Source: a virus | DNA length: 64,000 bases | Virus record (IMG/VR): IMGVR_UViG_3300021400_000020 | Location: 1 to 64,000 of that record | Strand: one strand, 5' to 3' | Shown here: piece by piece, positions 1-64,000 of the stretch | How positions within the stretch are numbered: the stretch's first letter is position 1 | Layout: the number at the start of each line of letters is the position of its first letter | The notes under the pieces: generated by a model | What the model saw: the letters and a program-made list of their open reading frames with translations, nothing else | The model's database searches: none | Told to the model about the DNA's origin: nothing | Made by a program: the position numbers and the translations under genes

Positions 1-125
1 ATCTTTGATTCAAGTTTTTCAGAAATCCTTTCAATCCTTGATTTTCTCCAAGGCTCTTCGTTTCAGGTTCCAAGAAAATCCTTTTCAATCCTCAAAATCC
101 CTGACACCTTTCAAATCCTTGACAA
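1..125 (+). repeat. Dispersed repeat, copy 1 (iterated AAATCCTT; complement AGGATTT); partner at 46561-46734
   Basis: By-eye alignment: 71-122 caagaaaatccttttcaatcctcaaaatccctgacacctttcaaatccttga vs 46685-46734 caagaaatcctttcaaatccttaaaatccctgacctctttaaatccctga. Also 20-46 vs 46588-46626. Confidence 0.7.
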
Positions 126-453
126 CCTTGCCCGTCCGCCTATAACGTTCCTCTGTAGTCGCAACCATCGCTTCACGAAACTCACGCTCAGGACGGAAGT
201 GAACCAGACCACGAGGAGGTATCGTACCATCTGTGAACCCTTTCACGCCCTTCTTGAAATAATGGACCTTGCGAGACTGACGAAACGAAATCCCGAAGTG
301 ACCGAAACCCTTCAAGAAGAAAGACTCACCATCCAACAAGGCTGCCTTCATCTCTTCAAGAAACGCTTGAATGACAAGCTGACAAGTAACCTTACTAACA
401 CCACTCTTCTTGCAGATATTCTGCAACATTTTGGCTTTTGTGATATATGGCAT
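85..453 (-). CDS. HU/IHF-family DNA-binding protein
   Basis: 122 aa. HU-like pattern: helical N-terminus (SKVTCQLVIQAFLEEMKAAL), GESFFLKGFGHFGISFRQSRK, and a beta-arm-like segment with IPPRGLVHFRP. Lies next to parA. Confidence 0.6.
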   Translation of the reverse strand: MPYITKAKMLQNICKKSGVSKVTCQLVIQAFLEEMKAALLDGESFFLKGFGHFGISFRQSRKVHYFKKGVKGFTDGTIPPRGLVHFRPEREFREAMVATTEERYRRTGKVVKDLKGVRDFED

Positions 454-656
454 ATATGTTCCTTTTAATAATGTATGTTAATATGAGACAAATGACTTCC
501 AATCGCAGACAAAGATAGGGAAAAAATTTCTATTGTACCAAAACAAAAATGCAATAATTTCAAAATTCTATCATTTCAAAATTATAAAAAGTAAAATATT
601 TTTCATTTTTAAATGTTAAAATTAAATTTTTTCTTTGCAATAAAAAAAACAAGACG

Positions 657-664
657 TATCTTTG
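657..664 (+). promoter_or_regulatory. Bacteroidota-type -7 box TATCTTTG
   Basis: Matches TAnnTTTG, 35 nt upstream of the parA ATG in an AT-rich region. Confidence 0.5.
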
Positions 665-698
665 CGCACGTCTTTAAAATCAATTTACACGCAAAACT

Positions 699-1484
699 AT
701 GATTATCTCTATCCTTAATTACAAAGGTGGAGTGGCTAAAACCACCACCACCCTGAACCTCGGAACAGCACTATGGCTGCTCGACAAGTCGGTACTTCTC
801 ATCGACACGGACTCACAGTGTAACCTCACCAAAGCACTCGGATTCGACCCGAAGACTGACGGCAACGAAACCATCTACGAAATGCTAACAGGCAAATGCC
901 ACTCCTTTCCTATATATGAAAGAGGAAAAGGACTGGACTATATGCCAGGCTCACCCGCACTGGAAAGCATCGCCAAGGAACTGCCAGAGTATAAGAAACT
1001 AACCGTACTCCGACACTACCTCTCTCAAATCGCAACACAATACGACTACATCCTGATTGACTGCCCACCATCAGCATCACTACTCAACTACAACGCAATG
1101 ATAGCGTCCGAGTCTATCATCATCCCTCTCGAATGCGCCGCATTCTCAGTACAAGGCTCACTCAAGCTGATACCAGACATCGAAGGCATCAAGGCTGAAC
1201 TGAACCCGAAACTCACCATCCTCGGCTACCTCTTCACCAAATTCGACAAGAGAACCAACATCGCCCGACAAGTGAAGGAACTCTTCGAACAAAACAAGAA
1301 CGTACCTACTTTCAAGACAACCATCAGAAGATGCGTGGCTTTCGATTCCACACCTATCGAACACCAGTCTATCTTCGAATTCGATGCAGAGTCCAACGGA
1401 GCAAAAGACTACCTCGCACTCGCAGAAGAAATCACCAAAACAAAAAGGAAGAAAAACTGGAAACGAAAAATCAATCCATCCTAA
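699..1484 (+). CDS. parA: ParA/Soj-type partition ATPase
   Basis: 261 aa. N-terminal deviant Walker A (MIISILNYKGGVAKTTTTLNLG), LIDTDSQ and ILIDCPP motifs. Confidence 0.9.
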   Translation: MIISILNYKGGVAKTTTTLNLGTALWLLDKSVLLIDTDSQCNLTKALGFDPKTDGNETIYEMLTGKCHSFPIYERGKGLDYMPGSPALESIAKELPEYKKLTVLRHYLSQIATQYDYILIDCPPSASLLNYNAMIASESIIIPLECAAFSVQGSLKLIPDIEGIKAELNPKLTILGYLFTKFDKRTNIARQVKELFEQNKNVPTFKTTIRRCVAFDSTPIEHQSIFEFDAESNGAKDYLALAEEITKTKRKKNWKRKINPS

Positions 1485-1487
1485 CAG

Positions 1488-1553
1488 CCACCGTTCCCGA
1501 AAGTTCTGTTTTCGGGTTCCCCTCGCCACCGTTCCCGAAAGTTCTGCTTTCGG
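1488..1553 (+). repeat. Hairpin-A elements x2 (CCACCGTTCCCGAAAG-TTCTG-YTTTCGG)
   Basis: Copies at 1488-1516 and 1526-1553, directly after the parA stop. Each has a 7-8 bp inverted repeat and a 5-nt loop. Confidence 0.9.
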
Positions 1554-1560
1554 CTTTCAG

Positions 1561-1590
1561 TTTCTCAGTATGCAGCGGTTTTGCCGCTGC
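1561..1590 (+). repeat. TTTCTCAGTA box + hairpin B (GCAGCGG-TTTTG-CCGCTGC)
   Basis: Box at 1561-1570 and hairpin at 1572-1590. The same box+hairpin recurs at 50357-50386 and 50417-50446. Confidence 0.85.
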
Positions 1591-1627
1591 CGTATTCTTC
1601 CATTCTGCTTTCGGTCCCCCACCCCAC

Positions 1628-1657
1628 CCCCCCATTAAACCCATCAACCCCATAAAA
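1628..1657 (+). repeat. C-rich CCCAT-type tract
   Basis: cccccattaaacccatcaaccccataaaa, upstream of the 1685 start. Confidence 0.6.
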
Positions 1658-1684
1658 TAACAACATCTTTAAATCATAAAAATC

Positions 1685-2017
1685 ATGGCTAAGAAAAAAA
1701 TCACCATCCAGCAATTTGCTGACCAGACAGAAGCTGAGTACCGCAACCCCATCAACATCGGCAGCGCAGAGCTTAAAAAACTGAAGCAAAAGCGCATCCG
1801 CAAATACGGACGAGCAAACCCTACGCAGTTCTTCATGCCTGATGAACTCGCCAAAAAAATCAACTTCTGCTCCGTCAGAAACGAAATCGAGAAACAAAAC
1901 CTGCTCTATGCTGTCACACAGTTCTTCTTCTCTACCTACGTCACCGATGAAGGATTCATCGACGAGAAGATGAAGGAAACCATCAACAACATCATCGAGG
2001 AATCCTACTCGCTCTAA
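1685..2017 (+). CDS. Hypothetical protein; candidate ParA partner by position only
   Basis: 110 aa, immediately downstream of parA. No motif recognised. Confidence 0.5.
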   Translation: MAKKKITIQQFADQTEAEYRNPINIGSAELKKLKQKRIRKYGRANPTQFFMPDELAKKINFCSVRNEIEKQNLLYAVTQFFFSTYVTDEGFIDEKMKETINNIIEESYSL

Positions 2018-2026
2018 CCCACCACC

Positions 2027-2055
2027 CCACCGTTCCACGAAATTCTGTTTCGTGG
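2027..2055 (+). repeat. Hairpin-A variant (CCACGAAA-TTCTG-TTTCGTGG)
   Basis: Keeps the CCACCGTT prefix and the loop. Both stem arms are changed in a compensatory way. Confidence 0.85.
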
Positions 2056-2194
2056 CAACCAATGACCAACGAACCACTTTTTTTCACTTTTTCTTTTTTA
2101 TTTCTTTTTAAGAAGGGTATATATCTATAATATCAGTTTGAGAAAATTGAAATAAAATTGTGAAATTGTCAACCTACAAAACAACTGATATTCA

Positions 2195-2425
2195 ACACCT
2201 TACACTTAAAAAGGTAAACAAGATGGTAGAATATCGTAAACAAGATGGTAGATTATTGGCAAAATACGTAAACAAGATGGTAGAATACCGTGAACAAAAT
2301 GGTAGATGGATTTTGCCAAATAAGAACAAAAGGCGATAACGAAGTGAAAAAAGAGGCTTCTTGTTGTAAGTGCAAAAACTTCATTATCAAACACTTACAC
2401 TTAAAAAGGTAAACAAGATGGTAGA
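2195..2425 (+). promoter_or_regulatory. Iteron array (candidate oriV): GTAAACAAGATGGTAGA x5
   Basis: Copies at 2214-2230, 2236-2252, 2268-2284, 2290-2306 (degenerate) and 2409-2425. The outer copies sit inside a 35-bp direct repeat (acacyttacacttaaaaaggtaaacaagatggtaga). The array ends 18 nt before the Rep-like ORF. Confidence 0.8.
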
Positions 2426-2442
2426 TTAAAAATTGAAAAGGT

Positions 2443-3930
2443 ATGAAAAAGGACGACAAAAATAACCCGATAGAAAAGAAAGCGAATCTACTGGATGCAA
2501 GATGGATTAACACGCCCTTCGTCTATACGGAATTCTTCAAAGGATTATCACTCCTGCAACAGGACATCATGATAAAGGTGTCTGACAACATCCAGAACTT
2601 TATCAACTCGTATTTTTCCGACGGCAGAAACAACTCGAAAGACGTTCCAAGACCTCTTTTCACGGAGGACGATAAAGAACACCACCTTGAACCCATACGC
2701 ATCACACTCGCTGAATATGGCATCACAGCTGGGCATTACGACCAAATCGAGAAAGCCGTCAAGGAAATACTCGAAATCAAAGCCAAACGCATCACGCATG
2801 ACGAAAAGGGAGGACTCGTCATTCAGTGGATAAACATCTTCCTGCAAGGCGAAACACCCATCACCACAGAAGGATATACCTTCACAAGCAAGAACGGAGA
2901 ACTCAAAACCGTCACACGCTCTAAAGGATGGCTCGACTTCCGAATCAATCCAGAAGTCGCTGACTGGGTATTCGATATGTCGAAAGGCTATGTCAACCAT
3001 CCTAACATCATCGCACGTATCAGCACGGCATCACACACTCCACAACTCTACTCCCTCCTCAAACACAAATGCGAACAGTCAGGCAAGGGAAAACTCACCG
3101 TCAACGAAATCAAAGACTACTTAGGACTCTTCGTCAAGAACGAGAAGACAGGTGAAAAAACCTACCAACTGCCTAAATACTCGCAGTTCAAGAAGTACGT
3201 GCTCCAGAAAGTACAAAGCGACCTCGTGCGCATGAGCCAAGAGAAACAAATCGACATCACCTTCGACTTCCACGAAATCATGCCCAATGGACGAAAGACA
3301 GGCGACCCACTCTACATTGAATTCAAACTGCACAAGACAGCAATGGACAAGAAGAAATATAGGATGGCTGCCAACAAGAAAATCGTCGATACACTCATGA
3401 AACGATGTGGTGACCTAAAGGAAGCACTCATCGAACCTATCATCATCAAGGTCAAGGATGAAGACTTCAGCGACTTCTCATCCTACGTCTATCAGGAACT
3501 GCCAGGCATCATCGAACACCACTACCCAGAAGATGTGGCGGCATACACCATCGCGCTACTTCGCAACTGGGTGAAGAACCGACTCAAGAAGATGCAGGAG
3601 GCAACTCAACTGAACCTGTTCGAACAAGTAAACGAAAAACAAAACTACACACCAAAAAAGAACAAAGGGGAATTCGCAGAAGAATGGCAACAGATACTTC
3701 GTGAATACGACGGCATCCTCCACCCTGTCCTGCAAAAGGCAAAGCACCAAGGCAGCATCGACGGATTCATCTGGATAGAATTCAATACCTACGAGGAATA
3801 TCAGCAGTACATCCAAATGACCGAACATAACCCATCGGAAATGAACACCTTAATGAATACCGTCAGAAAGGTCATGGGAGGCATGGACCACGGCAGAGTC
3901 CTCAAAACTGGCTACAAGAAATCCAACTAA
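2443..3930 (+). CDS. Putative iteron-binding replication initiator (Rep)
   Basis: 495 aa, directly downstream of the iteron array and next to parA. No strict catalytic motif recognised, so the call is mostly from context. Confidence 0.55.
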   Translation: MKKDDKNNPIEKKANLLDARWINTPFVYTEFFKGLSLLQQDIMIKVSDNIQNFINSYFSDGRNNSKDVPRPLFTEDDKEHHLEPIRITLAEYGITAGHYDQIEKAVKEILEIKAKRITHDEKGGLVIQWINIFLQGETPITTEGYTFTSKNGELKTVTRSKGWLDFRINPEVADWVFDMSKGYVNHPNIIARISTASHTPQLYSLLKHKCEQSGKGKLTVNEIKDYLGLFVKNEKTGEKTYQLPKYSQFKKYVLQKVQSDLVRMSQEKQIDITFDFHEIMPNGRKTGDPLYIEFKLHKTAMDKKKYRMAANKKIVDTLMKRCGDLKEALIEPIIIKVKDEDFSDFSSYVYQELPGIIEHHYPEDVAAYTIALLRNWVKNRLKKMQEATQLNLFEQVNEKQNYTPKKNKGEFAEEWQQILREYDGILHPVLQKAKHQGSIDGFIWIEFNTYEEYQQYIQMTEHNPSEMNTLMNTVRKVMGGMDHGRVLKTGYKKSN

Positions 3931-3943
3931 GCCACCACTCCTG

Positions 3944-3971
3944 CCACCGTCCCCGAAAGTTTCGCTTTCGG
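3944..3971 (+). repeat. Hairpin-A element
   Basis: ccaccgtccccgaaagtttcgctttcgg, 14 nt after the Rep stop. A TTTCTCAGCA box follows. Confidence 0.9.
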
Positions 3972-4010
3972 TCTTCGTTTCTCAGCAAGTCGCGCTTCTG
4001 GCATGGCAAT

Positions 4011-4052
4011 AAAAAAAGAGGAAAGGGAAGCACTAAGCCACCCCTTTCCTCT
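4011..4052 (-). terminator. Intrinsic terminator (minus-strand sense)
   Basis: 11-bp stem AGAGGAAAGGG/CCCTTTCCTCT (4017-4027 / 4042-4052). The A7 run on the + strand is a U-run for minus-strand transcripts. Lies between convergent Rep and terL. Confidence 0.7.
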
Positions 4053-4300
4053 TTGCTATATATATCAACGATTCTCGCGAATGGTCAATACGTCGTCCTT
4101 TTAGAATGAAACCTAAACCTTGTATAATATTTATGATCAGTTTTAATTCTCGAAAACAAAGGACAGGTGAGCGTTCTACAGCAACTCCCCCCCCCTATCC
4201 TAATCTTTGGAAGTCTTGTCTAAAACAACGCAAAGATACGAATAAATTTTAAAATTCAAAAATTTTTAAATGCAAAAATGATTTGATAGTCATAAATAAA

Positions 4301-6127
4301 TCAACCCATTACAGGTCGGCTCACACGCATCTTACCACCAAAGGAAGCTGCACTGAATCCCCTACCACCAAAACCATAGAACCGACAGCCGATAATCAGG
4401 GTATCAGCGGCATCGGAAATATCAGTGCGCTCTTCAAGCGGTCCTGCCGTCGGAGAACTGGACCTGTACTTCTCCCTACCCTTGTCCTTCTTCACGTAGG
4501 TATGCCCATTCTTGTCAACGGCTGTAGCCACCTTCGCGTTCTCCATCGCTACTATCAAGTATTCGTTATTCTCAACATTGATTCTGAAGAATAACTGCTG
4601 CTGACCGCTCATGACATCATTCAGAAACTGATACTTCTGGTCGTGACGCATAGGTGTCTTCATATCCACCATAATGACATGCCAACCTCGCGCCGTCAAC
4701 TCTTCATTCACGACATTATAAAACTTGTACTTTTCCTGCTCCTCCAAGGCATAAGTACCACCCTGCTTCGCCGTTGCATCATAATAATATATAACATCAT
4801 TGCAAGTTGCCTTGTGAGGCTCATAGTAACGACACCACTTCCTACAAAGCTCACGCAGCTTTTGCTCATTCTTTACATACATGGAACTCAACACCACAAC
4901 ACTCTCCACACCATCCATCTTGTACTGCTGACCTGTCACCACAGTATTGATGTTCTTGTTGTAGTCGAAAGCAATCCGCAATGGCAAGCCAGGCACTACG
5001 TCCGTATCAAGCACACAGTTGTAAGTGGCACGCTGCAAGGCATCAAGGTCTGGTGCCTTATACGAGTCGCCGTTCATCATCTTGTGCTTCGCCATGAACT
5101 TCTTCTGGATCACTTCGGTCTGGTCGTCCTCACGTGGCGCATACCCATGAACATGGACATCGAAACTCGAATAATATCCGTCCTTCGCCGCAGCCGTGCG
5201 CTTACCCAAAATCTGCCTGTCAAATACCAACTTCGGCAACTGACGCTCCATCCTCGCTATATAATCCTCACCAAGTATTTCAATATTTTCCAAGGAACTA
5301 AAATTGAAAAATGCCAGACTCTGACAACGCAACTCCTGCAATCGACTGCTCCACTCAGGAAACTCATGACTATTCGACAAGTCAATGCCATACTCCTCCA
5401 TGTAATGCTGCTGCTCTGCAAGCATCTCGACAATCTGCTGATTCACTTCTTCGGTCTGGTCATCCTCCGCACTCTCCCACTCCTGCTGAGCCAACGTCAA
5501 ACCACTATCACTACACCAAGTCTGACTCAAATAACGAGGGTTCTTCTTCGACCAACCAGGATGGTCATAGACATCGCCACGCAAGGCGGGAATTACCTCT
5601 TGCAAGACTTTCTGCCAATTAAAGAAACGAACCTCGTCCCCCATAATCCAACATAGGTTGTAACTGTTGGCAGACGCTCGCTGCTCCATCGAAACCATAA
5701 TCATCACAGCACCATTGTAGAAATGCAAAGCGTTCTCCCAGACACGAGGCTTCACCAAGGGCTCAACATAACCCGAACGCTTCGGAGCATGACCACGGAA
5801 ATACTGCACACCCTCCTTCCATCCTAACATCGTCTCTAACGACTTAACCATATTCGGCATCGTCTTACAGTACAGCTGCTTCAAACTATTACCTAAGAAC
5901 GCACCTAAACCTCTCGGTATCGTCTGCACATTCGCCGTCAGAAATGGGGCTTCTATACTTGTCTTGCCGAATCCTCGACCTGCACGGATATAGGTCTCCC
6001 TCGCACCAAAATTATATATCAACTGCTGAGCACGACTTAGGTACATCTCACGATACTTCGGTGTGAGCTTCTTTCCCTCAGCCAAATCCAAAGGCAATAC
6101 ACTGTCTAATAGCCCTGTGTGCATCAT
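4301..6127 (-). CDS. terL: Terminase large subunit
   Basis: 608 aa. Walker A-like RAGRGFGKTS, Walker B-like IMGDEVRF, and the size and layout typical of TerL. Confidence 0.7.
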   Translation of the reverse strand: MMHTGLLDSVLPLDLAEGKKLTPKYREMYLSRAQQLIYNFGARETYIRAGRGFGKTSIEAPFLTANVQTIPRGLGAFLGNSLKQLYCKTMPNMVKSLETMLGWKEGVQYFRGHAPKRSGYVEPLVKPRVWENALHFYNGAVMIMVSMEQRASANSYNLCWIMGDEVRFFNWQKVLQEVIPALRGDVYDHPGWSKKNPRYLSQTWCSDSGLTLAQQEWESAEDDQTEEVNQQIVEMLAEQQHYMEEYGIDLSNSHEFPEWSSRLQELRCQSLAFFNFSSLENIEILGEDYIARMERQLPKLVFDRQILGKRTAAAKDGYYSSFDVHVHGYAPREDDQTEVIQKKFMAKHKMMNGDSYKAPDLDALQRATYNCVLDTDVVPGLPLRIAFDYNKNINTVVTGQQYKMDGVESVVVLSSMYVKNEQKLRELCRKWCRYYEPHKATCNDVIYYYDATAKQGGTYALEEQEKYKFYNVVNEELTARGWHVIMVDMKTPMRHDQKYQFLNDVMSGQQQLFFRINVENNEYLIVAMENAKVATAVDKNGHTYVKKDKGREKYRSSSPTAGPLEERTDISDAADTLIIGCRFYGFGGRGFSAASFGGKMRVSRPVMG

Positions 6128-6240
6128 ACTAAAATTTTATTATTTTTGCATGATAAAATTACATAATTCTAAAATCTAAATATTTCAAAACTTTTAAATT
6201 ACTGCATCATAGAATATTGAAATAATATAATACCAGAATT

Positions 6241-7104
6241 TTAAAAGTCCTCCTCTTCCAATTCCTCCACCTCTTTATATGCAGGAGTTTCGCCATTGCC
6301 ATCATCATCCACCTCGTCAGCTTCTCCGTATGCAGCGGTTCTGCCGTTGCCATCATCATCCACCTCGTCAGTTTCTCTGTATGCAGCGGTTCTGCCGCTG
6401 CCATCATCGTCCACCTCGTCAGCTTCTCCGTATGCAGCGGTTCTGCCGCTGCCATCATCGTCCACCTCGTCAGTTTTTCTGTATGCAGCGGTTCTGCCGC
6501 TGCCATCATCGTCCAGCGAACGACGCTCCAACTCTTCCATGCGTTGCTCCAGCATCTGCTGAATATGGTCCTTCGTACCACCATATCTGTTATACAAGGC
6601 TATCAACTCCTTACGGGTAATCGTCTTCTTGTCACTACTAATCGTCTCGACACGGGAGGTGAGGAATATAGGCAACTGAGCTGTATTGCTGGCTGCCTCT
6701 ACCGCACTGTCCTCCTTGTCCAAGTGGTCTATGTCCTTCAGCAACTCAGCTCCCTTGATTTTTGCCGTGTTGTCACCCACTGCATCACCATGACGAATGG
6801 AATCCATCGCCACCCTACGCACAATCACCTTCGACATCTCACGACTACTGTTCCTTTGACAAAGCGAAAGAATATGTAGGAAAATCTGCTTGTCTATCAC
6901 AATCTGCCAAGTTCGCCTTCCCTTCCGCTTCAACCACATGTCAACATCCATATAGGGATTGTCTTCGAATCTGTGATATAACTCTAAACATAACTTCACT
7001 CGCTCACGCTGCTTGTCACCTAAGCGCAGCTCCTCCAACGGAATTCCCAGCTCAATATGACGTGTCACCTGCTGCATGGTGTGCTGACTCGGTTCTGTAC
7101 CCAT
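6241..7104 (-). CDS. Hypothetical protein upstream of terL (small-terminase candidate by position) with acidic repeat tail
   Basis: 287 aa. The C-terminus is five 17-aa repeats (DDDGSGRTAAYxxxDEV). Confidence 0.6.
   Translation of the reverse strand: MGTEPSQHTMQQVTRHIELGIPLEELRLGDKQRERVKLCLELYHRFEDNPYMDVDMWLKRKGRRTWQIVIDKQIFLHILSLCQRNSSREMSKVIVRRVAMDSIRHGDAVGDNTAKIKGAELLKDIDHLDKEDSAVEAASNTAQLPIFLTSRVETISSDKKTITRKELIALYNRYGGTKDHIQQMLEQRMEELERRSLDDDGSGRTAAYRKTDEVDDDGSGRTAAYGEADEVDDDGSGRTAAYRETDEVDDDGNGRTAAYGEADEVDDDGNGETPAYKEVEELEEEDF
6259..6513 (-). repeat. 51-bp tandem repeat x5 inside the CDS; each unit contains hairpin B
   Basis: Each unit carries gcagcggttctgccg(c/t)tgc, the same stem as intergenic hairpin B, with loop TTCTG. 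Confidence 0.85.
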
Positions 7105-7172
7105 AATTTTATAATTTTGTTATGATAAAATTTCAAAATATTAAAATCTCAGAATTTCAAAATGTAATAATA

Positions 7173-7237
7173 CCACCGTTCCCGAAAGTTCCGCTTTCGG
7201 TTCTTTCTTTCCCTGTTCCCGAAAGTTTCGCTTTCGG
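7173..7237 (+). repeat. Hairpin-A elements x2
   Basis: Copies at 7173-7200 and 7212-7237, between two minus-strand genes but in + orientation. Confidence 0.9.
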
Positions 7238-7243
7238 CTCTCA

Positions 7244-7519
7244 TCACTTAATAATACACAGCAAGCCAGGCTCGCCATAACTTGTCAAGTGAAGAGTAAA
7301 ACCTAAACCCGCCAGCATCGCAAGATAATCATCCAAAGGGTCGTTCTCACTATCCTTTCGAGGATAAGCACCAAGCGCATTACGAAGCATACCACGGGTG
7401 AAGACCATATCGGCTATGCCCTCAATATCAACAGGAGCATACGACCGCACAAAATCCTCAATCACCGATGGATAGGTGACAGTCTGAATAGAACTATTTT
7501 CTTCCTCCTTCTCTTTCAT
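7244..7519 (-). CDS. Hypothetical protein
   Basis: 91 aa. Its start overlaps the stop of the upstream gene by 1 nt. Confidence 0.6.
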   Translation of the reverse strand: MKEKEEENSSIQTVTYPSVIEDFVRSYAPVDIEGIADMVFTRGMLRNALGAYPRKDSENDPLDDYLAMLAGLGFTLHLTSYGEPGLLCIIK

Positions 7520-7794
7520 CAGTTCACGACTATCTTAAATTCGTTCACACTCAGTAATAAAACATCACGCAATGTCCGCACAACACCACTATCAGGAAAC
7601 TGCACAGTATGACGATGATGCTTGATGTCGTACTTGATACACACAACATTCTCACACTCCACAAGACGACCGTTCTTCGCCATATAAACACAATCAAACG
7701 GAATACGACGCTTTTCGGCATCTTCACGCTCCATCACCAAACCCACCTTCTTGTAACTGAGCAACTTCGGAAAACGTTTGTCTGGAATTCTCAT
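7519..7794 (-). CDS. Hypothetical protein
   Basis: 91 aa. No motif recognised. Confidence 0.6.
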   Translation of the reverse strand: MRIPDKRFPKLLSYKKVGLVMEREDAEKRRIPFDCVYMAKNGRLVECENVVCIKYDIKHHRHTVQFPDSGVVRTLRDVLLLSVNEFKIVVN

Positions 7795-7981
7795 ATTCTA
7801 TCATTTTTGAATTTCAAAATTCTTGAATTAAAAAAATATAGGATTTTCTCAAAACAAAGTTAAGACAATTTATTTCCGCACAAAAGGACAAATGAAGAAT
7901 GCGATAGCTGAAACAACTACCGCATTCTCTCTCTAACAACACTCAAACGTTGAAATCATGGAAAAACAACGCTATACTATA

Positions 7982-8416
7982 TCACTTTAAATCAATGCTA
8001 ATCTCCGTTGCATTGGCACTACCATAAAACAAAACGGCATCTCGGTCTAAATGACTGTTATACGTACAGACATAGAATTTCAAGTCCTCATCTTCATCCA
8101 ATGGGGAAGGGGAGTCACCACCTGAACGAATGCCTCGCGCCTCTGTCAAGGCGAAATTCATCTGCAACCTGCACAGCCAAAGGAAATTCTTCAGCTTCTC
8201 CATGTCAGCGCCTGTATCAGAGAAGAAATCATAGCAGTCGAAATCCATCCAGACAGTCCTGTCAGAAAGCGACAACAGCAAAAGCCCTGCATCCATCAGC
8301 TTCTTAATCTCTGTACCACTGTCTAAGAACAAGCGTGTGGCAGAGGGACGCTCCGACTTACCGAATGAACGGAACCAGGCAAGGCAGCCCAAAAGAAATC
8401 GCAGTATCTTTTTCAT
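7982..8416 (-). CDS. Hypothetical lipoprotein-like protein
   Basis: 144 aa. N-terminal MKKILRFLLGC resembles a signal peptide with a lipobox Cys. Confidence 0.6.
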   Translation of the reverse strand: MKKILRFLLGCLAWFRSFGKSERPSATRLFLDSGTEIKKLMDAGLLLLSLSDRTVWMDFDCYDFFSDTGADMEKLKNFLWLCRLQMNFALTEARGIRSGGDSPSPLDEDEDLKFYVCTYNSHLDRDAVLFYGSANATEISIDLK

Positions 8417-8417
8417 A

Positions 8418-9467
8418 TCAACTCTTTTTTGTGTGGGAAGAATTCAACATTCTCCGTGTTTCTTCTGCATCTTTCGCCATCGTATTCAATATGTCAAACA
8501 CCAAAATTGCATTGGTATCATAGACACTCTGCTGAGTCGTATAGCCACTGTACTTCATCACGGCATTCACCGTGGCAAGGTCTGCCATCAACACGTCCTT
8601 CGGATAGCGACTACCAGCAGAACTGAACAAGGAAGGCAACTGACGGCTGAAATACCGCAAGCAGCTCTGGACATGCTGCAACACCAACTTGAAGACAACA
8701 TCATCTACGACATCTAAATGACTCGCAAAACACTCTGCATCCCTCGGCTTGTACTCATACACAGTATGACTACCCAAACGAATTCCTGTATCACTCCGCT
8801 CCATGAACTCCCAGCGAGGATAACAACAGGCATGAGCAAGGAAACGGTTACGGGCATCGCGGATGCGAGATTGCAGTTGCGAAAACTGCCGATTCATCAA
8901 TGGGGTAGGGGACTCGTCTTCATGGTCCGACAAGTAACGACGCAGACGCTCGACACTCTGCCAGTACTGAAGCATGTACCGCTGGATGTAAGTGTACTGA
9001 CGAAAACTGATATTCGTAAGAAGATTGGAAGGAGGCTGGATCTTCACACCACGCCCCCACCAATGACGCTTGGGAATCTCAATAAAAGGGTAGGGGGCTT
9101 TCGTCAGACTGTAGATATTGTCCAAAAACAAACTCGTGCTGTCAAGCGTCCATGAGTACAGTTGCTCAGCCGTGGCGGAAAAACGAATACTCGCATCACG
9201 AGTGCCACGGAAATGGAACATCCGACGAACGGAACTGCCAATGTAAGCATCACTTTCACCACAACGAAAGTCCTTGACAACATCCACAGAACCTCCATCA
9301 TGCACCACCTCAATATCCATCAGCACAAGGAAGATGTCAAACCACCATTCCACCTCCGACGAATAACGATTACTGCTATCCATCAGACGGGTCATTGACT
9401 CCAACTGGTCCAAACGCAAGTCGTTCCAGCTACGAGGACAATGCAGGATAAGAGACTCGGACTCCAT
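8418..9467 (-). CDS. Hypothetical protein
   Basis: 349 aa, tightly packed in the minus-strand operon. Confidence 0.7.
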   Translation of the reverse strand: MESESLILHCPRSWNDLRLDQLESMTRLMDSSNRYSSEVEWWFDIFLVLMDIEVVHDGGSVDVVKDFRCGESDAYIGSSVRRMFHFRGTRDASIRFSATAEQLYSWTLDSTSLFLDNIYSLTKAPYPFIEIPKRHWWGRGVKIQPPSNLLTNISFRQYTYIQRYMLQYWQSVERLRRYLSDHEDESPTPLMNRQFSQLQSRIRDARNRFLAHACCYPRWEFMERSDTGIRLGSHTVYEYKPRDAECFASHLDVVDDVVFKLVLQHVQSCLRYFSRQLPSLFSSAGSRYPKDVLMADLATVNAVMKYSGYTTQQSVYDTNAILVFDILNTMAKDAEETRRMLNSSHTKKS

Positions 9468-10039
9468 CAGAATGGCAGGTCGTCAGTATCATCCACAGCT
9501 GAACCCGCATCGGCAGAAGAACCACCACTACCCACTACTGTCATGTCCTCACTCATCGGAACGGACTGCACGGCGACATCCTTCGGGAACAAGACGGACT
9601 GCCTTCGGTTATAGAGGTATCTGAAACACTCCTTACGCAAGAGTTCTTCCTGCTTGTCCTCAGGTAAACCATTGTAGTCGGTATGATGAGCGAGAAACGA
9701 ATTCATGAATTTTTCATCATGTAACAGACGCTCTCTCAGCTTGGGATAAATATCATTGTTGAACTGCTTGGTTCCATTCATCGTAATCACATGGGATGGA
9801 ACCAACTTCGCATTAGGATGATTACTACTCCACGCTTCCGCGAAATTGGGATGTATGTCCGTAATGCTAACATTCAAATTGGCAACTTGGTAAGTCTTAC
9901 CATCACGACCGTCAAACTGCTTCACATCCAATCCGCTCTGCTTAACGGGAATGACAACAAACAGATTGCCATCCTTGTCTTTCTGCAGGTTTGCCTGCTT
10001 GCAGAGATTCAGTAAATTCAAACTTCCGAATACTTCCAT
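9467..10039 (-). CDS. Putative ssDNA-binding protein (SSB-like C-terminal tip)
   Basis: 190 aa. A Gly/Ser/acidic tail ends in DDTDDLPF, resembling the SSB tip DDDIPF. The N-terminal fold was not recognised. Confidence 0.4.
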   Translation of the reverse strand: MEVFGSLNLLNLCKQANLQKDKDGNLFVVIPVKQSGLDVKQFDGRDGKTYQVANLNVSITDIHPNFAEAWSSNHPNAKLVPSHVITMNGTKQFNNDIYPKLRERLLHDEKFMNSFLAHHTDYNGLPEDKQEELLRKECFRYLYNRRQSVLFPKDVAVQSVPMSEDMTVVGSGGSSADAGSAVDDTDDLPF

Positions 10040-10078
10040 GATAGAATTCTTGAATGATAAAATTACAAAATGAGAGAA

Positions 10079-10366
10079 TTATCCAAAGAGGGATGTCAAA
10101 GGGTTATCCATAGGAGATACCCTGGAACTTGATACTAACCTCTTCCTGAAACCTTTGTGACTGAAGACGTGCTTCGTAGTAAAAGGTCCTATCGTAGCCA
10201 TCTGCGCCTTGTAGATTCGCTCGTTCTCCGTCACAAAGGCTGGCTTGTCTTGCAATCTGCCGTAATGCTCCTTCGGATAAAAAAGACAATGATTGCCTAC
10301 TCCTGTAAAACCATGTTCTAACTTACGCCTGGTTCGCGCGTTTCCTTTCTGTCTGAAAAATTCCAT
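10079..10366 (-). CDS. Hypothetical protein
   Basis: 95 aa, basic. Confidence 0.5.
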   Translation of the reverse strand: MEFFRQKGNARTRRKLEHGFTGVGNHCLFYPKEHYGRLQDKPAFVTENERIYKAQMATIGPFTTKHVFSHKGFRKRLVSSSRVSPMDNPLTSLFG

Positions 10367-10368
10367 AG

Positions 10369-11628
10369 TTACTTGTTTTTATTTTTGATTTTACGAATCT
10401 CATCCACCATAGCACAAAACTTGTTGGCTATCTCATCTATATCTGCATGGAGCAGATTGTGCTTCAGCTTCGCAATCATCGGATACTTCACTTCACCACT
10501 CTCTTCTCCATTGTAGTCATCGTCTAAAAGCCGATTGTAAAAGGTCAACTGATTCTCATCTGTGTCAAAGACCATATCGTACTCACTCGCTAAGTCCTTC
10601 AACTCCATAATCACCGACTGAAGCGCATCGATGTCACTCTCCATATAAGCCAAGAGGTAAACACCCAACTCCGTTTCGATGATCGAACGAGCGGAAGTAG
10701 AAAAGATTCCCTTGCCATAACCTGCCGCCATGCAACTGATGGACCAGTCAACATAGGCTTCGAAAGCGGAACGGTTTGACTGAACATAGACTTCACGCAA
10801 ATGGTTCACCCATTTGGCTATCTCTTCAATACGCTTGTCCATGCGCTTGCGGAAACGACGGGAGACAGTATAATTAGCTTCCTCAAAGTAAGTGTCCAGG
10901 TAGGAGGAACAGGCATTGTTGATGACTTTCCACGACTCGCACAACGGCACATCCACACTAAGACTGGCTGCCTGTTCGTTGATGGCTCGCATATCAGCAA
11001 GACAGTCCTCTTCCAAATGCTGAATAACCTGAGTCAACTGAATAATCAGAATCAAACGACTCAAGACAAATACATTCTCCTTCTTCTTGGAAGACAAGTC
11101 CTCCATCAGGATAGCAAGGGACTTGTGTATAGAATCGCTCACGCTTTTATGCCACGTAAACTGCATCTGGGCAAAACACCCGCCAACCATCTGAACATAA
11201 CTCCTCACAAAACAAGGAAAATTACCAAAGACCTTGGGCATGTACTCTTCGCGCTCACAACGAACCAGGAAATTGGACAGCTTCGTCAAACCGTCCTTCA
11301 CCTGCAACAGACTCTTCTTACGGGAACGCTCATAATGAAACTTACGCTTCTTGTCACTGAGATAAGCAAAGACATCCGAAAGCAAAGGCTCTATCTCGCC
11401 GGCAATAGCTGCCTGAACGATATAACAGGAAAGATGAATATCGACATGATGAGACTCTAACTCGTGAAACTTCTTATAACCCAAACGCACAAGGTCGTCG
11501 GCACGACGCAAGTCATCATGACGGCTCAACGTGGCAACCGAATGAAGGGATTTCTGATAAAGAGAAAACACACTTTGTTCTTCCATGACTATTTTAGTTG
11601 TTAGTGTTTTGTATGAGATGCCGCCCAT
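10369..11628 (-). CDS. Hypothetical protein
   Basis: 419 aa. No motif recognised. Confidence 0.7.
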   Translation of the reverse strand: MGGISYKTLTTKIVMEEQSVFSLYQKSLHSVATLSRHDDLRRADDLVRLGYKKFHELESHHVDIHLSCYIVQAAIAGEIEPLLSDVFAYLSDKKRKFHYERSRKKSLLQVKDGLTKLSNFLVRCEREEYMPKVFGNFPCFVRSYVQMVGGCFAQMQFTWHKSVSDSIHKSLAILMEDLSSKKKENVFVLSRLILIIQLTQVIQHLEEDCLADMRAINEQAASLSVDVPLCESWKVINNACSSYLDTYFEEANYTVSRRFRKRMDKRIEEIAKWVNHLREVYVQSNRSAFEAYVDWSISCMAAGYGKGIFSTSARSIIETELGVYLLAYMESDIDALQSVIMELKDLASEYDMVFDTDENQLTFYNRLLDDDYNGEESGEVKYPMIAKLKHNLLHADIDEIANKFCAMVDEIRKIKNKNK

Positions 11629-11801
11629 TCAAGACTTTGCATCAAGGCAAAATGAAGCATACGATTCTCGTTCTCGCTCAACGGAACACCCCATTCCTCC
11701 AACAAGTGATACACAAGACGCTCACGCTGCTGGTAGGTACGGATGGGATAATAATGCTTGGGGTCGGCATTGAAGTAATCTGATTTTTTTATAGGCTTCA
11801 T
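11601..11801 (-). CDS. Hypothetical protein (start moved to the ATG at 11801)
   Basis: The ORF-track TTG start at 11822 overlaps a -7 box. The ATG (MKPIKKSDY) lies 18 nt downstream of that box. Confidence 0.5.
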   Translation of the reverse strand: MKPIKKSDYFNADPKHYYPIRTYQQRERLVYHLLEEWGVPLSENENRMLHFALMQSLEWAASHTKH

Positions 11802-11819
11802 CACAAATGAAATATGTTG

Positions 11820-11827
11820 CAAAGATA
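11820..11827 (-). promoter_or_regulatory. -7 box TATCTTTG (minus strand)
   Basis: caaagata on the + strand. Likely heads the 11801-to-7244 minus-strand operon and is divergent from dnaB. Confidence 0.5.
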
Positions 11828-11987
11828 CATAAAAACTTATAACATCAAAAATAAAATTGTAATAAATTTTTTGGAAGTATATAAAAAAAATGCTTACTTT
11901 GCAATTCGCTTTTTGAAGCTGTCGGAGTGATACAGTGTCGAAAAAGTAAACGATTTCTCTGTATAGCAGTCCCTAACACCTTGTATA

Positions 11988-13526
11988 ATGGCACATGATT
12001 CTAACATAACGGCTCCACAGTCGGGTATGACATTCAATGTCACACCAAAGGAATCCCGTATGCCACTCGTTTCCGTCGAACTGGAGAAAAGAGTCATTGG
12101 AGAACTGATGAATTCCAATAAGGAAAATTTCTTCAAGATAAAGGAATTCCTCTCTGAAGACTGCTTCTACATGTCGATGAACAGGACAATCTACAAAGCT
12201 ATAAAGGCAGTCTGCGAAAACGGAGATAACCCCGACATGCCCATCGTCTGCAACGAAATCGTCAGACAAAACCCAAACCTGACACTCCCGCAAGTCATGC
12301 CAGAAGTCGCCAGCATCGTAGCCTATTCGGTGTTCACGGGACAACTCGCAAGAAATGCCATCATACTACAAGACTTCGCACGACGAAGACTGCTGAAAAT
12401 GACATTCGACACCTTCAGCGCAAAGGTGAACCAACTCGATACAAGCGTAGAGGAAATCGTGGAGAACCTGCATGACAAACTGAAAACCATCATGCAGGAC
12501 TCAGGTGTCAACGCAAAGACACTCACAAACGCACTCGAAGAACTCTACGAACGCGTCAAGACAAACCTCTCCACGGGAGGACAACATGGAAGCTACACTG
12601 GCTTCGAATTCATCGACGACAGAGGGGGATTCCAACCGTCAGACCTAATCGTACTCGGAGGAAGAACATCACAGGGAAAGACATCGTTCCTGCTCTCCAT
12701 CATCTCACACCTCATACGAGAGGGAGAAAAGACAGCACTCTTCTCACTCGAAATGACAAACGAACAACTCGCGGCTCGACTGGTATCAGGAGAGACCTTC
12801 GACATGAAAGCACACCCAACCGCCGCGGAACTCACAGAACAACCAATCATCCTTACATCAAACACCCTCCTGAACGTCAAACTTACCGATGCACAGTACA
12901 AGGTATTCGACCGAGCCATCGGAAATATCATGGTGTTCGGTGATTGCCTCTACTTCGACGACCGCTCACGACTCTCTATCGAAGTCATCATCTCCTCCAT
13001 CCGCACACTGCACTCAAAATATGGCATCAAGGGAGCTGCCATCGACTACCTCCAATCACTCTCATCGGCTGCTGATACGAGGGGAACGACACTCGAACTG
13101 CTCTACGGAGACTGGTGCAGACAACTGAAAAACCTCGCAAAGGAACTGAATATATGGATTATCATCGTGTCACAGCTGAGAAGAGACAACGACCCAGAAC
13201 CAACCAAGGAACAACTCAGAGGATCCGGACAGATCGAAGAGAATGCCGACCAGATATACCTTATCTACCGACCTGAATTCTACGGCAAGGAATACACAAT
13301 GGAAGGATTCGAGGACATCTCCACCAAAGGAACAGCACTCGTTAAACTCGATAAGGGACGAAACATAAAAACGGGAGCATTCATCTGCGGATGGGATGCA
13401 GCAACAACGAAATACTATAACATCCCTTACGACAGACTGCCACACAAGACAGACATCGTAAAGACAAACCAAACGACAGTCCAAACCGCCCACTCCGAAG
13501 AAGGACATAAGGACTACCCGTTTTAA
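11988..13526 (+). CDS. dnaB: Replicative DNA helicase DnaB
   Basis: 512 aa. N-terminal LEKRVIGELM, Walker A GGRTSQGKTS, IIVSQLRR and GSGQIEENAD motifs. Confidence 0.9.
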   Translation: MAHDSNITAPQSGMTFNVTPKESRMPLVSVELEKRVIGELMNSNKENFFKIKEFLSEDCFYMSMNRTIYKAIKAVCENGDNPDMPIVCNEIVRQNPNLTLPQVMPEVASIVAYSVFTGQLARNAIILQDFARRRLLKMTFDTFSAKVNQLDTSVEEIVENLHDKLKTIMQDSGVNAKTLTNALEELYERVKTNLSTGGQHGSYTGFEFIDDRGGFQPSDLIVLGGRTSQGKTSFLLSIISHLIREGEKTALFSLEMTNEQLAARLVSGETFDMKAHPTAAELTEQPIILTSNTLLNVKLTDAQYKVFDRAIGNIMVFGDCLYFDDRSRLSIEVIISSIRTLHSKYGIKGAAIDYLQSLSSAADTRGTTLELLYGDWCRQLKNLAKELNIWIIIVSQLRRDNDPEPTKEQLRGSGQIEENADQIYLIYRPEFYGKEYTMEGFEDISTKGTALVKLDKGRNIKTGAFICGWDAATTKYYNIPYDRLPHKTDIVKTNQTTVQTAHSEEGHKDYPF

Positions 13527-13569
13527 TCATATTCTATAACATTCTAAAAACATTCCAAATCATTCAATC

Positions 13570-13953
13570 ATGGAAAGAAAAAACGACAGACAAACGTGTG
13601 CAATCACCATCTACAAGCCTACAGGAAATGCAGAGAACCTGACAAGCGAACAGGACAAGCAAGGCATCCTTCAACACTTCAACGAAAAATTCGCACAACT
13701 CACTGAGAAACAGAAAAAAGAATTACTGCTGAACATCACAAGGGCTATCTCCACATCCACACTCCCCATCCGACTGCTCGAACGATTCTCAACAGACTTT
13801 GGAAATAAGCCGTGGAACTACATAGCCATCGATACAAACCAGAACATCATCGGCATCGTATATGACGGACCTGAGCCATTCGCCACCGACGGAGTACCAA
13901 AGAAATACATCTACGAATTCATAGAACCTCTACCACTCCCAGTTTCTCAGTAA
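13570..13953 (+). CDS. Hypothetical protein
   Basis: 127 aa. Its last codons form a TTTCTCAGTA box. Confidence 0.65.
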   Translation: MERKNDRQTCAITIYKPTGNAENLTSEQDKQGILQHFNEKFAQLTEKQKKELLLNITRAISTSTLPIRLLERFSTDFGNKPWNYIAIDTNQNIIGIVYDGPEPFATDGVPKKYIYEFIEPLPLPVSQ

Positions 13954-13960
13954 CCAAAAG

Positions 13961-14139
13961 CCACCGTTCCCGAAAGTTCTGCTTTCGGGTTCCCCTCGCC
14001 ACCGTTCCCGAAAGTTCCGCTTTCGGGTTCCCCTCGCCACCATTCCCGAAAGTTCCGCTTTCGGGTTCCCCTCGCCACCATTCCCGAAAGTTCCGCTTTC
14101 GGTCATTAGTTTCTCAGTAACCGAAAGTTTCGCTTTCGG
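13961..14139 (+). repeat. Tandem hairpin-A array (38-bp unit x4 plus a boxed terminal copy)
   Basis: Units start at 13961, 13999, 14037 and 14075 (ccaccgttcccgaaagttccgctttcgggttcccctcg). A TTTCTCAGTA box and a fifth hairpin follow at 14121-14139. Confidence 0.95.
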
Positions 14140-14150
14140 TCATCAAAAAA

Positions 14151-14179
14151 TCCCATTAACCCCATCAACCCCATCACCC
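14151..14179 (+). repeat. (AACCCCATY)-type tract running into the start codon
   Basis: tcccattaaccccatcaaccccatcaccc followed directly by ATG at 14180. Confidence 0.85.
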
Positions 14180-15595
14180 ATGCTCGGAGAATTCCTGTCA
14201 TCTATCATCGAAAGACCCATCTGGAGAGAACGACCCGCCACACCAGGACAAGCCCTCATAGAACTGGTCATACTCGCACTCCACAAAAATGAATACGCTC
14301 AGCGACGAGGAATAGACATCCCCATCGCATACGGAGAGGTGTGCCTGTCACGCGAGGAAATGGCTTACCGATGGAAGTGGTCACGTAACAAGGTTGACTA
14401 CTTCTTGGTACGACTGAAAAGGTACGGCTGGATACATATTCGCAAAACACCGATAATCAATGTATTGACATTCTTTTTCTCTCCTTTTTTTAAACTCTAT
14501 GGTACGGCTGAAAGTACGGCTCATGGTACGGCTCATGGAACGACTGAAAGTACGACAGAAAGTACGGCTCATGGAACGACTGAAGACTTTTTTCAGGAAG
14601 CCCGAATTATCAGCGACGAGAAGGTTGGGAAATACGATAGCAAACGTATTCCAATACAAACGTCCGATACACCGCTATCATCTGCAAATCAAGACTTTGC
14701 ATGGGCAATGAAACTGACTAACGAAGCTCTCGGCATACAAGAGGGGTGGGGTGGGGAGGTAGCAGCTATCAACAGCCTGCAAGACTATATGAATATATAT
14801 ATGAATGGGATGAATGGTACGGCTCAAAATGAGAAAAATGGTACGGCTCAAAGCAGTTTTCAAAAACGAAAGAAACAAAGACAAAACGAAAGAAAAGAAC
14901 CAAAAGAAAGAAAAAAAGAAACAAAGAAAGAAAAAATAACAAACACAATTTCTTTAGGATGGATAAACCATAAACCTAAAGAAAATTGTGTCTTTCTTAA
15001 CGAAAGCGCCGCTGGTGCGGCGACAGAGAGAGACGATGATTTTCTTGGGGAAAACCACGAGAGGGGGATGGAGAAGGACAGCACTCAGCCAATGGAGAAA
15101 GATAGTCTGCAGACGAATGAGAGAACACAGATAGAAAACCAACAAAATCCAAAAGCCGCCGCCGCTGCCGACGACCCCGCTGCCGCGAAAATCGACAAGA
15201 AAGCCTGGAAACAGGAACTCACCAGAACCGTACTCGAAGAAATCAGAAGATTCACCAACGACTTCATCGACAACATCGAACCCAAGGAGGACATCACACG
15301 ACGATGCTCCACCGTATGCTGGCACAAAGTGCCTGTCCACCACCTCGGCGAAACGGAAAACGCATACTTGTATATCCTCTACCTGCGCTACCTCGTCTTG
15401 AAATGCCCGAACATCTGCGCGTCTATGAAGAAACTGCCAACTCAACAGCAATACCTACAACTCGTTGAACTTTTCGGACACAAACTCGTCAACAAGAAAA
15501 CGGATCTGCTCGAAGGCTATTGCGACCGATACCATTACAAGACACTCTACCAACCATTGCTCGATTGGTGCCAACGGGAAAAACAGAAGAAATGA
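14180..15595 (+). CDS. Hypothetical protein; possible wHTH N-terminus with low-complexity middle
   Basis: 471 aa. N-terminus has ...REEMAYRWKWSRNKVDYFLVRLKRYGWIHI. Middle contains GTAESTAHGTAHGTTESTTESTAHGTTE repeats and a KE-rich stretch. Confidence 0.6.
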   Translation: MLGEFLSSIIERPIWRERPATPGQALIELVILALHKNEYAQRRGIDIPIAYGEVCLSREEMAYRWKWSRNKVDYFLVRLKRYGWIHIRKTPIINVLTFFFSPFFKLYGTAESTAHGTAHGTTESTTESTAHGTTEDFFQEARIISDEKVGKYDSKRIPIQTSDTPLSSANQDFAWAMKLTNEALGIQEGWGGEVAAINSLQDYMNIYMNGMNGTAQNEKNGTAQSSFQKRKKQRQNERKEPKERKKETKKEKITNTISLGWINHKPKENCVFLNESAAGAATERDDDFLGENHERGMEKDSTQPMEKDSLQTNERTQIENQQNPKAAAAADDPAAAKIDKKAWKQELTRTVLEEIRRFTNDFIDNIEPKEDITRRCSTVCWHKVPVHHLGETENAYLYILYLRYLVLKCPNICASMKKLPTQQQYLQLVELFGHKLVNKKTDLLEGYCDRYHYKTLYQPLLDWCQREKQKK

Positions 15596-15707
15596 AGTTT
15601 AAATCCAAAGGATTTAAAACGAAAAACCGTAAAAGATTCGTTTGTTAAAAAATACTTAATATCAAAAATAATTCTGATAAAAAAATTATTATAAGAAAAA
15701 ATTTTTC

Positions 15708-15715
15708 TACATTTG
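15708..15715 (+). promoter_or_regulatory. -7 box TACATTTG
   Basis: TAnnTTTG match 65 nt upstream of the 15780 ATG. Confidence 0.4.
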
Positions 15716-15779
15716 CAACGCTTCTCCCCTAATTGGCGAAGAGGTCGTCCGACCAAAATTTTTTGAAACGCAAAATCAA

Positions 15780-16850
15780 ATGAAACTCCTGCTTCAAATG
15801 AATAGCAAAGAACTAAAAGCATACTATTCCAACCTCGTCCACTACAAGGAAGAAACGCTACCACGACTATTCGCACTCGAAGATGCGTGGGAAGAACAGG
15901 ACTTCAAGGACTATGACGAAGGTCTCCAACTGGTACTGGCATTCCAAACGGCTAAGTCATTCGTGACATCTGCATACCGCTTCGACGTGGAGGACAGACT
16001 GAGACGAATCAACGGATTCATCGAAGCCATTGCCAAGTGGTTCCAGCGGTTCCACCCAGAAATCATGGAGGAAATCCAGAAGGGAAATGCCGACAAGTCG
16101 GTCCTGCACCTCACTCAGTCCCATCCAGTCTATAACGAGAAGGGCGAACACACGGGCTACGGCAGCGTGGCATTCGCTCCACCAGCACCAATGCCGGACG
16201 AGGATGGCAACATACCTCCACAGAAAACTTTCATCGAGGCAGTCAACGACATGGAACAACAGGTCGGAAACGGATACAAGCACGTAAGCGACATCCTACA
16301 CCTGCTTTCTCCTGAGACAAGGAAAAGAGCACTGTCACTGCCAGACCTCTACCTCTCCCTGACATCTCTCCGTCAGAAGTGCGAATTGCTCTACACCAAC
16401 AAACGGGCTTCCGAGACGGATAGGAAATACTTCGCTGACCAACTTACCAAGACAGAGGACAACATCCTGAACATCTACGAGCATATCAAGATGGAAGTGG
16501 AAGCTGCCAACGGGATGGTCATCAGCGAGGAAGCAAAAAACAAGATTCTCCAGGAAGCAGAAAAATTCAAGGAGAGAATACAAAAACCTGGAGAATACAC
16601 CAAGGACGACATCGACCTCCTGCCAGAAGGAGAGGAAAAGGAAAGCCTTCGCGCTGCACGAATCGAACGAAACAAGAAGTTCCTGCGACGCAAGGACATT
16701 CAAACTTCCCCTGAGCACGCTGAAGCTATGCGAATTGCAGCGACCGAACTGCTCGAATGGGGCATCAAGATAACACCTGCCATCATAGAGAACCTGAGAC
16801 GACATGGTGTTACACTACCATCAGAATCTGAAGAACAGCAACTTAGTTAG
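15780..16850 (+). CDS. Hypothetical protein
   Basis: 356 aa. No motif recognised. Confidence 0.7.
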   Translation: MKLLLQMNSKELKAYYSNLVHYKEETLPRLFALEDAWEEQDFKDYDEGLQLVLAFQTAKSFVTSAYRFDVEDRLRRINGFIEAIAKWFQRFHPEIMEEIQKGNADKSVLHLTQSHPVYNEKGEHTGYGSVAFAPPAPMPDEDGNIPPQKTFIEAVNDMEQQVGNGYKHVSDILHLLSPETRKRALSLPDLYLSLTSLRQKCELLYTNKRASETDRKYFADQLTKTEDNILNIYEHIKMEVEAANGMVISEEAKNKILQEAEKFKERIQKPGEYTKDDIDLLPEGEEKESLRAARIERNKKFLRRKDIQTSPEHAEAMRIAATELLEWGIKITPAIIENLRRHGVTLPSESEEQQLS

Positions 16851-16919
16851 ATGATACAGATGAATTTTTTTTCATTCGTTTAAATTTTAATGGATAAAAC
16901 TTTTAATTAATCTCATTTC

Positions 16920-17270
16920 AACAGGTGTGTTGTGAAACATGCCTGTTTCCAGAAAGACAATATCAAGACACTATCACGTGTTGAATAACAATATACCCTA
17001 AAAACTGAATTAAATTAAATAATTGATTTTAACTCTTCGTCCCAGTCTGTTGGGAAACACACTGGGACACTCCGATAAGGTTAATAATAAACTCGCAATA
17101 TATAATGCTATAGGATGATATTTTATAGTTTAAGAACATTTGAAGCAATTTTTTAGTTCAATTTAAGTGAAAAAGAAGTAAAGAACTTGGATGCTCCATA
17201 AGGAACGAATGCGGACCGAATGGGACACCAAAAGAGTCGAACCACTGAGAAGTTCTTCGACTCTTTTTTC
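16920..17270 (+). ncRNA. Candidate small RNA locus: two related GNRA-capped hairpins plus an intrinsic terminator
   Basis: No ORF of 60 aa or more. Hairpin 1 at 16920-16947 (12 bp, loop GTGA). Hairpin 2 at 17039-17068 (13 bp with 1 mismatch, loop GGGA). Both share the apex TGTT-GNGA-AACA. Terminator at 17232-17270. Confidence 0.45.
17232..17270 (+). terminator. Intrinsic terminator
   Basis: AAGAGTCGAA ... TTCGACTCTT stem followed by a T run. Confidence 0.75.
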
Positions 17271-17290
17271 AAAACAAAAGATTTTATTTA

Positions 17291-17298
17291 TAACTTTG
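17291..17298 (+). promoter_or_regulatory. -7 box TAACTTTG
   Basis: 23 nt upstream of the 17321 ATG. Confidence 0.6.
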
Positions 17299-17320
17299 CA
17301 AGCAAATTCAAAAACTGACA

Positions 17321-18256
17321 ATGACTAAAATAAACCAAAATCCCGTTCCATTGGCAATGGCAAATGAACTGTTCGACCATGCCTACCAACAGCTGCACCA
17401 GCTGCTGCCTAATACCGTATGCTTCTTCATCGACAACGCATCCACATGGATCATCGGTAATGATGCGGACACCATTCATCGATTGTTCGCCATCCCATAT
17501 ACTCATGCGGCAACCTTGTTCCAAATCACGGTACTGCCCACTGAACAGGCAATGCAACTCGTACCAGCAATCGTGGAGAAAGGACGACGCATCTACATCG
17601 CCGACCTGAGAACCGTCCTCTTCCATGCCACAAGCGAACAACCATTCTCACCACTACAGCCTGACGGAAAGAAAGTAGAAAACTCCGAATTCTCACAACC
17701 ACTCATGCTGAACGGGATTTCCGTACAGCCATCAGTTACCCCACTCCCACAACCTGCACAGACGGATTACGTACTGTCGGAAGGACTGAAAATAGCATCT
17801 CAATACCTCACGCAGAATTTCATCGCCTCTTGTTGCGGTATCGGAATACAGGGTATCAGCGCCTACACACAAAAGGAACCAAGACGATTCTTCAACCAGA
17901 ACAACACACTGGAGAAATATAACTACGGCATCCGTCGATGCGCACAGATGTTGCTCGACACAAAACTGGAGGAAGGACCTCAGTCTGCACTCGACTCGCC
18001 GCTCTTCTACGGACTCACGTTCATCGAGAAGTTCAGAGTGCTCGGCAAATTCGTCAAGATTCCATTCCTCTTCGAGACAGTCATGAACAAGTCCTATAAC
18101 TGGCGCTCCCTCCGACTCTTCAACAAACAGTCCAAACACTACAACAAGTTCACCGCCGAAGAACTGGAAGAAGTACACCAAGGTCTTCAGGAAATGGCAC
18201 ACACCATCCTCACCATCCACTTCATCCCCGACGAACTCCCACCCATCCACCCCTAA
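17321..18256 (+). CDS. Hypothetical protein; N-terminal region shares a pattern with the 21473 ORF
   Basis: 311 aa. CFFIDNASTWIIGNDADTIHRLF...VLPTEQAMQLVPAIVEKG compares with ILVNDGTNFHTFAEDVDAVMSCVF...FPKTQIDVITLLLRNN. Confidence 0.7.
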   Translation: MTKINQNPVPLAMANELFDHAYQQLHQLLPNTVCFFIDNASTWIIGNDADTIHRLFAIPYTHAATLFQITVLPTEQAMQLVPAIVEKGRRIYIADLRTVLFHATSEQPFSPLQPDGKKVENSEFSQPLMLNGISVQPSVTPLPQPAQTDYVLSEGLKIASQYLTQNFIASCCGIGIQGISAYTQKEPRRFFNQNNTLEKYNYGIRRCAQMLLDTKLEEGPQSALDSPLFYGLTFIEKFRVLGKFVKIPFLFETVMNKSYNWRSLRLFNKQSKHYNKFTAEELEEVHQGLQEMAHTILTIHFIPDELPPIHP

Positions 18257-18261
18257 CTCCC

Positions 18262-18331
18262 ACCACCCTCCCATCCTCCCCATCAATCCCATCAATCCCA
18301 TCAACCCCACCAACCCCATTAACCCCATCCC
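18262..18331 (+). repeat. Longest CCCAT-type tract, running into ATG 18332
   Basis: ccatcaatcccatcaatcccatcaaccccaccaaccccattaaccccatcccATG. Confidence 0.85.
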
Positions 18332-18685
18332 ATGATAAAGGAAAGCATGTTTTTCACCGAGCCCACCATTAAGGATTATCGTGATATGGATGTTGTGAAG
18401 ATAATCCGCGAACACTTATACACGAAGGGCACTTGGAACCATCCCATCTTAAAGGATGAACAGCCGAAACCTATTAACAAGACCGTACATCCGAAAGACC
18501 TTGTATCTGACGGACTGTTTGTATATGGACTTAAATGCAACGCAACCAACAAACGAGCTGTGGAATACTACTGTGAACGCTGGGCTCGCATCCACCAAAT
18601 ACTCGACCATCAAGGCTGCATAAAAATCCCCGAAGACCTTTGGCTGGAGTGTGACGAATATAATCACAAAATGACAGGAAGGTAA
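18332..18685 (+). CDS. Hypothetical protein
   Basis: 117 aa. Confidence 0.6.
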   Translation: MIKESMFFTEPTIKDYRDMDVVKIIREHLYTKGTWNHPILKDEQPKPINKTVHPKDLVSDGLFVYGLKCNATNKRAVEYYCERWARIHQILDHQGCIKIPEDLWLECDEYNHKMTGR

Positions 18686-18884
18686 AGAAGATAATTATGG
18701 CTTACGGAATCTGATGTTGTGAGCATGTTGAAAAACAGTCATTCATAAAACAATTCTTACTTAATATTGCAGAGTTGATGTAAAAGAATCACTGCATTCA
18801 CCCTCTTTTTGTGGTGACGATGCAGAAAAATATACGGCAAAAATTGCACATATTAACTATAAATGTGTAACAAATTCGCTTAAA

Positions 18885-18920
18885 ATTGCACACTACAACA
18901 ATAGTGTGCAATTTTTGTTT
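18885..18920 (+). terminator. Intrinsic terminator
   Basis: ATTGCACACT/AGTGTGCAAT 10-bp stem followed by TTTTTGTTTT. Confidence 0.7.
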
Positions 18921-19188
18921 TATTGAATTTTGAGTCATAATTTTTTTCGACCTGTAAAAATTTGCGCCATTCCGAATTTTTTTTTGATTTTTTTTGTTTT
19001 TTTTTCACGCGCACCCCACGCGCCCCGCAAAGGAACACGGGCGTTCCTCGCCTGGTTCGGAACGTTCGCAAATATGCCTGAATGATTCCACCAAAACGAG
19101 CAGCACACACCCAGACGATCGCCATAAAAGAGGTACGCGTAGAAATGGCATCCAAGACAGCGAAAAAGCATCTTTTCAGATTCGAGAG

Positions 19189-19237
19189 AAAAACACCCGA
19201 TTTTGTAAAGTCGAGTTTGCAAAATTGGGTGTTTTTT
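19189..19237. terminator. Long hairpin, possibly a bidirectional terminator
   Basis: AAAAACACCC ... GGGTGTTTTT with an inner TTTTG/CAAAA stem. Confidence 0.5.
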
Positions 19238-19340
19238 CGCTTTGTTGATGCTAAGTGAAATTTTTTTCAATCTTTAGATTGAAGCGAAAATGCGCTTAAA
19301 ATTTTTGTAGTGAAAATTTGCATGAATGAAAAACACTTTA

Positions 19341-19348
19341 TAACTTTG
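19341..19348 (+). promoter_or_regulatory. -7 box TAACTTTG
   Basis: TAnnTTTG match upstream of the 19508 gene. The distance (about 160 nt) is long. Confidence 0.35.
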
Positions 19349-19507
19349 CATCGTCGAAAACAAAAAAACGGCAACAAAACATTGACTGATTAGAGGTCTG
19401 GTTAAAGAGGCTTTTACACCTAAATAAACAAGCCCAACGTGAAAAGCAGCACGGCAAAAATTGCTAAAAATAACAAAATTTTCAAACTTAATAAAACTTT
19501 TTACATT

Positions 19508-20092
19508 ATGGCAACTAAAATTTTTGCAGCGCAAAAGAATAGCGCAAAGGTAGAACTTAATCAGGTATGTAAGTCCCCATTCGCAGCTTTTAACATGTTA
19601 AAAGCAGCCGCAAAGCGTGACGAATCCGTGGAAAATGCCGCTATTCGTGAAATTATTAGCACCTCTTGCATGTATGCGAACACCTCAAAACTCGACTTTT
19701 CATGTGTTCAACTGAACTCTATGGGTGACGTTTGCACGTTGAAAAAAGTATCTACTTTCATGCAAATTGAGGGTGTTTTGTACTCAAAAGAGGGTTACGA
19801 AGTCGTTTACATGTTGGGTGCATATTATGCACTTTTGCCAATCAAAACCTCCTCTCTGGGTGTTACTTTGTCGGGTTACATTAACGCTATCGTGTCCCTG
19901 TCAAATATCCGTGCATCTTATTGCGCTATTTGGGAGAAAAAAGCATCTAAGAAAAGCAGCGCAAAGAAGAGTGCAAAGAGTGTCGAAGAGGATGACGTGA
20001 ATAGTGCTGCTTTAGCACTTAACATTCAGGCTGCATTTGCTGCAAACGGAATCATTAAAAGTCTTGACGAATGTCGCAAAATGATTGCTTAA
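19508..20092 (+). CDS. Hypothetical protein (start moved from GTG 19439 to ATG 19508)
   Basis: 194 aa beginning MATKIFAAQ. Lys/Ser-rich segment near the C-terminus. Confidence 0.6.
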   Translation: MATKIFAAQKNSAKVELNQVCKSPFAAFNMLKAAAKRDESVENAAIREIISTSCMYANTSKLDFSCVQLNSMGDVCTLKKVSTFMQIEGVLYSKEGYEVVYMLGAYYALLPIKTSSLGVTLSGYINAIVSLSNIRASYCAIWEKKASKKSSAKKSAKSVEEDDVNSAALALNIQAAFAANGIIKSLDECRKMIA

Positions 20093-20642
20093 TAGCATCA
20101 TGGCGGGTGTGAATATTGGAACGTAGGGCGGTATCGTACACCGCCACACCCTCAAAAATAGGTTGGCACGACGGTGCTAATCAGGCTTTGAAAACAAAGT
20201 TTTGCATAGAAAAAAGTGGTTGCTTTGAGCGCGGATGGTTTGCGGTTGCTTACATTCAAATTTGCTCCTTTGCAAAGCTGTTGAAAAGTTGAAATAGTTC
20301 TTTTACATTTCTGGAACAATCAAACGAAAACGTAATCTTTCGGTTTTTGTAGCAAATAGGGAATCAAACGACTTTCGGGCGTGCTTTGTTAGTAGTAAGT
20401 GCTTTGCACACTGGGTTCTCTCTGAAGCTAAGGGATGCTGCTACATTGTCGAATGTTGGGCGCGGAAAACACGGAGAACATAAACGCATGAATGTTGAAA
20501 ACTTTTGGTTCATGTGTTGGTTCATATACTGAAATACATGCCGTTGTGTTGTAACACGTTGGCATCCGTGAATTGCAGGGAAAAAAGTTTATTGCTCTCT
20601 TTTTAAGTGTCCACCAGGTTCCGACCTGATGGGTGCTTCTCT
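20093..20642 (+). ncRNA. ORF-free structured region (candidate large ncRNA or leader)
   Basis: No ORF of 60 aa or more on either strand. Nested hairpins include GGCGGT-atcgtac-ACCGCC inside GGGTGT/ACACCC, CATGAA..TTCATG, ATGCC-GTT-GTGT-tgta-ACAC-GTT-GGCAT and CCACCAGGT-tccg-ACCTGATGG. Confidence 0.4.
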
Positions 20643-20727
20643 GGGAGTGTGCAGCATCATATCATTGGGATGCTGCTGGCGTGCTTCTCGAAGACATGCA
20701 AGGGGTTCGACTCCTCTCACTCCCCCA
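20643..20727 (+). ncRNA. tRNA-like cloverleaf (non-canonical)
   Basis: Acceptor GGGAGTG/CACTCCC. T-arm AGGGG-TTCGACT-CCTCT with a canonical T-loop. The D-position arm is 8 bp with a 10-nt loop. The anticodon-position arm is 5 bp with an 11-nt loop (CTTCTCGAAGA). The 3' tail is C-CAA. Confidence 0.5.
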
Positions 20728-20773
20728 AATTAGAATGAAGAATAACAAATCAAAATTATAGGAGAAAAGAAAA

Positions 20774-21025
20774 ATGAACGAAACAGTCACTATGTACCAT
20801 GTAGCATATACGGCTTTCAATGGTTCGAGAAACGAAAACGATTATACGACCTCAAAAGATGCTCGTGAAAAGTTGGATGGCATCCGCTCTCAGTATGTAA
20901 ACTTTGGTTATCATTTGACAAATCGTGAAAATAATGACGGCAAGTTACGTGAAGTGTGGAAGCACCCAAAACGTGCCGATATGGTTATTGAAAATTATCA
21001 ACACGAAGTAACATTTATTCTCTAA
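20774..21025 (+). CDS. Hypothetical protein
   Basis: 83 aa. Preceded by AGGAG (20760-20764), one of the few SD-like sites in the window. Confidence 0.6.
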   Translation: MNETVTMYHVAYTAFNGSRNENDYTTSKDAREKLDGIRSQYVNFGYHLTNRENNDGKLREVWKHPKRADMVIENYQHEVTFIL

Positions 21026-21075
21026 CAATATTCACTAAAACCTTTACGGTGGTGTAGGCAAACCGTTTCTCAAAA

Positions 21076-21210
21076 ATGGATCGCTTGAAAAATCTTTGGT
21101 ATCGACCTATCATAAATGATGGGGAGGACGTATTTACCTTCGGGCAATGCGTCATGGCTTGTCTGGGCACATTATTGCTCATAGTCATTTTAAACGTATC
21201 AACATTTTAG
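21076..21210 (+). CDS. Small hypothetical membrane protein (below the ORF-track cutoff)
   Basis: 44 aa, MDRLKNLWYRP...CLGTLLLIVILNVSTF, translated by hand. Hydrophobic C-terminus. Confidence 0.35.
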   Translation: MDRLKNLWYRPIINDGEDVFTFGQCVMACLGTLLLIVILNVSTF

Positions 21211-21246
21211 AATTTTATAATTTTACCATTCAAACATTTTAGCATT

Positions 21247-21402
21247 ATGAAAAAGGCAAGAATTATTCGATTTAACAAGAAAACAAGAGAAAATCTTTTG
21301 GTTTGTACTTTGGCTATCAGTGAGGCACTGATGACAGCTTTCTACTACAACATGGCAGAAACCGATAGCGATGTGCGCTATAAGGTTGAAACCTTGAAGT
21401 AA
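21247..21402 (+). CDS. Small hypothetical protein (below the ORF-track cutoff)
   Basis: 51 aa, MKKARIIRFNKKTRENLLVC..., translated by hand. Confidence 0.35.
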   Translation: MKKARIIRFNKKTRENLLVCTLAISEALMTAFYYNMAETDSDVRYKVETLK

Positions 21403-21443
21403 CTCTATTCTGTACTATGGAGACACGAACGCATCAAAATATA

Positions 21444-21472
21444 ATTTCAAACTTTTAAAATTTTACATCAAC
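21444..21472 (+). promoter_or_regulatory. Conserved upstream box ATTTCAAACTTTTAAAAYTTTACAWCAAC, copy 1
   Basis: Near-identical to 25422-25450. Both abut an ATG. Confidence 0.5.
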
Positions 21473-22924
21473 ATGAAAACTAACATGATTTACGCAACTT
21501 GGAATGTTGCACGTAACGAGAACAAAAACCAGAATCAGATTATCTTGGTTAATGATGGCACTAACTTCCATACCTTCGCAGAGGATGTGGATGCCGTTAT
21601 GTCGTGTGTATTTGGCACTGATTCCGAGAAGGTTGTTAATGAAAGCAAGTATCAAGATATGGCAACTTGTTCTTTCCCAAAGACACAGATTGACGTTATC
21701 ACTCTGCTGCTTCGCAACAACATGGCACCTATCATTCGCATGTTGCCAGAGGATGCAGAGGTTGCTTCTGAACCTACTGCCAAGGTAATAGCTATGCCTA
21801 CGAACAGCAAGCCAGAGGCAACCAAGGAAACCAAGCCAGAGGCAACCAAGGAAACCAAGCCAGAGGCAACCAAGGAAACCAAGCCAGAGCCTACCAAGAC
21901 AATCAAGTCAGAGCCTACCAAGACAACCAAGCCAGAGCCAGTTACATCTACTCCATCCATTGAGCCTATTGCAAACGAGCCAACACTTAGCAAAGCACAA
22001 CTCGCAACCCTTGAGAAGTATTGGATGAAAGGTTATGACCTTGCTAATGCATACGTGGCTTCATTGAGTTCGACTGAAATCAACGAGAAGTTGCTTGACC
22101 TGAAGAACAAACTTGATTCATCTTGGGCAAATGCTCAGAAAGTGAAGAAGAATCTTGCAAGTTTCTTTATCGCCATGATGGGGTATAGAACAGTGCAAGG
22201 TCAAATTGCTTGCATTGATAAATACCTGAAGGGTTGTGGTACTGAAGAACCTGCCGTGACCGATGAACCTACTACCACTGAAGAACCTACTACCACTGAA
22301 GAACCTACTACCACTGAAGAACCTACTACCACCGAAGAACCTACTGTGACCGAAACTCCTGCCGTGGCTGAAACTCCTGCCGTGGCTGAAACTCCTGCCG
22401 TGGCTGAAACTCCTGCCGTTGTTGTTAGTGTTGATGCAGACACTGACACGCCAACACCAACAATCTGGCTTGGGTACTCTCCTAAGAGCTTCGTATTCAC
22501 TGGTAGCATCAAGGATGATGCAGACATCCTTACAAACTTAGGCGGTCGTTGGAACAGCTTTGGGTTCAAGGAAATTGACGGCAAGCCACAAGGATGGACG
22601 TTTCAATCCGCTAAGCAAGACGTGCTTGTTGCTACTCTCAAACGTCTTTACCCTTCCGTTGTCTTGATGGACTGCCAGCGCAGTAGCGCAGTCGATGAAC
22701 CTCAGAAACCTCTCTGCCGACTTCAGATGATTGACTACTCTGATAGATGTGTTGCCTTGACAGGTGAGGGCATCGAGTTCTACGAGAAACAGATTATGAA
22801 TGAGCTTCACGGAGCACGTTGCAATCGTTTGGTGATTGGTACAGACAAACCTCGTCTTGGCTTCTTTATCAGCAAAAGACGTATGAGTGATGTAGAAAAG
22901 TTTGTGAACACTGTTAATGCGTAA
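21473..22924 (+). CDS. Hypothetical modular protein with PT/E-rich tandem linkers and two C-terminal repeat modules
   Basis: 483 aa. KPEATKET x3 plus variants (about 21809-21953). EEPTTT x4 and ETPAVA x4 (about 22244-22427). C-terminal modules at about 22463-22657 and 22721-22912. Confidence 0.75.
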   Translation: MKTNMIYATWNVARNENKNQNQIILVNDGTNFHTFAEDVDAVMSCVFGTDSEKVVNESKYQDMATCSFPKTQIDVITLLLRNNMAPIIRMLPEDAEVASEPTAKVIAMPTNSKPEATKETKPEATKETKPEATKETKPEPTKTIKSEPTKTTKPEPVTSTPSIEPIANEPTLSKAQLATLEKYWMKGYDLANAYVASLSSTEINEKLLDLKNKLDSSWANAQKVKKNLASFFIAMMGYRTVQGQIACIDKYLKGCGTEEPAVTDEPTTTEEPTTTEEPTTTEEPTTTEEPTVTETPAVAETPAVAETPAVAETPAVVVSVDADTDTPTPTIWLGYSPKSFVFTGSIKDDADILTNLGGRWNSFGFKEIDGKPQGWTFQSAKQDVLVATLKRLYPSVVLMDCQRSSAVDEPQKPLCRLQMIDYSDRCVALTGEGIEFYEKQIMNELHGARCNRLVIGTDKPRLGFFISKRRMSDVEKFVNTVNA

Positions 22925-22930
22925 TCTCCT

Positions 22931-23539
22931 ATGAATGATTTGAATGATTTCGAAAAGGCTGTCAAGTCATTGCTTGACAAGCGTGCTGAAACTGATAGTT
23001 TGTTCCGCACCACTTACGCAAAGCCTAACAAGAATATCAAAGAATGTTGCCAATACATCTTCGGCACTGTTTATGAACGCGCCAAGAATCAGCATTGCAG
23101 TTATGGCGGACGTTCAGGTTGCAGTGCAGCCGTGAGTGATGAAGAAGTGGTTGGCATGGCAGTCCACTACTACGATGAAGACGACATCAAGATACCAGGT
23201 GTAAGTGCTTCTGTCTCTACAAGTGTTGCAGGTGCTCCTCCAACCAAAAGCACGGGTGCAAAGAGGAAAGCAAAATCCGCTTCCTCTGTTGCACCTGCTC
23301 CAATGGCTGTTGCAGCATCATCGGATGGCGTGTCTGCCATTAGTGCTGAACCAACCACCAAGACTCTTTCTTTCAACATGGACGGTGACAAGGTTGCCGT
23401 CCGTGGAACTCTGACATCAAGCCAGAGAGGTGAGCTTTTGAAGGCTGGTGCTAAATATGATTTGCAGAAGAGATGCTTCTATGTGTCTCTCGACCAGATT
23501 CAGTTAGTGATGAATATCGTAAATGGCGACGTGAAATGA
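22931..23539 (+). CDS. PcfK-like protein (AcrIIA9-family-like N-terminus)
   Basis: 202 aa. FEKAVKSLLDKRAETDSLFRTTYAKPNKNIKECCQYI...VSDEEVVGMAVHYYDEDDIK matches my recollection of the PcfK/AcrIIA9 family signature. Followed by a PcfJ-like gene, as in pCF10. Confidence 0.5.
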   Translation: MNDLNDFEKAVKSLLDKRAETDSLFRTTYAKPNKNIKECCQYIFGTVYERAKNQHCSYGGRSGCSAAVSDEEVVGMAVHYYDEDDIKIPGVSASVSTSVAGAPPTKSTGAKRKAKSASSVAPAPMAVAASSDGVSAISAEPTTKTLSFNMDGDKVAVRGTLTSSQRGELLKAGAKYDLQKRCFYVSLDQIQLVMNIVNGDVK

Positions 23540-25176
23540 AAGCATACACAAAAACACAAGCAGAAGTGAAGTCACTCCATGAGCGGCTTCACTCTCTTTC
23601 GGATGAAGAGAATCAAGAGTTGATTGATAAGGCTTACCCGATTTCAATCTTCTATCGCAGCAAGATTACAAATTGGTGTACTTGTTGTGGTAAATCGTGG
23701 ATTTCGTCGAATCTTGAAACCGTCTGCCCTTACTGCAAGAGTAATGGGCAGGTGGAAGTGTCACGAAAGCAGAAGTACGATGATAAGAGGATGGCACTTG
23801 TTGTTGACACGTTGGACGGATGGCAGGTACTCAGGTTCTTTGAGGTGTCCCGATGGTCGCGTAAAGACTCCGTTCATAATTCAAGCACCACGTTTGAAGT
23901 GGTGCAAGCCTGGTATCATCCAAGCGGCAAACGAGAAATCTTGCGTCGTCCTCGTCGCCCATTCTCTTACATGTGGGATGCTTTCACTTCTCTTCCAATG
24001 TGCTTCTCTCAGGAACGAGAACAGCAGCAGTTCGATTATAGTTCTCTCGGTTACAGTGTCGTGATTGAGAAGAATGTATTGAAAGAGTTTGAAGGATTTG
24101 CATTTGACGAAGACGATTGCTTTCAAGATATAAGTCGCGCTTCACTCTATTACATTCTGTCACGCCATCCTTTAGCCAACTCATTGATTAGGGACGGGCA
24201 TCTGGATTTGGTGAAGAAAGTTCTGAAAAGGGATTTAATCACACCTAAAATGATGGTTGCCTTGAATGTAGCCATTCGCCATAAGTTCAACTTCAAAAAG
24301 AATGATGTTTCCTCGTGGATGGACATGGTGAATGCTATGATATACTTAGGCGACGATATTTTGGATCCAAAAAATGTCGCACCTAAAAGAACTTTCATGG
24401 TGATGCACAACACAGCCATTAGTCGAATGGCTGCAGAACAGAAAAGACGTCGTAGATGGGCAGTGAAAAAGAAACTATTGAAAACGAAAATTCCAATGGT
24501 TGAAACGCTTATTAAGAGTAACGATGTTTGGGTTGAAAGACTCGCAAAACTGAGCGACTCACACCGACTCACAGCAGATTACCTGAACGCTATCAAGATT
24601 GCCCGCCGAACTTCTTACGATTTCGGCACTTTGCAAGACTTCTCTAAATGGTCAGATTACATCGCTAATCTGATAAGACTTGGGAAAGATATTCACAACG
24701 CATATTATGTTGCTCCTAAGTTGTTAGACGATGCATATCGCAAGTCTGTTAATCAGATTGAAAAGCACCGAATTCAGGAATTGATAGAACGAAATAAGCG
24801 TGAAGCACAAACCAAAAACGACCAATATGTGAAAAGCAAGGGTGCGTACTTCAACATCGACATTAACGATGGCGTTGTATTCTGCCATGTTCTTCAGAGT
24901 GTTGCAGAATTTGTTGAAGAGGGCGCGACGATGCACCACTGCGTTTATCAGATGGGCTATTACAATAAACCTAACTCGCTCATCCTCTCCGCACGAGTTG
25001 ACGGTAAGCGGATGGAGACAGTCGAAGTCAATCTGAGAGACTTCACCATTTCGCAAAGCCGAGCTGTTTGCAATGGCGTGAGCAAGTATCACAATGAAAT
25101 CGTTGAACTTGTGAATAGTCAGATGCACAAGATTCGTGAAGTGAGGGAAGCGAGCTTTAAAAAGAAAGCAGCATGA
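23536..25176 (+). CDS. PcfJ-like protein
   Basis: 546 aa from the ATG at 23536 (ATGA overlap with the upstream stop). CxxC pairs (CTCCG, CPYCK) near the N-terminus. C-terminal EGATMHHCVYQMGYY...LILSARVDGKRMETVEV. Confidence 0.5.
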   Translation: MKAYTKTQAEVKSLHERLHSLSDEENQELIDKAYPISIFYRSKITNWCTCCGKSWISSNLETVCPYCKSNGQVEVSRKQKYDDKRMALVVDTLDGWQVLRFFEVSRWSRKDSVHNSSTTFEVVQAWYHPSGKREILRRPRRPFSYMWDAFTSLPMCFSQEREQQQFDYSSLGYSVVIEKNVLKEFEGFAFDEDDCFQDISRASLYYILSRHPLANSLIRDGHLDLVKKVLKRDLITPKMMVALNVAIRHKFNFKKNDVSSWMDMVNAMIYLGDDILDPKNVAPKRTFMVMHNTAISRMAAEQKRRRRWAVKKKLLKTKIPMVETLIKSNDVWVERLAKLSDSHRLTADYLNAIKIARRTSYDFGTLQDFSKWSDYIANLIRLGKDIHNAYYVAPKLLDDAYRKSVNQIEKHRIQELIERNKREAQTKNDQYVKSKGAYFNIDINDGVVFCHVLQSVAEFVEEGATMHHCVYQMGYYNKPNSLILSARVDGKRMETVEVNLRDFTISQSRAVCNGVSKYHNEIVELVNSQMHKIREVREASFKKKAA

Positions 25177-25436
25177 AACTACAGAAACGGGATGCGAACG
25201 GAGTCCTTGTGTTCGACTCGTGGGACGAGGGCGTTCACTATTTCCGTTCTTCGCCATCATCCATTCTCAACCGCTACATTTGGCAAATGCTGAATTGGGG
25301 CTACACCGAAGCTGAAGAGGATGAGATTTGGAAACAGGCAAGAATAGCCGATACACTACCAGGGCGTATCGCTGATATGAAAGAGTTGGTCCGCCGACTC
25401 AGAACTACTGGAAACATTTTTATTTCAAACTTTTAA
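25173..25436 (+). CDS. Hypothetical protein
   Basis: 87 aa. ATGA overlap with the upstream gene. Confidence 0.55.
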   Translation: MKLQKRDANGVLVFDSWDEGVHYFRSSPSSILNRYIWQMLNWGYTEAEEDEIWKQARIADTLPGRIADMKELVRRLRTTGNIFISNF

Positions 25437-25450
25437 AACTTTACAACAAC
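25422..25450 (+). promoter_or_regulatory. Conserved upstream box, copy 2
   Basis: atttcaaacttttaaaactttacaacaac followed directly by the ardC-like ATG. Confidence 0.5.
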
Positions 25451-26662
25451 ATGAGAAAGAACGTAAAAATGTCCGACGCACAAATCGGACGCTATTCAGA
25501 GATGATTACTTCCGCATTGACAAGCATGGAGGAAACCGAGTGGCAGAAGCCTTGGAACACAACGATGGTAATGCCTAAGAACTTCTATCGCAAGAAGGAG
25601 TTCGGCATCATCAACAAGTTCATGCTGATGCTGATGGGAGCGAACAAGTACAAGGTTCAGCTTTACATGACACTCAACCAAATCAAGAACATCAACGGTA
25701 CATTCAAGTATGACGGACTCTCCATATCGAAAGGCGAACGTGCATACCCAGTTTGGAGCACGACGGTCTTCTATCGCAACGAAGACGGCGGCATCATCTA
25801 CCCTAAGCAGTATGACGAATTGCCAGAAGAAGAGAAGGAGGAGTTCACGAAATGTTTCGCAGACAAGATTTACCCTGAGTGGAACATCGAACAGACGAAC
25901 TTTGCAGAAATCTACCCTGAAGACTACGCGAAATTGCTTGAGCAGATGGAGCAGGAGAAAGACGACATCGCTTGCACCAATGAAGTGCTCGACAAGATGA
26001 TTGAGGGCGGCGAGTGGATTTGCCCAATCGGTTTTGGTGGCGGTTCTGCTTGCTTCTACCCTAACCAAAAACGTATTTCTCTCCCTTTACGTAGCACATT
26101 CATTAGCAATGCCGCTTTTTACGGGACAGCACTTCACGAGATGGCTCACTCCACTAAGATTGCAATCCGCCGCGACTTCGGCAAGAAGTCCTGGGGCGAC
26201 GAGGGATATGCGATTGAGGAACTTGTAGCGGAAATGACCTCTGCCATCCTCTGTATGCATGTTGGCATCGAAAAAACCATCGACGAACAACATAAGGCAT
26301 ACGTTACAAGTTGGCGTAAGGAAATCAAGAAAGAAAAGAACAAGTTCATTCCGCTTGTTATCAGCCACATCTTTGCAGCGGCTCGTCTGATGCTCCGCCA
26401 CTATGCAGAGGTGGAGAGTACGGGACATATTCAGCTCTCCGACCACGAGAAAGCAAAGGTGGTGACAGAAGCAGCTACACAGTTGCTGATGGACATCGAG
26501 GACGACCAACTCAAAATCACGGGAACTCCTTCCCCTGTTCAGGTTGAACAACTCGAAAAGGTGGGCGCCACCTACGACATCGACAATGGTGTGTATCGAG
26601 CACCGCTTGAGTTAATCACAGATATTTGCACGATTATAACAAACGTCAATGAGGCTGCATAA
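25451..26662 (+). CDS. ardC: ArdC-like antirestriction protein (ssDNA-binding N-domain + zincin HExxH)
   Basis: 403 aa. N-terminal WQKPW region, LHEMAHST (HExxH), and YAIEELVAEMTSAIL typical of ArdC. Confidence 0.75.
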   Translation: MRKNVKMSDAQIGRYSEMITSALTSMEETEWQKPWNTTMVMPKNFYRKKEFGIINKFMLMLMGANKYKVQLYMTLNQIKNINGTFKYDGLSISKGERAYPVWSTTVFYRNEDGGIIYPKQYDELPEEEKEEFTKCFADKIYPEWNIEQTNFAEIYPEDYAKLLEQMEQEKDDIACTNEVLDKMIEGGEWICPIGFGGGSACFYPNQKRISLPLRSTFISNAAFYGTALHEMAHSTKIAIRRDFGKKSWGDEGYAIEELVAEMTSAILCMHVGIEKTIDEQHKAYVTSWRKEIKKEKNKFIPLVISHIFAAARLMLRHYAEVESTGHIQLSDHEKAKVVTEAATQLLMDIEDDQLKITGTPSPVQVEQLEKVGATYDIDNGVYRAPLELITDICTIITNVNEAA

Positions 26663-26717
26663 CAATCAAATGGTAACGGGGAGACTAACCACCTCCCCAT
26701 CAATCAAAATCATCATC

Positions 26718-27113
26718 ATGGAAAGAAATTTAGAAGAAATCAAGCGTTGCAAGGCAATCACAGACATCACCCTCGCACAAGTCAAGGGTTCTTGTTCCTC
26801 GATGTTCGTGTTCTACTCTTGGGGTGTAAGTAAGTTGCTCTACTCCTTCTACAATGAGATGCCTACTCTTCAGATGAAAGTGTCTGGTGCAATCCACAAA
26901 GGATGGGTGCTTGTCTCGCTGAATGAGGGAAAAGACCTCTATGAGATTCGTCTTCTGAACAACAGAAAAGAATTGAAGAAGGAGGTGATAGACATTTATG
27001 CCGACCAACTCGGAAGCATCATCGACTCTCTGGTTGAGCGCCCTGAAGGATGCTCAGATGAATACTACCAGAAACTGATTGACATCGACAACAAAAAGAA
27101 ACATCTCGTATGA
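26718..27113 (+). CDS. Hypothetical protein (start chosen at ATG 26718)
   Basis: 131 aa. Confidence 0.55.
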   Translation: MERNLEEIKRCKAITDITLAQVKGSCSSMFVFYSWGVSKLLYSFYNEMPTLQMKVSGAIHKGWVLVSLNEGKDLYEIRLLNNRKELKKEVIDIYADQLGSIIDSLVERPEGCSDEYYQKLIDIDNKKKHLV

Positions 27114-27499
27114 ATCTCGACGAAGAAATGCTCCTCTGGGAGAAACGAAACACAGACGACTTCGGCTGTATGATGAACAAGTTGCAAGAAACCCTGAAAG
27201 ATTCCCTTTTGGAAGAGGAAAACGATTTGGGCTTCCGTGAAACTTGGCTTTCATCCATCACCACTCGCTATGTAATAAACGTATATGACTCTCCGCAAGC
27301 ATACTTGTGGGACACATTCTATAACCTCGTGAACTACGATTACATTGCCATCAACGACGATTGCACTATCAACGTAAGTAATTCCAACCATCCCGACGCG
27401 GCTCAACTCATTGCCGACTACCTTGCAGCGCATCCACTCTACCAGATGCCTGACTATTTGAGAGACAAATTGAATCAGTTACTAAAAGTTTTTAGATAA
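27110..27499 (+). CDS. Hypothetical acidic protein
   Basis: 129 aa. ATGA overlap with the upstream gene. Confidence 0.6.
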   Translation: MNLDEEMLLWEKRNTDDFGCMMNKLQETLKDSLLEEENDLGFRETWLSSITTRYVINVYDSPQAYLWDTFYNLVNYDYIAINDDCTINVSNSNHPDAAQLIADYLAAHPLYQMPDYLRDKLNQLLKVFR

Positions 27500-28056
27500 T
27501 GGCAAACTACGCAACAACAACTTACAAGATAGAGGGACCTTCGCCAATCCTTCAGAACCTTCACAACATGCTTGAATCCTTACGCAATGGCGACATCAAA
27601 CCATCGCAGGACTACCCAGAAGACTGGGAGGGCACAGTCATTCACCTTCTCGGAGGCTCTATCAAGGGTTACAGCATGAGAGGCACCATCACTGACAGCA
27701 ATCTCAATGATGGTGTACTCACCATCTATGCCGAAGAAGCCTGGTCAGTCACCGACTTCCGCCACGCTCTCACGGACGTCTATCCCGACCTCACAGTCTA
27801 TTTCCGCACCGAGGAATGTGGATGTGATGTATTTATCTCCAACGATGTTGACGGAAAATATTTCTCCGAGGACTGTCTTTTAGATGCTTGCTTCGATGGG
27901 GACGGCTACTCAGAGTATTTTGCTACCTACGAGGACGCCTGTCAGTATCTGCTGGAGCGGACGGGATTCTCCGACCCCGACAAGTATAACGAGTTGAATC
28001 CTGATGGCGACTCATTCGCTTATATTCACACATTCGAATTTTCAACAGAATTTTAA
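27499..28056 (+). CDS. DUF1281/Api92-like (ferredoxin-like) protein, tentative
   Basis: 185 aa. MANYATTTYKIEG start and ...YAEEAWSVTDF...YPDLTVYFRTEECG pattern. Confidence 0.35.
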   Translation: MANYATTTYKIEGPSPILQNLHNMLESLRNGDIKPSQDYPEDWEGTVIHLLGGSIKGYSMRGTITDSNLNDGVLTIYAEEAWSVTDFRHALTDVYPDLTVYFRTEECGCDVFISNDVDGKYFSEDCLLDACFDGDGYSEYFATYEDACQYLLERTGFSDPDKYNELNPDGDSFAYIHTFEFSTEF

Positions 28057-28057
28057 C

Positions 28058-28591
28058 ATGGAAAAGAACAATTCACTAAGAACACACCCTTTCACCTATG
28101 GGGAATTCTTTAACATGCTGATGGAGCAGGCAAAATCACAGAACGCTCCTTGCATCAACGACCTCGATTATGCAGATGCAAATTTCCTTCTTCGGGATCG
28201 CGACTTCACGTTTGCAGATGCAGAGATTCGCTCAGTCACCAGCTTCGGAGGTTCCGAGGGCATCTACACCGACTTCTTCCTCTTGTGCAATGATGGGCGT
28301 CGGCTCGACTTCGCCACGGCAAAGACACTCCTTGAAGACGATGAGACATTCGTCGCCATGCACACCTTTGCGGGAATGGTGACGCTGATAGGAAACCGTT
28401 ACATCCGTCAGCATGTACAGGATTTCGTCTGGACCGACTACTCCTATGGGTTTATCGAAGAGGACGGCAGTTTGACCTGCTATTGCTATCAAGGTACACT
28501 CGAAGACTACAAGCAGTTCTTGCAGTTGTGCAAGGAACAAGGCAAGAAACCTTATCTCATGGAAAACACAACGAAAAAGGTAATTCAGTAA
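28058..28591 (+). CDS. Hypothetical protein (start moved to ATG 28058)
   Basis: 177 aa. Confidence 0.6.
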   Translation: MEKNNSLRTHPFTYGEFFNMLMEQAKSQNAPCINDLDYADANFLLRDRDFTFADAEIRSVTSFGGSEGIYTDFFLLCNDGRRLDFATAKTLLEDDETFVAMHTFAGMVTLIGNRYIRQHVQDFVWTDYSYGFIEEDGSLTCYCYQGTLEDYKQFLQLCKEQGKKPYLMENTTKKVIQ

Positions 28592-28598
28592 AACAGTA

Positions 28599-28630
28599 GG
28601 GTAGGGTGCTCCCATCGCTGCACCCTGCCC
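28599..28630 (+). terminator. GC-rich hairpin after the 28591 stop
   Basis: GGGTAGGGTGC-N10-GCACCCTGCCC (one G-U pair). No T run. Confidence 0.4.
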
Positions 28631-28669
28631 ATCCCCTTTCAAACTTCAAACTTAAATACATCATCAACA

Positions 28670-31600
28670 ATGAAACGATTAGACAAAAACATCGAGGCAC
28701 TGAAGATTGCTATCGAAATTGCAAACTCACCACGCACATTGAATCAGAAAGAAGTAGAAGCACTCCAGGCTTATAGCGGATTTGGAGGTATCGACATTGC
28801 ACACCTGAACAACGAGGATGCAGAGACATTGCAGAACGTCGTTGAGACTATCTCCCAAATCACCAACGAACCAGCCGACACACTGATGCGCTCACTGAAG
28901 ACATCAACACTGACAGCCTTCTACACTCCTACCGTCATACCGCAAGCAGTCAGCATCGCCATGCAGCTTGCAGGACTCCAGCCGAAGCGCATCCTCGAAC
29001 CGTCTTGTGGCACAGGCAACTTCCTCCAGCCTTTCGTACAGTCCTACCCACAAGCAGCAACCATCGCTTACGAGATTGACGCAGTGACAGCTCTTGTCAC
29101 AAAGGCGCTCTATCCTAACACAGACCTACGCATTGCAGGATTCCAGACCATATCATCTTCCGACTTGAAGACATTCGACCTCACGGCAAGCAACATCCCA
29201 TTCGCTGACGTGAAAGTGTTTGACCCATCGTTCACTTCACCCGTCGAATTGGACGCTTGCCGCTCACTGCATAGCTATTTCGTGATGAAAGGTGTCTCCA
29301 CACTTCGCAACGGTGGAGTCCTTGCTTTCCTCACCACACAAAGCTATCTCAACTCCCTTACTCACATCGAACAAGTGCGCCACATCTTCCGCAATGCAAG
29401 ACTCGTGTCGGCAACACGATTGCCCAACAACCTCTTCGCTGATACTGAAGTCGGAACCGACCTCCTGATTCTTCAGAAGGAACTCGGCAAGGAAGAACTC
29501 ACCGCAAACGAATGGTTGCTGACTTCTTCAGCCGACAATGCGGATGGGGTTGTTCGCAACGCTTACTTCGAGTGTTTCCCTGAGCATTACATCTGCACAA
29601 GCAAGGAAGTGAAGCGAGGACTGTACGGAAAGCTCCAACTCGTCACCAAGCATGAGGGTGGTGTGAACGGCATCGCTGCCGACCTCTTTCAGCAGGTAAG
29701 CCGCGACTTCGCCACGAACATCAACGTTGCCCTCTTCAACAACAACTTCGCCAAACTGACGGCATCCACTTCGAAGACAACGACCCAGAAGCCTACCACG
29801 GAAAAGACTCGCCACGAGGACGAGCGCCTGTCATTACTTCAAGAAATTCTGAAGGCATACGACAAGCTCTATGCCTACGAGATGGAACAACAGCAGGAGA
29901 ACACCGAAATGAGAGACGAACTGAATCGTCTCTACGACCAGTTTGTTGCTCGATACGGACAACTCAACAAACCCAGTAATCGTTCCTTCATACGCTCCAA
30001 GAATCTATCTGACCTTCTTGCTTTGGAACTACAAGAAACAGCGGGCATCTTCGTAAAGGCTGACATCCTCCATCATCCAGTGGCATTCGACATCAACGAG
30101 AAGTCATCATTCGACAATGCACATGAAGCCCTCTCTGCATCGCTGAACAAGTTTGGCAAAGTGAATCTTCGGTATATGCAGGATGTGAGCAACCTGAGCG
30201 AGAAGGAAATCTTCTCGGAACTCGCTGGCGAGATTTTCTTCAACCCTCTCAAAAACGAATGGGAAATCAAGGAAATGTTTATCAGCGGCGACGTTATTAG
30301 TAAGGCTGACCGCATCGAGACCATCATGCCAAACGTCGCAAAGGAGAACGAACGATTTGCCAAGGAGTCGTTGGAAGCACTCCGCGCTGCCACTCCCACG
30401 CCCATCCTCTTCGCCGACCTCGACTTCAACTTGGGCGAACGCTGGATGTCTCCAGAAGTGTATGAGAATTTTGCAATGGACTTCTTCAATGTTCACAGCG
30501 ATAGGGAGAAGGCTATCTCGGTGGTGTTCTCTCCCGACCTCGACCAGTACGAAGTGAACCTCAATATATGGGGAAATGAGAGAATATATACAGAGTATGC
30601 CGTGGTAGGCGAGAATGTCACATACGACGGTATCGAACTCTTCACTCATGCCCTCCACAACACCATTCCTGCTATCAAGAAATGGAATGGAGAATACGAC
30701 GCAAACGGAAAGAAAATCATGGTTCGTGACGAAGAGCGTATCCAGTTCGCCACATCGAAGATAGAAGAAATTCGAGATGGTTTCTGCCAATGGCTCTTCA
30801 GGCAGCCTGTGGATTTCCAACTCCAACTACAAGACACCTACAACCGACGCTTCAATGCTTGTGTGCGACCTGCTTACAACGGTTCGCATCAGACTTTTCC
30901 AGACCTCGACCTCGACGCACTCGGTGAGAAGTACGGCATCCGACAAATCTATCAGTCCCAAAAGGATTGCATTTGGATGCTCAAACTGAATCAAGGTGGT
31001 ATATGCGACCATGAGGTAGGAACAGGCAAAACGCTGATTATGTGCATGACGGCACACGAGATGCACCGACTCGGCATCGCTCACAAACCTATCATCATCG
31101 CACTCAAGGCAAACGTCGCTGCCATTGCAGAGACTTACCAAACTGCATACCCTAACGCTCGCATCCTCTACGCATCTGAACAGGACTACAGCTCTGCCAA
31201 CAGAGCAGACTTCTTCCGCCGTGCCAAAAACAACGACTATGACTGCATCATCATGTCACACGAGCAGTTCGGCAAGATTCCTCAGTCGCTCGAAGTACAG
31301 CGCGACATCATCGAGGATGAACTCCGACAGCTCGACGATGCTCTCTACCACTTCCTCGAAACAGGTGGCAGCGATTCGTTCAAAATTCGCAAGGGACTTG
31401 AGAAGCGTCGTGAGAACCTGCACGCCAAACTGACAAAGCTGGAGTACGACATCAACCATCGCAAGGATGATGTTATAGACTTCGCCATGATGGGCATCGA
31501 CCACATCTTCGTGGACGAAAGCCATCAGTTCAAGAACCTCATGTTCTCCACTCGACATGAGCGTGTGGCTGGACTCGGAAACCCTACGGGAAGTCAACGA

Positions 31601-33478
31601 GCATTCAACTTGCTCATTGCCATCCGCACCATTCAGCGCAAGAAGCAAAGAGACCTCTGCGCCACCTTCCTCAGCGGCACGACCATCACCAACTCGCTCA
31701 CCGAACTCTTCTGTCTCTTCAAGTATATGCGTCCTCGTGCTCTCGCTCGTCAGAACATCTTCTGCTTCGACGCATGGGCTGCCATCTTCACTCGCAAGAG
31801 TACGGAATATGAATTCTCCATCACCAACGAGATTCAGAGTAAGGAACGTTTCCGCTACTTCATCAAGGTTCCCGAGTTGGCTGCCTTCTACAACGAAATC
31901 ACGGACTACCGCACGGCAGAGGATGTAGGCATCGACCGACCTGTCAAGAAAGAAATCCTTCACAACATCGCACCGACCGAAGACCAGAAGGACTTCATCG
32001 AACGATTGATGAAATTCGCTAAGGGTGGCAATTCCTCACTCATCTATCGTCCATTCCTCACCGACAAGCAACAAAAGGCAAGGATGCTCATCGCTACCGA
32101 TGCAGCACGCAAGATGGCACTCGACATGCGCTTGATTGAGCCAACCATCTTCGAGGATGATCCGAACAACAAGGCATCACACTGCGCTCAGATGATAGCA
32201 CACTATTACCACAAGTACGAGGAACAGAAAGGAACTCAGTTCGTGTTTTCCGACCTCTCCACTTGGCACTCCAACGACGAGTGGAATATCTACAACGAAA
32301 TCCGTCACAAACTCGAAGTGGAGTATGGCATCCCACGCTCCGAAATCAAGTTCATCCAGGAATGCAAGGGTGAAGCGGCAAGAACGAAAGTCATTCAGCA
32401 GATGAACGAGGGAAAGGTTCGCGTACTCTTCGGCTCCACGTCCATGCTCGGCACGGGTGTCAACGCTCAGCAACGGGCAGTGGCAGTACACCACCTCGAC
32501 ACACCTTGGCGACCATCAGACCTCGAACAGCGAAACGGACGTGCTGTCCGCAAGGGAAACCTCGTGGCAAAACAGTTCGCTAACAATCAGGTGGACGTCA
32601 TCATCTACGCCGTGGAACGCTCACTCGACTCCTACAAATTTAACCTCCTCCACCTCAAGCAGACCTTCATCCACCAGCTGAAGAGTGGCACACTCGCCAC
32701 ACGAACCATCGACGAGGGCGCAATGGACGAGAAATCGGGAATGAACTTCTCGGAATACATGGCAATCCTCTCTGGCAACACCGACCTGTTGGACCGCGCA
32801 AAGCTCGAACGCAAGGTGGCTGCACTCATGGCGGAGCGCAAGACCTACCAGCGCACCATGCACGAGGCTGCCGTGGAGCAAATCACCAAGCAGGAGAAAC
32901 TCAACACCAACGAAGAGCGCATAGCATCCATGCAGCGAGACCTCGACATCGTGAATGCCATCCCTCCATGCAAGGAAGGTGAAACCATCCTCCGCATCGA
33001 CGGATGTAAGGAGACCGACGAGAAGTCAATGGGTGAGCGCATCATCAAGTACGTTGAGAAAGCCAACACCAACGGAGCCTACATCCCAATCGGTTCCTAC
33101 GGGCAGTTCCCTGTCGTAGTCAAGTCGGAAACCGTCACCAACTCAACAGGAGACACACACACCGTCACTCGTATGTTTGTTCGTGGCGAAACAACTTACT
33201 ACTGCACCAACAACGGAAACGTGCCTATATCTCCTATCTATGCAGCACGTCAGCCACAGCAGTCACTCACCAAGATTCCGGCACTCATTGCCAAACTGAC
33301 TGAGGAAAACGTTCAGCTGGCTCGATCCATCGAAGAACTCACTCCAATCATCAACAAGCCTTGGCATAAGGAAGACGAACTGAAGAAGCTGCGCAATGAA
33401 CTTGCACAACTCGACAAGAAAATCGCAAGCTCCCTCAATGCACAAGAGCGTGAGATGTCCACGGAGGAAGAGGACTAA
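28670..33478 (+). CDS. Fused N6-adenine DNA methyltransferase / SNF2-DEAD-type helicase (polyvalent anti-restriction-type protein)
   Basis: 1602 aa. AFYTP, EPSCGTGNF (SAM motif I) and SNIPF (motif IV variant). Helicase motifs DHEVGTGKT, VDESHQFKN, SGTTITNS, GTGVNAQ and LEQRNGRAVRKGN. Confidence 0.85.
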   Translation: MKRLDKNIEALKIAIEIANSPRTLNQKEVEALQAYSGFGGIDIAHLNNEDAETLQNVVETISQITNEPADTLMRSLKTSTLTAFYTPTVIPQAVSIAMQLAGLQPKRILEPSCGTGNFLQPFVQSYPQAATIAYEIDAVTALVTKALYPNTDLRIAGFQTISSSDLKTFDLTASNIPFADVKVFDPSFTSPVELDACRSLHSYFVMKGVSTLRNGGVLAFLTTQSYLNSLTHIEQVRHIFRNARLVSATRLPNNLFADTEVGTDLLILQKELGKEELTANEWLLTSSADNADGVVRNAYFECFPEHYICTSKEVKRGLYGKLQLVTKHEGGVNGIAADLFQQVSRDFATNINVALFNNNFAKLTASTSKTTTQKPTTEKTRHEDERLSLLQEILKAYDKLYAYEMEQQQENTEMRDELNRLYDQFVARYGQLNKPSNRSFIRSKNLSDLLALELQETAGIFVKADILHHPVAFDINEKSSFDNAHEALSASLNKFGKVNLRYMQDVSNLSEKEIFSELAGEIFFNPLKNEWEIKEMFISGDVISKADRIETIMPNVAKENERFAKESLEALRAATPTPILFADLDFNLGERWMSPEVYENFAMDFFNVHSDREKAISVVFSPDLDQYEVNLNIWGNERIYTEYAVVGENVTYDGIELFTHALHNTIPAIKKWNGEYDANGKKIMVRDEERIQFATSKIEEIRDGFCQWLFRQPVDFQLQLQDTYNRRFNACVRPAYNGSHQTFPDLDLDALGEKYGIRQIYQSQKDCIWMLKLNQGGICDHEVGTGKTLIMCMTAHEMHRLGIAHKPIIIALKANVAAIAETYQTAYPNARILYASEQDYSSANRADFFRRAKNNDYDCIIMSHEQFGKIPQSLEVQRDIIEDELRQLDDALYHFLETGGSDSFKIRKGLEKRRENLHAKLTKLEYDINHRKDDVIDFAMMGIDHIFVDESHQFKNLMFSTRHERVAGLGNPTGSQRAFNLLIAIRTIQRKKQRDLCATFLSGTTITNSLTELFCLFKYMRPRALARQNIFCFDAWAAIFTRKSTEYEFSITNEIQSKERFRYFIKVPELAAFYNEITDYRTAEDVGIDRPVKKEILHNIAPTEDQKDFIERLMKFAKGGNSSLIYRPFLTDKQQKARMLIATDAARKMALDMRLIEPTIFEDDPNNKASHCAQMIAHYYHKYEEQKGTQFVFSDLSTWHSNDEWNIYNEIRHKLEVEYGIPRSEIKFIQECKGEAARTKVIQQMNEGKVRVLFGSTSMLGTGVNAQQRAVAVHHLDTPWRPSDLEQRNGRAVRKGNLVAKQFANNQVDVIIYAVERSLDSYKFNLLHLKQTFIHQLKSGTLATRTIDEGAMDEKSGMNFSEYMAILSGNTDLLDRAKLERKVAALMAERKTYQRTMHEAAVEQITKQEKLNTNEERIASMQRDLDIVNAIPPCKEGETILRIDGCKETDEKSMGERIIKYVEKANTNGAYIPIGSYGQFPVVVKSETVTNSTGDTHTVTRMFVRGETTYYCTNNGNVPISPIYAARQPQQSLTKIPALIAKLTEENVQLARSIEELTPIINKPWHKEDELKKLRNELAQLDKKIASSLNAQEREMSTEEED

Positions 33479-33489
33479 ACTCAACCATC

Positions 33490-33522
33490 GGTTTGCGGAA
33501 TGACTCACACATTCCGCAAACC
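33490..33522 (+). terminator. 13-bp perfect hairpin after the methyltransferase-helicase stop
   Basis: GGTTTGCGGAATG-actcaca-CATTCCGCAAACC. No T run. Confidence 0.5.
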
Positions 33523-33583
33523 TCCATCCAAAGATAACTAACTTAACAAGGGAGTAGCACCTGCCCTGAGTGGTGCGCTGAAT

Positions 33584-34036
33584 ATGAGTTGTTTTATTAT
33601 TGACAAGATTGAGTATGTGAAGGCAGCTGGACTTCTCTACGGCGTCACAGAACAAGACGAAGACATGCTTCACTCGCGTTTCCTGGCAAACATCCGAGAG
33701 AACTTCATGGATGCCTACAAGAAGAACGTGCAAAGCGTTAACGAACGCTACAACGAAAACACCAAACCCGAAGAAGAGGAATACGATGAGATGTTTGAAG
33801 TCTATCGGGTGTTGGGACATGAGATTGGTACCAACACGAACGCCACCATGAACATGGAACAGTTCCGATGGAGCCTGTATCACTTCTTTGGCTCGGTCCT
33901 CTACCAAATCGAGAACCAACAACTGCACATGGAAGTGTCCGCATACTTCTACCAGGTAATGACAAACCTCTTCTATAAAAAGATTCACCAATCTGGAACT
34001 TGGTGGGGTGAAGTCTCCGTTGATGCTAATGCCTAA
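33584..34036 (+). CDS. Hypothetical protein
   Basis: 150 aa. Confidence 0.65.
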   Translation: MSCFIIDKIEYVKAAGLLYGVTEQDEDMLHSRFLANIRENFMDAYKKNVQSVNERYNENTKPEEEEYDEMFEVYRVLGHEIGTNTNATMNMEQFRWSLYHFFGSVLYQIENQQLHMEVSAYFYQVMTNLFYKKIHQSGTWWGEVSVDANA

Positions 34037-34082
34037 TATATAATAAGGTGTGATAAGTGAAAAGCAAAAATTCAAAATCGCA

Positions 34083-34433
34083 ATGGGAACAAAAAGAAAA
34101 CCAAACTATAGTGCAAAGATTGCCAACATGAACCGCGCTATGATTAACGAAATGTGGAACATCATAGGACAGCGGGCTAAGACCGATGACCGTTATAAAG
34201 CATCGAATCAATTTTGCGAGCGCACTTTCGAGAGCGAACATGAAGTTTGCGAGGTGTCGTTTGGCGGGCATGACTATGGTGTGACAGGCATTCGCATTGA
34301 AGAACATTGGAAATGGGGTAGAAGTGTTAGTATCACAGCGCATGATGGTTATGATTACTCAGGTCTTGATACTGAAAGTTTGTGCGTTTTGCTCTCTGCT
34401 TTGCGCCGCCAGCGTTGCAGAAAGGTAGCTTGA
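34083..34433 (+). CDS. Hypothetical protein (start moved to ATG 34083)
   Basis: 116 aa. Confidence 0.5.
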   Translation: MGTKRKPNYSAKIANMNRAMINEMWNIIGQRAKTDDRYKASNQFCERTFESEHEVCEVSFGGHDYGVTGIRIEEHWKWGRSVSITAHDGYDYSGLDTESLCVLLSALRRQRCRKVA

Positions 34434-34503
34434 CAATTCCGTTACTCCTTAACTCCGTAGATATAAAATCAAAATCAGTTGTAATATAATAAGGTATAAG
34501 ACT

Positions 34504-34683
34504 ATGGCAAAGAAAACAACGAAAGCAGAACTCAGACACGCCATCTTTAAATTCAAAGATGCGATCCGTGAAGAACTCGTCAACAACTATGCAAAGTACG
34601 GAGAGAACCCTCCGAACATCGAACTTTGGAAGAAGATGCACGACATCTGGAACGAAATGAACGAGTATTGCAAATCCATCTAA
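34504..34683 (+). CDS. Small hypothetical protein (below the ORF-track cutoff)
   Basis: 59 aa, MAKKTTKAELRHAIFKFKDAIREEL..., translated by hand. Preceded by atataataaggt, as is the 34050 ORF. Confidence 0.45.
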   Translation: MAKKTTKAELRHAIFKFKDAIREELVNNYAKYGENPPNIELWKKMHDIWNEMNEYCKSI

Positions 34684-34740
34684 TCTCAAAACCTGCTGCA
34701 CAACATATTTTGTGCGGCAGGTTAATCCAAGAAACCCGTG

Positions 34741-34748
34741 TAACTTTG
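34741..34748 (+). promoter_or_regulatory. -7 box TAACTTTG
   Basis: 56 nt upstream of ATG 34804. Confidence 0.45.
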
Positions 34749-34803
34749 CATGGGATAGTCACTAACTAAAACAGCCCTCGACAACACGGTTAAGTCATGA
34801 ATC

Positions 34804-35490
34804 ATGAAAAAAGTATTCGATTCCATTAACCTTGACATTCCTGAAGTGGAATCCTTTATCGAAGAACAAGGTCTTTCGTTCGTATGTAATGACAAGATGC
34901 AGGTGGAAGCATCAGAAGAGGATTTTGAAACCCTCTTGGAACGTTTCCCTTTCATCGACTATGTGGAAGCAGAAGAAAAATCCTTGCAAGATATTGCAGA
35001 CGAGAATGACTTGTTAGTCGTTGAAACAACCAGCTCGCGCAATGGTTACCCATCGAATCTACGTAAGGCAATCACAGGATTCAGCGGCTTTGAAGAAGCA
35101 AAACGTATTGCAAGTGAGAACGGACTGACACTTGTCTGGCTTGATTTGCGTGAAGGTTGGAAACTCTGGCATCGTGGCGACACCGCCACTGAACCGATGA
35201 CCATCACCAGCAACGACTTCGGAGACGACTACAACTTTGAGGACAACAGCGAAGAAATCATGCAGTGTGCTTACGATGTGATAGCAGACTTAGCTAACCA
35301 AGGTGCATCGTTTGACGACATTCGTTCCTACATGGCGAAGGTGGAAAAGATAACAGATGCTATCAAGAAGGCAGACTACCGCCAAGTGGTTGTAACCTAT
35401 AAAGGTGAATACTACGACACCATCGAGGAGCACCCTATCTATTTCCACTTCGATTCCAAGTACACACAACTTGCCGCAATAGAATCATAG
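34804..35490 (+). CDS. Hypothetical acidic protein
   Basis: 228 aa. Confidence 0.7.
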   Translation: MKKVFDSINLDIPEVESFIEEQGLSFVCNDKMQVEASEEDFETLLERFPFIDYVEAEEKSLQDIADENDLLVVETTSSRNGYPSNLRKAITGFSGFEEAKRIASENGLTLVWLDLREGWKLWHRGDTATEPMTITSNDFGDDYNFEDNSEEIMQCAYDVIADLANQGASFDDIRSYMAKVEKITDAIKKADYRQVVVTYKGEYYDTIEEHPIYFHFDSKYTQLAAIES

Positions 35491-35496
35491 CGAATC

Positions 35497-35524
35497 ATAT
35501 TAACCCCATAAACCCCATTACCCC
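35497..35524 (+). repeat. CCCAT-type tract running into ATG 35525
   Basis: attaaccccataaaccccattaccccATG. Confidence 0.85.
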
Positions 35525-35944
35525 ATGAAAAAAATAATCACCCTGATAGCACTCTTGTGCATCACCATCACACTCTCCGCACAGAACAACAACCCTCGTC
35601 CAGACGACATCTATTCCCTTGCCAATGGTTATAACGAGAAAGTCCAAAAGGAAAAAATCAATCAGGAACGCATGGCGAAAGTAGAAGCCAACAAGAACGC
35701 CATCTTTGCAGCTGGCACAGCACTCAAGTCATCCGCCAACTGGCAATGGGTAGCTTTCGGCAGTGCAGCCGTCGGTGGAGCAACATTAGCCATCGGCTTC
35801 GACCAGAAAGAGGATGCACTGAAAATCGTCGGTTACACCTGCATGGGCTTCGCACTCGTCTCGCAAGTCGTTTCCATCACCAAGAAATACAAGGCAGGAA
35901 AACAACTCCAAATCGGTGCAGGAAAAATTACCTACACCTTCTAA
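35525..35944 (+). CDS. Secreted/membrane hypothetical protein
   Basis: 139 aa. Signal-like MKKIITLIALLCITITLSAQ and two hydrophobic segments near the C-terminus. Confidence 0.7.
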   Translation: MKKIITLIALLCITITLSAQNNNPRPDDIYSLANGYNEKVQKEKINQERMAKVEANKNAIFAAGTALKSSANWQWVAFGSAAVGGATLAIGFDQKEDALKIVGYTCMGFALVSQVVSITKKYKAGKQLQIGAGKITYTF

Positions 35945-36131
35945 ATGCCATCCGATATAATCGACTGAACCATCGCGCTCACCACGTTCCGACGAATGGT
36001 GAGCCACATCGGGTAGGGGATGCTCGACAGTCCTCTACCCACTCCTTCACCCATCTTGGGTGACGTGTTTCATGTTGTTGCACATTTTTAGTTGCGCACA
36101 TGATGTATTTAAAAGTTTGAAAATTTTTTGG

Positions 36132-36162
36132 AGTGGCTGCCCGTGAGGGTCGCCACTTTTTC
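36132..36162 (+). terminator. Intrinsic terminator
   Basis: AGTGGC-N14-GCCACT followed by TTTTTC. Confidence 0.55.
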
Positions 36163-36444
36163 TTTCGAAAATTATGTTCTACAACATATTTCCCAAAATA
36201 ATTAGAAAATAATTTGGCAGTTCAAACCGAAAACCATACATTTGCACTGTCAAAACCAGAATTGCGGTACGAAATGGATGCCGCCCAACAGCGGCTATTT
36301 TTGTATCTGCCAACATTGTAATAAACCTATTATATCCTATAGGCAATAATGAGTCGGGTAGTGGTGACACCCCGAAAGTTTCCGCAGTTTTGGACTTTGA
36401 CAACTCTTATTGCCTATTTTTTATTTTGTCAAAACCAAAACTTT

Positions 36445-36891
36445 ATGAGTAAAAGAATCAAAGCCCTTACAAATCAGCAGCGTGACTATGCCAAGATGCT
36501 GAAGGAGTATTTCAGCTTCCATCTTCGAGGCATGGAAGTGAAGGAAGAAGGCGGCCAGGTACAGGCGCAAGTCATCTACAGCGATTACAAGCACATCGAC
36601 ACCGTTCGACACGAACTCGCACAGATGATGCCAGAAGTGGAATTCACAAAGCTTCGACGCGACTTTTCCGATTCGGCAAAGATGTGGGCGTTGCGAAGCA
36701 TCTTATGGGAAGACTGCCCTGTGCCTGTCATCTACGTGCAGCGTGGAGAAACGCTCGTCCAAACCACACTCCGAGACATCGCCATCAGCGAACTCCGACA
36801 ACTGGAACTCGAAGACGGCGACATCCAGTATCAGGATTACGAGACAAAGCATCTCGACAACGAACGACTCGAAGAAAACTCTTGGAATTAA
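36445..36891 (+). CDS. Hypothetical protein (start moved to ATG 36445)
   Basis: 148 aa beginning MSKRIKALTNQQ. Confidence 0.6.
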   Translation: MSKRIKALTNQQRDYAKMLKEYFSFHLRGMEVKEEGGQVQAQVIYSDYKHIDTVRHELAQMMPEVEFTKLRRDFSDSAKMWALRSILWEDCPVPVIYVQRGETLVQTTLRDIAISELRQLELEDGDIQYQDYETKHLDNERLEENSWN

Positions 36892-36956
36892 CCACCGTGC
36901 CCGAAAGTTCTGCTTTCGGGATTCCCATTCATCAACCCCATCAACCCCATTTTCCC
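36892..36956 (+). repeat. Hairpin A + CCCAT tract module
   Basis: Hairpin at 36892-36920. It is followed by attcccattcatcaaccccatcaaccccattttccc, which abuts ATG 36957. Confidence 0.9.
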
Positions 36957-37121
36957 ATGATTCTACTACTTATCATCGGCTCCCTCGTCTCAGCCATTAT
37001 CGACATCCTCTTGAAGAGACGTAACGGCTTCACGACCGAAGAGCAAGCCCTGCTCCAGTCGAACAGCATCAACGAGGACGAACTCCGAGAACTCCGCAAG
37101 AACCTCTCCAACTTCAGGTAA
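36957..37121 (+). CDS. Small membrane protein
   Basis: 54 aa, MILLLIIGSLVSAIIDILLKRR... Flanked on both sides by complete repeat modules, like neighbouring genes. Confidence 0.5.
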   Translation: MILLLIIGSLVSAIIDILLKRRNGFTTEEQALLQSNSINEDELRELRKNLSNFR

Positions 37122-37125
37122 TCCA

Positions 37126-37224
37126 CCACCGTTCCCGAAAGTTCTGCTTTCGGGTATTGTCCTTCTCAGTACCCGAAAGTTCCGCTTTCGGTTCCCCATC
37201 AACCCCATTAACCCCATCAACCCC
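37126..37224 (+). repeat. Full module: hairpin A, box + hairpin A, (AACCCCATY)x3-4
   Basis: Hairpins at 37126-37154 and 37172-37191. At 37194-37224 there are four C4 runs separated by 5 nt, and the last unit forms CCCCATG. Confidence 0.95.
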
Positions 37225-37521
37225 ATGCTTACACTCAACGATATCCGCAAACTGCAAGGTCCAGACTCCGACATCGAATGGACTTGCACCTCCATCAGCG
37301 AGGAACTGTCAGAGACATGCAGGAACTTCTTCACCCTGCCCATCCTCCTCACACTCTTTTTCAAGTTCGAAGTAGAGTGGGAGGGACACCTGCTCGAAAT
37401 GCAGCAGAACGCATCCAACGTAAAGCTGCGACTCGACAACCGAACTGCCACCATCCCCGTCAACACCCGTGGCTACGTCACCTCCTCCGACTACGCTCAA
37501 GCATTTGCCTCCCTTGTCTAA
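37225..37521 (+). CDS. Hypothetical protein
   Basis: 98 aa. Confidence 0.6.
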   Translation: MLTLNDIRKLQGPDSDIEWTCTSISEELSETCRNFFTLPILLTLFFKFEVEWEGHLLEMQQNASNVKLRLDNRTATIPVNTRGYVTSSDYAQAFASLV

Positions 37522-37554
37522 TTCCGTTGTTTCCCTGCAATCCTTTTTCTCTCG

Positions 37555-37619
37555 CCACCGTCCCCGAAAGTTTCGCTTTCGGTCTTTGATTTCTCAGTAC
37601 CCGAAAGTTTTGCTTTCGG
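37555..37619 (+). repeat. Hairpin A x2 at the convergent junction with the tape measure gene
   Basis: Copies at 37555-37582 and 37600-37619 (boxed). Confidence 0.9.
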
Positions 37620-37679
37620 CACAAAAGCGAGGAAGTGACAACAACCGTTGCCACTTCCCTGCTTTTTCGTGTTTGTCAA

Positions 37680-40600
37680 CTATCCTCTACCTCTGCGTTG
37701 CATGAACCTTTCAGCCTTCTTCATCCGCTGACGAACTCCATTGTCGCCATACATGTCCACGTGGGCATCAATGCCAGCTTCCAACTGTGCATGAAGGGCT
37801 TTGAGCATCGCGGTATTCGCGGCAATCAAAGACTGCATACCTTCCATGCTGTCACCACCATCGTCCACCGCTGCACCCGCATCGGTCGTTGTGCCAATCT
37901 CGTCAAGATTGCCATCCGCATAAGTGGCAACACCTCGTTGCTTCCTCCGCTTCGGATAGTTAGGAATGACACCCGTCTTACTGAGCACTTGAATGTTGTC
38001 CCAGATTTCAGGGTAGTTCAGAACCAGCTTCTGCGTCGTTGGTCCATCAATCACGGCTTCAGGCATCTTCTCTGAGAAGATACCATAATGCGCACCACCT
38101 CGGTAAATCTTCGTCTGTAGCTTGTCCTCGCGCTTAGCCATGTAAGTCTCACCATCTGCACCCAACACAGGATAACGACCTTCAGCATAGGTGAGGAAAC
38201 CTGCTTTCAACTGTCCCGAACTGGCTCCCGTGGCAGCGGCTACCTCGCTCTTGCTCTTATTGATAGCACCTAAAGCGAGTCCTAACAGCGAACTCAAAGC
38301 AAGACTGATGGCAGCACCGATGGCGAGACCCAGCCAGCCTTTCTTGGCAACTTCTTGCGATGTTCCTTTTATGCCACCAACGGCTGCTTCTGCCGTGCTC
38401 GTACTGCCTTCCACTTCCAGCTCGGCAATCTTCTTAGCACCGTAGTCCGCTAAGCTCTTTTGACGAAGGGCTTGTATCTGCGTTTGCTTCTGCGCTTCAA
38501 GTTGCACCTCCATCTGGTCCACCGTGCGCTTGGTGCTGACTTGTATCAGATACTGCTGAACCAAGTTCTTGGTCGTCGTCAACACGTCGGTCAACAACTG
38601 CTTGGCGGCATTCTGGCGGTCTTCCTTGCTACCAAATACACCCTCGCCGAAACTCTGGGCAAAACTGCTCATCTCATTGCTGTATTCCTGCAAGGTGTCG
38701 AAGTCTCGTGCTGCACGCTCCACCATCTTCTGCATATACTTCTCTTGCAAATCGGTCATGGCAGTGTAGCTGTCACTCAGAGCGATATTCTGCTCCTCCT
38801 GCAACTCCCTCACCGACATCTGCAAGCTGGCGCGACGTGCCTCTAACGACTGAATCTCGTTCTCGGCTGCCTTGCGCTCTTCGTCGGACATAGAACTGCT
38901 GCGACGGGCATAGTCCAACTCCTTGGCGGCAAGACGGGCAGTCGTCTCGGCTTCCTGAGCCTTCATGTTCTCGATGTGCTTGTCTGTCTCCTGCTGCAAG
39001 AGGGCGATATAGGCTTTCTTGGCTTCCATCTGAGCATAAATCACGTCTATCTCAGCATTGGCGGAAACCAACTCACCACCAAAGCCCCAACTGCTGGCAT
39101 AGTTCGCGGCAGTCTGCCCCGACTGGCTTCTGCGCTCTCGGTCTTCGGCTAACTCGCTCTGAGTCCTGCCACCAAGTCCCTCTTCCCTGCGACCTGTCCA
39201 AATCTTGTCAGCCACACGGGTGTACTCCTTGGCTGCCTTGCGCTCGGCATCGATGATGTCGTCGGAATACTGCTGGAGCTTCTGAAGAAAGGCGGTCAAC
39301 TCGGCATCGGCATTGTCTCCTAAGCCCTCAAACCACACGTGGTAGATATTATCCTCCTTGCGCATGGCTTCTTTCAGCTGCTCGATGGTCAGGGAATAGG
39401 CATCCCTCGCCCATGTCTGCAACTGCGCCAGACGCTTCTCGGCTAATGCCTTCGTGCGCTCCTCGGCTTCTTCGTTGATACCGAAGATAAAACCGATGGT
39501 GTCCATCGACCGACGAAACTCTTCACGCACCTTGCCGGTGAAGTCACCCTCAAGAAGTATCTTCTCGATGGCATCCTTGTGCTTGTGAATAATCTCCTGT
39601 ATCTTGGTAGCATCCTCCTGCATCTTACGGGTGGCTCCGTCATACTCACTGCGCACATCATACATGAACTTCTGAATCAGGCTCCAATTCGCCTTTCTCA
39701 ACTTCAGTTCATTGTTCCAGTGCTCCACAAACTGCTTGCTCTCCGTGGCGTTGAGCTGCTTCGTCCACTGCTTTCTCAACTTCATCCTGTCAGCCAACCA
39801 GACAAGTTCATTCTCGTTGTTCCTGCGCTCGGCTTCCTCCTCGGTAATGGATTCCTCGGCTAACCGCTGCTTGATAAGGGCTTCACGCTCCTGGTAGTAG
39901 GCATCCAACTGCGCGAGAGTGGCATCACGCTCGTCTTTTGCCTCACGCTTCCATTTGTCCTTGTCACGATCGCTATTCTTGTCACTCTTATAGTTGCCTT
40001 GAATTGTGTCGTGGCGACGGTCAAGCTCTGCCTTCACCTTGTCATACTCTTCCTTCACACTTCTCTGAGCATCCTCCATGCTCATACTGTCATCAAGCAC
40101 TCCCTTCTTCACGAGGTCGGCATAAATCTTGCTGAATTGCTGCCCCACTTTCAAGCCGTTCTCAACCACGCTGTCCAGATAATCAGCATAGTTCTTCAAG
40201 GTCTCGGTATCCATTTTGTCAAGGGTGGTACCATTCTTTCCCCATACATTCGGATGGGCAATGTCCTCCCACTGATTACGTACCTGTCCTTGCAGATAGC
40301 GGTTGTTGTTCTCCACACGCTGAAGCACCTGACCGCTCATCCGTGGACCTGCCTGATGAGCAAGGTTCTGATAGTCGGCTGAGAGTTCAACGAGACGCTG
40401 GGCTAACTGCTGACGTTCTTTCTTGTCGGTACTGCCATTGAACTGCTTCTGCAAGTTCTGAATCTCCTTGAGGGTGCTATTCAGCATCTTCAAGGTGTCT
40501 TGGTAGCTACGGGTGACAGCTTCGTCCATCTGAGCACCTGTACTCTCTGCAAGACGCACACGCTCACCACGCTCCTTCACAAGGTCGTTCCACAACTTCT

Positions 40601-43600
40601 TGATGTCGTCGAAATTATCATAGATGGCATCCTTGGCAGTCTTGTTCAGCTTCAAGCCACTCTGCGTAATGAGATATTCCATCATGTTACCTTGACGCAT
40701 GTTCTGAACGCCCCAGTTGTCCTGGCTGTTTTTCAACTCCGACTTAGGAAGGGCATCCACCAGTCGCTGCATCGTCCTACGAAGCGCACTCTCAATGACA
40801 CTCGTATTGCGGTCGCCTACTTCCTCGGTCAACTTGTCGCGCACGCCCGTCCAACGGTTTTCACGAGTCGTTCCATACTTCTCTTCCAACAGCTTTTCAG
40901 CGGCTTCCTGCTTCTTCAGCACGATAGTTTCACGAATCTTGCTGTTCAGGAGGTCACGGGCTTGCGTCTGGTTCTTTAATAGGTTCGTCTCGCTAAGTTG
41001 AAAACCGAGGTAGCTCTGCATCACGCCATTTAAGTCGTTAATCGTCTTCTTCAACTCTCGATGGCTATCTACATTCTGCTCATTGTTCTTGGTGAGCTGG
41101 GAAATACGATCCGAGAGTTGACGACTCTTTGCAATCATCTCGTCCTCCTCCTTGGCGGCGGCAGCGATGGCTTCGTTAAACTCCTTTGTGGCTTCTACTC
41201 CCTTGCGGATGTACTGAATCAACTTAATGATACCATCAAGCACAGCGAATACAATAAAGGTCTTGAGTGCCGACTTCAATCCTTCTATCGCCACCTTGAA
41301 TGTCTGTGCAGCTCCTTGGGCTGCAACCAGCCGCTGCCAGAACTGCTTGAGGGCTCTGCTACCATGTTCCAAGGCTTGACGAAACTTCGTGCCGATATTC
41401 AACTGAAGGGAAATCAACGTAAGAATAAGCGCCTTGATGGTGGATTGCCACGAGACGATACTCTGAGAACCTTTCTGCATCCACGAAAGGAAATTGCCCA
41501 AGCCCTTGATGATACCATTGAAGAAGTCATAGATAACACTGTTGGTAAACAGCTCATTGAAGGCATTTCTCAGTCGGGCAAGACTACCTGCGGCATTATC
41601 CTGCACCTTCGTGAACTCACGCGACATCACACTCACATTGCCCATACCGACGGTGGCACTCTCATAACCCTCACTGGCATACTGCAAGGCATCACCCAAG
41701 GCAGCGGTATTTGTCGCCAGAGAACTGAGCGTCATCGCCAGTCCTGCACTCTGTTTCATGCGTCCTGTACCCACGGCATTCATCACCTCCTGCACCTTAC
41801 CTGCCCTGTCTTCGGCATCCTCAATCTTTTCCAACACGGCAACCAAGGCTTCATAGCTCTTGCCCTCGTCAATCAGACTTTGCAGATAGGTAGGAGCCAG
41901 CTCTGCGGCTTTCGCCATCTCGAAGGTGTGGTTCATCACGCCACGAATCAAGTGTATCAAGGCGGTACTGCCCTGCTCTGCACTGATACCGACGGCATCC
42001 AAACGTCCTCCCAAGGCAATCAGTTGGGGCATGGTCATCTTGGCTGTAGCACCCACTGCGCCAAGTCTTCTCACGTACTCCATGATACCCTGATAGCTGG
42101 CGGCGGTATTGTTACCGAGGTTCAGAATGGAACTACCTGCGGCATCCAAGGCTTCGCCAACATCGTCACCATGTTTTTTCGTCTCACCCAGCACGTCATT
42201 CACCTTTGCCAGTCCTGCAATGGCTTCCGCTCCACCAATATCTTCACCAAGGGTGGCATTGATACGTTCACCCATCTCCACGAAACCCTTCATGCCTTCA
42301 AGCCCATGCTCGGTATAGATACCTAACTTACCTGCTTGCGTGGCAAACTCCATCAGGTCGTGGGTGGTGGTGCGGGTGTCGAGGTCCTGCAAGCTCTTCG
42401 ACAAGCGGCGCACCTCCTCAGTCGTCATGTTCGTTACCTTCTGCACATTCGTCATCTGGTCACTGAGTTCCATGATATGCCCGAACTGCTTGCGTACCTC
42501 GTTCATGATGGCATTGAAGCCCAGATAGACGGCGATATAGCTTTTGAGTCGGTTGATGGCGCCACGAATACCACTTTGATGATGTGTCCAAGTTTCTGTC
42601 AACTCCTTCATCTGCTTGTCAATGGCTTTCATCTGCGCCGCCTTCGCTATATACTCGTCCTGCGTCAGTTCTGTATTGTTGATTTCGAATTTCAGACGCT
42701 TATACGCCATCCTCAATTCGTCGATATTCTTCACACCCTTTGGGTTTTTAAGAATTTCATCAAACCGCTCGGCAGTCAAGGTGGCAGTCTCCTGCAACAT
42801 GTCGAGACGCTGTAACTCGCGCTCAACGGCAATGATTTTTTCTTGTCCGTCCTTGCTCGTCACGTCAAGCGTACTCTTATAGGCACGGAGTCCATTGCGT
42901 AAGCGGTCGAGGTCGGTCAACGTACCCTTGAAGCCATTGCCGCTGTTCACATTCTCCAAGTATTTCTTGGCTTCCAGCACACGGTCATTGGCTTGCTGCA
43001 AGTCGGCAGTCATCTTGCGGATAGTTTCATCAACCCTCGATAAACCTCCCTCATTGGTGGTCTCCAAGTTCTCCCTGTACTGCTGCAAGAGCTTGATATT
43101 CTCCTGAATCTTGGTGGTACTCTGCGACCCCGATGTGTAGTTCATCGCTTGCTGGGCTTTGTCTTCCAACGAGGTCTGCGCACGATGCTGGATGGTGTCG
43201 TTGATGGCTTCCAACTGGTTCTTCACCCGCTCAAGCACCCGCTCTTCCATGTTTCCGGCATCCACCATGCCCTGCAAGAAACGTTGCACATCCGACAACT
43301 GCTTGTCGGTGGCGTTGCCGATGTCGGCAAGGACATTTCCTCCACCTGTCTTCATCCAGTTACTGAACTTAACGCTGTTGATGCGCTTCTCATAAATCGC
43401 CCATTGCGATTGGGTCTTGGCAAGGGTCTGCTGCTCCTGCTTCAGCACCTCAATCACACGCAAATTCGTGGCAACACTGTTGTTGGAGGCGTTCTCGCTG
43501 GTTTGCCAGACAGATTGAAAACCTGCCTTCAGTTCGTTCAAGCGGTTCTTGATGAGCTGCATCACCTCCGACTTACGGGCAAACTCCTCGGCGGAAACGC

Positions 43601-44957
43601 CCGACTTCTGAACCTCGAAACTCAGACGCTCGTAGGCTTGCTCCAACTCCTTCACACTGCGCCAACTCCTTGGGTCGCCGACAATCTCACGGTAATGCTC
43701 GGCGGTCAGCGAAGCGGTCTTTTCCAGCACCGTCAGACGTTGGAACTCCTCTTCCACACGGGCAATCTCCTTCACACCATCGTCCGTGGTGGCATCGATG
43801 GTTTTGCGGTATTCGGTTAAGCCCGTCTTCAGCCGCTCAATGTCCTTCACACTGTTGGCAAAACCCGAACCACCCTCGGCAATACTGCTAATATGCCCTT
43901 TGGCTTCCAAAATGCGCTCGTTGGCTTGCTGCAAGTCGGCGGTCATCTTGCGGATGGTCTCGTCCACACGCATCAAGCTACTGGCGTCAGTCGTTGCCAG
44001 ACTCTCCCTGTACTGCTGCAAGAGTTTGATGCTCTCCTGCAACTGGGTACTGTTCAAACCTGTGGTTGGAGGAGCACCTGCGGCACTCAATGCCTGACGT
44101 GCGGCGGTAGCTTGCTCATAGCTCTGCATGATACCACCAGCCCGCTCGCTCAGCGAGGTCTGAGCACGCTGCTGAATGGTGTCGTTCACACTTTGCAAAC
44201 TGGCTTTGACCTTTTCAAGCACCTTGGCTTCCAGATTGCCTGCATCCACCATACCCTGCAAGAAACGCTGCATATCCGACAGCTGCTTGTCGGTGGCGGC
44301 ACTCAGGTCCTTCAAGAGGGTGTCACCACCTGCCTTCTTGAAATTCTCAAAGGTGATGGCGTTGATGCGTTGGGTAATCTTCGTCCACTCCTTGCTGTTC
44401 TTCGACAAGACGTCGCGCTGCTCGGTCAAGACACGCTTCAGACGCTCGTTTTCATCAAGACTACCCTTCGTATAGTTGCTGCTCTGCTTCCAAGCATCGG
44501 CAAATCCAGCCTTCAATTCCTTAATGCGCACCTCTAACTGGGAAATATGGTTGGCTAACCGACGGAAAGACTCCATGTCCTCGTCGGTCATCGTACTCTT
44601 GCCAAATTTGCGCATCTCGTTCCTCGCCTGACTTAATGCCGTGGTCAGGTCGCGCACCGACATGCCCGTCATATTCGTCAGACTCTCTTGCAGACGGTTT
44701 AGATTCTCACGGCTCTGCTTGATAAGGCGGTTCTGCGTCTTGAGTTGTTCCTCCGTTTGTTTCATCTGCACCTGTAAGTCCTTTCCCTTAGTTCCTGCCT
44801 TCTCTGCTTCGCTAAGGGACTCGTACTGCGCTTGGAGACTCTTCAGTTCTTCCTCCAACTTATGAGCGGTATCGGTCAGCAACTTAATCTGCTTGTTAGA
44901 TTCCTTCGTCGTAACATGCACCTGCACATTACTCACATAACTTGATATTCCTGGCAT
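37680..44957 (-). CDS. Tail tape measure protein
   Basis: 2425 aa, mostly coiled-coil. Central ...VTNMTTEEVRRLSKSLQDL...AGKLGI... core, hydrophobic segments, and position within a virion gene block. Confidence 0.85.
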   Translation of the reverse strand: MPGISSYVSNVQVHVTTKESNKQIKLLTDTAHKLEEELKSLQAQYESLSEAEKAGTKGKDLQVQMKQTEEQLKTQNRLIKQSRENLNRLQESLTNMTGMSVRDLTTALSQARNEMRKFGKSTMTDEDMESFRRLANHISQLEVRIKELKAGFADAWKQSSNYTKGSLDENERLKRVLTEQRDVLSKNSKEWTKITQRINAITFENFKKAGGDTLLKDLSAATDKQLSDMQRFLQGMVDAGNLEAKVLEKVKASLQSVNDTIQQRAQTSLSERAGGIMQSYEQATAARQALSAAGAPPTTGLNSTQLQESIKLLQQYRESLATTDASSLMRVDETIRKMTADLQQANERILEAKGHISSIAEGGSGFANSVKDIERLKTGLTEYRKTIDATTDDGVKEIARVEEEFQRLTVLEKTASLTAEHYREIVGDPRSWRSVKELEQAYERLSFEVQKSGVSAEEFARKSEVMQLIKNRLNELKAGFQSVWQTSENASNNSVATNLRVIEVLKQEQQTLAKTQSQWAIYEKRINSVKFSNWMKTGGGNVLADIGNATDKQLSDVQRFLQGMVDAGNMEERVLERVKNQLEAINDTIQHRAQTSLEDKAQQAMNYTSGSQSTTKIQENIKLLQQYRENLETTNEGGLSRVDETIRKMTADLQQANDRVLEAKKYLENVNSGNGFKGTLTDLDRLRNGLRAYKSTLDVTSKDGQEKIIAVERELQRLDMLQETATLTAERFDEILKNPKGVKNIDELRMAYKRLKFEINNTELTQDEYIAKAAQMKAIDKQMKELTETWTHHQSGIRGAINRLKSYIAVYLGFNAIMNEVRKQFGHIMELSDQMTNVQKVTNMTTEEVRRLSKSLQDLDTRTTTHDLMEFATQAGKLGIYTEHGLEGMKGFVEMGERINATLGEDIGGAEAIAGLAKVNDVLGETKKHGDDVGEALDAAGSSILNLGNNTAASYQGIMEYVRRLGAVGATAKMTMPQLIALGGRLDAVGISAEQGSTALIHLIRGVMNHTFEMAKAAELAPTYLQSLIDEGKSYEALVAVLEKIEDAEDRAGKVQEVMNAVGTGRMKQSAGLAMTLSSLATNTAALGDALQYASEGYESATVGMGNVSVMSREFTKVQDNAAGSLARLRNAFNELFTNSVIYDFFNGIIKGLGNFLSWMQKGSQSIVSWQSTIKALILTLISLQLNIGTKFRQALEHGSRALKQFWQRLVAAQGAAQTFKVAIEGLKSALKTFIVFAVLDGIIKLIQYIRKGVEATKEFNEAIAAAAKEEDEMIAKSRQLSDRISQLTKNNEQNVDSHRELKKTINDLNGVMQSYLGFQLSETNLLKNQTQARDLLNSKIRETIVLKKQEAAEKLLEEKYGTTRENRWTGVRDKLTEEVGDRNTSVIESALRRTMQRLVDALPKSELKNSQDNWGVQNMRQGNMMEYLITQSGLKLNKTAKDAIYDNFDDIKKLWNDLVKERGERVRLAESTGAQMDEAVTRSYQDTLKMLNSTLKEIQNLQKQFNGSTDKKERQQLAQRLVELSADYQNLAHQAGPRMSGQVLQRVENNNRYLQGQVRNQWEDIAHPNVWGKNGTTLDKMDTETLKNYADYLDSVVENGLKVGQQFSKIYADLVKKGVLDDSMSMEDAQRSVKEEYDKVKAELDRRHDTIQGNYKSDKNSDRDKDKWKREAKDERDATLAQLDAYYQEREALIKQRLAEESITEEEAERRNNENELVWLADRMKLRKQWTKQLNATESKQFVEHWNNELKLRKANWSLIQKFMYDVRSEYDGATRKMQEDATKIQEIIHKHKDAIEKILLEGDFTGKVREEFRRSMDTIGFIFGINEEAEERTKALAEKRLAQLQTWARDAYSLTIEQLKEAMRKEDNIYHVWFEGLGDNADAELTAFLQKLQQYSDDIIDAERKAAKEYTRVADKIWTGRREEGLGGRTQSELAEDRERRSQSGQTAANYASSWGFGGELVSANAEIDVIYAQMEAKKAYIALLQQETDKHIENMKAQEAETTARLAAKELDYARRSSSMSDEERKAAENEIQSLEARRASLQMSVRELQEEQNIALSDSYTAMTDLQEKYMQKMVERAARDFDTLQEYSNEMSSFAQSFGEGVFGSKEDRQNAAKQLLTDVLTTTKNLVQQYLIQVSTKRTVDQMEVQLEAQKQTQIQALRQKSLADYGAKKIAELEVEGSTSTAEAAVGGIKGTSQEVAKKGWLGLAIGAAISLALSSLLGLALGAINKSKSEVAAATGASSGQLKAGFLTYAEGRYPVLGADGETYMAKREDKLQTKIYRGGAHYGIFSEKMPEAVIDGPTTQKLVLNYPEIWDNIQVLSKTGVIPNYPKRRKQRGVATYADGNLDEIGTTTDAGAAVDDGGDSMEGMQSLIAANTAMLKALHAQLEAGIDAHVDMYGDNGVRQRMKKAERFMQRRGRG
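42530..44520 (-). repeat. About 1-kb in-frame tandem duplication inside the tape measure gene
   Basis: ELKAGF...LSDMQRFLQGMVDAGNLE...IKLLQQYRESL...ETIRKMTADLQQANERILEAK is repeated about 335 aa later as ELKAGF...LSDVQRFLQGMVDAGNME...IKLLQQYRENL...ETIRKMTADLQQANDRVLEAK. Boundaries are approximate. Confidence 0.8.
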
Positions 44958-44972
44958 GGCTATATATTGTTA

Positions 44973-45021
44973 TTTTCACTTTGCACTCTTCACTTTTCAC
45001 TTCTCACTTTTCCCTTCTCAC
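44973..45021 (-). repeat. Heptad leader repeat (GTGARAA)x7 upstream of the tape measure start
   Basis: Minus strand reads gtgagaa gggaaaa gtgagaa gtgaaaa gtgaaga gtgcaaa gtgaaaa. It ends 15 nt before the ATG. Confidence 0.85.
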
Positions 45022-45545
45022 GTCCAGTTCCTCGTCGTCTGACGCTTGTAGCCATTGCTACGGAGGAACTGTCCTTGTGTGGTGGCATTCGCCACACTCT
45101 GCATGATGACAACACTGCCCGTATAAGCATACTGCCGAGCAAGCCTATCCATCAGCATCCTGGCGTGAAGACGAATTTCACTCATCATAAACGGCTTCGC
45201 CATACGAGGCTTGCCGTCAGGACGAGGGATAGGTCTGAGCGGCTTACCCGTCGTCAGCTGGGGAATAGTCATGTATTTCATGCCCTTGCCAACCGCCATC
45301 TCCACATACTGAGCATAGTTCATGTAATAAAACTGAATCAGGGCTTCGTCACCATTCGCATTGTTGTGGATGTCGGCATGGATGCTGCGCTCCAAGTCAC
45401 CCGAAAACTTTTTGCCGTAGGGACTAATCTCTAAGTCCTGCATGTTCTGAAGAATCTGCTCCGTCGTTTCAAGGGCGAAATAATGAATGCGTTGCTGAAC
45501 CTTTTTGTTCATCAACGCAAATTCATCTATCACTTGCTTTGCCAT
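45018..45545 (-). CDS. Hypothetical virion protein, possibly HK97 gp10-like (start moved to ATG 45545)
   Basis: 175 aa. ...GDLERSIHADI...YYMNYAQYVEMAVGKG pattern. A -7 box lies 18 nt upstream. Confidence 0.5.
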   Translation of the reverse strand: MAKQVIDEFALMNKKVQQRIHYFALETTEQILQNMQDLEISPYGKKFSGDLERSIHADIHNNANGDEALIQFYYMNYAQYVEMAVGKGMKYMTIPQLTTGKPLRPIPRPDGKPRMAKPFMMSEIRLHARMLMDRLARQYAYTGSVVIMQSVANATTQGQFLRSNGYKRQTTRNWT

Positions 45546-45562
45546 CGTAATTCCTTTTCTCG

Positions 45563-45570
45563 CAAAGTTA
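45563..45570 (-). promoter_or_regulatory. -7 box TAACTTTG (minus strand)
   Basis: caaagtta on the + strand, 18 nt upstream of ATG 45545. Confidence 0.55.
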
Positions 45571-45630
45571 GTGATAGACAACCAAAATCATAAGGACAAA
45601 TTTCTTAGTCATCCCTGTCTTTCTCCGTAT

Positions 45631-46012
45631 GCGAAAGTTCCGCTTTCGCCTTTCATCCTCCCCCGAAAGTTCTGCTTTCGGTCCTTAGTTTCTCCGTATC
45701 TGAAAGCTCTGCTTTCAGCCATCAAAGAAACAAGGTTTCCACGCTCTCGTGAAAACCTTGAACTTTTGAGTCTCAATTCACGCAAAAAAATTGAAACTCC
45801 ATCTTTAAATCATGGCAAAGATACGACTTTCATCGTTCCCCTCAAAATCTTTCCGTCAATTTCTGCACCACCGTCCACGAAAGTTCCTGCCACCGTTCCC
45901 GAAAGTTCCTGCCACCGTTCCCGAAAGTTCCGCTTTCGGGTAAAAAGAAAGTTCCGCTTTCGGTTTAGCTTTCAGCCCTTGCTTTCTCCGTACCCGAAAG
46001 TTCCGCTTTCGG
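45631..46012 (+). repeat. Dense pile-up of hairpin-A elements and fragments
   Basis: Copies at 45631-45649 (GCGAAAG variant), 45660-45681, 45700-45718 (CTGAAAG variant), 45912-45940, 45946-45963 (degenerate) and 45993-46012. Half-units of 22 bp at 45868-45889 and 45890-45911. Confidence 0.9.
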
Positions 46013-46014
46013 CT

Positions 46015-46560
46015 TCAGTCCTCCTCTCCGAACAGCATCCCGTTCACATACTCATCCTCCACCACGCAGATATTGTACTGTTCCGGCAGATGAATCGTCA
46101 GATACACTGCCACCCATCCGTCATAAAACGGAGCTTGCGTCTTGTACTCTATATCACTAAAGTCCATCCTGCGAAGGAACTTCGGACAGCGTTGCTTATC
46201 ATGCTGCAACTTGTTCAGCCAGTTCAGGAAATTGCGCATGTGTTCCTTGGCTTCTTTCTTCGCATCCCTATTCGCGTGACCGTCACCTGCGTCCGTACTT
46301 CGCACACAGAAGTGGATGGTAAAACTCTGCTTGTCGTAGGCAAACTGCTCTATCTCGCCCTCCAGGTTACTCTCCATGATGACACACGGACTCATCCGCA
46401 CGTTCATTCCCTGCATAAAGTTCTGCAGGTCCCAGTAACTGTTGCAGAAATAAAACCTACGACGTTCGGAATTCTTGGCGAAGTTATGTTGCATCTTCTT
46501 ATAGATGCTACACCAGAACTCTACTAACTGAGGATAGTCACTGACTTCACTTAATTTCAT
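46015..46560 (-). CDS. Hypothetical virion-block protein (start moved to ATG 46560)
   Basis: 181 aa. Confidence 0.65.
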   Translation of the reverse strand: MKLSEVSDYPQLVEFWCSIYKKMQHNFAKNSERRRFYFCNSYWDLQNFMQGMNVRMSPCVIMESNLEGEIEQFAYDKQSFTIHFCVRSTDAGDGHANRDAKKEAKEHMRNFLNWLNKLQHDKQRCPKFLRRMDFSDIEYKTQAPFYDGWVAVYLTIHLPEQYNICVVEDEYVNGMLFGEED

Positions 46561-46734
46561 GTTTTCGTTATTGTTTTCGTTATCGTTCAAGAAATCCCTT
46601 CAAATCCTTTAAATCCTTGATTTTTATCTACGGAGTCTCGGAGTAAAGGAATTTCCTGTTTCCGTTTTCGTTATCGTTATCGTCCAAGAAATCCTTTCAA
46701 ATCCTTAAAATCCCTGACCTCTTTAAATCCCTGA
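46561..46734 (+). repeat. Dispersed repeat, copy 2 (see 1-125)
   Basis: Two AAATCCTT-rich blocks (46588-46626 and 46685-46734), each preceded by (CGTTWTC)-type short repeats. Confidence 0.7.
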
Positions 46735-47280
46735 TGGGGCTTTCACATGACAAAAAGCATGTAGCTTCCTCATGCTGCGCTCATACAAGTTCGTGTCACG
46801 CGAAAGCAAAAGCATCTCGCTACTCCTGCTTCGACTTTGATTAAGAGAACCAGTCAACAAGAGGTTCCCTTTTTCGTTTCCGATACACAGACAACGGAAA
46901 GCAATGTCCCTTTCGGCTATCGTGACAACGGAATAGCGGGCATGATGAGCGAGGTACTTCTCGATACGCTCACGGCTCTTGCGAGGCTGGACAATGATAT
47001 TCAGTTTCCGAATCAGCCAGTCACTCTTGCCATCATCCATGACAGCCATCCTACCGAGCAAGCTATGAAGCATGTCTAACGTACTGTCTTCTATGTGGAC
47101 CAAGGCAACGGTGACTTCCGAACCAGGCAACCACCACACCATCTGACCGAGGAATTCGGACAACTGGGTTTCACTGTTTGTAAAGAATACCTCGGTACCA
47201 CTCTTAGGCATATTGCCCCAAATCGCACTAATCTCGGTCTTGTAACAGCATGGCTCCACCTGCATCACATTCTCTGACAT
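46723..47280 (-). CDS. Hypothetical protein
   Basis: 185 aa. Confidence 0.65.
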   Translation of the reverse strand: MSENVMQVEPCCYKTEISAIWGNMPKSGTEVFFTNSETQLSEFLGQMVWWLPGSEVTVALVHIEDSTLDMLHSLLGRMAVMDDGKSDWLIRKLNIIVQPRKSRERIEKYLAHHARYSVVTIAERDIAFRCLCIGNEKGNLLLTGSLNQSRSRSSEMLLLSRDTNLYERSMRKLHAFCHVKAPSGI

Positions 47281-47295
47281 CGGCTCCCTCCTTTC

Positions 47296-48417
47296 TTAAA
47301 ATCGTCTAACACCCTTCACGAAAGGAGCAAAGACACTGTTGCATGGGTTCTTAGGGTCGTAGTCATTGGAAGGAGGACAGTGCTTAGGGCATTGCTGCTG
47401 TCTGTTCAGACGCTTCTGCTCTTCTTCTGGCAACGCATTCCCGTCCTCGTCATACCACAAGCCGTCATCACCGAGGGTGGGAGGTGCTGGCACATAGAGA
47501 GGAGAGGTTTTCACGTAAGGGCGGAAAGAATCCTGATGTGCGACGATACACCTCTTGGCTAAGGCAAGCTGCATGTCTCCACGCTCCACACTGTCCTTGC
47601 GACCCTCGCCCGAAAGGGATTCAGCATAGCGCACCAACGCACGACGTAGGTAATTCTTTGCTTTCTTGCGCCAGATATAATGTTCCACCTGACTTGCTGC
47701 ATCCTCACCATCATTCCCATCCGACCCATTATCCCCATCATGCCACTCATGAACAAAAGCAGAAAACAACTCCTCACCGATGGCTGGTTCCAGATATACG
47801 CTCTGAGCCTCCTGAAGATTCGGGAACATCTCAATGAACTGCTTCCTGCCATCCTTCAGAGTCGTGTAGTTTCTGAGTTCATGGGCTGTCGTAAATAGCA
47901 AGTCAGCCTTATAGTAGAAGAACTCGCTTTCCTTCCATTCTGTCTGATACAACGGTTCTTTAGACTCCGCATCCAACTCTAAAAGGGTCAGCAAATTGTC
48001 CTCGCTTTGCCGCGCTTTACGCCAAGCATCACGCTCGAAGCGGTCCAAGGCTTTCTGCTCTGCCGATTCGTAGTAGTCTGCAGACATCTGATTAAAACCA
48101 CCTCCCTCATTGAAACTCAACGCATACACACCTGCATTGTCTGCCAACGTGTAGTAGAGGGCGATGCGCTGACACTGGCGGAGAATCCTGATATTCAAGT
48201 CTCTGTTATTGAATGTGGCGTTTGTCAAGCCTGTGTCCTGCAAGTTCTCCACAAGACTGTCATACTCGGTGGCGAGCTTATCCAACAAGGCATCACCCAA
48301 GAGGGGCGTGAGGCGGACATTCACTTCATTGTCGATGTCACTAATCAAGCGGTCGAGGTTCGTCCACTTACTCTGAGGATAGATAGCTTCTATCTCTTTG
48401 ATATTACAGAAAAACAT
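47296..48417 (-). CDS. Hypothetical virion-block protein
   Basis: 373 aa, preceded by the heptad leader repeat. Confidence 0.7.
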   Translation of the reverse strand: MFFCNIKEIEAIYPQSKWTNLDRLISDIDNEVNVRLTPLLGDALLDKLATEYDSLVENLQDTGLTNATFNNRDLNIRILRQCQRIALYYTLADNAGVYALSFNEGGGFNQMSADYYESAEQKALDRFERDAWRKARQSEDNLLTLLELDAESKEPLYQTEWKESEFFYYKADLLFTTAHELRNYTTLKDGRKQFIEMFPNLQEAQSVYLEPAIGEELFSAFVHEWHDGDNGSDGNDGEDAASQVEHYIWRKKAKNYLRRALVRYAESLSGEGRKDSVERGDMQLALAKRCIVAHQDSFRPYVKTSPLYVPAPPTLGDDGLWYDEDGNALPEEEQKRLNRQQQCPKHCPPSNDYDPKNPCNSVFAPFVKGVRRF

Positions 48418-48428
48418 ATTTCATTCTA

Positions 48429-48463
48429 TTTTTCACTTTTCACTCTTCACTTTTCACTTTTTA
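48429..48463 (-). repeat. Heptad leader repeat (GTGARAA)x4
   Basis: Minus strand reads gtgaaaa gtgaaga gtgaaaa gtgaaaa, about 12 nt upstream of ATG 48417. Confidence 0.85.
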
Positions 48464-50227
48464 TTTGCTCTCCGTTGATACAACCCCCGTCTTGCTGTTG
48501 TCCAGCGTCGTGAGGTTCTGCTGTTCTATCACCCATTTCAAGTGCTTGTCACAGTCATTGAAGGTGGAAATCATGTCCAAGAGCCATAGGTAACGACGCT
48601 GACTTGGACTCACCTGCTGCTCCTTCAGCAAATGCAACTCACGCTGGAACGTGCCTCCCTTACCAGAACTACCAGGACGTGAGCCGATCAGTTCGGGATG
48701 AACACCCATTGCAAAGAAGATGATACTGCTCACTTCCTCCAACTCGGCTTTTAAGTCCTTGGCGTTCTGAGGTTGTGGCACATCTACAATCTCAATCGAC
48801 TTCACGAGCGTCTTCTCATCTTGGCTCAGATAGGCATCCAATGCAACGGTCTTACCGTTATTGTCGCGCTTCTTCAGGAATTGGTTGATGTCGTTAATCA
48901 GACCCGTCTTGATAGCATCCTGCTCGTCCTCGTTCGTCGCTCCCATCTGGTCGTAGAGTTTCTGAAGGTAGTTGAGATTGATGTAGATGATTTTTCCCCA
49001 CATCGTAGAGTTGTTCCTCGCCGCTGCCTTGTCGAACATCATTGTATAGGCATAGTTATACACATAGCTCAGGAAGATACTCCACCACATAGGCTGTGGA
49101 TAGTAAGGGCGGAGTATGTTCGCACGTTTCAGAGGGATGCAGAACCATGCCGTGCGCTCATTCACCTTCTGACGTTGTTGACGCGATACCCACGAATTCA
49201 ATTCTTCAATGGCACTGTCGGAATTGATGACAGGGTAGGCGATGACCTCGCCAAATTGCAAGTCGGGAGTGCATTCCTTGCGCCAACGCTCGGCATAGAA
49301 GACATTCTCAATCTTCAAGTCCTTGCTCATCTCCTCGTAACGGGTGCAGACACAAGGCAGAAAACCGAGTTTCACAATCTTAGGATTCCACTTGCCGCTC
49401 TTACCTCGCGACAAGCCAATCGTAGGAAAGGCGATGTTCATGTGGGCATCGTCAGTACAATACTTCTCATAATGCTCACAGAGATTGTTGTTCTCAAGGA
49501 ACTCACGAAGCCATTGACTTGTGCTTTCCCATTTTTCATAGTCTTTGACAAGCTGATCGATTTCCTTGTCAAGGTACTCTTTGAGACGAGTATGCTTGCC
49601 ACCCTTACGCGGACCTTCCTCGCCACCGTTCCCGAAAATTTGGTTTTCGGGTAAAAGGTTACCGTTCCCGAAGGTTCTGCCTTCGGATTCCCCGTTCACC
49701 CCATCATCCTGCGACTCATCATCATCCAAGGCATCTCGTCGTGAAGATAACTCTATAAGTCTATTCAGAATCAGCGTACCAGCAAGAGGGTAGGGGATGC
49801 TCTCTTCCTTGACCGTCCCTCCAGCGTATCGTGCCCATACGTAAGTGGGTTTGGGACCATGCCCTTGCGTGAGGTTGATGATGTATTCCATAGCAGCAGC
49901 AGTGTAGGGGAGGGCTGCCACTAACTGCGCAATCCTGTTCGGCTGGTCGTTGGCACTGCCCCAGGCGATATACTTGCCTTTGACGGTCTTGCTATCCACA
50001 CTGATTGCCTGTATTTGCTTACCGTCGGGAATGAGGTTGCTGCCCGTACCAAGCATCGACTTGTTCGCCCATTCCGCGCAGCCACTCACCACCGAAGGGT
50101 CGTTATTCTTGCTGTTGCCAAACCCTGTCACCGTGATGGGAATATAACCACGTTTCTGCAAGCTCTGAATCTTGCTGAAGGCTTTATCAACGGTTTTTTT
50201 AAACTGATTCTTCTGATTCTTTGCCAT
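48461..50227 (-). CDS. Portal-like protein (tentative) with embedded repeat module
   Basis: 588 aa, first gene of the minus-strand virion block, with a -7 box 25 nt upstream. The portal call rests on size and position only. Residues ...GRTFGNGNLLPENQIFGNGG... are encoded by two hairpin-A copies. Confidence 0.45.
   Translation of the reverse strand: MAKNQKNQFKKTVDKAFSKIQSLQKRGYIPITVTGFGNSKNNDPSVVSGCAEWANKSMLGTGSNLIPDGKQIQAISVDSKTVKGKYIAWGSANDQPNRIAQLVAALPYTAAAMEYIINLTQGHGPKPTYVWARYAGGTVKEESIPYPLAGTLILNRLIELSSRRDALDDDESQDDGVNGESEGRTFGNGNLLPENQIFGNGGEEGPRKGGKHTRLKEYLDKEIDQLVKDYEKWESTSQWLREFLENNNLCEHYEKYCTDDAHMNIAFPTIGLSRGKSGKWNPKIVKLGFLPCVCTRYEEMSKDLKIENVFYAERWRKECTPDLQFGEVIAYPVINSDSAIEELNSWVSRQQRQKVNERTAWFCIPLKRANILRPYYPQPMWWSIFLSYVYNYAYTMMFDKAAARNNSTMWGKIIYINLNYLQKLYDQMGATNEDEQDAIKTGLINDINQFLKKRDNNGKTVALDAYLSQDEKTLVKSIEIVDVPQPQNAKDLKAELEEVSSIIFFAMGVHPELIGSRPGSSGKGGTFQRELHLLKEQQVSPSQRRYLWLLDMISTFNDCDKHLKWVIEQQNLTTLDNSKTGVVSTESK
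49623..49686 (+). repeat. Two hairpin-A variants inside the portal-like CDS
   Basis: 49623-49651 (CCCGAAAA-tttgg-TTTTCGGG) and 49660-49686 (CCGAAGG-ttctg-CCTTCGG). Followed by caccccatcatcc. Confidence 0.9.
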
Positions 50228-50251
50228 GATGATTTGTTTTCGTTACTTAGG

Positions 50252-50259
50252 CAAAGTTA
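50252..50259 (-). promoter_or_regulatory. -7 box TAACTTTG (minus strand)
   Basis: caaagtta on the + strand, 25 nt upstream of ATG 50227. Confidence 0.55.
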
Positions 50260-50309
50260 ATATCTCCCCACCAAAATCAAGCGGACATTTTTCTCCCCCG
50301 CCCCTCCTG

Positions 50310-50446
50310 CCACCGTCCCTGCCACCGTCCCCGAAAGTTCCGCTTTCGGTTTCCAGTTTCTCCGTATGCAGCGGTTTTGCCGCTGCCCCTTCCCCTGTTC
50401 CGCTTTCGGCTTTCAGTTTCTCCGTATGCAGCGGTTTTACCGCTGT
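50310..50446 (+). repeat. Hairpin A (one and a half copies) + two box/hairpin-B units
   Basis: Half-copy at 50310-50321, hairpin A at 50322-50349, hairpin B at 50368-50386, half-site at 50391-50409, and hairpin B' at 50428-50446. Confidence 0.9.
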
Positions 50447-50519
50447 CCCTTCCTCCTGTTTCTATTTCTGCTTTCCCCTCCCCATCTTTTTTGTCCTTTC
50501 CTCTGTCATAGATTCCTCC

Positions 50520-50527
50520 TATCTTTG
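50520..50527 (+). promoter_or_regulatory. -7 box TATCTTTG
   Basis: 24 nt upstream of ATG 50551. Confidence 0.55.
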
Positions 50528-50550
50528 TTCAAAGCAAAGACACTTACTCC

Positions 50551-53500
50551 ATGAACCAGTTAGCTCTCTATATCGACTCCATCCCCGTCTGTCTGGATGA
50601 CGACCAATCAATCAAAATAGAATGGATTTCTCCTGTCTGGAACCCCGAATCTAACGGACTGTTTTCTTACAACTTCCTGCTGAGCTGCGAGGCAAACCGC
50701 GAACTCTTCGGCAATATAGATGAACTGCACGGACAGTCCATCTATGAACGACTGCACGAGAAGCCGTTCTCGCTATACGTCAAAGGACTGCCTTTCTGCA
50801 CGGGAAAGGTAGAGGTGGAAGCGGAGGTGGAGATAGAAGAGGGTCATATCCCCATCGCGCTCGTCTCCAACGGTCAGGAGCTGTCTAAACTCATAGATGG
50901 TATGAACTGCCAGGATGTACCAGTCAAGGACAAGATACCCGTGGGAACGGTGTTCGACCATCTGGAGTGCGCATTACAATACGAACTGGAAGGAGACTAC
51001 TCCGACACAAACGCATTCATACGATTCGTCACGCATGTCGAGGAAAGGAACGGACATACATATCCTATCACCTATTCGGAGATGGAAGAGGATTTCGACA
51101 TCGCCATCCCTGAAAACGTGTTTGCCATCAACCGACATTCCATGAGTGGACGGGAACAGGACTTCGAACACATGGTGTCGGACATCAACGTGTCGTTGCC
51201 ATACCCTGCCGCCAAGTTCTGCAACGTGCGAACCTGCATACAGCGAAGGGTCAAGGATGAAGAGTCGAACTCGTGGAAGTCTGTTCGACAATACGATGTG
51301 TTCGACCCCGTACTCGACGAGGAAAATGCTCTTCAGCCTACGGAAGAGGACATCGAGACAGCACGTAACTCCAGAATACCGCTCTACGGCACTTGCTTCT
51401 ATGTGCCTTATTTTTTCGACTGCCTCTTTCAGCATATCAACGTCTATGTCAAGTCGAACCGACTCACGGACATGGACGACTACAACCGACTGGCGTTCTT
51501 CACGACGCAGTGCAACTACGACAAAGGGACGGCTCGCGTGGTGTTTCGCTCTCAGGAGAGATTTGCAGACAGGTACGGACTCGAAATCAAGGAAGTGGCA
51601 AGCGCCATCCGAGAGACGCATTTACAGTACGTAGCAGTCGGCAATACGGTCTATGCCAACTCGAAGAACTTCCCGAATAAGGATGTGAAGGAGGTGATGG
51701 AATCCATACAGAACGCCTTCTGCGCACGATTCGACTATTCCAGCGATGAGCAAGCCATCGAAATGTACTACGTAAAAGACATCCTCGAAGATAACCAGCA
51801 GCACGACCTCAATATCGAGGTGAGCGAGGTGCACAAGGGCGAGAACCTGGTGCGTGGCTTCAGACTCAGGTACGGAGGTGACGACGGAGACACATCCTAC
51901 AACTACCAAGACTTCTTCAAGTCACAGCTACAGTCCTACAAGTACATATCGGCATCGGTTAACGACGACACATGCTACATTGATCCGACAACGGGCAACG
52001 CTTACCGAACCAAAATCAACGAGGAAGCAGAGGACGTGGATGAACTCTACCCTGTACTCGTCGAAGTGGGACAATACAACGCCGCAGAGGACGGAGACTG
52101 CACGGACAGCGACTACGTGGAGGAACTGACGATAGGCTTCGCGCCCGCCATCGTGAATGCAGTCGTATTCAGCGAGGACGACGACGAATCAAAGTCTTCT
52201 GGTAGGACTGCCAACAGGACTTCGAGCCAGGGGGAGAGGGAAGAGAGTCATAGCACAACGCGATATGCGGTGCTGATAGCAGAGGAAATAAACGGACTTG
52301 AGGAAAAGACAGTGCCTGTGAAATACCTCACCACCTATGGACCGAAGCGCACCATCGACGGCAGGGTTTTTTATGATACGATGACTTACCGCTGTAGCTA
52401 TACCTTCAAGGCTCGCTACTCCTACCGTGAGGCTTATCTGAAAAAACTGGATGAAGCCTACAGCGCACGCGACGGACGCTCCTACGACGCTAACGGAAAC
52501 AGAGAGCAGACATCGCAACGCACCATCAACAAATACACGACATTCTTCACGCCTTACGAGGATTCCCCTTTCCAGAACTATGACGCAGGATTCACGCTCG
52601 GCATCATGCGAGGACCTGGCAACGCGGGCGGCGTGGAAATCTTCGATACCAACTATGACGGTGAAGGAAACAGCAAATGGAATACCGTACCAAAGGACTA
52701 TGCCTTTCATATCGACACGCTCGACTACGAGGGCAGTGTTTTCGACTATAACGGTACGGAGGAATCCATCGGTGGCGAACTGGAAAACCGCTTCTCGCTC
52801 AAACTCAGGGCGGAGAAACAAACCCCTGCTGGCATCTACCATCAGCGTACCATGCACACCGTCGAAAGCCAAAGCGACGCAATCGACTTGCTCAACACGT
52901 ACTTCTCGGACGGGAATATCACGACACACACGGGCGTACACCAGACATTCTACAACGAAATGCTGCTGGCAGGATGGTCAATGTCGGAATACTCAGGACA
53001 ACGCACCTTCGCTACGCTACTGACAACAAGGGATAAGAAGAATCGCGAGAGACGACTGCTCATCACACCTATCATATCTTCTACCCTCGTACTCACACCA
53101 GCGGAATTGGAGGATTACGTGAACGAGCATATCCGCTATGCAGAGGATTTTCTCGCTGCCGACACACAAGGACTCATCATCCGCGTGGATGCAGACTTCA
53201 TCGATGCAGCCACATACATACAACTCGCCAATATCGCTTACGGCATTACTGACGTGTCGGAGGTGAGCGGACGAAGCAGGAGAGTGACGAACATCGCCAT
53301 CGCACAGAAGATAGAGTCCGACTACTACCCTGTCGAACCGACAATAGCAGCTTACCGTGGACTCATGGACAAGTTTTATTCGGCGTATTCCTACTGGATT
53401 CGACACCGAAATACGGCATTCATCACGGGACACATGGAAATAGCCGACCTTATCAACATCGATTTCAAGAAGAAATACAAAATAAACGACCTCGTGGGAC

Positions 53501-53580
53501 TCATCAACCGCATCCTCTTTTCCCTCGATAACAAAAAGGGACTCTCGGATGTGAATATCGAACTCTACTACATCTCTTAA
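50551..53580 (+). CDS. Large hypothetical protein (virion/tail-associated by context)
   Basis: 1009 aa. No motif recognised. Confidence 0.75.
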   Translation: MNQLALYIDSIPVCLDDDQSIKIEWISPVWNPESNGLFSYNFLLSCEANRELFGNIDELHGQSIYERLHEKPFSLYVKGLPFCTGKVEVEAEVEIEEGHIPIALVSNGQELSKLIDGMNCQDVPVKDKIPVGTVFDHLECALQYELEGDYSDTNAFIRFVTHVEERNGHTYPITYSEMEEDFDIAIPENVFAINRHSMSGREQDFEHMVSDINVSLPYPAAKFCNVRTCIQRRVKDEESNSWKSVRQYDVFDPVLDEENALQPTEEDIETARNSRIPLYGTCFYVPYFFDCLFQHINVYVKSNRLTDMDDYNRLAFFTTQCNYDKGTARVVFRSQERFADRYGLEIKEVASAIRETHLQYVAVGNTVYANSKNFPNKDVKEVMESIQNAFCARFDYSSDEQAIEMYYVKDILEDNQQHDLNIEVSEVHKGENLVRGFRLRYGGDDGDTSYNYQDFFKSQLQSYKYISASVNDDTCYIDPTTGNAYRTKINEEAEDVDELYPVLVEVGQYNAAEDGDCTDSDYVEELTIGFAPAIVNAVVFSEDDDESKSSGRTANRTSSQGEREESHSTTRYAVLIAEEINGLEEKTVPVKYLTTYGPKRTIDGRVFYDTMTYRCSYTFKARYSYREAYLKKLDEAYSARDGRSYDANGNREQTSQRTINKYTTFFTPYEDSPFQNYDAGFTLGIMRGPGNAGGVEIFDTNYDGEGNSKWNTVPKDYAFHIDTLDYEGSVFDYNGTEESIGGELENRFSLKLRAEKQTPAGIYHQRTMHTVESQSDAIDLLNTYFSDGNITTHTGVHQTFYNEMLLAGWSMSEYSGQRTFATLLTTRDKKNRERRLLITPIISSTLVLTPAELEDYVNEHIRYAEDFLAADTQGLIIRVDADFIDAATYIQLANIAYGITDVSEVSGRSRRVTNIAIAQKIESDYYPVEPTIAAYRGLMDKFYSAYSYWIRHRNTAFITGHMEIADLINIDFKKKYKINDLVGLINRILFSLDNKKGLSDVNIELYYIS

Positions 53581-53585
53581 TTAAC

Positions 53586-54677
53586 ATGGCATCATTCGGA
53601 CCTCTCACTCAAGGCGAAGGACTGAACTTCGCACATTCTCCCATTATCGTGCAAGTGGTGGCGGGCACATTCCCTGCTACTGCATACCTCTGCAAGGTAA
53701 AGCTCAGAGTGGCTTGCACATTCCTGCTCTATGATGAAAACGGTGACTACACGGCGGTCACTTCTGAACATCCGTTCTCTGCCGAAGCTGCATCGGGACA
53801 GTCAATTCCGTTCGATATTTCGTCGGCAATACGCTCGGCACTGGCTCCGTTCATCCCAGATGCCAACGAGATATTGCAAAGCGGTGCGTCATTCACCTAC
53901 CCATTCATCAAATACCACCTCTACGCCAAGGATGAATACATGCTGAAAAACGTGCGCTACGACTCGCCCGAAGCCATCTTTGGAGGATACGTCAACGAAC
54001 AGCCTGCCGTCAACGGAATTGGCGTGGCTGGAGGATTGTCGGCATTCGAGCGGTACAAAACCGCTCACTTCCCTTCGGAATACCCAATCAGCTTTTCTGA
54101 CCTAACTCGCAAACCTGCCAACGGAGAGGTGTATGCTGTGGGCGACATCATTACTCATGCCTATTTCGATACGCAACTCAAACGGGTGGTAGCAACAAAC
54201 GCGACCATCATCCAAGGGATGAACACGTACTTCGACGGAATGCGACGGGTATTCGGAGAGACAAACGCTGATAGACGACTCTTCGCCTTCGTGAATGCCT
54301 TCGGAGTGGTAGAGACGGTTTCTGCACTGTCAAAGGAAAGTCTTGAATGGGAATCGGAAAGTGAAGAAACAAACCTCTCACAAACCCCATCGTTTCATCC
54401 TGCTCCTGTTCGAACCATGATACAGGCGGAAGGCACGGAGTTCTACGGATGCTCGTCTGGACCTCAGACAAGGGAATGGATTGCATGGTGGGCAACGGAA
54501 TTTCTCTCGGCGAAGCACTTCTGGATGATGATGGAAGGACTATGGGTTCCTTGCACCATCAAACCAACCGATGAGAAAGTCACCATCTACGATAAGAAAA
54601 CTCAGAATCTTCAGTCGGTGGACTTCGACGTGACTCCTGCCCTGAACGGATCATCCATCACATCATTCGTCCTTTGA
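53586..54677 (+). CDS. Hypothetical protein (virion-associated by context)
   Basis: 363 aa. Confidence 0.7.
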   Translation: MASFGPLTQGEGLNFAHSPIIVQVVAGTFPATAYLCKVKLRVACTFLLYDENGDYTAVTSEHPFSAEAASGQSIPFDISSAIRSALAPFIPDANEILQSGASFTYPFIKYHLYAKDEYMLKNVRYDSPEAIFGGYVNEQPAVNGIGVAGGLSAFERYKTAHFPSEYPISFSDLTRKPANGEVYAVGDIITHAYFDTQLKRVVATNATIIQGMNTYFDGMRRVFGETNADRRLFAFVNAFGVVETVSALSKESLEWESESEETNLSQTPSFHPAPVRTMIQAEGTEFYGCSSGPQTREWIAWWATEFLSAKHFWMMMEGLWVPCTIKPTDEKVTIYDKKTQNLQSVDFDVTPALNGSSITSFVL

Positions 54678-55319
54678 CTCTTCTCGCGTATAGGCACTCT
54701 TCAGAATACGAGCACGTAAGGCTTTATTCTCCTTCTGCATCTCCTCGATTTTCTCCTCCAGCTTGCTAATCTGAACACGCAACAAGCCTATCGTGATATT
54801 TGTTTCTCCCTGCTTCTGGTAGTCCAAACTCTTATAGATGTCTTTCACGGGGGAATTCTTGTCTATCAGATACTTACTCGGATTCAAAGAGAAAGCATCG
54901 CACAAACGTAAGAATTCTCCTACCCATATATTCGAAGGCTTGTCGTCCTTCGGCGGAAACCACTGGTCGAAAGTGACTTGATTCGTTCCAAGCACTTTCC
55001 TTAGCTTGATTTTACTTGACACACCTGGACGGGAAAGCAAGTCACTCAGCAACGTCTGGATGTCAAAGGTGATGTCCGTCCACTTCCCTTTAAACACCTT
55101 GTAGTCGTTCTCTCCCTCACCATCGGGCGTGATAAATGCACTCGTCCCAATCCAGTAGCGGTTGCAGTAGTAGATAAGTGTGGAAAGACGTACTCGCTTC
55201 CTACGCTTCATCTTCTGCAACTCGTCACTGTCTTCCTCTATCAACTTTCGAACCTCCAAAAGATTCTTACTCGTCAGCAAGGGAAAGAGCTGAAGCAGTT
55301 TCTGATTGAACTTATACAT
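54663..55319 (-). CDS. Hypothetical protein, possible regulator divergent from dcm (start moved to ATG 55319)
   Basis: 218 aa with a C-terminal coiled coil. A -7 box lies 19 nt upstream. Confidence 0.55.
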   Translation of the reverse strand: MYKFNQKLLQLFPLLTSKNLLEVRKLIEEDSDELQKMKRRKRVRLSTLIYYCNRYWIGTSAFITPDGEGENDYKVFKGKWTDITFDIQTLLSDLLSRPGVSSKIKLRKVLGTNQVTFDQWFPPKDDKPSNIWVGEFLRLCDAFSLNPSKYLIDKNSPVKDIYKSLDYQKQGETNITIGLLRVQISKLEEKIEEMQKENKALRARILKSAYTREESKDE

Positions 55320-55337
55320 GTGTGTTTTATTTTTGTG

Positions 55338-55345
55338 CAAATATA
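55338..55345 (-). promoter_or_regulatory. -7 box TATATTTG (minus strand)
   Basis: caaatata on the + strand. Confidence 0.5.
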
Positions 55346-55462
55346 ATAAAAATTTTATCCTACACAAAAATTATTTTGAGGTAAAAATTTATTTGTGTGA
55401 AAATATTTTAGGCAATTCGTAATTTTTTGCATAAAAATTTTTGTTGATAAAAATTTATCTGC

Positions 55463-55470
55463 TATATTTG
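55463..55470 (+). promoter_or_regulatory. -7 box TATATTTG
   Basis: Upstream of the dcm leader, which contains two hairpin-A copies. Confidence 0.45.
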
Positions 55471-55543
55471 CAAGCGAATTTTAAAGAGATAAAATTTTTT
55501 ACAAATCCATTTTCGCACCCTCTGCGAATCTACTTTCCAAAAA

Positions 55544-55611
55544 CCACCGTTCCCGAAAGTTCTGCTTTCGGGTTCAGAAAAAACCACCGTTCCCGAAAGT
55601 TCTGCTTTCGG
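55544..55611 (+). repeat. Hairpin A x2 in the dcm 5' leader
   Basis: Copies at 55544-55572 and 55584-55611 (40-bp spacing). Confidence 0.9.
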
Positions 55612-55632
55612 TCATCAGAAAGAAAGAAATCT

Positions 55633-57303
55633 ATGAGCTCCTGTCCTTACCTATTATATATAGACCTCTTCTGTGGGGCTGGTGGAACGTCCACTGGCGT
55701 TGAACATGCAACCATCAACGGCTCTAAATGCGCCAAGGTGATTGCTTGTGTCAACCATGATGCCAATGCCATCCTCTCGCACCAGGCTAACCATCCCGAC
55801 GCCCTGCACTTCATGGAGGATATTCGCACACTGGAACTCACTCCGCTCATCGAGCACCTGCACAAGATGAAGAGCCTATACCCTGACGCACGCGTCGTAC
55901 TGTGGGCATCGCTGGAATGCACGAACTTCTCGAAGGCAAAGGGAGGACAGCCAAGGGATGCGGACAGCCGCACACTCGCTGAACACCTGTTCCGCTATAT
56001 CAAAACCATCAAACCCAACTATATCCAAATAGAGAATGTGGAGGAATTCATGTCGTGGGGAAAACTCGACGAGAACGGACACCCACTATCTCGGTTCAAC
56101 GGCGCGGATTATGTCCGATGGGTGAAGCAGGTGAACGCCTATGGCTATGAATTCGATTACCGCATCCTCAATGCCGCTGACTTTGGCGCATACACTTCAA
56201 GGAAAAGGTTCTTCGGACTCTTCGCACAAATCGGACTACCCATCGCTTTCCCTATACCTACATACGCCAAGGATGGCGACTCTGGCATGTTCCTCACCTA
56301 CAAGAAATGGAAAGCCGTCCGCGATGTGCTCGACCTCCAAGAGGAAGGGACAAGCATATTTCAACGTAAGAAGCCGCTCTGCGAGAAAACACTTCAGCGC
56401 ATCTATGCAGGACTGGTGAAGTTCGTGGCAGGTGGAAAGGACAAGCACGACGCTTGGATTCTCAAGTACAATTCCATGAACCAGTCCGCACAGCATAACG
56501 CACCCTCCATCGACGAGCCTTGTCCCACCGTGGCGGTACAGAACCGCCTCGGATTGGTCAAACTGAATTTTCTCAGTAAGCAGTTTTCAGGTGAACCGAT
56601 GAGCAAGAATCAAAGCATCGAACAGCCAGCGGGCACAGTCACGTGCGTGGATCATCACGCTCTGGTATCTGCACGTTTCATCTCTGAGTATTATGGTGGT
56701 AACGAGCATAATCATTCTCTCAACGTACCAGCTTCTACCATCACCACAAAGGACCGACACGCTTTCGTGACTGCCTATTTCGGAAATGGCTACAACAGCT
56801 CTATCGATGAACCCAACCCTACCATCACCACCAAGGAGCGACACGCCCTCGTAAGTATCGACATGGATGCTCCCATGCCAGACGTGCCTTTCGACAAGCT
56901 AAGATTAGCGTCATCTCAGTACCTAATGAATCCGTATTCGTTCCAAAGCGATGGAGGAAGCATCGAAAAGCCTTGTTTCACACTCATTGCACGGATGGAC
57001 AAGATGCCTCCTTACCTGGTCAGCACGGAACAAGGCGACCTCGCCATCGAAATCTATGAGCACGACTCACCCATGACTCGACAAATCAAGGAATTCATGG
57101 CAATGTACGGCATCATCGACATCAAAATGCGAATGCTCACAGTAATGGAACTGAAACGCATCATGGGATTCCCTTCCGACTACATCCTCATTGGTACTCA
57201 GGCGGAACAAAAGAAATTCATTGGCAACGCGGTAGAGGTGGGCATGGCACAGAAGCTGTGTGAAGCACTCTGCACGAAACTACTCAACGAGAAATGGCTG
57301 TAG
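55633..57303 (+). CDS. dcm: DNA (cytosine-5) methyltransferase (start moved to ATG 55633)
   Basis: 556 aa. Motif I DLFCGAGG, catalytic-Cys region ASLECTNFS, IENVEEF, TSRKRFFG and GNAVEV. Confidence 0.8.
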   Translation: MSSCPYLLYIDLFCGAGGTSTGVEHATINGSKCAKVIACVNHDANAILSHQANHPDALHFMEDIRTLELTPLIEHLHKMKSLYPDARVVLWASLECTNFSKAKGGQPRDADSRTLAEHLFRYIKTIKPNYIQIENVEEFMSWGKLDENGHPLSRFNGADYVRWVKQVNAYGYEFDYRILNAADFGAYTSRKRFFGLFAQIGLPIAFPIPTYAKDGDSGMFLTYKKWKAVRDVLDLQEEGTSIFQRKKPLCEKTLQRIYAGLVKFVAGGKDKHDAWILKYNSMNQSAQHNAPSIDEPCPTVAVQNRLGLVKLNFLSKQFSGEPMSKNQSIEQPAGTVTCVDHHALVSARFISEYYGGNEHNHSLNVPASTITTKDRHAFVTAYFGNGYNSSIDEPNPTITTKERHALVSIDMDAPMPDVPFDKLRLASSQYLMNPYSFQSDGGSIEKPCFTLIARMDKMPPYLVSTEQGDLAIEIYEHDSPMTRQIKEFMAMYGIIDIKMRMLTVMELKRIMGFPSDYILIGTQAEQKKFIGNAVEVGMAQKLCEALCTKLLNEKWL

Positions 57304-57512
57304 CATCAAAGAAAACAAAGAAACAACAGACGGGCGTCTGCTGCATGGACTGCAAACACGCCATCTGTATGAGGCGAGTCAAAGAAAACCCTATTATAGC
57401 GGAATGCAAAATCACCAAAGAAAGGTTTGTGGCACGATACAAAAAATGCTGTAACGAATACGAACCAAGAATCGGAGCACTCCGACTTTCTCAATGGGTC
57501 GATGCCACTTAA
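57294..57512 (+). CDS. Small Cys-rich protein
   Basis: 72 aa with eight Cys (CCMDCKHAIC...AEC...KKCC). Overlaps the dcm stop by 10 nt. Confidence 0.5.
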   Translation: MAVASKKTKKQQTGVCCMDCKHAICMRRVKENPIIAECKITKERFVARYKKCCNEYEPRIGALRLSQWVDAT

Positions 57513-57521
57513 CCCCTCCAG

Positions 57522-57661
57522 CCACCGTCCCCCGAAATTTTGTTTCGGGTTTCAAAAGCCACCGTTCTCAAAAGTTTCGCTTTCAGGTTCCCCTCTCCAC
57601 CGTCCCCGAAAGTTCTGCTTTCAGTCCTTCGTTTCTCCGTACCTCTCGGCTCAGCCGAGAG
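57522..57661 (+). repeat. Hairpin A x3 + box + hairpin C (CTCTCGG-CTCAG-CCGAGAG)
   Basis: Hairpin A at 57522-57549, 57559-57587 (degenerate) and 57597-57624. Hairpin C at 57643-57661. Confidence 0.9.
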
Positions 57662-57703
57662 CCCACTCATAAAAACCATTAACCCCATAAACCCCAAAAA
57701 CAA

Positions 57704-58225
57704 ATGGCAAACACTTACCTCAAAGAACCCTACGTTCACCCCAAAATCGAGCTGAACGAATCAGACTACAAGCGAATCCTCAGTCTGGCACGAGCAAACG
57801 CCAAGCAGATTGAGAAACGAGCGCGAGAACTATACGAGCAATACGGCGTGTTCGAAGTCCGCATCCGTGCAGAAGTCAGAAAAACAAACATCGGTTGCGA
57901 TGACCTGAAACACTCTTACGAACTGGACTGCAAGCCATCCTCTCTCTATATCTATGCCCCATCGATGGATGACAACACCGACAAGCCACTCGTCTTGCTG
58001 TCTGAGGAAGAGAGAAGAAGAATTTCAGTCTTTGCTACTAATTACGTGAGAAGCTTGTTCGATACTTGCTTTGGCGAAAACCTTGCCAGCATCAATAAGG
58101 CACATTCATACGAGCGTTCGGCTCGACGCACATGGAAAATCACCTTCCTCTTCACCATCTTAGGATGGCTCGTAGCATTCGCATTCTTCGTTTTCTTATT
58201 TCAAGTTTACTTTCATGGGAACTAA
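57704..58225 (+). CDS. Hypothetical protein with C-terminal TM segment
   Basis: 173 aa. Confidence 0.65.
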   Translation: MANTYLKEPYVHPKIELNESDYKRILSLARANAKQIEKRARELYEQYGVFEVRIRAEVRKTNIGCDDLKHSYELDCKPSSLYIYAPSMDDNTDKPLVLLSEEERRRISVFATNYVRSLFDTCFGENLASINKAHSYERSARRTWKITFLFTILGWLVAFAFFVFLFQVYFHGN

Positions 58226-58556
58226 TACTTTCGCACCTGTCTGCATGGCAGAAGAATATTGGGCAAACACTTACTTTTCCATCGCCCGACATACAGGTGA
58301 AGTTAAAATCGGCTCACATGAGTACATCATCGTGAACAAGGAAGGAAAGGACATCTACGAATGCTCCATCGAAGCGGAAAAGGCTGGGCGTGAAAAAGCC
58401 ATCGAACCAGGCGAACCCGCCGACCTCTGCCGCAAGGACTTCGTAAAATTCTACCGCGCCCTGGGACGTGAGAAATTCCTGAACGTACTCAAGGAACACC
58501 AACATGCCTCCGACAAGGAACTCATCCAAATCTACCAAAAACTCACCAAGAAATGA
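58215..58556 (+). CDS. Hypothetical protein
   Basis: 113 aa. Confidence 0.6.
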   Translation: MGTNTFAPVCMAEEYWANTYFSIARHTGEVKIGSHEYIIVNKEGKDIYECSIEAEKAGREKAIEPGEPADLCRKDFVKFYRALGREKFLNVLKEHQHASDKELIQIYQKLTKK

Positions 58557-58560
58557 CATC

Positions 58561-58962
58561 ATGAGCCGGAAACAAACGCCTTACTTCACACCCTACAACC
58601 TAAGCATCGGCGACTGGGTGATGATAAACAAGCAAAAAGAAAAAGTAAGATTCATCGACGATTACGGCAACGTAGGATTATCCGACGAGAAACCTTGTCT
58701 GATAAGCGAACTGCGCCCCATTCCACTCACCTCCGAAATCCTCATGAAGAACGGATTCAAGCACACAGGTATTGGCTTTATCATCGCTGACATCAACTTT
58801 GCCAATATCGAAGGTGGTGGACAACTGATTTGGGATGGTGGACGCATAGAGACCTTCGTCCATTTCAGCAAACACGAATTTGCTGTATGCCAATGTAAAT
58901 ACGTACACTTGCTCCAGCACTTCCTACAAGTAATCGGCATAGAAAAAGACATCGAACTTTAA
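58561..58962 (+). CDS. Hypothetical protein, paralog of the next gene (start moved to ATG 58561)
   Basis: 133 aa. C-terminus YVHLLQHFLQVIGIEKDIEL compares with YVHELQHALNLFGLSKELEL in the next gene. Confidence 0.6.
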   Translation: MSRKQTPYFTPYNLSIGDWVMINKQKEKVRFIDDYGNVGLSDEKPCLISELRPIPLTSEILMKNGFKHTGIGFIIADINFANIEGGGQLIWDGGRIETFVHFSKHEFAVCQCKYVHLLQHFLQVIGIEKDIEL

Positions 58963-58972
58963 TATCTTAATC

Positions 58973-59362
58973 ATGGAAATAACAGGCTTGACTATAGGTG
59001 ATAAGCTGCTGCTGAATGGACACCCTCACACCATTCAAGGACTGCAAATGAAGGATGGCAACTGGCTGTTCTTCTCGAAGGAACTGCAAACATGGTGCTC
59101 TGTTATGGATGCCTTCCCCATCTTCATCACACAGACATTCTTGGCTAAGAACTTCGACGAGAAAAACGGAGGATTCAAGTACGGCATATTCGAGGATTAC
59201 TTCGACCTCTCCATCGAGGAATACAACGACGGCACTTACTCCATCGAATACCACATCACGGAAATGTCACTGCCTGATACCGTCATCTCCAACGTCTGTT
59301 ATGTCCACGAACTCCAGCACGCCCTCAACCTCTTCGGACTCTCCAAGGAACTGGAACTTTAA
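58973..59362 (+). CDS. Hypothetical protein, paralog of the previous gene
   Basis: 129 aa. Confidence 0.6.
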   Translation: MEITGLTIGDKLLLNGHPHTIQGLQMKDGNWLFFSKELQTWCSVMDAFPIFITQTFLAKNFDEKNGGFKYGIFEDYFDLSIEEYNDGTYSIEYHITEMSLPDTVISNVCYVHELQHALNLFGLSKELEL

Positions 59363-59365
59363 AAG

Positions 59366-59480
59366 CCACCGTTCCTGCCACCGTTCCCAAAAGTTTCGCT
59401 TTCGGGTTCCCCTCTCCACCGTCCCTGAAACTTCTGCTTTCAGTCCTTCGTTTCTCCGTACCTCTCGGCTCAGCCGAGAG
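59366..59480 (+). repeat. Hairpin A half-copy + 2 copies + box + hairpin C
   Basis: Half-copy at 59366-59377, hairpin A at 59378-59406 and 59416-59443, and hairpin C at 59462-59480. Confidence 0.9.
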
Positions 59481-59520
59481 CTTTCTCACCAAACCCATTA
59501 ACCCCATCAACCAAAAAACT

Positions 59521-59796
59521 ATGACACCTGCAACCATCATTCTCACAGTCTTCCTGATACTGGCGGTTTTTGTTGCTGCACAGCTCGACGACAAACTTCT
59601 CAAGGAACGCCACGTCACTAAGGGACTACTCGAACAACTGGGACAAGCCAAGGCTCAGACGAAAGACCTTGAAAAACGTCTTCAAGAAGCCAACACAACC
59701 ATTCAGAAGCTCAATCACAAGCTCGAAGCTTGTGGAATCGATTACGACAGACTCCTGACCGACTACCACCGTTTGGAAAACGAAAATCTAAAATGA
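59521..59796 (+). CDS. TM + coiled-coil small protein
   Basis: 91 aa. N-terminal TM (IILTVFLILAVFVAA) followed by a coiled coil. Confidence 0.6.
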   Translation: MTPATIILTVFLILAVFVAAQLDDKLLKERHVTKGLLEQLGQAKAQTKDLEKRLQEANTTIQKLNHKLEACGIDYDRLLTDYHRLENENLK

Positions 59797-59797
59797 T

Positions 59798-60046
59798 ATG
59801 GCAAGAATCTCCAGAGTTATCAAACTAAAACTGGGACCAGACACGCACATCATCAAGAAGAATGCTGCCGACAAACAAGGTACTCAGGCTTGCCAGCAAT
59901 GCTCTTTGCGAAGCCTCTGCTTCGAAATCGGAAAGACAGAGCGAAAACGACTCTGCGACGCTATCCTCATAGAAGTTTATGACTCACCATCAGACTTCTC
60001 TCCCTACGGCGGACACTTCGAAGTCTCCAGCCATAACCCAGTCTAA
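59798..60046 (+). CDS. Hypothetical protein
   Basis: 82 aa. Confidence 0.5.
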   Translation: MARISRVIKLKLGPDTHIIKKNAADKQGTQACQQCSLRSLCFEIGKTERKRLCDAILIEVYDSPSDFSPYGGHFEVSSHNPV

Positions 60047-60066
60047 ATCCCTTTTCTCCATCCCCA

Positions 60067-60094
60067 CCACCGTCCCCGAAAGTTCCGCTTTCGG
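60067..60094 (+). repeat. Hairpin A
   Basis: ccaccgtccccgaaagttccgctttcgg. Confidence 0.9.
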
Positions 60095-60113
60095 TCAAAA
60101 CAACCCATCAACA

Positions 60114-60755
60114 ATGAATAACGAAAAAGCCCTGCTCTACCTCTTTGTCTCAGCCGACGAACACCGACCTTCCATCACGGCACCATTCCTTCAGCATGGC
60201 AAGGTATGTGCCACAGACGGACGTAATCTCATCCGCATCAATGCAGCACTATGCGAAAATACATATCCCGAAACCGTCAACGACCGCACACCTCCTAATA
60301 CGGAAACAGTGATTCCTGCACCCACACGCAACGAAAAACTGACACAGAAAATGCTATCGGACGCATTTGCAAAAGCACCGGAAAAAGAAAAAGACCGTAC
60401 CTGCCCTGAATGCGGAGGGAACGGAGAGGTATATTGGCATTACCACGATAGGGACGGTAAACATTATACTCATTGGTACGGTTGTCCCGTGTGCGAAGGA
60501 ACAGGAGACATTTCCGGCTACAAACCAATCACATGTCAGTTCACTATCAACGGCTGTTATCTGGCTTACGGACACATCAAACTCCTGTCAAACGTTATGA
60601 AATACCTTGAAGTGGACACACTGATACTTCGACACGCGGAAATGCTCGAACACAGAGTCACACCCATGCTATTGGGCGTTGAAGACAAAGACATTGAAAT
60701 AGTCATAATGCCCCTATGCCCTGGTGAAGACATCGAAGAAATCACCATTCTCTAA
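60114..60755 (+). CDS. Beta-clamp (DnaN)-like protein with inserted CxxCxGxG zinc finger, tentative
   Basis: 213 aa from ATG 60114. VCATDGRNLIRI compares with the DnaN ATDGHRL motif. Also FTINGCYLAYGHIKLL and a terminal IVIMPL. Insert is CPECGGNG...CPVCEGTG. Confidence 0.4.
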   Translation: MNNEKALLYLFVSADEHRPSITAPFLQHGKVCATDGRNLIRINAALCENTYPETVNDRTPPNTETVIPAPTRNEKLTQKMLSDAFAKAPEKEKDRTCPECGGNGEVYWHYHDRDGKHYTHWYGCPVCEGTGDISGYKPITCQFTINGCYLAYGHIKLLSNVMKYLEVDTLILRHAEMLEHRVTPMLLGVEDKDIEIVIMPLCPGEDIEEITIL

Positions 60756-60759
60756 CCCA

Positions 60760-60824
60760 CCACCGTTCCTGAAAGTTCTGCTTTCAGTCTTTCGTTTCTC
60801 CGTACCTCTCGGCTCAGCCGAGAG
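60760..60824 (+). repeat. Hairpin A (CTGAAAG variant) + box + hairpin C
   Basis: Hairpin A at 60760-60787 and hairpin C at 60806-60824. Confidence 0.9.
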
Positions 60825-60851
60825 CCTTCTCACCAACCCCATTAACCCCAT

Positions 60852-60861
60852 CCCCCCCCCC
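60852..60861 (+). repeat. Poly-C tract (C10), 3 nt upstream of ATG 60865
   Basis: Counted from the in-frame reading ...ATC CCC CCC CCC ATC ATG. Confidence 0.8.
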
Positions 60862-60864
60862 ATC

Positions 60865-61287
60865 ATGGAAATAGCAATCATCATCGCATTCGCTGTCGTC
60901 TTACTCCAAGCCATCGTTATCTTCGGACTTGGAAAGCGATACACCCAAGCAATCAAGCAAATCAAAGAGATGGAACTTGACCTTCAAGACCATATCACTG
61001 GCAGCGACAAGGACGCACGAACCATCACCGCCCTCAGACGTACCATCAATGAAATAAAGACATTCCCTAACGATTATCCTCCTATGGAGTGGACTCAAAA
61101 GGACGAATCTATATGTAATTCCATCCTCTCCGATTTGGATCAAGAACTTAAACAGGCAATAATAAAAGGGTACGACGCTGTTTGTAAAGAGAAATTGGAC
61201 TGGCTTCAGTCCATCAGAGAAAGGATTAGACTCCAAATGAATCTCTACACAGACATAAAGAATTCCCAAACCTCCAATCATCCGTAG
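60865..61287 (+). CDS. TM + coiled-coil protein (start moved to ATG 60865)
   Basis: 140 aa. MEIAIIIAFAVVLLQAIVIFGLG followed by helical sequence. Confidence 0.6.
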   Translation: MEIAIIIAFAVVLLQAIVIFGLGKRYTQAIKQIKEMELDLQDHITGSDKDARTITALRRTINEIKTFPNDYPPMEWTQKDESICNSILSDLDQELKQAIIKGYDAVCKEKLDWLQSIRERIRLQMNLYTDIKNSQTSNHP

Positions 61288-61305
61288 AAAAAACTCAATA
61301 GAACC

Positions 61306-61875
61306 ATGAAGAAAGCTTATTTCAGCAAGAGGTACGGACTTCGGCAAGCCGTTTTGAAAAGACGAAAGACCAAGACTCGGCGCATCATCAAAGGCGACTT
61401 CGAGAACGTGACCGCGTACCATGCAAATGGAGTTTGGCACTTTATCGCAGACACAAAGGATGGCGACTCAATCGAATTGAAACCAGCCTTTCAAATTGGC
61501 GAAGTGGTTGCCGTGGCGCAAAGCTATGCGAGTGCTATCAATCCTCTTGATTGGGCAAATAGATTGATATACAAAGACACACCTGGCTGGAACAATGCTT
61601 TATACACCCGTCCCGACCTCATGCCCCATTGCATCCGCATCACCGACATCAAATGTGAGCGCTTGCAGGACATCAGCGACGAGGATTGCATCAAGGAAGG
61701 ATTGCTTGTAGGCGAAACAGACCCAAAGATGTATGGTTTCAAGGTTGGGAAGCACGTTAATAGTTATATGTCTCCTCGCGAAGCCTACGCTGTCCTCATC
61801 GACCGCATCTGTGGCAAAGGCACATGGAACCGCAACCCTTGGGTATTCGCTTACGGTTTTGAACTCATAGAATAA
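61306..61875 (+). CDS. ASCH-domain-like protein
   Basis: 189 aa. ...KTKTRRI..., IGEVVAV, and CERLQDISDEDCIKEG pattern. Confidence 0.45.
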   Translation: MKKAYFSKRYGLRQAVLKRRKTKTRRIIKGDFENVTAYHANGVWHFIADTKDGDSIELKPAFQIGEVVAVAQSYASAINPLDWANRLIYKDTPGWNNALYTRPDLMPHCIRITDIKCERLQDISDEDCIKEGLLVGETDPKMYGFKVGKHVNSYMSPREAYAVLIDRICGKGTWNRNPWVFAYGFELIE

Positions 61876-61901
61876 TTCACCCCATTATCCCCGTCAACCC
61901 A

Positions 61902-62324
61902 ATGGAAAGAAGACTACTCCCTGTCTATTACGGATGGGCAAAACTTAACAAGATAGCCAAGCGTGAGGCTTTGACGGTCGTCTTTCTTAATGACTTCACA
62001 TCGCCACGCACCAACAAGGACGGCTACGATGGTGTGACACGATACATCGACGTGTGCGCCATGAGATACCAGACGGATGCAGAACGGGAGGATGCAAAGC
62101 TCTGCAACCGCATCTACACCGTCTATAGCATCTTCATGGATGACAAGCACATCCGTGGAAGTTTGGCAGCCGCCCTCCATGCCAACTTCATGGCTGACAA
62201 GAACAACGTCAGCGAGAAGGACAGAAAGGAAATCATGGAGAAGCTGAAGACTCACTACATAGCAACCCATCGAGGCTACAGAGAGCCAAGAGGCTACCAA
62301 CTAAGTATTGAATTTGAAGATTAA
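61902..62324 (+). CDS. Hypothetical protein
   Basis: 140 aa. Confidence 0.6.
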   Translation: MERRLLPVYYGWAKLNKIAKREALTVVFLNDFTSPRTNKDGYDGVTRYIDVCAMRYQTDAEREDAKLCNRIYTVYSIFMDDKHIRGSLAAALHANFMADKNNVSEKDRKEIMEKLKTHYIATHRGYREPRGYQLSIEFED

Positions 62325-62336
62325 AAAGATTTGACT

Positions 62337-62921
62337 ATGAAACTATACGAAGGAACTGCCCCATGCCCAGGATGCGGGCGAACGGGTGAAGAGGTGGCAC
62401 GTAGTAGTAAAGATTCGCTGTGCCATGACTGCATGAACGCATTGGAAATAGGCAAAGCTATCGTCAAGGAAAGGAACCTTGACCGTAACAATTACATAAT
62501 GGATGACCTCAGAATAGGACTATTAACGTGGTACACCATTCCTATTAGAAAAATTGAAAATGCTTTGACCGACTTACTCTCTACATTCTCTCAGTTCGAC
62601 AGCAAGCATGTAGTAACGAAAGACGGTTTTGATGGGAGCATTCTGGCAGGAAGGCTTGAAGCAGCTACAGCAAGAGATAGGTTTGTTTTGCCTGATATAA
62701 CTTTTGACGCTGCAAAACGGTTGTGTGAGTCTCTAAGAGAGGCTTGTTTGCAATTGAAGAATGACCGTGATAATTACAAAAATGAGCTCGACAAAAAACT
62801 GAACGAGGAACGTAATCGCATCTATAATGATGGTGTAGCACACGGTCGTAACCTTCTGATGCAATTAAATAGTGGCGAAATCGGTGTCAACGACTTCGAG
62901 AAGCCTGTCAAGAAATTCTGA
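62337..62921 (+). CDS. Hypothetical protein with N-terminal zinc ribbon
   Basis: 194 aa. CPGC...CHDC. Confidence 0.6.
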   Translation: MKLYEGTAPCPGCGRTGEEVARSSKDSLCHDCMNALEIGKAIVKERNLDRNNYIMDDLRIGLLTWYTIPIRKIENALTDLLSTFSQFDSKHVVTKDGFDGSILAGRLEAATARDRFVLPDITFDAAKRLCESLREACLQLKNDRDNYKNELDKKLNEERNRIYNDGVAHGRNLLMQLNSGEIGVNDFEKPVKKF

Positions 62922-62956
62922 ATTGCAAACTAAACAATGATTAAACAGATGTAATC

Positions 62957-63169
62957 ATGAACAAACGAATAGCAAGAAAGGTGCTGAACAGAGACAGTTT
63001 TCATTGGCAATGGTACAGGAGAGGTCCACTCATATCTCTTGCACCCATCCACTCTGAGCTGTACTTCAGAGCCTGCAAAAGACTCCACGAAAAGCCATAC
63101 TACGACAGAACGTGGTTGGCAAAAATCCAAAGATGGAGAAAAGAATCAAAGGTAACCATCAGACGTTAA
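62957..63169 (+). CDS. Hypothetical protein
   Basis: 70 aa, basic. Confidence 0.45.
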   Translation: MNKRIARKVLNRDSFHWQWYRRGPLISLAPIHSELYFRACKRLHEKPYYDRTWLAKIQRWRKESKVTIRR

Positions 63170-63223
63170 CCTCCTAAATTAAACAAAACAAAAACTTATT
63201 CAAGAACTGAAAGGAGGTAAAGA

Positions 63224-63484
63224 ATGAAAAAGATTATAATATTTGTACTTGCTGCCTTTATGATGGTGGCATGCGACTATAGAACAGAAGCTGAAATAGA
63301 AGAGGCAAAGCGTTTAAAAGGTTGTAACATTATTGTTATTGATAGTTGTGAGTATCTTAAAAATGATATGGCTAATGGTAATCAAGGATTCGGACATTTC
63401 GCCCACAAAGGCAACTGCCGTTTTTGCAAAGAACGCAGACAAAAAGAATTAGAATGGTTGATAATCAAATTAAAAGAAAAATAA
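63224..63484 (+). CDS. Small lipoprotein
   Basis: 86 aa. MKKIIIFVLAAFMMVAC lipobox. Strong SD AAGGAGGT at 63211-63218. Confidence 0.65.
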   Translation: MKKIIIFVLAAFMMVACDYRTEAEIEEAKRLKGCNIIVIDSCEYLKNDMANGNQGFGHFAHKGNCRFCKERRQKELEWLIIKLKEK

Positions 63485-63487
63485 GTT

Positions 63488-63694
63488 ATGCACATCTTTC
63501 ATAATCATTTTAAGTATAATGATAGTTGGATGTGGTGTGATTGGGTAAGACATCAGCCTTTATTCGGAATGCCACACCTTCACATTGCATGCACAAGATT
63601 TGACATGTATTTCATTTTTGAAATTATATGGGGAAAACTTCATTGGTATTGGACTACTGGGAATGTAAAATATAAAGCACGAAAAGAACACTAA
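63488..63694 (+). CDS. Hypothetical protein
   Basis: 68 aa, Trp-rich. Confidence 0.45.
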   Translation: MHIFHNHFKYNDSWMWCDWVRHQPLFGMPHLHIACTRFDMYFIFEIIWGKLHWYWTTGNVKYKARKEH

Positions 63695-63700
63695 TCAATC

Positions 63701-63856
63701 ATGAAACTAAAAGACGAAAACTCCCTTATTGATAAAATTGAATTTGCGGTTGCAGATTATTGCAGTGATTGTAATGATAACGACTTTAATATTATCTTGT
63801 CTGTATCAGCTTCAGATGGGTGGGTTAAAGTAAAAATAGAAAAAGAAAACAACTAA
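63701..63856 (+). CDS. Small hypothetical protein (below the ORF-track cutoff)
   Basis: 51 aa, MKLKDENSLIDKIEF..., translated by hand. Confidence 0.35.
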   Translation: MKLKDENSLIDKIEFAVADYCSDCNDNDFNIILSVSASDGWVKVKIEKENN

Positions 63857-64000
63857 CGATTATGAGAACAATAAAATTCAGAGGCAAAGATGTGACGATT
63901 ATAAAACTATCAAAACATAATCTCATTTAATTATAGAAAAAACGAAAAAATGGAACTATGAACGAATTTCCAATGACTTACGATGATGCACTGGCCGTGA

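Follow-up and report, generated by a model that had tools for sequence, protein, structure and literature searches.

Short palindromic repeats are well studied in Proteobacteria and hardly at all in Bacteroidales, the dominant order of the gut. In their general definition, REP elements are imperfect palindromes of 20–40 nt that form a stem-loop and occur in many dispersed copies, a description that also fits the repeat unit analyzed here. Other candidates for comparison come from phages and from mobile elements. The SAS/ESAS elements (Cluster K) and the stoperators (Cluster A) of mycobacteriophages are phage-specific and oriented with transcription, and the PeSL cassettes of T4-type phages are said to be promoter-early stem-loops that mediate modular shuffling. 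HUH relaxase or Rep sites use a hairpin together with a tag of ~10 nt, as oriT sites do.

Among REPs, the superfamilies of GTAG- and CGTC-tagged palindromes include RPE-4 and RPE-6 of Rickettsia and dRS3 of Neisseria (Di Nocera et al. 2013, PMC3733652). Precedent exists for tagged REPs, for REPs inside genes and for Bacteroidetes Y1 enzymes flanked by atypical hairpins (PMC3733652, PMC6006769); Y1 subclass 2.6 is specific to Bacteroidetes and its hairpins have been called ‘atypical’ (Quentin et al. 2018, PMC6006769).

The hairpin family of the window and its nearest relatives

Within the window, the whole 64-kb stretch of phage-plasmid DNA that was analyzed, a preliminary description had reported a multi-copy hairpin family, and this proved genuine. 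The core palindrome CCCGAAAG-N5-CTTTCGGG occurs 25 times at ≤2 mismatches against 0.01 expected from shuffles, and a repeat search of the window returned families of 28–29 copies. A covariance model of the hairpin (R1), run with filters off and a cut-off of E≤0.1, gave 35 matches, namely 25 full-length tagged copies (E<2e-5) and 10 copies that are incomplete or lack the tag. They cover every place listed before.

Each unit of ~32–34 nt has an unpaired tag, AGCCACCGTT, an 8-bp stem and a pyrimidine-rich loop (TTYYG), a single unit being a 21-nt hairpin plus a 10-nt tag, and conservation is bounded by an AG before the tag (5′) and by the 3′ end of the stem. The stem foot is fixed as CCCG/CGGG while its outer half varies freely with compensating changes, and tag and loop are conserved across the differing stems. 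Changes on both sides were found in 6 of the 8 pairs (49 cells), and none of 500 shuffles reached either the covariation score or the number of double-change cells. In palindromic DNA, covariation of this kind is not in itself proof that a folded structure is under selection. Mismatches in the stems (9 G:T vs 16 A:C) carry no RNA-wobble signature. The consensus unit is free of stop codons in all six frames.

Two classes can be told apart. Class c1 (n=25 in the window) has the tag CCACCGTY and the CCCGAAAG stem, and class c2 (n=13) has the tag TTTCTCMGTA and a hairpin of variable stem sequence. With c2 added, the count for the window rises to ~39 hairpins, spread over 18 places, with coding copies in addition. 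The copies in the earlier inventory all stood, but copies also lie within coding sequence, and it had missed six c2 copies with stems unrelated to c1 (TGCAGCGG/CCGCTGC and CCTCTCGG/CCGAGAG), and its heading of 13 loci must be corrected, because its own list and our recount give 16–18 places. The places are as follows.

1486–1590, + strand: two c1 (1486–1519, 1524–1557) and a c2 (1561–1590, stem TGCAGCGG/GCCGCTGC), directly after the parA stop codon at 1484
2025–2058, + strand: c1 variant, stem CCACGAAA/TTTCGTGG, after the stop codon of ORF 1685–2017 (29 bits, E=1.9e-5)
3929–3975, + strand: half tag (3929–3941) and c1 (3942–3975), after the stop codon of the Rep3-like gene 2443–3930
6251–6515, + strand: 51-nt tandem repeat of c2 units (TTTCTCYGTATGCAGCGGTTCTGCCGCTGC); the opposite strand encodes DDDGSGRTAAY... 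within ORF 6241–7104(−)
7171–7241, + strand: c1 (7171–7204) and c2-like (7208–7241), between two minus-strand genes and antisense to both
13959–14140, + strand: largest array, four c1 in a 38-nt tandem (13959–14106) and a c2 (14110–14140), between ORF 13570–13953 and ORF 14180–15595
36890–36923, + strand: single c1, directly after stop codon 36889–36891, at the edge of a 523-bp segment absent from the relative L117
37124–37195, + strand: c1 (37124–37157) and c2 (37163–37195); in L117 an extra hairpin and a gene are inserted directly after the pair
37553–37623, + strand: c1 (37553–37586) and c2 (37590–37623), at the convergent junction with the tape-measure gene 37680–44957(−)
45620–45719, + strand: c2 (45620–45649, stem TGCGAAAG), untagged c1-type hairpin (45653–45685) and c2 (45689–45719, stem TCTGAAAG), within a minus-strand gene block
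45866–46016, + strand: two half copies (45866–45909), c1 (45910–45943), partial hairpin (45947–45965) and c2 (45983–46016), adjoining the stop codon of ORF 46015–46590(−)
49621–49690, + strand: two c1 inside the portal-like ORF 48461–50227(−), antisense and in frame
50308–50447, + strand: half tag, c1 (50320–50353) and two c2 (50357–50387, 50417–50447); the relative L142 has three c2 here
55542–55615, + strand: two c1 before the start codon (55633) of the C5 DNA methylase
57520–57662, + strand: three c1 (57520–57628) and a c2 (57632–57662, stem CCTCTCGG/CCGAGAGC), upstream of ORF 57704
59364–59481, + strand: half tag, two c1 (59376–59447) and a c2 (59451–59481), between stop codon 59362 and start codon 59521
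60065–60098, + strand: single c1, upstream of the ATG at 60115
60758–60825, + strand: c1 (60758–60791) and c2 (60795–60825), between stop codon 60755 and the ATG at 60866

REP/BIME-type elements, already named among the analogs, are the best match. As in tagged REPs (PMC3733652), the unit is of 20–40 nt, its conserved tag stays unpaired at the foot of an 8–9 bp stem with a 4–5 nt loop, and it is present in tens of copies that are mainly intergenic, in some cases in frame within genes, and of lineage-specific abundance. No transposase gene was seen adjoining the copies, which is also true of CGTC REPs, and the tag ends right at the stem in CGTT or, in a minority, CGTC (85 and 8 of 103 aligned matches, respectively). 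However, the tag comprises 10 nt rather than 4, the stem opens with CCCG and not with two A-T pairs, no conserved base follows the stem where CGTC REPs have a 3-nt tail (consensus CCA), and tagged REPs do not share the bloom of copies in a phage-plasmid. GT[AG]G, the mark of GTAG-tagged REPs, is absent from the 5′ foot; the complement of the tag has GTGG, but 3′ of the hairpin. With RAYT/TnpA-REP systems the family shares a foot sequence, a GC-rich stem of 8–10 bp and a short pyrimidine-rich loop (published TCC, TCT, TCCT; PMC6006769), whereas neither the feet listed for subclass 2.6 (GCTAG, GCTG, CTGG) nor its stems match ours, and none is from Bacteroidales (PMC6006769).

Several other classes were set aside. 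A MITE would have terminal inverted repeats around an interior of typically 50–800 bp, and target-site duplications; the unit here is a single tagged hairpin, and no conserved flank or duplication was seen. Integron attC sites are longer (57–141 nt), with paired R″/L″ and L′/R′ boxes (GTTRRRY core), and no inverted tag copy follows the hairpin here; the 30 window ORFs scanned against Pfam include no integrase. A CRISPR array, in which unique spacers of similar length separate direct repeats, is contradicted by units that abut without spacers (38-nt tandem). A polar motif of the Chi or KOPS type, suggested by the resemblance of the complement ACGGTGGC to GCTGGTGG on the G-rich strand, would leave the hairpin, the arrays and the 10-nt tag unexplained, and a fit to the 16S rRNA 3′ end or to tRNA was considered and dropped. 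Rfam gave no match at gathering score for the window and none at E≤10 for 13900–14200, and a literature search with sequence strings returned unrelated chance primer matches and no description of the family, in agreement with the earlier remark that the motif was not recognized as a described family. The family is apparently undescribed. What sets it apart from canonical REPs is the tag, the strict strand lock and arrays that run head to tail.

Strand orientation and a possible role in transcripts

All R1 matches in the window lie on the + strand (35:0), with no independent match on the − strand, and ~9 + strand copies sit within blocks of minus-strand genes. At multi-copy loci elsewhere the copies of each locus are likewise all on one strand; the lock is also strict at conjugative-transposon loci, and the only two copies of a 125-kb Phocaeicola plasmid share a strand (2:0). 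Tandem arrays reach 4–5 abutting units with a period of 36–38 nt, half copies also occur, and the arrangement is head-to-tail only. The inverted dimers (head-to-head, tail-to-tail) of canonical REPs, BIME and REPIN were never seen, each locus or replicon using one strand. Copies tend to lie on whichever strand is richer in C. The tendency is strong in the window, where strand asymmetry (GC skew) is uniform along the length, and it holds whether genes run with or against that strand. At chromosomal loci the correlation with skew is modest, and element-free Prevotella loci have a coding-strand skew that is near-zero to slightly negative. Orientation goes with the C-rich strand and not with the way in which genes are transcribed.

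The positions with respect to genes nevertheless invite a reading in which the hairpins are dedicated cis-acting RNA elements of the phage-plasmid, with c1 arrays as terminators, attenuators or 3′ stabilizers, c2 as a processing site or 5′ stabilizer and the C-rich repeats as a leader free of structure, from which translation would proceed with no Shine-Dalgarno sequence; the nearest counterparts would be T7 RNase III sites, lambda nut (boxA + boxB) and the SAS/ESAS of Cluster K. In its favor, tags begin 0–10 nt past stop codons in at least eight cases, and six places repeat the succession c1(n), c2, C-rich 9-mers, ATG (1486–1684, 13959–14179, 37124–37224, 57520–57703, 59364–59520 and 60758–60865). 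In their placement directly ahead of start codons, the C-rich 9-mers resemble SAS elements, and the hairpins share with SAS/ESAS and stoperators the character of multi-copy motifs at the gene boundaries of one phage genome; unlike these, they are neither phage-specific nor oriented with transcription. As RNA the hairpins would be stable (folding energy of −12 to −14 kcal/mol). The statement that none has a U-tract is correct for most copies, but the last c1 before each c2 precedes a T-rich stretch, e.g. TCTTTCGTTTCTC, and a terminator scan of 45–62 kb passed two copies, both of this type. Overall, terminator-like sites were not in excess (11 found vs 16.6 expected by shuffle), and intrinsic (Rho-independent) terminators were rejected because most copies have no direct U run and the scan does not rise above the shuffle. 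No promoter was found associated with the element.

Against the cis-acting RNA reading, the copies in minus-strand blocks and the 6251–6515 repeat within an ORF keep the + orientation, the wobble bias that would favor the + strand as RNA is absent, and a 22-kb run of + strand genes (14.2–36.8 kb) is without any copy. The element is also antisense in conjugative transposons and in frame within host enzymes, and relatives of the phage-plasmid manage without it. We regard such a dedicated role as unlikely. The earlier description placed the copies after stop codons, in leaders and between promoters; those of the portal-like ORF and of 6251–6515 are coding.

Copies in Bacteroidales chromosomes, genes and mobile elements

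The family was found at 29 Bacteroidales genome loci and more than 114 metagenome loci. Some Prevotella/Bacteroidaceae MAGs carry it in housekeeping genes and between them, with intercistronic copies in sense orientation between ubiE, aroE and purM and in other operons, and A-rich leaders follow the host copies. A conjugative transposon common to at least 16 Bacteroidales species carries it as well, with copies antisense after genes. The family thus links chromosomes, conjugative transposons and a phage-plasmid; being common to host chromosomes and phage-plasmid, it could serve as a marker for host assignment, and points here to a Prevotella-type host. Searches of sequence collections added little: BLAST of one array gave one single-copy match each in PLSDB and among phage records, 13 kb of the window found no match in a phage collection by megablast, and looser DNA patterns in IMG/VR (CCACCGTYCCCGAAAG and a gapped two-tag pattern) matched only by chance or in coding repeats, L001 excepted.

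Copy density in the phage-plasmid and its close relatives is exceptional, at ~0.6 per kb, and other Bacteroidales mobile elements have just 1–4 copies each. The preliminary description had reasoned that equally dense host copies would make the motif a generic host REP or MITE. This is borne out in kind, as chromosomal copies exist; as to degree, the sampled host loci (8–21 kb each) look sparser than the window. Its implied replicon-specific punctuation or regulation of phage transcripts is contradicted, since the same tag and hairpin occur in chromosomal operons, in genes and in the conjugative transposon, the element is absent from phage-plasmids with 45% portal identity, which also have no GC skew, and orientation is fixed to the DNA strand.

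Inside genes, the family inserts peptides into conserved enzymes and a phage portal protein. The two c1 copies of the portal-like ORF encode ESEGRTFGNG...PENQIFGNGGEEG and sit in a hypervariable linker that is absent from some homologs. In-frame copies also lie within the Pfam domains of a CobD-type aminotransferase and of CbiB, where the loop insert is present at 87–95% identity and absent at 82–85%. In an ABC ATPase (L029) a copy is N-terminal and precedes the start of the alignment obtained in a PDB comparison.

This spread bears on two readings in which the hairpins are sites of action. They could be signals on single-stranded DNA for replication or transfer, either for primase entry (ssi) in synthesis of the complementary strand or as nicking or binding sites of an HUH relaxase or Rep, and mobile replicons would need them on one strand. 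Such a role would accord with the strand lock of the window, of the conjugative-transposon loci and of the Phocaeicola plasmid, with an unpaired tag and loop that are both conserved, with the uniform strand asymmetry, and with window genes for ArdC, PcfJ and a methylase-helicase (typical of transfer leading regions) and for a DnaB helicase. However, copies in chromosomal housekeeping operons and conserved enzyme domains do not fit, arrays of up to 4–5 units and half copies are unexpected for priming or nicking sites, and the low copy numbers of other mobile elements and the copy-free relatives of the phage-plasmid speak against it; we assign this role a low probability. Alternatively, many asymmetric intergenic copies in one replicon, the first array of which directly follows parA, would be expected of duplex-DNA binding sites for a replicon-encoded protein, be it a partition centromere or a repressor modeled on Cluster A stoperators. 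That the outer stem varies with compensation while the geometry is kept points instead to a folded single strand, and the presence of the family in unrelated genomes and inside genes, together with an orientation independent of transcription, unlike that of stoperators, makes duplex binding highly improbable.

Proposed spread of the repeats and differences among relatives

On balance, we favor the interpretation that the hairpins are REP-like tagged palindromic repeats endemic to Bacteroidales DNA, which spread or are retained in a strand-specific manner, probably via single-stranded DNA. Units would multiply or persist by way of the hairpin, folded while the DNA is single-stranded at the replication fork; an HUH/Y1-type enzyme supplied in trans is one candidate mechanism, and slippage and template switching another. 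With either, orientation would be tied to replication direction; Y1 enzymes act on the lagging-strand template, which would explain the strand lock, and the uniform GC skew of the window would fit a replicon copied in one direction. So clean a lock could reveal how such repeats arise. Where transcribed, intercistronic stem-loops may have a secondary effect, blocking 3′ exonucleases and partly attenuating read-through, the latter especially at the last c1 unit with its U-rich stretch following.

The REP-like reading has its difficulties. No transposase is linked to the elements, a crude HUH...Y regex in six frames over 1.6 Mb of loci including the window found no Y1/HUH transposase, and no target-site duplication or insertion footprint could be made out. 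Where canonical REPs form inverted dimers, the arrays here are head-to-tail only. Random insertion would be expected to leave a less designed-looking order than the fixed one in the window (c1 array, c2, C-rich leader, ATG). A bolder and decidedly unlikely possibility is that tag and hairpin are the recognition site of a putative single-stranded-DNA enzyme (an HUH/Y1-type nuclease, a relaxase-like protein or a primase), in a strand-specific, replication-coupled system that copies units and swaps cassettes; if true, this would amount to integron-like exchange, without an integron integrase, among Bacteroidales chromosomes, conjugative transposons and phage-plasmids.

Under the REP-like reading, dispersed identical repeats may also serve as junctions for the gain and loss of gene cassettes. 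The elements mark differences in gene content between close relatives, which is relevant to gene shuffling in the mobile elements of the gut. Orthologous sites in related genomes are empty or differ in copy number. The spacer before aroE has no copy in three orthologous loci, one in L015 and four in L028, and a syntenic cobalamin operon has four copies in one genome and none in another. Elements lie at the junctions of gene-sized indels between the window and the 94%-identical L117, in which the pair at 37124–37195 is followed by an extra c1-like hairpin (TCACCGTT tag) and an inserted 560-bp gene. Here the family resembles PeSL, in that repeated intergenic stem-loops flank small genes and gene-content differences map to them, but it has no promoter, is common to host chromosomes and is locked to the DNA strand rather than to transcription. 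At 50308–50447, the window and L142 differ in c2 number (two vs three).

The hairpin unit and its copies in the phage-plasmid

The window, a 64-kb portion of the replicon, encodes ParA, DnaB and a Rep3-like initiator with iteron-like repeats before it, alongside a portal-like protein, the large terminase and a tape-measure protein of 2425 aa. Further products are PcfJ, ArdC, a C5 methylase and a methylase-helicase of large size, and the gene set identifies the replicon as a Bacteroidota-type phage-plasmid. Portal homologs of about 45% identity lie on contigs of 50-140 kb that likewise carry ParA, Rep3 and tape-measure genes.

Two classes of hairpin repeat, c1 and c2, are told apart by their tag. 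The c1 unit in the window consists of the tag (A)GCCACCGTY followed by CCCGAAAG, TTYYG and CTTTCGGG. The c2 unit carries the tag TTTCTCMGTA and a hairpin whose stem either matches that of c1 or differs from it widely (TGCAGCGG-TTTT-GCCGCTGC or CCTCTCGG-CTCA-GCCGAGAG). Sequence conservation runs from the AG that precedes the tag to the last stem base, and the RNA folding energy is -12 to -14 kcal/mol per hairpin. Head-to-tail c1-c2 pairs recur about 12 times in the window, and six plus-strand genes share the same upstream order of stop codon, one to four c1 units, c2, 9-nt C-rich repeats (AWYAACCCC) and ATG. A T-rich stretch lies 3' of c1 only where c2 comes next; two such c1-before-c2 copies pass a terminator scan, which otherwise showed no enrichment.

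Allowing up to two mismatches, the palindrome CCCGAAAG-N5-CTTTCGGG occurs 25 times in the window against 0.01 expected, and repeat finding returned families of 28-29 copies and 38-nt head-to-tail tandems. A covariance model of tag, stem and loop (R1), trained on 23 copies of the window together with 11 variants taken from other genomes, was run over both strands with filters off and a cut-off of E<=0.1. All 35 matches fell on the plus strand: 25 full-length tagged units (E 1e-11 to 2e-5) and ten that were partial or untagged. The minus strand gave R1 only weak mirror images of the plus-strand palindromes, at <=11 bits. The hairpin feature is therefore real, and the R1 scan recovered every locus named in the preliminary description, which had been made from the sequence alone. 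In total the window holds about 39 hairpins, spread over 18 places, and about seven half copies; at about 0.6 per kb it is denser in elements than any other locus examined.

That description had missed that some copies are intragenic and that about nine intergenic units within minus-strand gene blocks are nonetheless plus-oriented. The intragenic copies in the window are:

48461-50227, minus: portal-like ORF containing two c1 units
6251-6515, in ORF 6241-7104, minus: 51-nt coding repeat of tandem c2 units, encoding DDDGSGRTAAY...

The c1-bearing linker of the portal is hypervariable and is missing from some of 17 homologs. The consensus is free of stop codons in all six frames, in keeping with the unit's being tolerated within genes.

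From one context to the next the loop TTYYG, the CCCG/CGGG foot of the stem and the tag AGCCACCGTT stay constant, and the outer four stem pairs vary with compensation (CCCGACGG, CCCGAAGC, CCCGACAA, CCCCGCAG and CCCACGG). In an alignment of 103 matches (83 distinct) that was fitted to R1 and thus leans towards structure, although differing stems are plain in the raw sequences nonetheless, six of eight stem pairs had changes on both sides (49 cells). None of 500 shuffles reached the observed covariation score or double-change cell count, and sliding the partner columns destroyed the signal, which establishes the covariation. Stem mismatches on the tag strand comprised 9 G:T vs 16 A:C and gave no sign that this strand is selected as folded RNA. 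That the elements are protein-binding sites in duplex DNA seems to us very improbable.

Distribution and probable turnover in Bacteroidales genomes

The family was widely but patchily distributed. An exact 27-nt pattern matched 29 loci in a species-representative genome collection, nearly all of them in Bacteroidales (Prevotella, Bacteroides, Phocaeicola, Parabacteroides, Leyella, Ca. Aphodosoma, and MAGs from horse and sheep), and more than 114 loci in metagenomes. Assemblies with element-bearing loci include JAZLHI, JAZRXS, JAKSLI, JAKSLJ and JAZRYS. The preliminary description had implied a device particular to the replicon, a view left unsupported by the occurrence of the hairpins in Bacteroidales chromosomes and conjugative transposons.

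Outside the window the family was found in three contexts. The first is a conjugative transposon with one fixed intergenic copy 3' of a VirB4/TraG-like ATPase gene, identical, flanks included, in at least 16 Bacteroidales species. Of 114 metagenome loci, 85 hold this copy, and human gut metagenomes contain it very often:

L011 (a fetched genome locus) 5276-5309, and 85 of metagenome loci L061-L174: VirB4/TraG-like-linked copy CCCAGCCACCGTTCCCGAAAGTTTTGCTTTCGGGCATCTGGG, in which outer CCCAG/CTGGG pairing lengthens the hairpin

On contigs of related transfer elements there are 3-7 copies, each just 3' of a gene and antisense to it. The second context is chromosomal operons of certain MAGs, where sense copies, single or arrayed, lie between ubiE, aroE, purM and other housekeeping genes. 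In the third, in-frame intragenic copies in the cobalamin operon always read A-T-V-P-E/D; they lie in the CobD-type aminotransferase and in CbiB, within the Pfam domain of each. A 125-kb Phocaeicola plasmid has two copies and a phage MAG has one.

Copies differed between relatives in presence and number. The ubiE-aroE spacer holds none in three orthologous loci (AroE identity 80-87%), one in L015 and four in L028. CbiB orthologs at 87-95% identity have the loop insert and those at 82-85% are without it, and two genomes that share a syntenic cobalamin operon of 12-13 kb differ there, one having four copies and the other none. At 45% portal identity, phage-plasmids showed zero copies and zero GC skew. 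Closer to the window, the relative L142 (94% identity) has three c2 units at one site vs two; L117, also 94% identical, has an extra 560-bp gene and one more c1-like hairpin that the window lacks, and is itself missing a 523-bp window segment. Elements lie at the indel junctions:

36434-36957 and 37191-37223: indels between the window and L117, with hairpin elements at both junctions

Together, the presence/absence and copy-number differences and the junction positions are evidence for turnover rather than conserved function. The main point that a REP-like reading explains poorly is how regularly c1, c2 and leader follow one another in the window; this order keeps a regulatory role alive, although we consider it unlikely.

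In an alignment of CbiB orthologs (A5), other Prevotella proteins (P0275, P0283, P0350) have unrelated low-complexity inserts, e.g. TTPSLSVEGWGEG, in the loop at columns 95-125. This is the same loop that bears the element in L029, and these other inserts may have come from another family of repeats.

Strand lock, known repeats and a proposed mode of spread

At every multi-copy locus, all copies lie on one strand. Intergenic copies are 14 sense and 17 antisense to neighbouring genes, and intragenic copies 20 sense and 2 antisense, many of these being homologous loci; with orientation mixed in this way, transcription is not what sets it. Nearly all loci have the tag on their C-rich strand; the skew is strong in the window and several chromosomal loci (-0.10 to -0.28) and weak in others. 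Because skew is weak in some loci and likewise near zero in element-free Prevotella loci, the link to replication is one that we infer. The elements might instead be a single-stranded-DNA signal for priming or nicking, a role we think improbable.

The preliminary description had proposed an unrecognised family of REP-like kind, and this is supported in part: no Rfam family matches the element, and the nearest known families are the tagged REPs (PMC3733652). These resemble it in size, in the unpaired tag at the stem foot and in the 8-9 bp stem with a 4-5 nt loop (PMC3733652). Unlike them, the element has a tag of 10 nt, a foot of GC rather than AT pairs and no CCA tail; it forms no inverted dimers, its arrays are strictly head-to-tail and its distribution is one-stranded. 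In-frame intragenic copies are shared with the Rickettsia RPEs, and the lack of an adjacent transposase with the CGTC REPs. Subclass 2.6 of the Y1 enzymes is specific to Bacteroidetes and has 'atypical' hairpins (PMC6006769); its published feet and stems differ from those of the element and none is from Bacteroidales. No Y1 gene was found in 1.6 Mb of fetched DNA. Identification as a MITE, attC site, CRISPR array or intrinsic terminator was rejected.

The best fit is a family of REP-like tagged palindromic repeats, native to Bacteroidales DNA, that bloomed in this phage-plasmid lineage. Such repeats may spread or be retained via the hairpin in single-stranded DNA at the fork, with an HUH/Y1-type enzyme in trans, or slippage and template switching, as candidate routes. 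A fork-coupled route would tie element orientation to replication direction, and if a replicon is copied one way only, all its elements would then lie on a single strand. RNA-level effects, putatively a block to 3' exonucleases between cistrons and partial attenuation where c1 meets the U-rich stretch, would be consequences and not the reason for the elements' existence. Host-phage sharing of small repeats is already known for MITEs, Prevotella phages included (PMC11602168). The hairpins are a clean, testable example of strand-locked palindromic repeats, and they connect a phage-plasmid with conjugative transposons and with gut Bacteroidales chromosomes.

Strand asymmetry and other repeats of the replicon

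The plus strand is C-rich and A-rich throughout the window (1-64000), independent of gene direction, with a GC skew of -0.04 to -0.27 that is about 0 at 20-28 kb only; the distant relatives L175 and L177 are without skew of this type. The asymmetry suggests one-directional replication or another strand-specific process. Positions 14200-36800, 22 kb of plus-strand genes, hold no hairpin elements and encode PcfJ, ArdC and the methylase-helicase, typical of conjugative elements; the part at 20-28 kb is also without skew, a lack compatible with a more recent acquisition.

The AWYAACCCC runs abut the ATG of at least ten plus-strand genes. They are almost G-free, have no Shine-Dalgarno sequence and, in all fetched DNA, are confined to the window and L117. 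Candidate roles are that of an unstructured leader for translation and that of an array bound by protein.

1620-1661, 14141-14179, 18259-18331, 35499-35524, 36931-36957, 37196-37224, 57664-57703, 59483-59520, 60827-60865 and 61875-61901: AWYAACCCC runs before plus-strand genes

A different repeat, (AAGTGAA)n on the sense strand and TTCACTT on the plus strand, precedes the minus-strand operons of the tape-measure gene and of gene 47296-48417 (44966-45023 and 48423-48466). A conserved AT-rich motif, ATTTCAAACTTTTAAAAYTTTACA..CAACATG, lies directly upstream of three plus-strand genes (19479-19519, 21444-21484 and 25422-25462) and may be a shared promoter or leader. At 2208-2448, just upstream of the Rep3-like gene (2443-3930), five copies of GTAAACAAGATGGTAGA at 22-nt spacing are probably the iterons of a plasmid origin. 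Coding tandem repeats (14499-14582, 21784-21940 and 22241-22384) have units of 12 nt (GTAESTAH...), 24 nt (KPEATKET) and 18 nt (TEEPTT), and within the tape-measure gene a stretch of about 984 nt is duplicated (42967-44298).

Follow-up and report, generated by a model that had tools for sequence, protein, structure and literature searches.

A tandem repeat in the acidic tail of a protein encoded upstream of terL in an uncultured phage probably derives from a REP-like palindromic element

Results

A protein encoded directly upstream of terL ends in a long acidic repeat tail

The DNA analyzed here is a 64,000-nt stretch of a virus genome, referred to below as the window; the phage carries plasmid-like genes. 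On the minus strand, directly upstream of the gene for the large terminase subunit (terL), lies an ORF for a 287-aa protein whose C-terminal tail is encoded by a tandem repeat (Table 1). A 113-nt AT-rich spacer separates the two genes. The terL product is 29.6% identical to an annotated TerL, and it matches by tblastn the annotated TerL genes of Microcystis, Polaribacter, Flavobacterium, and Porphyromonas phages.

The AF2 model of the 287-aa protein is helical over amino acids 1–199 (pLDDT about 90) and disordered over amino acids 200–287 (pLDDT about 50). Nothing meaningful was found for this protein in Pfam, PHROGs, a PDB profile search, Foldseek-PDB, or per-member Pfam and PHROG scans; the PDB matches were designed helical repeats and were rejected as a composition effect. 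Its BFVD matches were uncharacterized phage proteins only, with TerS matches at E >= 0.6. By hhalign, the ORF immediately preceding TerL in Microcystis phage Mea-Yong924-1 matched the protein with 83% probability, and homologues of the protein in L067, L068, and L069 are also encoded directly upstream of TerL. By position only, it is a candidate packaging accessory protein or small terminase. Its homologue family comprises 57 representatives, and members throughout it typically end in an acidic, disordered tail: the tail is net acidic in 48 of 49 homologues, with a median length of 20 aa, and that of the window, at 90 aa, is the longest. A protein search with the tail alone returned no other proteins, and megablast of the locus against GenBank phages returned no matches.

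Table 1. Coordinates of the array-bearing locus and of related elements in the window
Feature	Position	Strand	Basis or remark
terL, large terminase subunit, 608 aa	4301..6127	-	phrog_2, E 6e-7
Array-bearing ORF, 287 aa; helical N-terminal domain and acidic repeat tail	6241..7104	-	ORF list
C-terminal tip EELEEEDF	6244..6267	-	stop codon at 6241-6243
Degenerate unit 5 (DDDGNGETPAYKEV)	6268..6309	-	hairpin lost
Repeat unit 4 (DDDGNGRTAAYGEADEV)	6310..6360	-	hairpin 6332-6350, one G·T pair on + strand
Repeat unit 3 (DDDGSGRTAAYRETDEV)	6361..6411	-	hairpin 6383-6401
Repeat unit 2 (DDDGSGRTAAYGEADEV)	6412..6462	-	hairpin 6434-6452
Repeat unit 1 (DDDGSGRTAAYRKTDEV)	6463..6513	-	hairpin 6485-6503
Four 34-nt REP-like modules (CAGYTTYTCYGTAT-GCAGCGG-TTCTG-CCGYTGC-C)	6318..6504	+	antisense to gene
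Conserved all-helical domain, aa 1-197	6514..7104	-	homologue family and AF2 model
Intergenic module copy	1558..1591	+	between ParA-like gene and next + strand gene
Two intergenic module copies	50354..50447	+	inside 60-nt tandem array, divergent intergenic region
Second coding case: two hairpin-A type elements (…GESEGRTFGNG…PENQIFGNGG…)	49631..49686	+	in frame inside ORF 48461..50227(-)

Four of the five repeat units carry a hairpin

Tandem Repeats Finder detected a 51-nt period at 6297–6515 (4.3 copies, 94% matches, score 382). A preliminary description of this DNA had placed a 51-bp coding tandem repeat at 6259–6513; the repeat is real, and that span corresponds to the Tandem Repeats Finder span plus a degenerate fifth unit. 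The same description correctly put the array in frame with the listed ORF, within the C-terminal tail of the gene upstream of terL. It counted five peptide units, of which DDDGSGRTAAY(R/G)(K/E)(T/A)DEV is found four times and the fifth is the degenerate DDDGNGETPAYKEV. This fifth unit could represent either the first copy to arise or what is left of the ancestral tail (compare GDGFADYAEV in the relative L001). A hairpin had been assigned to every unit. Four units carry it, as GCAGCGG-TTCTG-CCGCTGC with a 7-bp stem and a 5-nt loop: three have the exact 19-mer, and in the copy at 6332–6350 a C>T change produces a G·T pair. Unit 5 has no hairpin. The claim that all six reading frames are open did not hold, because only five are open over 6259–6513 and the third minus-strand frame contains 12 stops.

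Folded as DNA, the + strand of the array forms four hairpins (z = -5.2). The sequence after each stem reads AUAC(G/A)GAGAA in the mRNA sense and CATCATCGTCC on the + strand; no array stem has behind it, on the transcribed strand, the U-tract that follows the G+C-rich stem of an intrinsic terminator. Rfam at the gathering threshold gave no matches in the whole window. RNA contigs covered terL and the 5' part of the array gene at a low level; their coverage of the array was zero and is uninformative on transcript ends. The count of five units is that of the original assembly, and Logan contigs of a source-like run break inside the array.

The coding repeat shares a 34-nt module with intergenic sites

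As originally noted, the array stem is identical to that of intergenic hairpin B (1572, 50368, and 50428), and its TTCTG loop is a common hairpin-A loop. All coding copies have TTCTG, and the intergenic hairpin-B copies have TTTTG or TTTTA. The 19-mer pattern matched seven times in the window versus 0.00 expected. A 34-nt module (CAGTTTCTCCGTATGCAGCGGTTTTGCCGCTGCC, up to 3 mismatches) also matched seven times versus 0 expected, at four coding and three intergenic sites, all on the + strand. Because these 34 nt are common to coding and intergenic copies, the homology is larger than the stem originally described. Besides the three B-type intergenic copies, the window holds 28 hairpin-A copies, nearly all intergenic. 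All 35 copies of the hairpin family lie on one strand, the C-rich one, whatever the gene direction. Several intergenic copies have weak terminator-like scores on the + strand, and some have pyrimidine-rich tails. The site in L001 orthologous to 1558..1591 keeps the same flank and has a swapped stem, GCGAAAG/CTTTCGC. The hairpin-A elements of the second coding case are kept in related runs.

The element belongs to a family in rumen Prevotella and its phages

In the family form, TTCTCC-GTAT precedes a hairpin with a 7-bp G+C-rich stem and a TTYTG loop, and a C follows the hairpin. The conserved tag is (TTCTC)CGTAT, with CGTAA in L001 and CGTTC in hairpin A; it resembles both GTAG and CGTC and is identical to neither. 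A pattern scan that left both partners of stem position 3 free matched mainly rumen Prevotella/Bacteroidales loci. At every such locus position 3 was complementary (A:T, G:C, T:A, or C:G), with the sole exception of L014, which has no 5' flank. Matches outside Bacteroidales also had no flank and were complementary at about the chance rate. Further covarying stems were GCCACGG/CCGTGGC, GCCGCAG/CTGCGGC, and GTGTCGG/CCGACAC.

By Pfam, nine of ten flanking ORFs were ordinary cellular genes (including sdhA/frdA, GS-III, uvrB, mutL, pnp, and gmd) and the tenth encodes a phage tail protein; one additional family locus adjoins fucI, as read from its ORF. For about half of the family copies, a stop codon is no more than 30 nt away, whichever way the copy is oriented. 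The family is located mostly between genes, just downstream of housekeeping ones, in rumen Prevotella/Bacteroidales chromosomes, and it is also present in their phages. The prophage L005 has one copy in a VRR-NUC tail, read in a different frame, and a second in the linker of a VapE primase, where it is an insertion relative to five homologues.

Other identities for the element were considered and rejected. A 5'-UTR module (hairpin, GGAGAA, ATG) was discarded because a start codon is near only a minority of loci and stop-codon proximity is common. CRISPR-like, DGR hairpin, and nut-site readings were dropped, since the units are identical without spacers, there is no TR/VR pair, and the orientation to transcription is inconsistent.

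Unit number varies among alleles and the reading frame is kept

Thirteen alleles of the array gene, coding for 222–287 aa, have N-terminal domains that are 97–99.7% identical at the nucleotide level. Their TerL genes are equal in length (607–608 aa across close alleles). The number of 51-nt units is variable, from 1 to 5 across the 13 alleles, and some of the low numbers may represent repeat collapse in short-read assemblies. Two alleles carry an extra, truncated unit of 33 nt. All 13 are in frame and all end in (E/D)L(E/D)EEDF. Close alleles have 1–4 hairpins. L001, at 83% nucleotide identity, has none; its acidic tail is non-repetitive and ends in LEDEDF. No empty-site/filled-site pair was seen among the alleles and relatives compared.

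In the distant homologues of L068 and L069, the tail also contains a family hairpin, read in the orientation and frame seen in the window. A compensatory change that alters amino acids (G>S and A>T) separates the two stems (GCTGCGA/TCGCAGC versus GTTGCGA/TCGCAAC). In L067, which is related to these two and whose TerL is 39% identical to that of the window, the tail keeps …NAAYETSE with a half-decayed hairpin. L070–L073 have no tail hairpin. Scans for further relatives returned none in metagenome_contigs or P0053 and only the already-known contig in viral_contigs; the sequences in the family alignment diverge too much to allow a pattern scan for relatives.

Across 21 units, 2 of 19 hairpin columns were variable versus 11 of 32 other columns. 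The lower variation in hairpin columns is a tendency short of significance (p = 0.096, Fisher), and the comparison at third codon positions is not significant either (p = 0.24); the hairpin columns contain no synonymous change. Nine of the 13 variable sites are non-synonymous. In the preliminary description, synonymous changes that destroy the hairpins while the protein tail is conserved were to mean selection at the protein level only. None was present among the 21 units, and protein-level-only selection is therefore likewise not demonstrated.

Discussion

The array is probably a tandem repeat that is translated, varies in copy number, and was built from a REP-like palindromic element. This reading is supported by the sequence shared with intergenic and host copies, by the covariation of the stems, and by the in-frame translation across alleles. 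The copy-number variation, the disorder of the tail in the AF2 model, and the absence of the hairpin in a close relative support it as well. According to the preliminary description, a structural element of non-coding type doubles as the acidic C-terminal tail of a packaging-region protein, and the shared 34-nt module, the intergenic host copies, and the in-frame alleles with their EDF tip bear this out.

From the distribution of the element, we infer the direction of capture: one copy would have come to sit within the 3' end of what is now the array gene, antisense to it. In that reading frame, the captured copy would encode the hydrophilic peptide G-S-G-R-T-A-A-Y-G-E, and the 34-nt module, extended by 17 nt from the acidic tail (…DEVDDD…), would have given the 51-nt unit. 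Slipped-strand mispairing or unequal recombination, perhaps favored by the hairpins, may then have raised and lowered the number of units. The insertion was presumably tolerated because the site is an intrinsically disordered acidic tail, a trait of the whole family. Selection may preserve only the reading frame, the acidity, and the (E/D)L(E/D)EEDF tip, and for that reason the repeats would mainly be a variable-length acidic spacer. The terminal tip probably binds a partner, and each unit would contribute an aromatic-acidic AY.E motif.

The closest known counterparts of the element are the GTAG- and CGTC-tagged REPs (Di Nocera et al. 2013), which lie mostly just downstream of genes, are sometimes clustered, and occasionally occur inside ORFs, often near termini or in linkers, where they add 20–30 amino acids (PMC3733652). 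CGTC-type REPs have 8–9 bp stems and 4–5 nt loops, have been reported in Bacteroidetes, and have no dedicated transposase (PMC3733652). The element described here is likewise a short, G+C-rich, multi-copy palindromic stem-loop, as expected of REPs (20–40 nt), is located mostly downstream of genes, and has many, mostly extragenic copies, as counted in the window; its stems covary across loci. Its conserved unpaired tag at one end is (C)CGTAT or CGTTC, similar but not identical to GTAG and CGTC, and its stems differ in being 7–8 bp. It also resides in a phage genome, is common to the host, has all its window copies on one strand, and is amplified inside a gene head-to-tail and in frame, in 1–5 copies.

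Rickettsia palindromic elements (RPEs) are similar in forming a palindromic family that occurs between genes and inside ORFs, where the ORF stays open and gains an extra peptide segment. As with intragenic REPs and RPEs, the present element occurs in intergenic DNA as well as within ORFs that remain open, and the insert is absent from the L001 tail and, for the L005 linker, from the five VapE homologues. RPE-1 is 100–150 bp long and Rickettsia-specific, whereas the module here measures 34 nt, is an element of Prevotella and its phages, and has been amplified in tandem. The array also resembles coding VNTRs, among them palindromic ones such as PARCEL (PMC2996958), in its palindromic DNA, its variable number of units whose length is a multiple of three, and its location in a disordered or surface-exposed region. 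The 51-nt and 33-nt units, present in 1–5 units in 13 alleles with the ORF intact, agree with this class, with the caveat that short-read assemblies may under-count. Unlike those repeats, the unit here is traceable to a non-coding element that is still intergenic in the same genome and in the host.

A cis role for RNA or DNA is possible because L068 and L069 also have, in the matching position and frame, a hairpin whose stem covaries; this recurrence could mean a cis function at the tail position, beyond mere tolerance. In the fullest form of this idea, which is conceivable though doubtful, the hairpin family would be an undescribed REP-like element common to rumen Prevotella chromosomes and phages, and its confinement to one strand in the phage would point to a single-strand, replication-coupled copying mechanism. 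Phage proteins would have exonized it repeatedly within their disordered segments, in every case antisense and for the most part in the G-R-T frame. Compensatory evolution would keep it in the terL-adjacent tail through a cis role: it might be a terminase recognition element, or it might signal RNA 3' ends or processing and so fix the amount of upstream protein relative to TerL. The stretch would then have a dual use, as peptide and as structure.

It is unlikely, in our judgment, that the hairpins act chiefly in cis on the RNA at the junction with terL and that coding use is secondary. A REP-type stem-loop there would block 3'-to-5' mRNA decay, or partly terminate or process the transcript, and so set the ratio of the upstream protein to TerL; REPs have been proposed as RNA elements downstream of coding regions (PMC3733652). 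The compensatory, amino acid-changing stem difference at the shared position, orientation, and frame in L068 and L069 is consistent with such a role, as are the host-locus copies within 30 nt downstream of stop codons, the weak terminator-like intergenic sites on the + strand of the window, and the tendency of hairpin columns toward higher conservation than the rest of the unit (p = 0.096). However, near-identical alleles have anywhere from 1 to 4 hairpins, and L001 and L070–L073 have none. No U-tract follows the stems in the mRNA sense, and the AT-rich spacer parts the array from terL in the window. Gene conversion from intergenic copies could also mimic compensatory evolution, because copies within one genome share stems.

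Alternatively, the repeated peptide itself could be the selected feature, with AAY-E-DEV in each unit providing multivalent binding to TerL, portal, or DNA-mimic targets and the hairpin a historical by-product. Aromatic-plus-acidic motifs do recur in family tails (…DLFDEYD, …FMDEEED, …ADYAEV…), …NAAYETSE is retained beside the half-decayed hairpin of L067, and A-Y-x-E-V persists in unit 5 and in the L001 tail, both of which are hairpin-free. We nevertheless consider this improbable: most variable sites are non-synonymous (9/13), no synonymous change breaks a hairpin, the peptide is conserved in two lineages only, the DNA of the element is read in a different frame in L005, and the tail-only protein search found no matches.

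A pac-like terminase recognition or cleavage site inside the terL-adjacent gene, the alternative raised in the preliminary description, found no support and is very unlikely. The pac sites of P22, SPP1, and Sf6 lie within the small-terminase gene, and the array resembles them in position only, as a repeated DNA motif inside a gene that adjoins terL and could, by synteny, encode a small terminase. The motif is structured, with the four + strand hairpins (z = -5.2), and hairpins recur in the tails of distant homologues. A pac site would be expected to be unique in the genome and conserved among relatives, yet the module also occurs at 1558, 50354, and 50414, 28 related hairpin-A copies lie elsewhere in the window, and the element is common in host chromosomes. 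Hairpin number ranges from 0 to 4, with one relative having none, despite TerL lengths of 607–608 aa and N-terminal domains 97–99.7% identical in the close alleles, and no TerS similarity was detected in Pfam, PHROGs, PDB sequence, Foldseek-PDB, or BFVD searches. Finally, that the array is an assembly artefact, or is untranslated, is extremely improbable despite the contig breaks in the source-like run, since assemblies made independently from many samples agree on the architecture and differ in their unit variants, two internal junctions between units are matched exactly in X1 (Logan contigs), and the frame and terminal tip are kept in every allele.

Taken as a captured and amplified REP-like element, the array is an interesting instance of an already familiar type of event, in which a host-type hairpin element was captured in a protein tail and amplified in frame. 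It offers a traceable case of a phage protein gaining and resizing a disordered tail from a non-coding, host-type palindromic repeat in a permissive frame. The repeat family links an uncultured phage (contig of about 97 kb) to rumen Prevotella, and shared repeats of this sort could serve as a host-prediction signal. The hypervariable terL-adjacent locus could likewise serve for strain typing. If the hairpins do also act in cis, the locus would hold an overlapping code, for peptide and for nucleic-acid structure, at the packaging module.

The array lies in the gene directly upstream of terL

Read on the minus strand, the 51-nt repeat keeps the frame of ORF 6241..7104 (287 aa) and forms its C-terminal end, where four copies of DDDGSGRTAAY(R/G)(K/E)(T/A)DEV are followed by a degenerate unit, DDDGNGETPAYKEV, and the tip EELEEEDF. 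The preliminary description placed a hairpin in each of five units and held all six frames to be open; the fifth, degenerate unit has no hairpin, and five of six frames are open, the third minus-strand frame having 12 stops.

The next gene, a large terminase, begins 113 nt further on as ORF 4301..6127(-). It matches phrog_2 (E 6e-7) and, over 91% of its length, is 29.6% identical to the TerL annotated in Microcystis phage Mea-Yong924-1, with additional matches in Bacteroidota phages. The family defined by residues 1–198 of the 287-aa protein has at least 57 cluster representatives (116–284 aa, mostly ~190–270 aa) and no relative in Pfam, PHROG or PDB. AlphaFold2, with a 50-sequence alignment, predicted nine helices with pLDDT ~90 to residue 199 and ~50 in the repeats, and Foldseek found no similar solved structure, matching uncharacterised phage proteins only. 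In every lineage inspected (the window clade, the phage relative L001, and the distant homologue loci L067 and L068–L073) the gene immediately 5' of terL encodes a family member, and the Microcystis phage probably has one there too (hhalign 83%). By this position the protein belongs to the packaging module and is at most a candidate small terminase. Homologue tails are net negative in 48 of 49 cases (median 20 aa), many ending in a hydrophobic-plus-acidic motif, and the window's tail, at 90 aa, is the longest.

Coding and intergenic hairpins share a 34-nt module

The window has seven copies of the hairpin 19-mer GCAGCGGTTNTRCCGCTGC (0.00 expected), all on the + strand: three are intergenic (1572, 50368, 50428) and the other four belong to the array. 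One array hairpin carries a C>T change, which leaves a G·T pair. The array had been proposed to share its stem with intergenic hairpin B; it does, but the homology was understated and covers a 34-nt module, CAGTTTCTCCGTAT-GCAGCGG-TTTTG-CCGCTGC-C, which matches four coding and three intergenic copies with at most three mismatches (none expected). Because it matches all four hairpin-bearing coding units, the coding unit comprises the module plus 17 nt encoding DEVDDD.

Hairpin B and the scattered hairpin A appear to be one class, since the L001 site orthologous to window 1572 combines a B-type flank, CTTCTCCGTAA, with an A-like stem, GCGAAAG/CTTTCGC. A second copy of this composition lies downstream of L001 terL. 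At the orthologous site (L001:15269–15287, window 1572–1590) the flank (C)TTCTC(C/A)GTA(A/T) is kept except for two single-base differences, and the stem is wholly swapped, GCGAAAG/CTTTCGC vs GCAGCGG/CCGCTGC. Stems are uniform within one genome and different between genomes, and this sharing suggests concerted evolution of the hairpin family.

All 35 hairpin copies in window 1497–60787 (28 hairpin-A and 7 hairpin-B sites) are on the + strand, even inside minus-strand gene blocks (7182, 7219, 45631–46012, 49668 and the coding array). GC skew stays negative over nearly the entire window, regardless of gene direction. Together these observations suggest an origin or function tied to one strand and possibly coupled to replication.

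Short 9-mer arrays sit just upstream of several gene starts, often directly after hairpin arrays, and are found upstream of gene starts in L001 as well. Direct repeats near the ParA-like gene (699..1484) may be iterons or a parS site; these repeats and the DnaB, ArdC, PcfJ and SNF2-methylase genes lend the phage a plasmid-like character. Pfam had no match for the 483-aa protein of ORF 21473..22924(+), which contains further coding repeats.

Repeats and hairpins of the window and of related loci
Feature	Position	Period and copies	Content
Coding array, ORF 6241..7104(-)	6297-6515	51 nt, 4.3 copies, 94% matches	Tandem Repeats Finder score 382
Intergenic tandem array	50337-50475	60 nt, 2.3 copies	B module + half of A element
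Intergenic tandem array	13960-14102	38 nt, 3.8 copies, 98% identical	Hairpin A
Coding hairpins, ORF 48461..50227(-)	49631-49686	two	A-type, …GESEGRTFGNG…PENQIFGNGG…
Coding tandem repeats, ORF 21473..22924(+)	21808-21937, 22241-22419	24 nt, 18 nt	Units up to 100% identical
9-mer arrays	1630, 14152, 18270, 36930, 37194, 57668, 59490		CCCATCAAC (or CCCCATCAA)
Direct repeats	2214-2326; L001:14636-14718	22 nt	GTAAACAAGATGGTAGAATATC
Tail hairpin, distant homologue	L068:656-674		TTTCGTAT-GCTGCGA-CAGTG-TCGCAGC, read …CDTVAAYETTD…
Tail hairpin, distant homologue	L069:2096-2114		TTCTCCGTAT-GTTGCGA-TTTCA-TCGCAAC, read …CDEIATYGEEE…
Intragenic modules, Prevotellaceae prophage	L005:1359-1391, 3438-3470	two	
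Tandem array, Prevotella MAG JAGAYI010000061	L016:2176-2395	49 nt, five copies	B-type modules

The element family in Prevotella and Bacteroidales

A pattern scan of public collections, with both partners of stem position 3 left free, yielded five viral contigs and 34 genome loci. Loci with a TTCTCC-type 5' flank are nearly all from rumen Prevotella, Prevotellaceae or Bacteroidales MAGs, and position 3 is complementary (A:T, G:C, T:A or C:G) at all of these loci but L014, itself without the flank; matches in other phyla have no flank, and their position 3 pairs about as often as chance predicts. Looser searches added the covarying stems GTGTCGG/CCGACAC, GCCACGG/CCGTGGC and GCCGCAG/CTGCGGC. Nine of ten flanking ORFs examined with Pfam are ordinary cellular genes, including succinate dehydrogenase/fumarate reductase, glutamine synthetase III, UvrB, MutL, PNPase and GDP-mannose dehydratase, and one encodes a phage tail protein; by ORF reading, a further locus adjoins fucose isomerase. 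Roughly half of the copies follow a stop codon by no more than 30 nt, whichever way they are oriented. The L016 array, whose period is not a multiple of three, is probably non-coding.

Rfam had no match for the module. Repetitive extragenic palindromic elements (REPs) are short tagged palindromes, mostly 3' of ORFs and at times in clusters or within genes (Di Nocera et al., PMC3733652), and CGTC-class REPs, with 8–9 bp stems and 4–5 nt loops, are reported in Bacteroidetes (PMC3733652). The module matches this profile in its palindrome, position, clustering and intragenic copies, but its tag (CGTAT, CGTAA or CGTTC) is similar rather than identical to the consensus tags of that study.

Hairpins in other genes and in distant homologue tails

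The A-type hairpins of ORF 48461..50227(-) (588 aa) are read in frame as …GESEGRTFGNGNLLPENQIFGNGGEEG…, one has a compensated stem, CCGAAGG/CCTTCGG, and they are kept in related runs. L005 (identical in sequence to L018 and L034; Prevotellaceae RUG003 scaffold_2) is an unrelated prophage of 57% G+C. One of its copies shares 30 identical nt with the window unit and encodes part of the C-terminal tail of a VRR-NUC protein, in another frame (AAAEPLHTEK); a VapE-type primase linker contains the second, which is read GGGRTAAYGE, has a compensatory A:T to G:C stem change and aligns to a gap in five homologues. The coding copies are all antisense to their gene, with the G-R-T frame in four of five, and in the opposite orientation they would yield peptides rich in Cys, Leu and Pro. 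We take this bias as a filter by what a disordered hydrophilic segment tolerates.

In a distant subfamily (the TerL of the related L067 is 39% identical to the window's), the L068 and L069 tails each contain a hairpin of the family, with the orientation and reading frame seen in the window, 20–30 nt ahead of the TerL start codon. Their stems are one compensatory pair apart, with the amino acids changed; L067 has a half-decayed hairpin (…NAAYETSE), and the L070–L073 tails have none. This recurrence may reflect usefulness in cis at this site, or the gene's 3' end may be a favoured, permissive landing place for an element normally found just after stop codons. Homogenisation of coding copies with the genome's own intergenic copies is a further possible cause, because stems are shared within each genome. 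Action of the array hairpins in cis on RNA at the junction with terL is a rival reading that we judge unlikely.

The array is translated and varies in copy number

The 90% cluster of the 287-aa protein contains 13 distinct sequences of 222–287 aa. DNA was compared for eleven alleles (the window and ten relatives), whose N-terminal domains share 97–99.7% nucleotide identity. Their tails have one, two, three, four or five units; the degenerate last unit is present in some and missing in others, and two alleles have a 33-nt truncated unit minus one hairpin arm. All alleles keep the frame and terminate in (E/D)L(E/D)EEDF, which upholds the earlier proposal that the array serves as a protein tail. 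In L001, whose domain is 83% identical in nucleotides, the acidic tail is non-repetitive, 35 aa long, ends in LEDEDF and contains no hairpin. As judged from these comparisons, the array is a translated, rapidly changing copy-number-variable tandem repeat (VNTR) for which no particular hairpin number, and in L001 none at all, is required. Selection on the repeated aromatic-acidic peptide itself is another rival reading, and seems improbable.

Among 21 full units, two of 19 hairpin columns vary vs 11 of 32 others (p = 0.096), and synonymous third-position changes number 0/6 vs 4/11 (p = 0.24); this is a trend and not proof of selection on structure, and the units are also non-independent. A pac site next to terminase, as suggested previously, is very unlikely because the motif is not unique in the genome, is not conserved in number and is absent in L001. 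Two internal unit junctions are matched exactly by Logan contigs of the probable source run, which do not span the array, and an artefact is scarcely credible.

Probable capture of a palindromic element as an acidic spacer

We consider it probable that a REP-like element was captured in a disordered acidic tail, amplified and maintained as protein. The element and 17 nt of tail sequence would have been amplified together, and the translated array would persist as an acidic spacer of variable length that precedes the conserved tip, its copy number shifting by slippage or unequal recombination. In-frame palindromic elements are already known in bacteria, as the Rickettsia palindromic element, and so are intragenic REPs (PMC3733652 for the latter). 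What is new here is the phage setting, with a hairpin family common to phage and Prevotella host, an in-frame tandem amplification to a VNTR of one to five copies in the protein next to terL, and the restriction of the hairpins to one strand.

Follow-up and report, generated by a model that had tools for sequence, protein, structure and literature searches.

Short extragenic palindromes present in many copies are known from REP/BIME systems and their RAYT enzymes, in which an asymmetric foot is located 5' of a 7-10 bp hairpin, often featuring a pyrimidine-rich loop. REP arrays vary between strains, lie just 3' of stop codons, are occasionally inserted in-frame and form families with different stems within one genome; these features are shared by the box-and-hairpin modules described below. 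For REPs of the Bacteroidetes RAYT subclass 2.6, Table S1 of PMC6006769 lists a short non-GTAG foot, mostly an 8-10 bp hairpin and many TCT, TCCT or TTT loops, and the same source documents REP insertions preserving the reading frame. For IS200/IS605 elements, passages in PMC6006769 and PMC5027513 describe that the replication fork (lagging-strand template) dictates the orientation of insertion, resulting in a replichore-wide polarity. Elements of this group (IS608, ISDra2) as well as MITEs (PATEs) resemble the modules in carrying a hairpin and an adjacent short sequence on one strand. Rickettsia palindromic elements (RPEs) are palindromic repeats residing in-frame at tolerant protein positions, where they add a peptide segment; to our knowledge, no single-strand polarity has been reported for them. 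In mycobacteriophages, dozens of short intergenic motifs occur as Cluster A stoperators and Cluster K start-associated sequences.

The modules of the rumen phage-plasmid studied here agree with REPs in being short palindromic units, in 35 copies per 64 kb, that are mainly extragenic and also found between host housekeeping genes. They differ in their foot, which is GCCACCGTYCC or TTTCTCMGTA instead of GT[AG]G, in forming direct arrays only, whereas classical REPs form inverted pairs (BIME/REPIN), and in their replicon-wide uniform polarity and their density in a phage-plasmid; no RAYT was found nearby. IS200/IS605 elements have a TnpA, use a tetra- or pentanucleotide target and carry distinct subterminal hairpins at their left and right ends. 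In comparison, the unit is only approximately 34 nt long with a single hairpin, has no distinct left and right ends and is not accompanied by a visible TnpA; moreover, with the modules on the C-rich strand, it is the complement that would be required as the active form. RPEs share the in-frame location within coding genes but measure 100-150 bp; the present modules are mostly intergenic. The mycobacteriophage motifs follow transcription and represent phage-specific protein or ribosome sites, in contrast to the present modules, which ignore transcription and are common to host chromosomes. In form, the atypical REPs beside Bacteroidetes RAYTs are the nearest documented relatives, and single-strand transposition coupled to the replication fork would represent the nearest mechanism. 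Integron attC sites were rejected as a candidate, since these are imperfect palindromes of 57-141 nt with R''/L''-L'/R' boxes and extrahelical bases that are accompanied by an IntI integrase, in contrast to short perfect hairpins with a one-sided box; no integrase was seen among the annotated genes. A nut-like antiterminator was set aside on the basis of copy number and polarity. No description of the sequence, of REPs from Prevotella or Bacteroides or of intergenic repeats in phage-plasmids was found in the literature.

Module architecture and orientation in the phage-plasmid

The window, i.e., the whole 64,000-nucleotide stretch of DNA analyzed, is located on a 97,040-bp ENA scaffold (exact-protein matches; scaffold_390 of assembly ERZ28612966), to which its two ends map with circular permutation and on which it is flanked by capsid-protease and lysin-type genes. 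Sequencing runs containing the replicon originate from sheep, cattle and goat gut metagenomes, and the replicon of approximately 97 kb is a ParA/Rep3-iteron phage-plasmid of rumen Bacteroidales. Portal homologues with 40-49% identity are encoded on contigs of 94-140 kb, and the loci fetched for three of these contigs also feature ParA and a Rep3/DnaA_N-type gene; therefore, these replicons form a family of Bacteroidales phage-plasmids. As in Bacteroidota, start contexts lack Shine-Dalgarno motifs, and TAnnTTTG-type promoters were recognized by eye; AT-rich regions of this type precede the structural (minus-strand) genes. The following genes and sites are referred to below:

699-1484: ParA
2208-2448: five to six iterons (GTAAACAAGATGGTAGA), kept in the relative L275
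2443-3930: weakly Rep3_N-like initiator (Rep), with iterons upstream
4301-6127, minus strand: TerL-like gene
11988-13526: DnaB; a DnaD-like protein (loader) is encoded as well
within 14.2-36.9 kb: PcfJ, ArdC and a 1602-aa N6-methylase/SNF2 helicase
37680-44957, minus strand: tape-measure gene (2425 aa)
48461-50227, minus strand: portal-like CDS
55633-57303, plus strand: C5-methylase gene

The module unit of approximately 34 nt consists of an asymmetric, one-sided box of 10-11 nt and a single perfect hairpin of 19-21 nt with a 7-8 bp stem and a pyrimidine-rich loop (TTYYG). Type A combines the box GCCACCGTYCC with the hairpin CCGAAAG-TTYYG-CTTTCGG and often forms direct tandem arrays of 38-nt repeats, whereas type B combines the further box of this lineage, TTTCTCMGTA, with hairpins of at least four unrelated stems. 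The module loci are:

1484..1591, plus strand: two type-A units (box GCCACCGTTCC and CCGAAAG/TTCTG hairpin), then the type-B box TTTCTCAGTA with a GCAGCGG hairpin; directly 3' of the ParA stop (1484) and 5' of the plus gene at 1685
2023..2056, plus strand: single degenerate type-A unit (CCCACCGTTCC-ACGAAA-TTCTG-TTTCGT), located 3' of the stop codon of the plus gene 1685-2017 and upstream of the iterons
3940..3973, plus strand: type-A unit 3' of the Rep stop (3930), where Rep and the minus TerL-like gene converge; a degenerate B box and the separate bidirectional terminator-like hairpin 4010-4055 come next
6290..6515, plus strand: about 4.5 tandem 51-nt repeats of a B-like box (TTCTCYGTA) and GCAGCGG-TTCTG-CCGCTGC, in-frame in the minus CDS 6241-7104
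7169..7239, plus strand: two units, of which the first has the box CCACCGTTCC and the second a degenerate one; between the minus genes 6241-7104 and 7244-7519
13957..14141, plus strand: spacer between the plus genes 13570-13953 and 14180-15595, filled by four tandem type-A units of 38 nt and one type-B unit; then (AACCCCATY)n and ATG
36888..36921, plus strand: type-A unit, 1 nt 3' of the stop of the plus gene 36349-36891
37122..37193, plus strand: type-A and B-like unit (CCTTCTCAGTA and hairpin), then C-rich 9-mers and ATG
37551..37621, plus strand: type-A and type-B unit in front of the minus tape-measure gene (37680-44957), with which the junction is convergent
45620..45720, plus strand: three units (B box with GCGAAAG hairpin; CCGAAAG hairpin; B box with CTGAAAG hairpin) between the minus genes 45018-45545 and 46015-46560
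45868..46014, plus strand: partial boxes in repeated copies (CCTGCCACCGTT), a complete type-A unit, a hairpin fragment and a type-B unit; the final hairpin ends 3 nt from the stop of the minus gene 46015-46560
49619..49688, plus strand: two type-A units with the compensatory stem variants CCGAAAA/TTTTCGG and CCGAAGG/CCTTCGG, in-frame in the minus portal-like CDS 48461-50227
50295..50446, plus strand: duplicated boxes, one type-A and two type-B units (GCAGCGG hairpin) in a divergent region 5' of the plus gene 50551-53580
55540..55613, plus strand: two type-A units between the divergent minus gene 54663-55319 and the plus C5-methylase gene 55633-57303
57518..57662, plus strand: three type-A units, one type-B unit (CTCTCGG-CTCAG-CCGAGAG) and C-rich 9-mers, leading to the ATG at 57704
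59363..59481, plus strand: duplicated box, two type-A units, one type-B unit and a C-rich leader before the ATG at 59521
60063..60096, plus strand: single type-A unit between the plus genes 59798-60046 and 60114-60755
60756..60825, plus strand: type-A and type-B unit after the stop of the plus gene 60114-60755, then a C-rich leader and ATG at 60865

Seventeen of these are counted as loci (nine between plus genes, two convergent, two divergent, three between minus genes and one within a minus CDS); the in-CDS type-B array at 6290-6515 and one minus-context copy in the flanking contig L003 come in addition. At 7173-7237, the hairpins CCGAAAG-TTCCG-CTTTCGG, preceded by CCACCGTTC, and CCGAAAG-TTTCG-CTTTCGG were identified, the second ending 7 nt from the stop of the minus gene. 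The repeats at 6290-6515 encode a 17-aa repeat (DDDGSGRTAAYRETDEV) in the acidic tail of a 287-aa protein.

In order to count orientations, a covariance model of the unit (R1; box GCCACCGTYCC and hairpin) was run without filters, and plus matches were accepted at E<=0.04, covering the 64 kb window and 18 kb of flanks (L003, L005) of the approximately 97 kb replicon. In the window, 35 plus copies and no independent minus copy were found; minus-strand matches correspond only to the palindromic stems of those 35 copies (at most 13.7 bits, model positions 13-33 only). The flanks added two plus copies and none on the minus strand, and in total, the replicon harbors approximately 40 copies of the box-plus-hairpin repeat. 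Among 64 perfect hairpins with a 6-bp stem and 5-nt loop, the TTYYG loop was present on the plus strand in 31 and the complementary form in none. Likewise, plus:minus counts in the window were 13:0 for the TTTCTCMGTA box, 17:1 for CCACCGTT (vs. 1.6 expected) and 7:1 for GTTCCCCTC. For all 17 loci to share one orientation, the two-sided p-value is approximately 1.5e-5.

The statement of the earlier note that all modules are co-oriented on the plus strand whatever the gene direction is thus borne out (35:0 by R1, 31:0 for TTYYG, 13:0 for the B box), and scanning the reverse complement with the motif model yielded no intact reverse copy in the 64 kb window or the 18 kb flanks. Its list of loci in minus operons needs revision. 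The loci 7173-7237 and 45631-46012 do lie between minus genes; 49623-49686 has a minus context but is located in-frame inside the portal-like CDS 48461-50227 and not in an intergenic position; and 50310-50446 is divergent, upstream of the plus gene 50551. The 51-nt in-frame repeats in CDS 6241-7104 (TTCTCYGTA box and GCAGCGG hairpin) represent a minus-context locus that had been missed. In total, six loci reside in minus-gene contexts, two of them in-frame in minus-strand coding sequences. All six are plus-oriented; therefore, the direction of transcription does not set the polarity.

These loci also bear on a function in RNA, in which the modules would punctuate plus-strand polycistronic transcripts, with A hairpins protecting or terminating the upstream 3' end, B units providing a processing site and a protected 5' end, CA-rich 9-mers serving as a Shine-Dalgarno-independent leader and the minus-context copies arising as by-products. 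Such a function is possible, although it is judged to be on the unlikely side. It would account for the ordered architecture of nine plus-strand junctions, where stop codon, A units, B unit, (AACCCCATY)n and ATG follow each other, for boxes starting 1-10 nt 3' of stop codons, and for the T-rich sequence after the last hairpin of some arrays, the only units flagged as terminator-like and on the plus strand only. However, all six minus-context loci run in the wrong sense, and two of these are part of coding sequences. Furthermore, most units do not combine a GC-rich hairpin with an immediate U-tract as intrinsic terminators do; the U-tract is missing, and GTTCCCCTC or another box comes next. Searches against Rfam 15 gave no match at gathering score across the window and none at E<=1 over 13800-14300, and RNA contigs, being unstranded and of very low depth, are uninformative on transcript ends.

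The C/A-rich 9-nt tandem repeats (AACCCCATY)n are located directly 5' of the ATG of many plus genes (1620-1661, 14141-14182, 18259-18333, 35499-35532, 36931-36964, 37193-37240, 57664-57711, 59483-59521 and 60827-60865), a position similar to that of the Cluster K start-associated sequences. AACCCCAT, taken from these repeats, was counted 18 times on the plus and once on the minus strand. The repeats also occur in L275, where they are longer, and may represent a Shine-Dalgarno-independent leader. Between the box and the 16S 3' region, a weak partial complementarity of 5 nt (GUUCC) was noticed by eye. At 3939, 45868-45920, 50295-50325 and 59363-59385, 12-nt direct repeats (CCTGCCACCGTY) beside full units represent duplications of the box without its hairpin, and one extra box copy is polymorphic in another sample; these duplications suggest slippage at the box.

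The plus strand is C-rich almost everywhere over the 82 kb read, including both minus-gene blocks and the iteron region. After splitting the skew into a coding-strand term and a fixed-strand (gene-independent) term, the latter amounted to -0.12 at all and -0.20 at third positions in the window, and to about -0.09 and -0.16 (third codon positions), respectively, at the other loci carrying modules. The module strand is the C-rich strand in 12 of 12 independent clusters, with related loci collapsed (p=0.0005). For the sense chromosomal loci, where gene and module orientation coincide, the skew is partly confounded by codon usage (C3>G3); the argument is carried by the antisense loci and the window itself. 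This pattern of one polarity on the C-rich strand corresponds to the orientation bias of IS200/IS605 elements, with the link to replication deduced from the skew, as is the replication direction of the replicon in general. Since the polarity tracks a gene-independent strand asymmetry, a cause at the DNA level is the better reading, in line with the preference expressed in the earlier note. Comparison of the GC skew with the iteron origin showed no change of sign across the iterons (2208-2448), and replication direction from that origin could consequently be related to the polarity only in that both keep one sign everywhere.

Between 14200 and 36880 (22.7 kb; PcfJ, ArdC, methylase-helicase), the covariance model revealed no hairpin modules, and the only stretch with neutral or positive GC skew (18.8-26.8 kb) lies within this region. 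It may represent a more recently acquired block of the conjugative-element type.

Strict single polarity, its agreement with strand asymmetry in all 12 clusters, the stability of the hairpins as single-stranded DNA (folding equal on both strands, z -4.6 to -6.8) and the presence of the replicon's own DnaB and DnaD-like loader would also suit a functional polar DNA signal of replication or the single-stranded state, such as priming or primosome-assembly sites (ssi- or sso-like) or a structured Chi/KOPS-like signal. This is regarded as quite unlikely. The 22.7 kb stretch between 14.2 and 36.9 kb is devoid of modules, other copies lie within coding sequences, and priming sites would hardly be expected in arrays of up to five adjacent copies. 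Moreover, the C-rich strand is, by the usual rule, the leading-strand template and not the exposed lagging-strand template. As a clue to the strand that folds, imperfect stems provide only a small number of G·T and A·C mismatches.

Distribution among phage-plasmid relatives and Bacteroidales genomes

L275 represents a syntenic relative of the window with a DnaB of 85% identity. Its 21.5 kb contain no more than approximately two weak copies, namely a degenerate A unit and a B unit, and the spacer orthologous to 7173-7237 is free of modules, as are three more distant family members (L276-L278). The relatives without modules keep the same operons and the same Rep, DnaB and loader; this is at odds with transcript punctuation as well as with ssi- or sso-type sites, for which conservation among close and distant relatives possessing the same replication genes would be expected. 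The in-frame copies behave similarly: those at 49619-49688 fall into a linker of the portal-like protein, which in 15 homologues is either hypervariable or lacking, and the 17-aa repeat of 6290-6515 is absent from the 232-aa homologue of L275. This is the behavior of an expanding repeat and not of a conserved replicon function. Near absence in relatives, in-frame copies, the chromosomal and ICE copies described below and a GC skew that keeps its sign at the iteron origin also speak against the ssi/priming or packaging-polarity role that had been suggested previously. In L277, an IS605-type TnpB gene (OrfB_IS605/Cas12f-like; 6133-7461) without TnpA is located beside the ParA/Rep module and is not linked to modules.

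An exact 25-mer of the unit matched 31 contigs, of which all but two belong to Bacteroidales by assignment, as well as over 113 contigs from gut metagenomes. Of the loci fetched with it by genome and metagenome scans, 104 represent one widespread conjugative element (ICE), in which the unit is located downstream of traG and antisense to the tra genes. Other 25-mer loci include spacers between ubiE-aroE-purM, nadC and ruvB-coaD in Prevotella and Bacteroidaceae assemblies (mostly metagenome bins). A 78-nt module query additionally matched one Phocaeicola plasmid and one unverified gut phage with 1-2 copies each, all on a C-rich stretch. Near-identity searches of 10-20 kb segments against phage and plasmid collections returned no match, and a 14-mer box scan of viral contigs gave mostly single chance matches. 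In the widespread ICE, which bears one module, traG (VirB4-like; L018, 6289-7973) apparently contains an interrupting ORF for a reverse transcriptase/maturase/HNH protein of a group II intron.

In the housekeeping spacers, the same box is combined with hairpins of different, compensating stems. Both stem sides had changed in four of eight pairs, and the observed covariation score was reached by none of 500 shuffles. This result decides on a further possibility, namely that the 7-N5-7 palindromes serve as duplex operators, i.e., as a dispersed global operator or centromere to which a ParB/KorB-like protein or a dimeric regulator binds, while the flanks hitch-hike. Perfect 19-bp palindromes in promoter-proximal or intergenic positions, including the site immediately downstream of parA, would fit such operators, and the dispersed palindromic operators of RK2 KorB and N15 provide a precedent. 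Nevertheless, compensatory stem changes next to a constant asymmetric box are characteristic of a folded strand rather than of a sequence-specific duplex site, chromosomes and ICEs contain the same element in unrelated contexts, and a symmetric operator leaves the polarity unexplained. The operator was rejected on stem covariation and is deemed highly improbable.

Outside the window, approximately half of the loci are sense to the flanking ORFs and the rest antisense. That ICE and other loci are antisense about as often as sense disagrees with a function in the transcript, whereas loci with housekeeping neighbors, which are always sense to the upstream gene and abut its stop codon, would fit an RNA-level constraint too. 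At every multi-cluster locus elsewhere, all copies agree in orientation. Array size at the same spacer differs between two Prevotella genomes (L022 vs. L036). Apparent module joints in DNA contigs of related strains were considered as recombination events and rejected, since contigs break or chimerize at repeats and the joints represent assembly artefacts; the 38-nt repeats break short-read assemblies at each copy. In-frame copies can also mislead gene annotation.

Origin of the single polarity

The modules share a single polarity independent of gene strand, reside on the C-rich strand, covary in their stems, fluctuate in copy number, occur in-frame in genes and are nearly absent from relatives. 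Based on these observations, a REP-like Bacteroidales repeat family that recently expanded in this phage-plasmid lineage by a DNA-strand-specific process is proposed, with a probability of roughly 0.5. On the best reading of the sequences, the native location of the family would be the genomes of Prevotella and Bacteroidaceae together with the conjugative elements of Bacteroidales. Among the alternatives named in the earlier note, strand-specific insertion is the one that fits best; priming, packaging and operator functions are weaker than this REP-like origin.

New copies would be generated by a process acting on one DNA strand, for instance by an IS200/IS605- or RAYT-type HUH enzyme on the single-stranded lagging-strand template or, alternatively, by strand-biased slippage beside an existing copy. 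It is proposed that one compositional polarity throughout the replicon (unidirectional or rolling-circle-like replication) would therefore place every copy on the same strand. Copies would be retained where the hairpin is harmless or useful, i.e., just 3' of stop codons or in disordered protein linkers and tails; after stop codons, the symmetric stem would provide an mRNA 3' hairpin in either orientation. An RNA role of the symmetric hairpin at cistron ends may thus be compatible with REP-like spread and explain retention, but it leaves the polarity unexplained. The mobilizing enzyme is hypothetical, because a crude HUH...Y motif scan of the window and of fetched loci totaling 2.6 Mb detected no Y1/HUH gene (RAYT or IS200-type). 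The direct organization of all arrays and a box of 11 nt instead of a tetranucleotide also argue against REP-like spread.

Alternatively, box and hairpin might constitute a previously undescribed Bacteroidales-wide polar element of chromosomes, ICEs and phage-plasmids, the orientation of which is set by, or reports, replication direction or single-strand exposure. Such an element, considered unlikely, could be a new type of single-hairpin mobile DNA with an unrecognized single-strand DNA enzyme producing direct instead of inverted arrays, or a structured strand-orienting signal of the host.

If the polarity results from strand-specific spread, the repeat family marks replication direction in replicons of uncultured Bacteroidales. 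It would further offer a tractable case of REP-like DNA passing from the host chromosome to a resident phage-plasmid and reshaping its intergenic regions and protein linkers, and would point to a single-strand DNA enzyme in Prevotella.

Other repetitive sequences of the window

Further repeats and hairpins were observed besides the modules. In several DNA and RNA runs unrelated to each other, contigs at 18677-19343 exceed the depth of their neighbors by a factor of hundreds to thousands. Long tracts of poly-T/A are present in this region, as are two long hairpins (18882-18915, 19189-19236), with neither a tRNA nor an Rfam match; the excess depth probably results from artefactual mapping to low-complexity sequence. 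Tandem repeats of 24, 18 and 12 nt are located in-frame at 21784-21940, 22241-22384 and 14499-14582, within the plus genes 21473-22924 and 14180-15595, where they encode proline/threonine/glutamate-rich or similar linkers. Finally, the Rep/TerL convergent junction features a long GC-rich hairpin (4010-4055) between an A-run and a T-run (AAAAAAAGAGGAAAGGG...CCCTTTCCTCTTT), which is kept in L275 and, unlike the modules, looks like a conventional bidirectional terminator.
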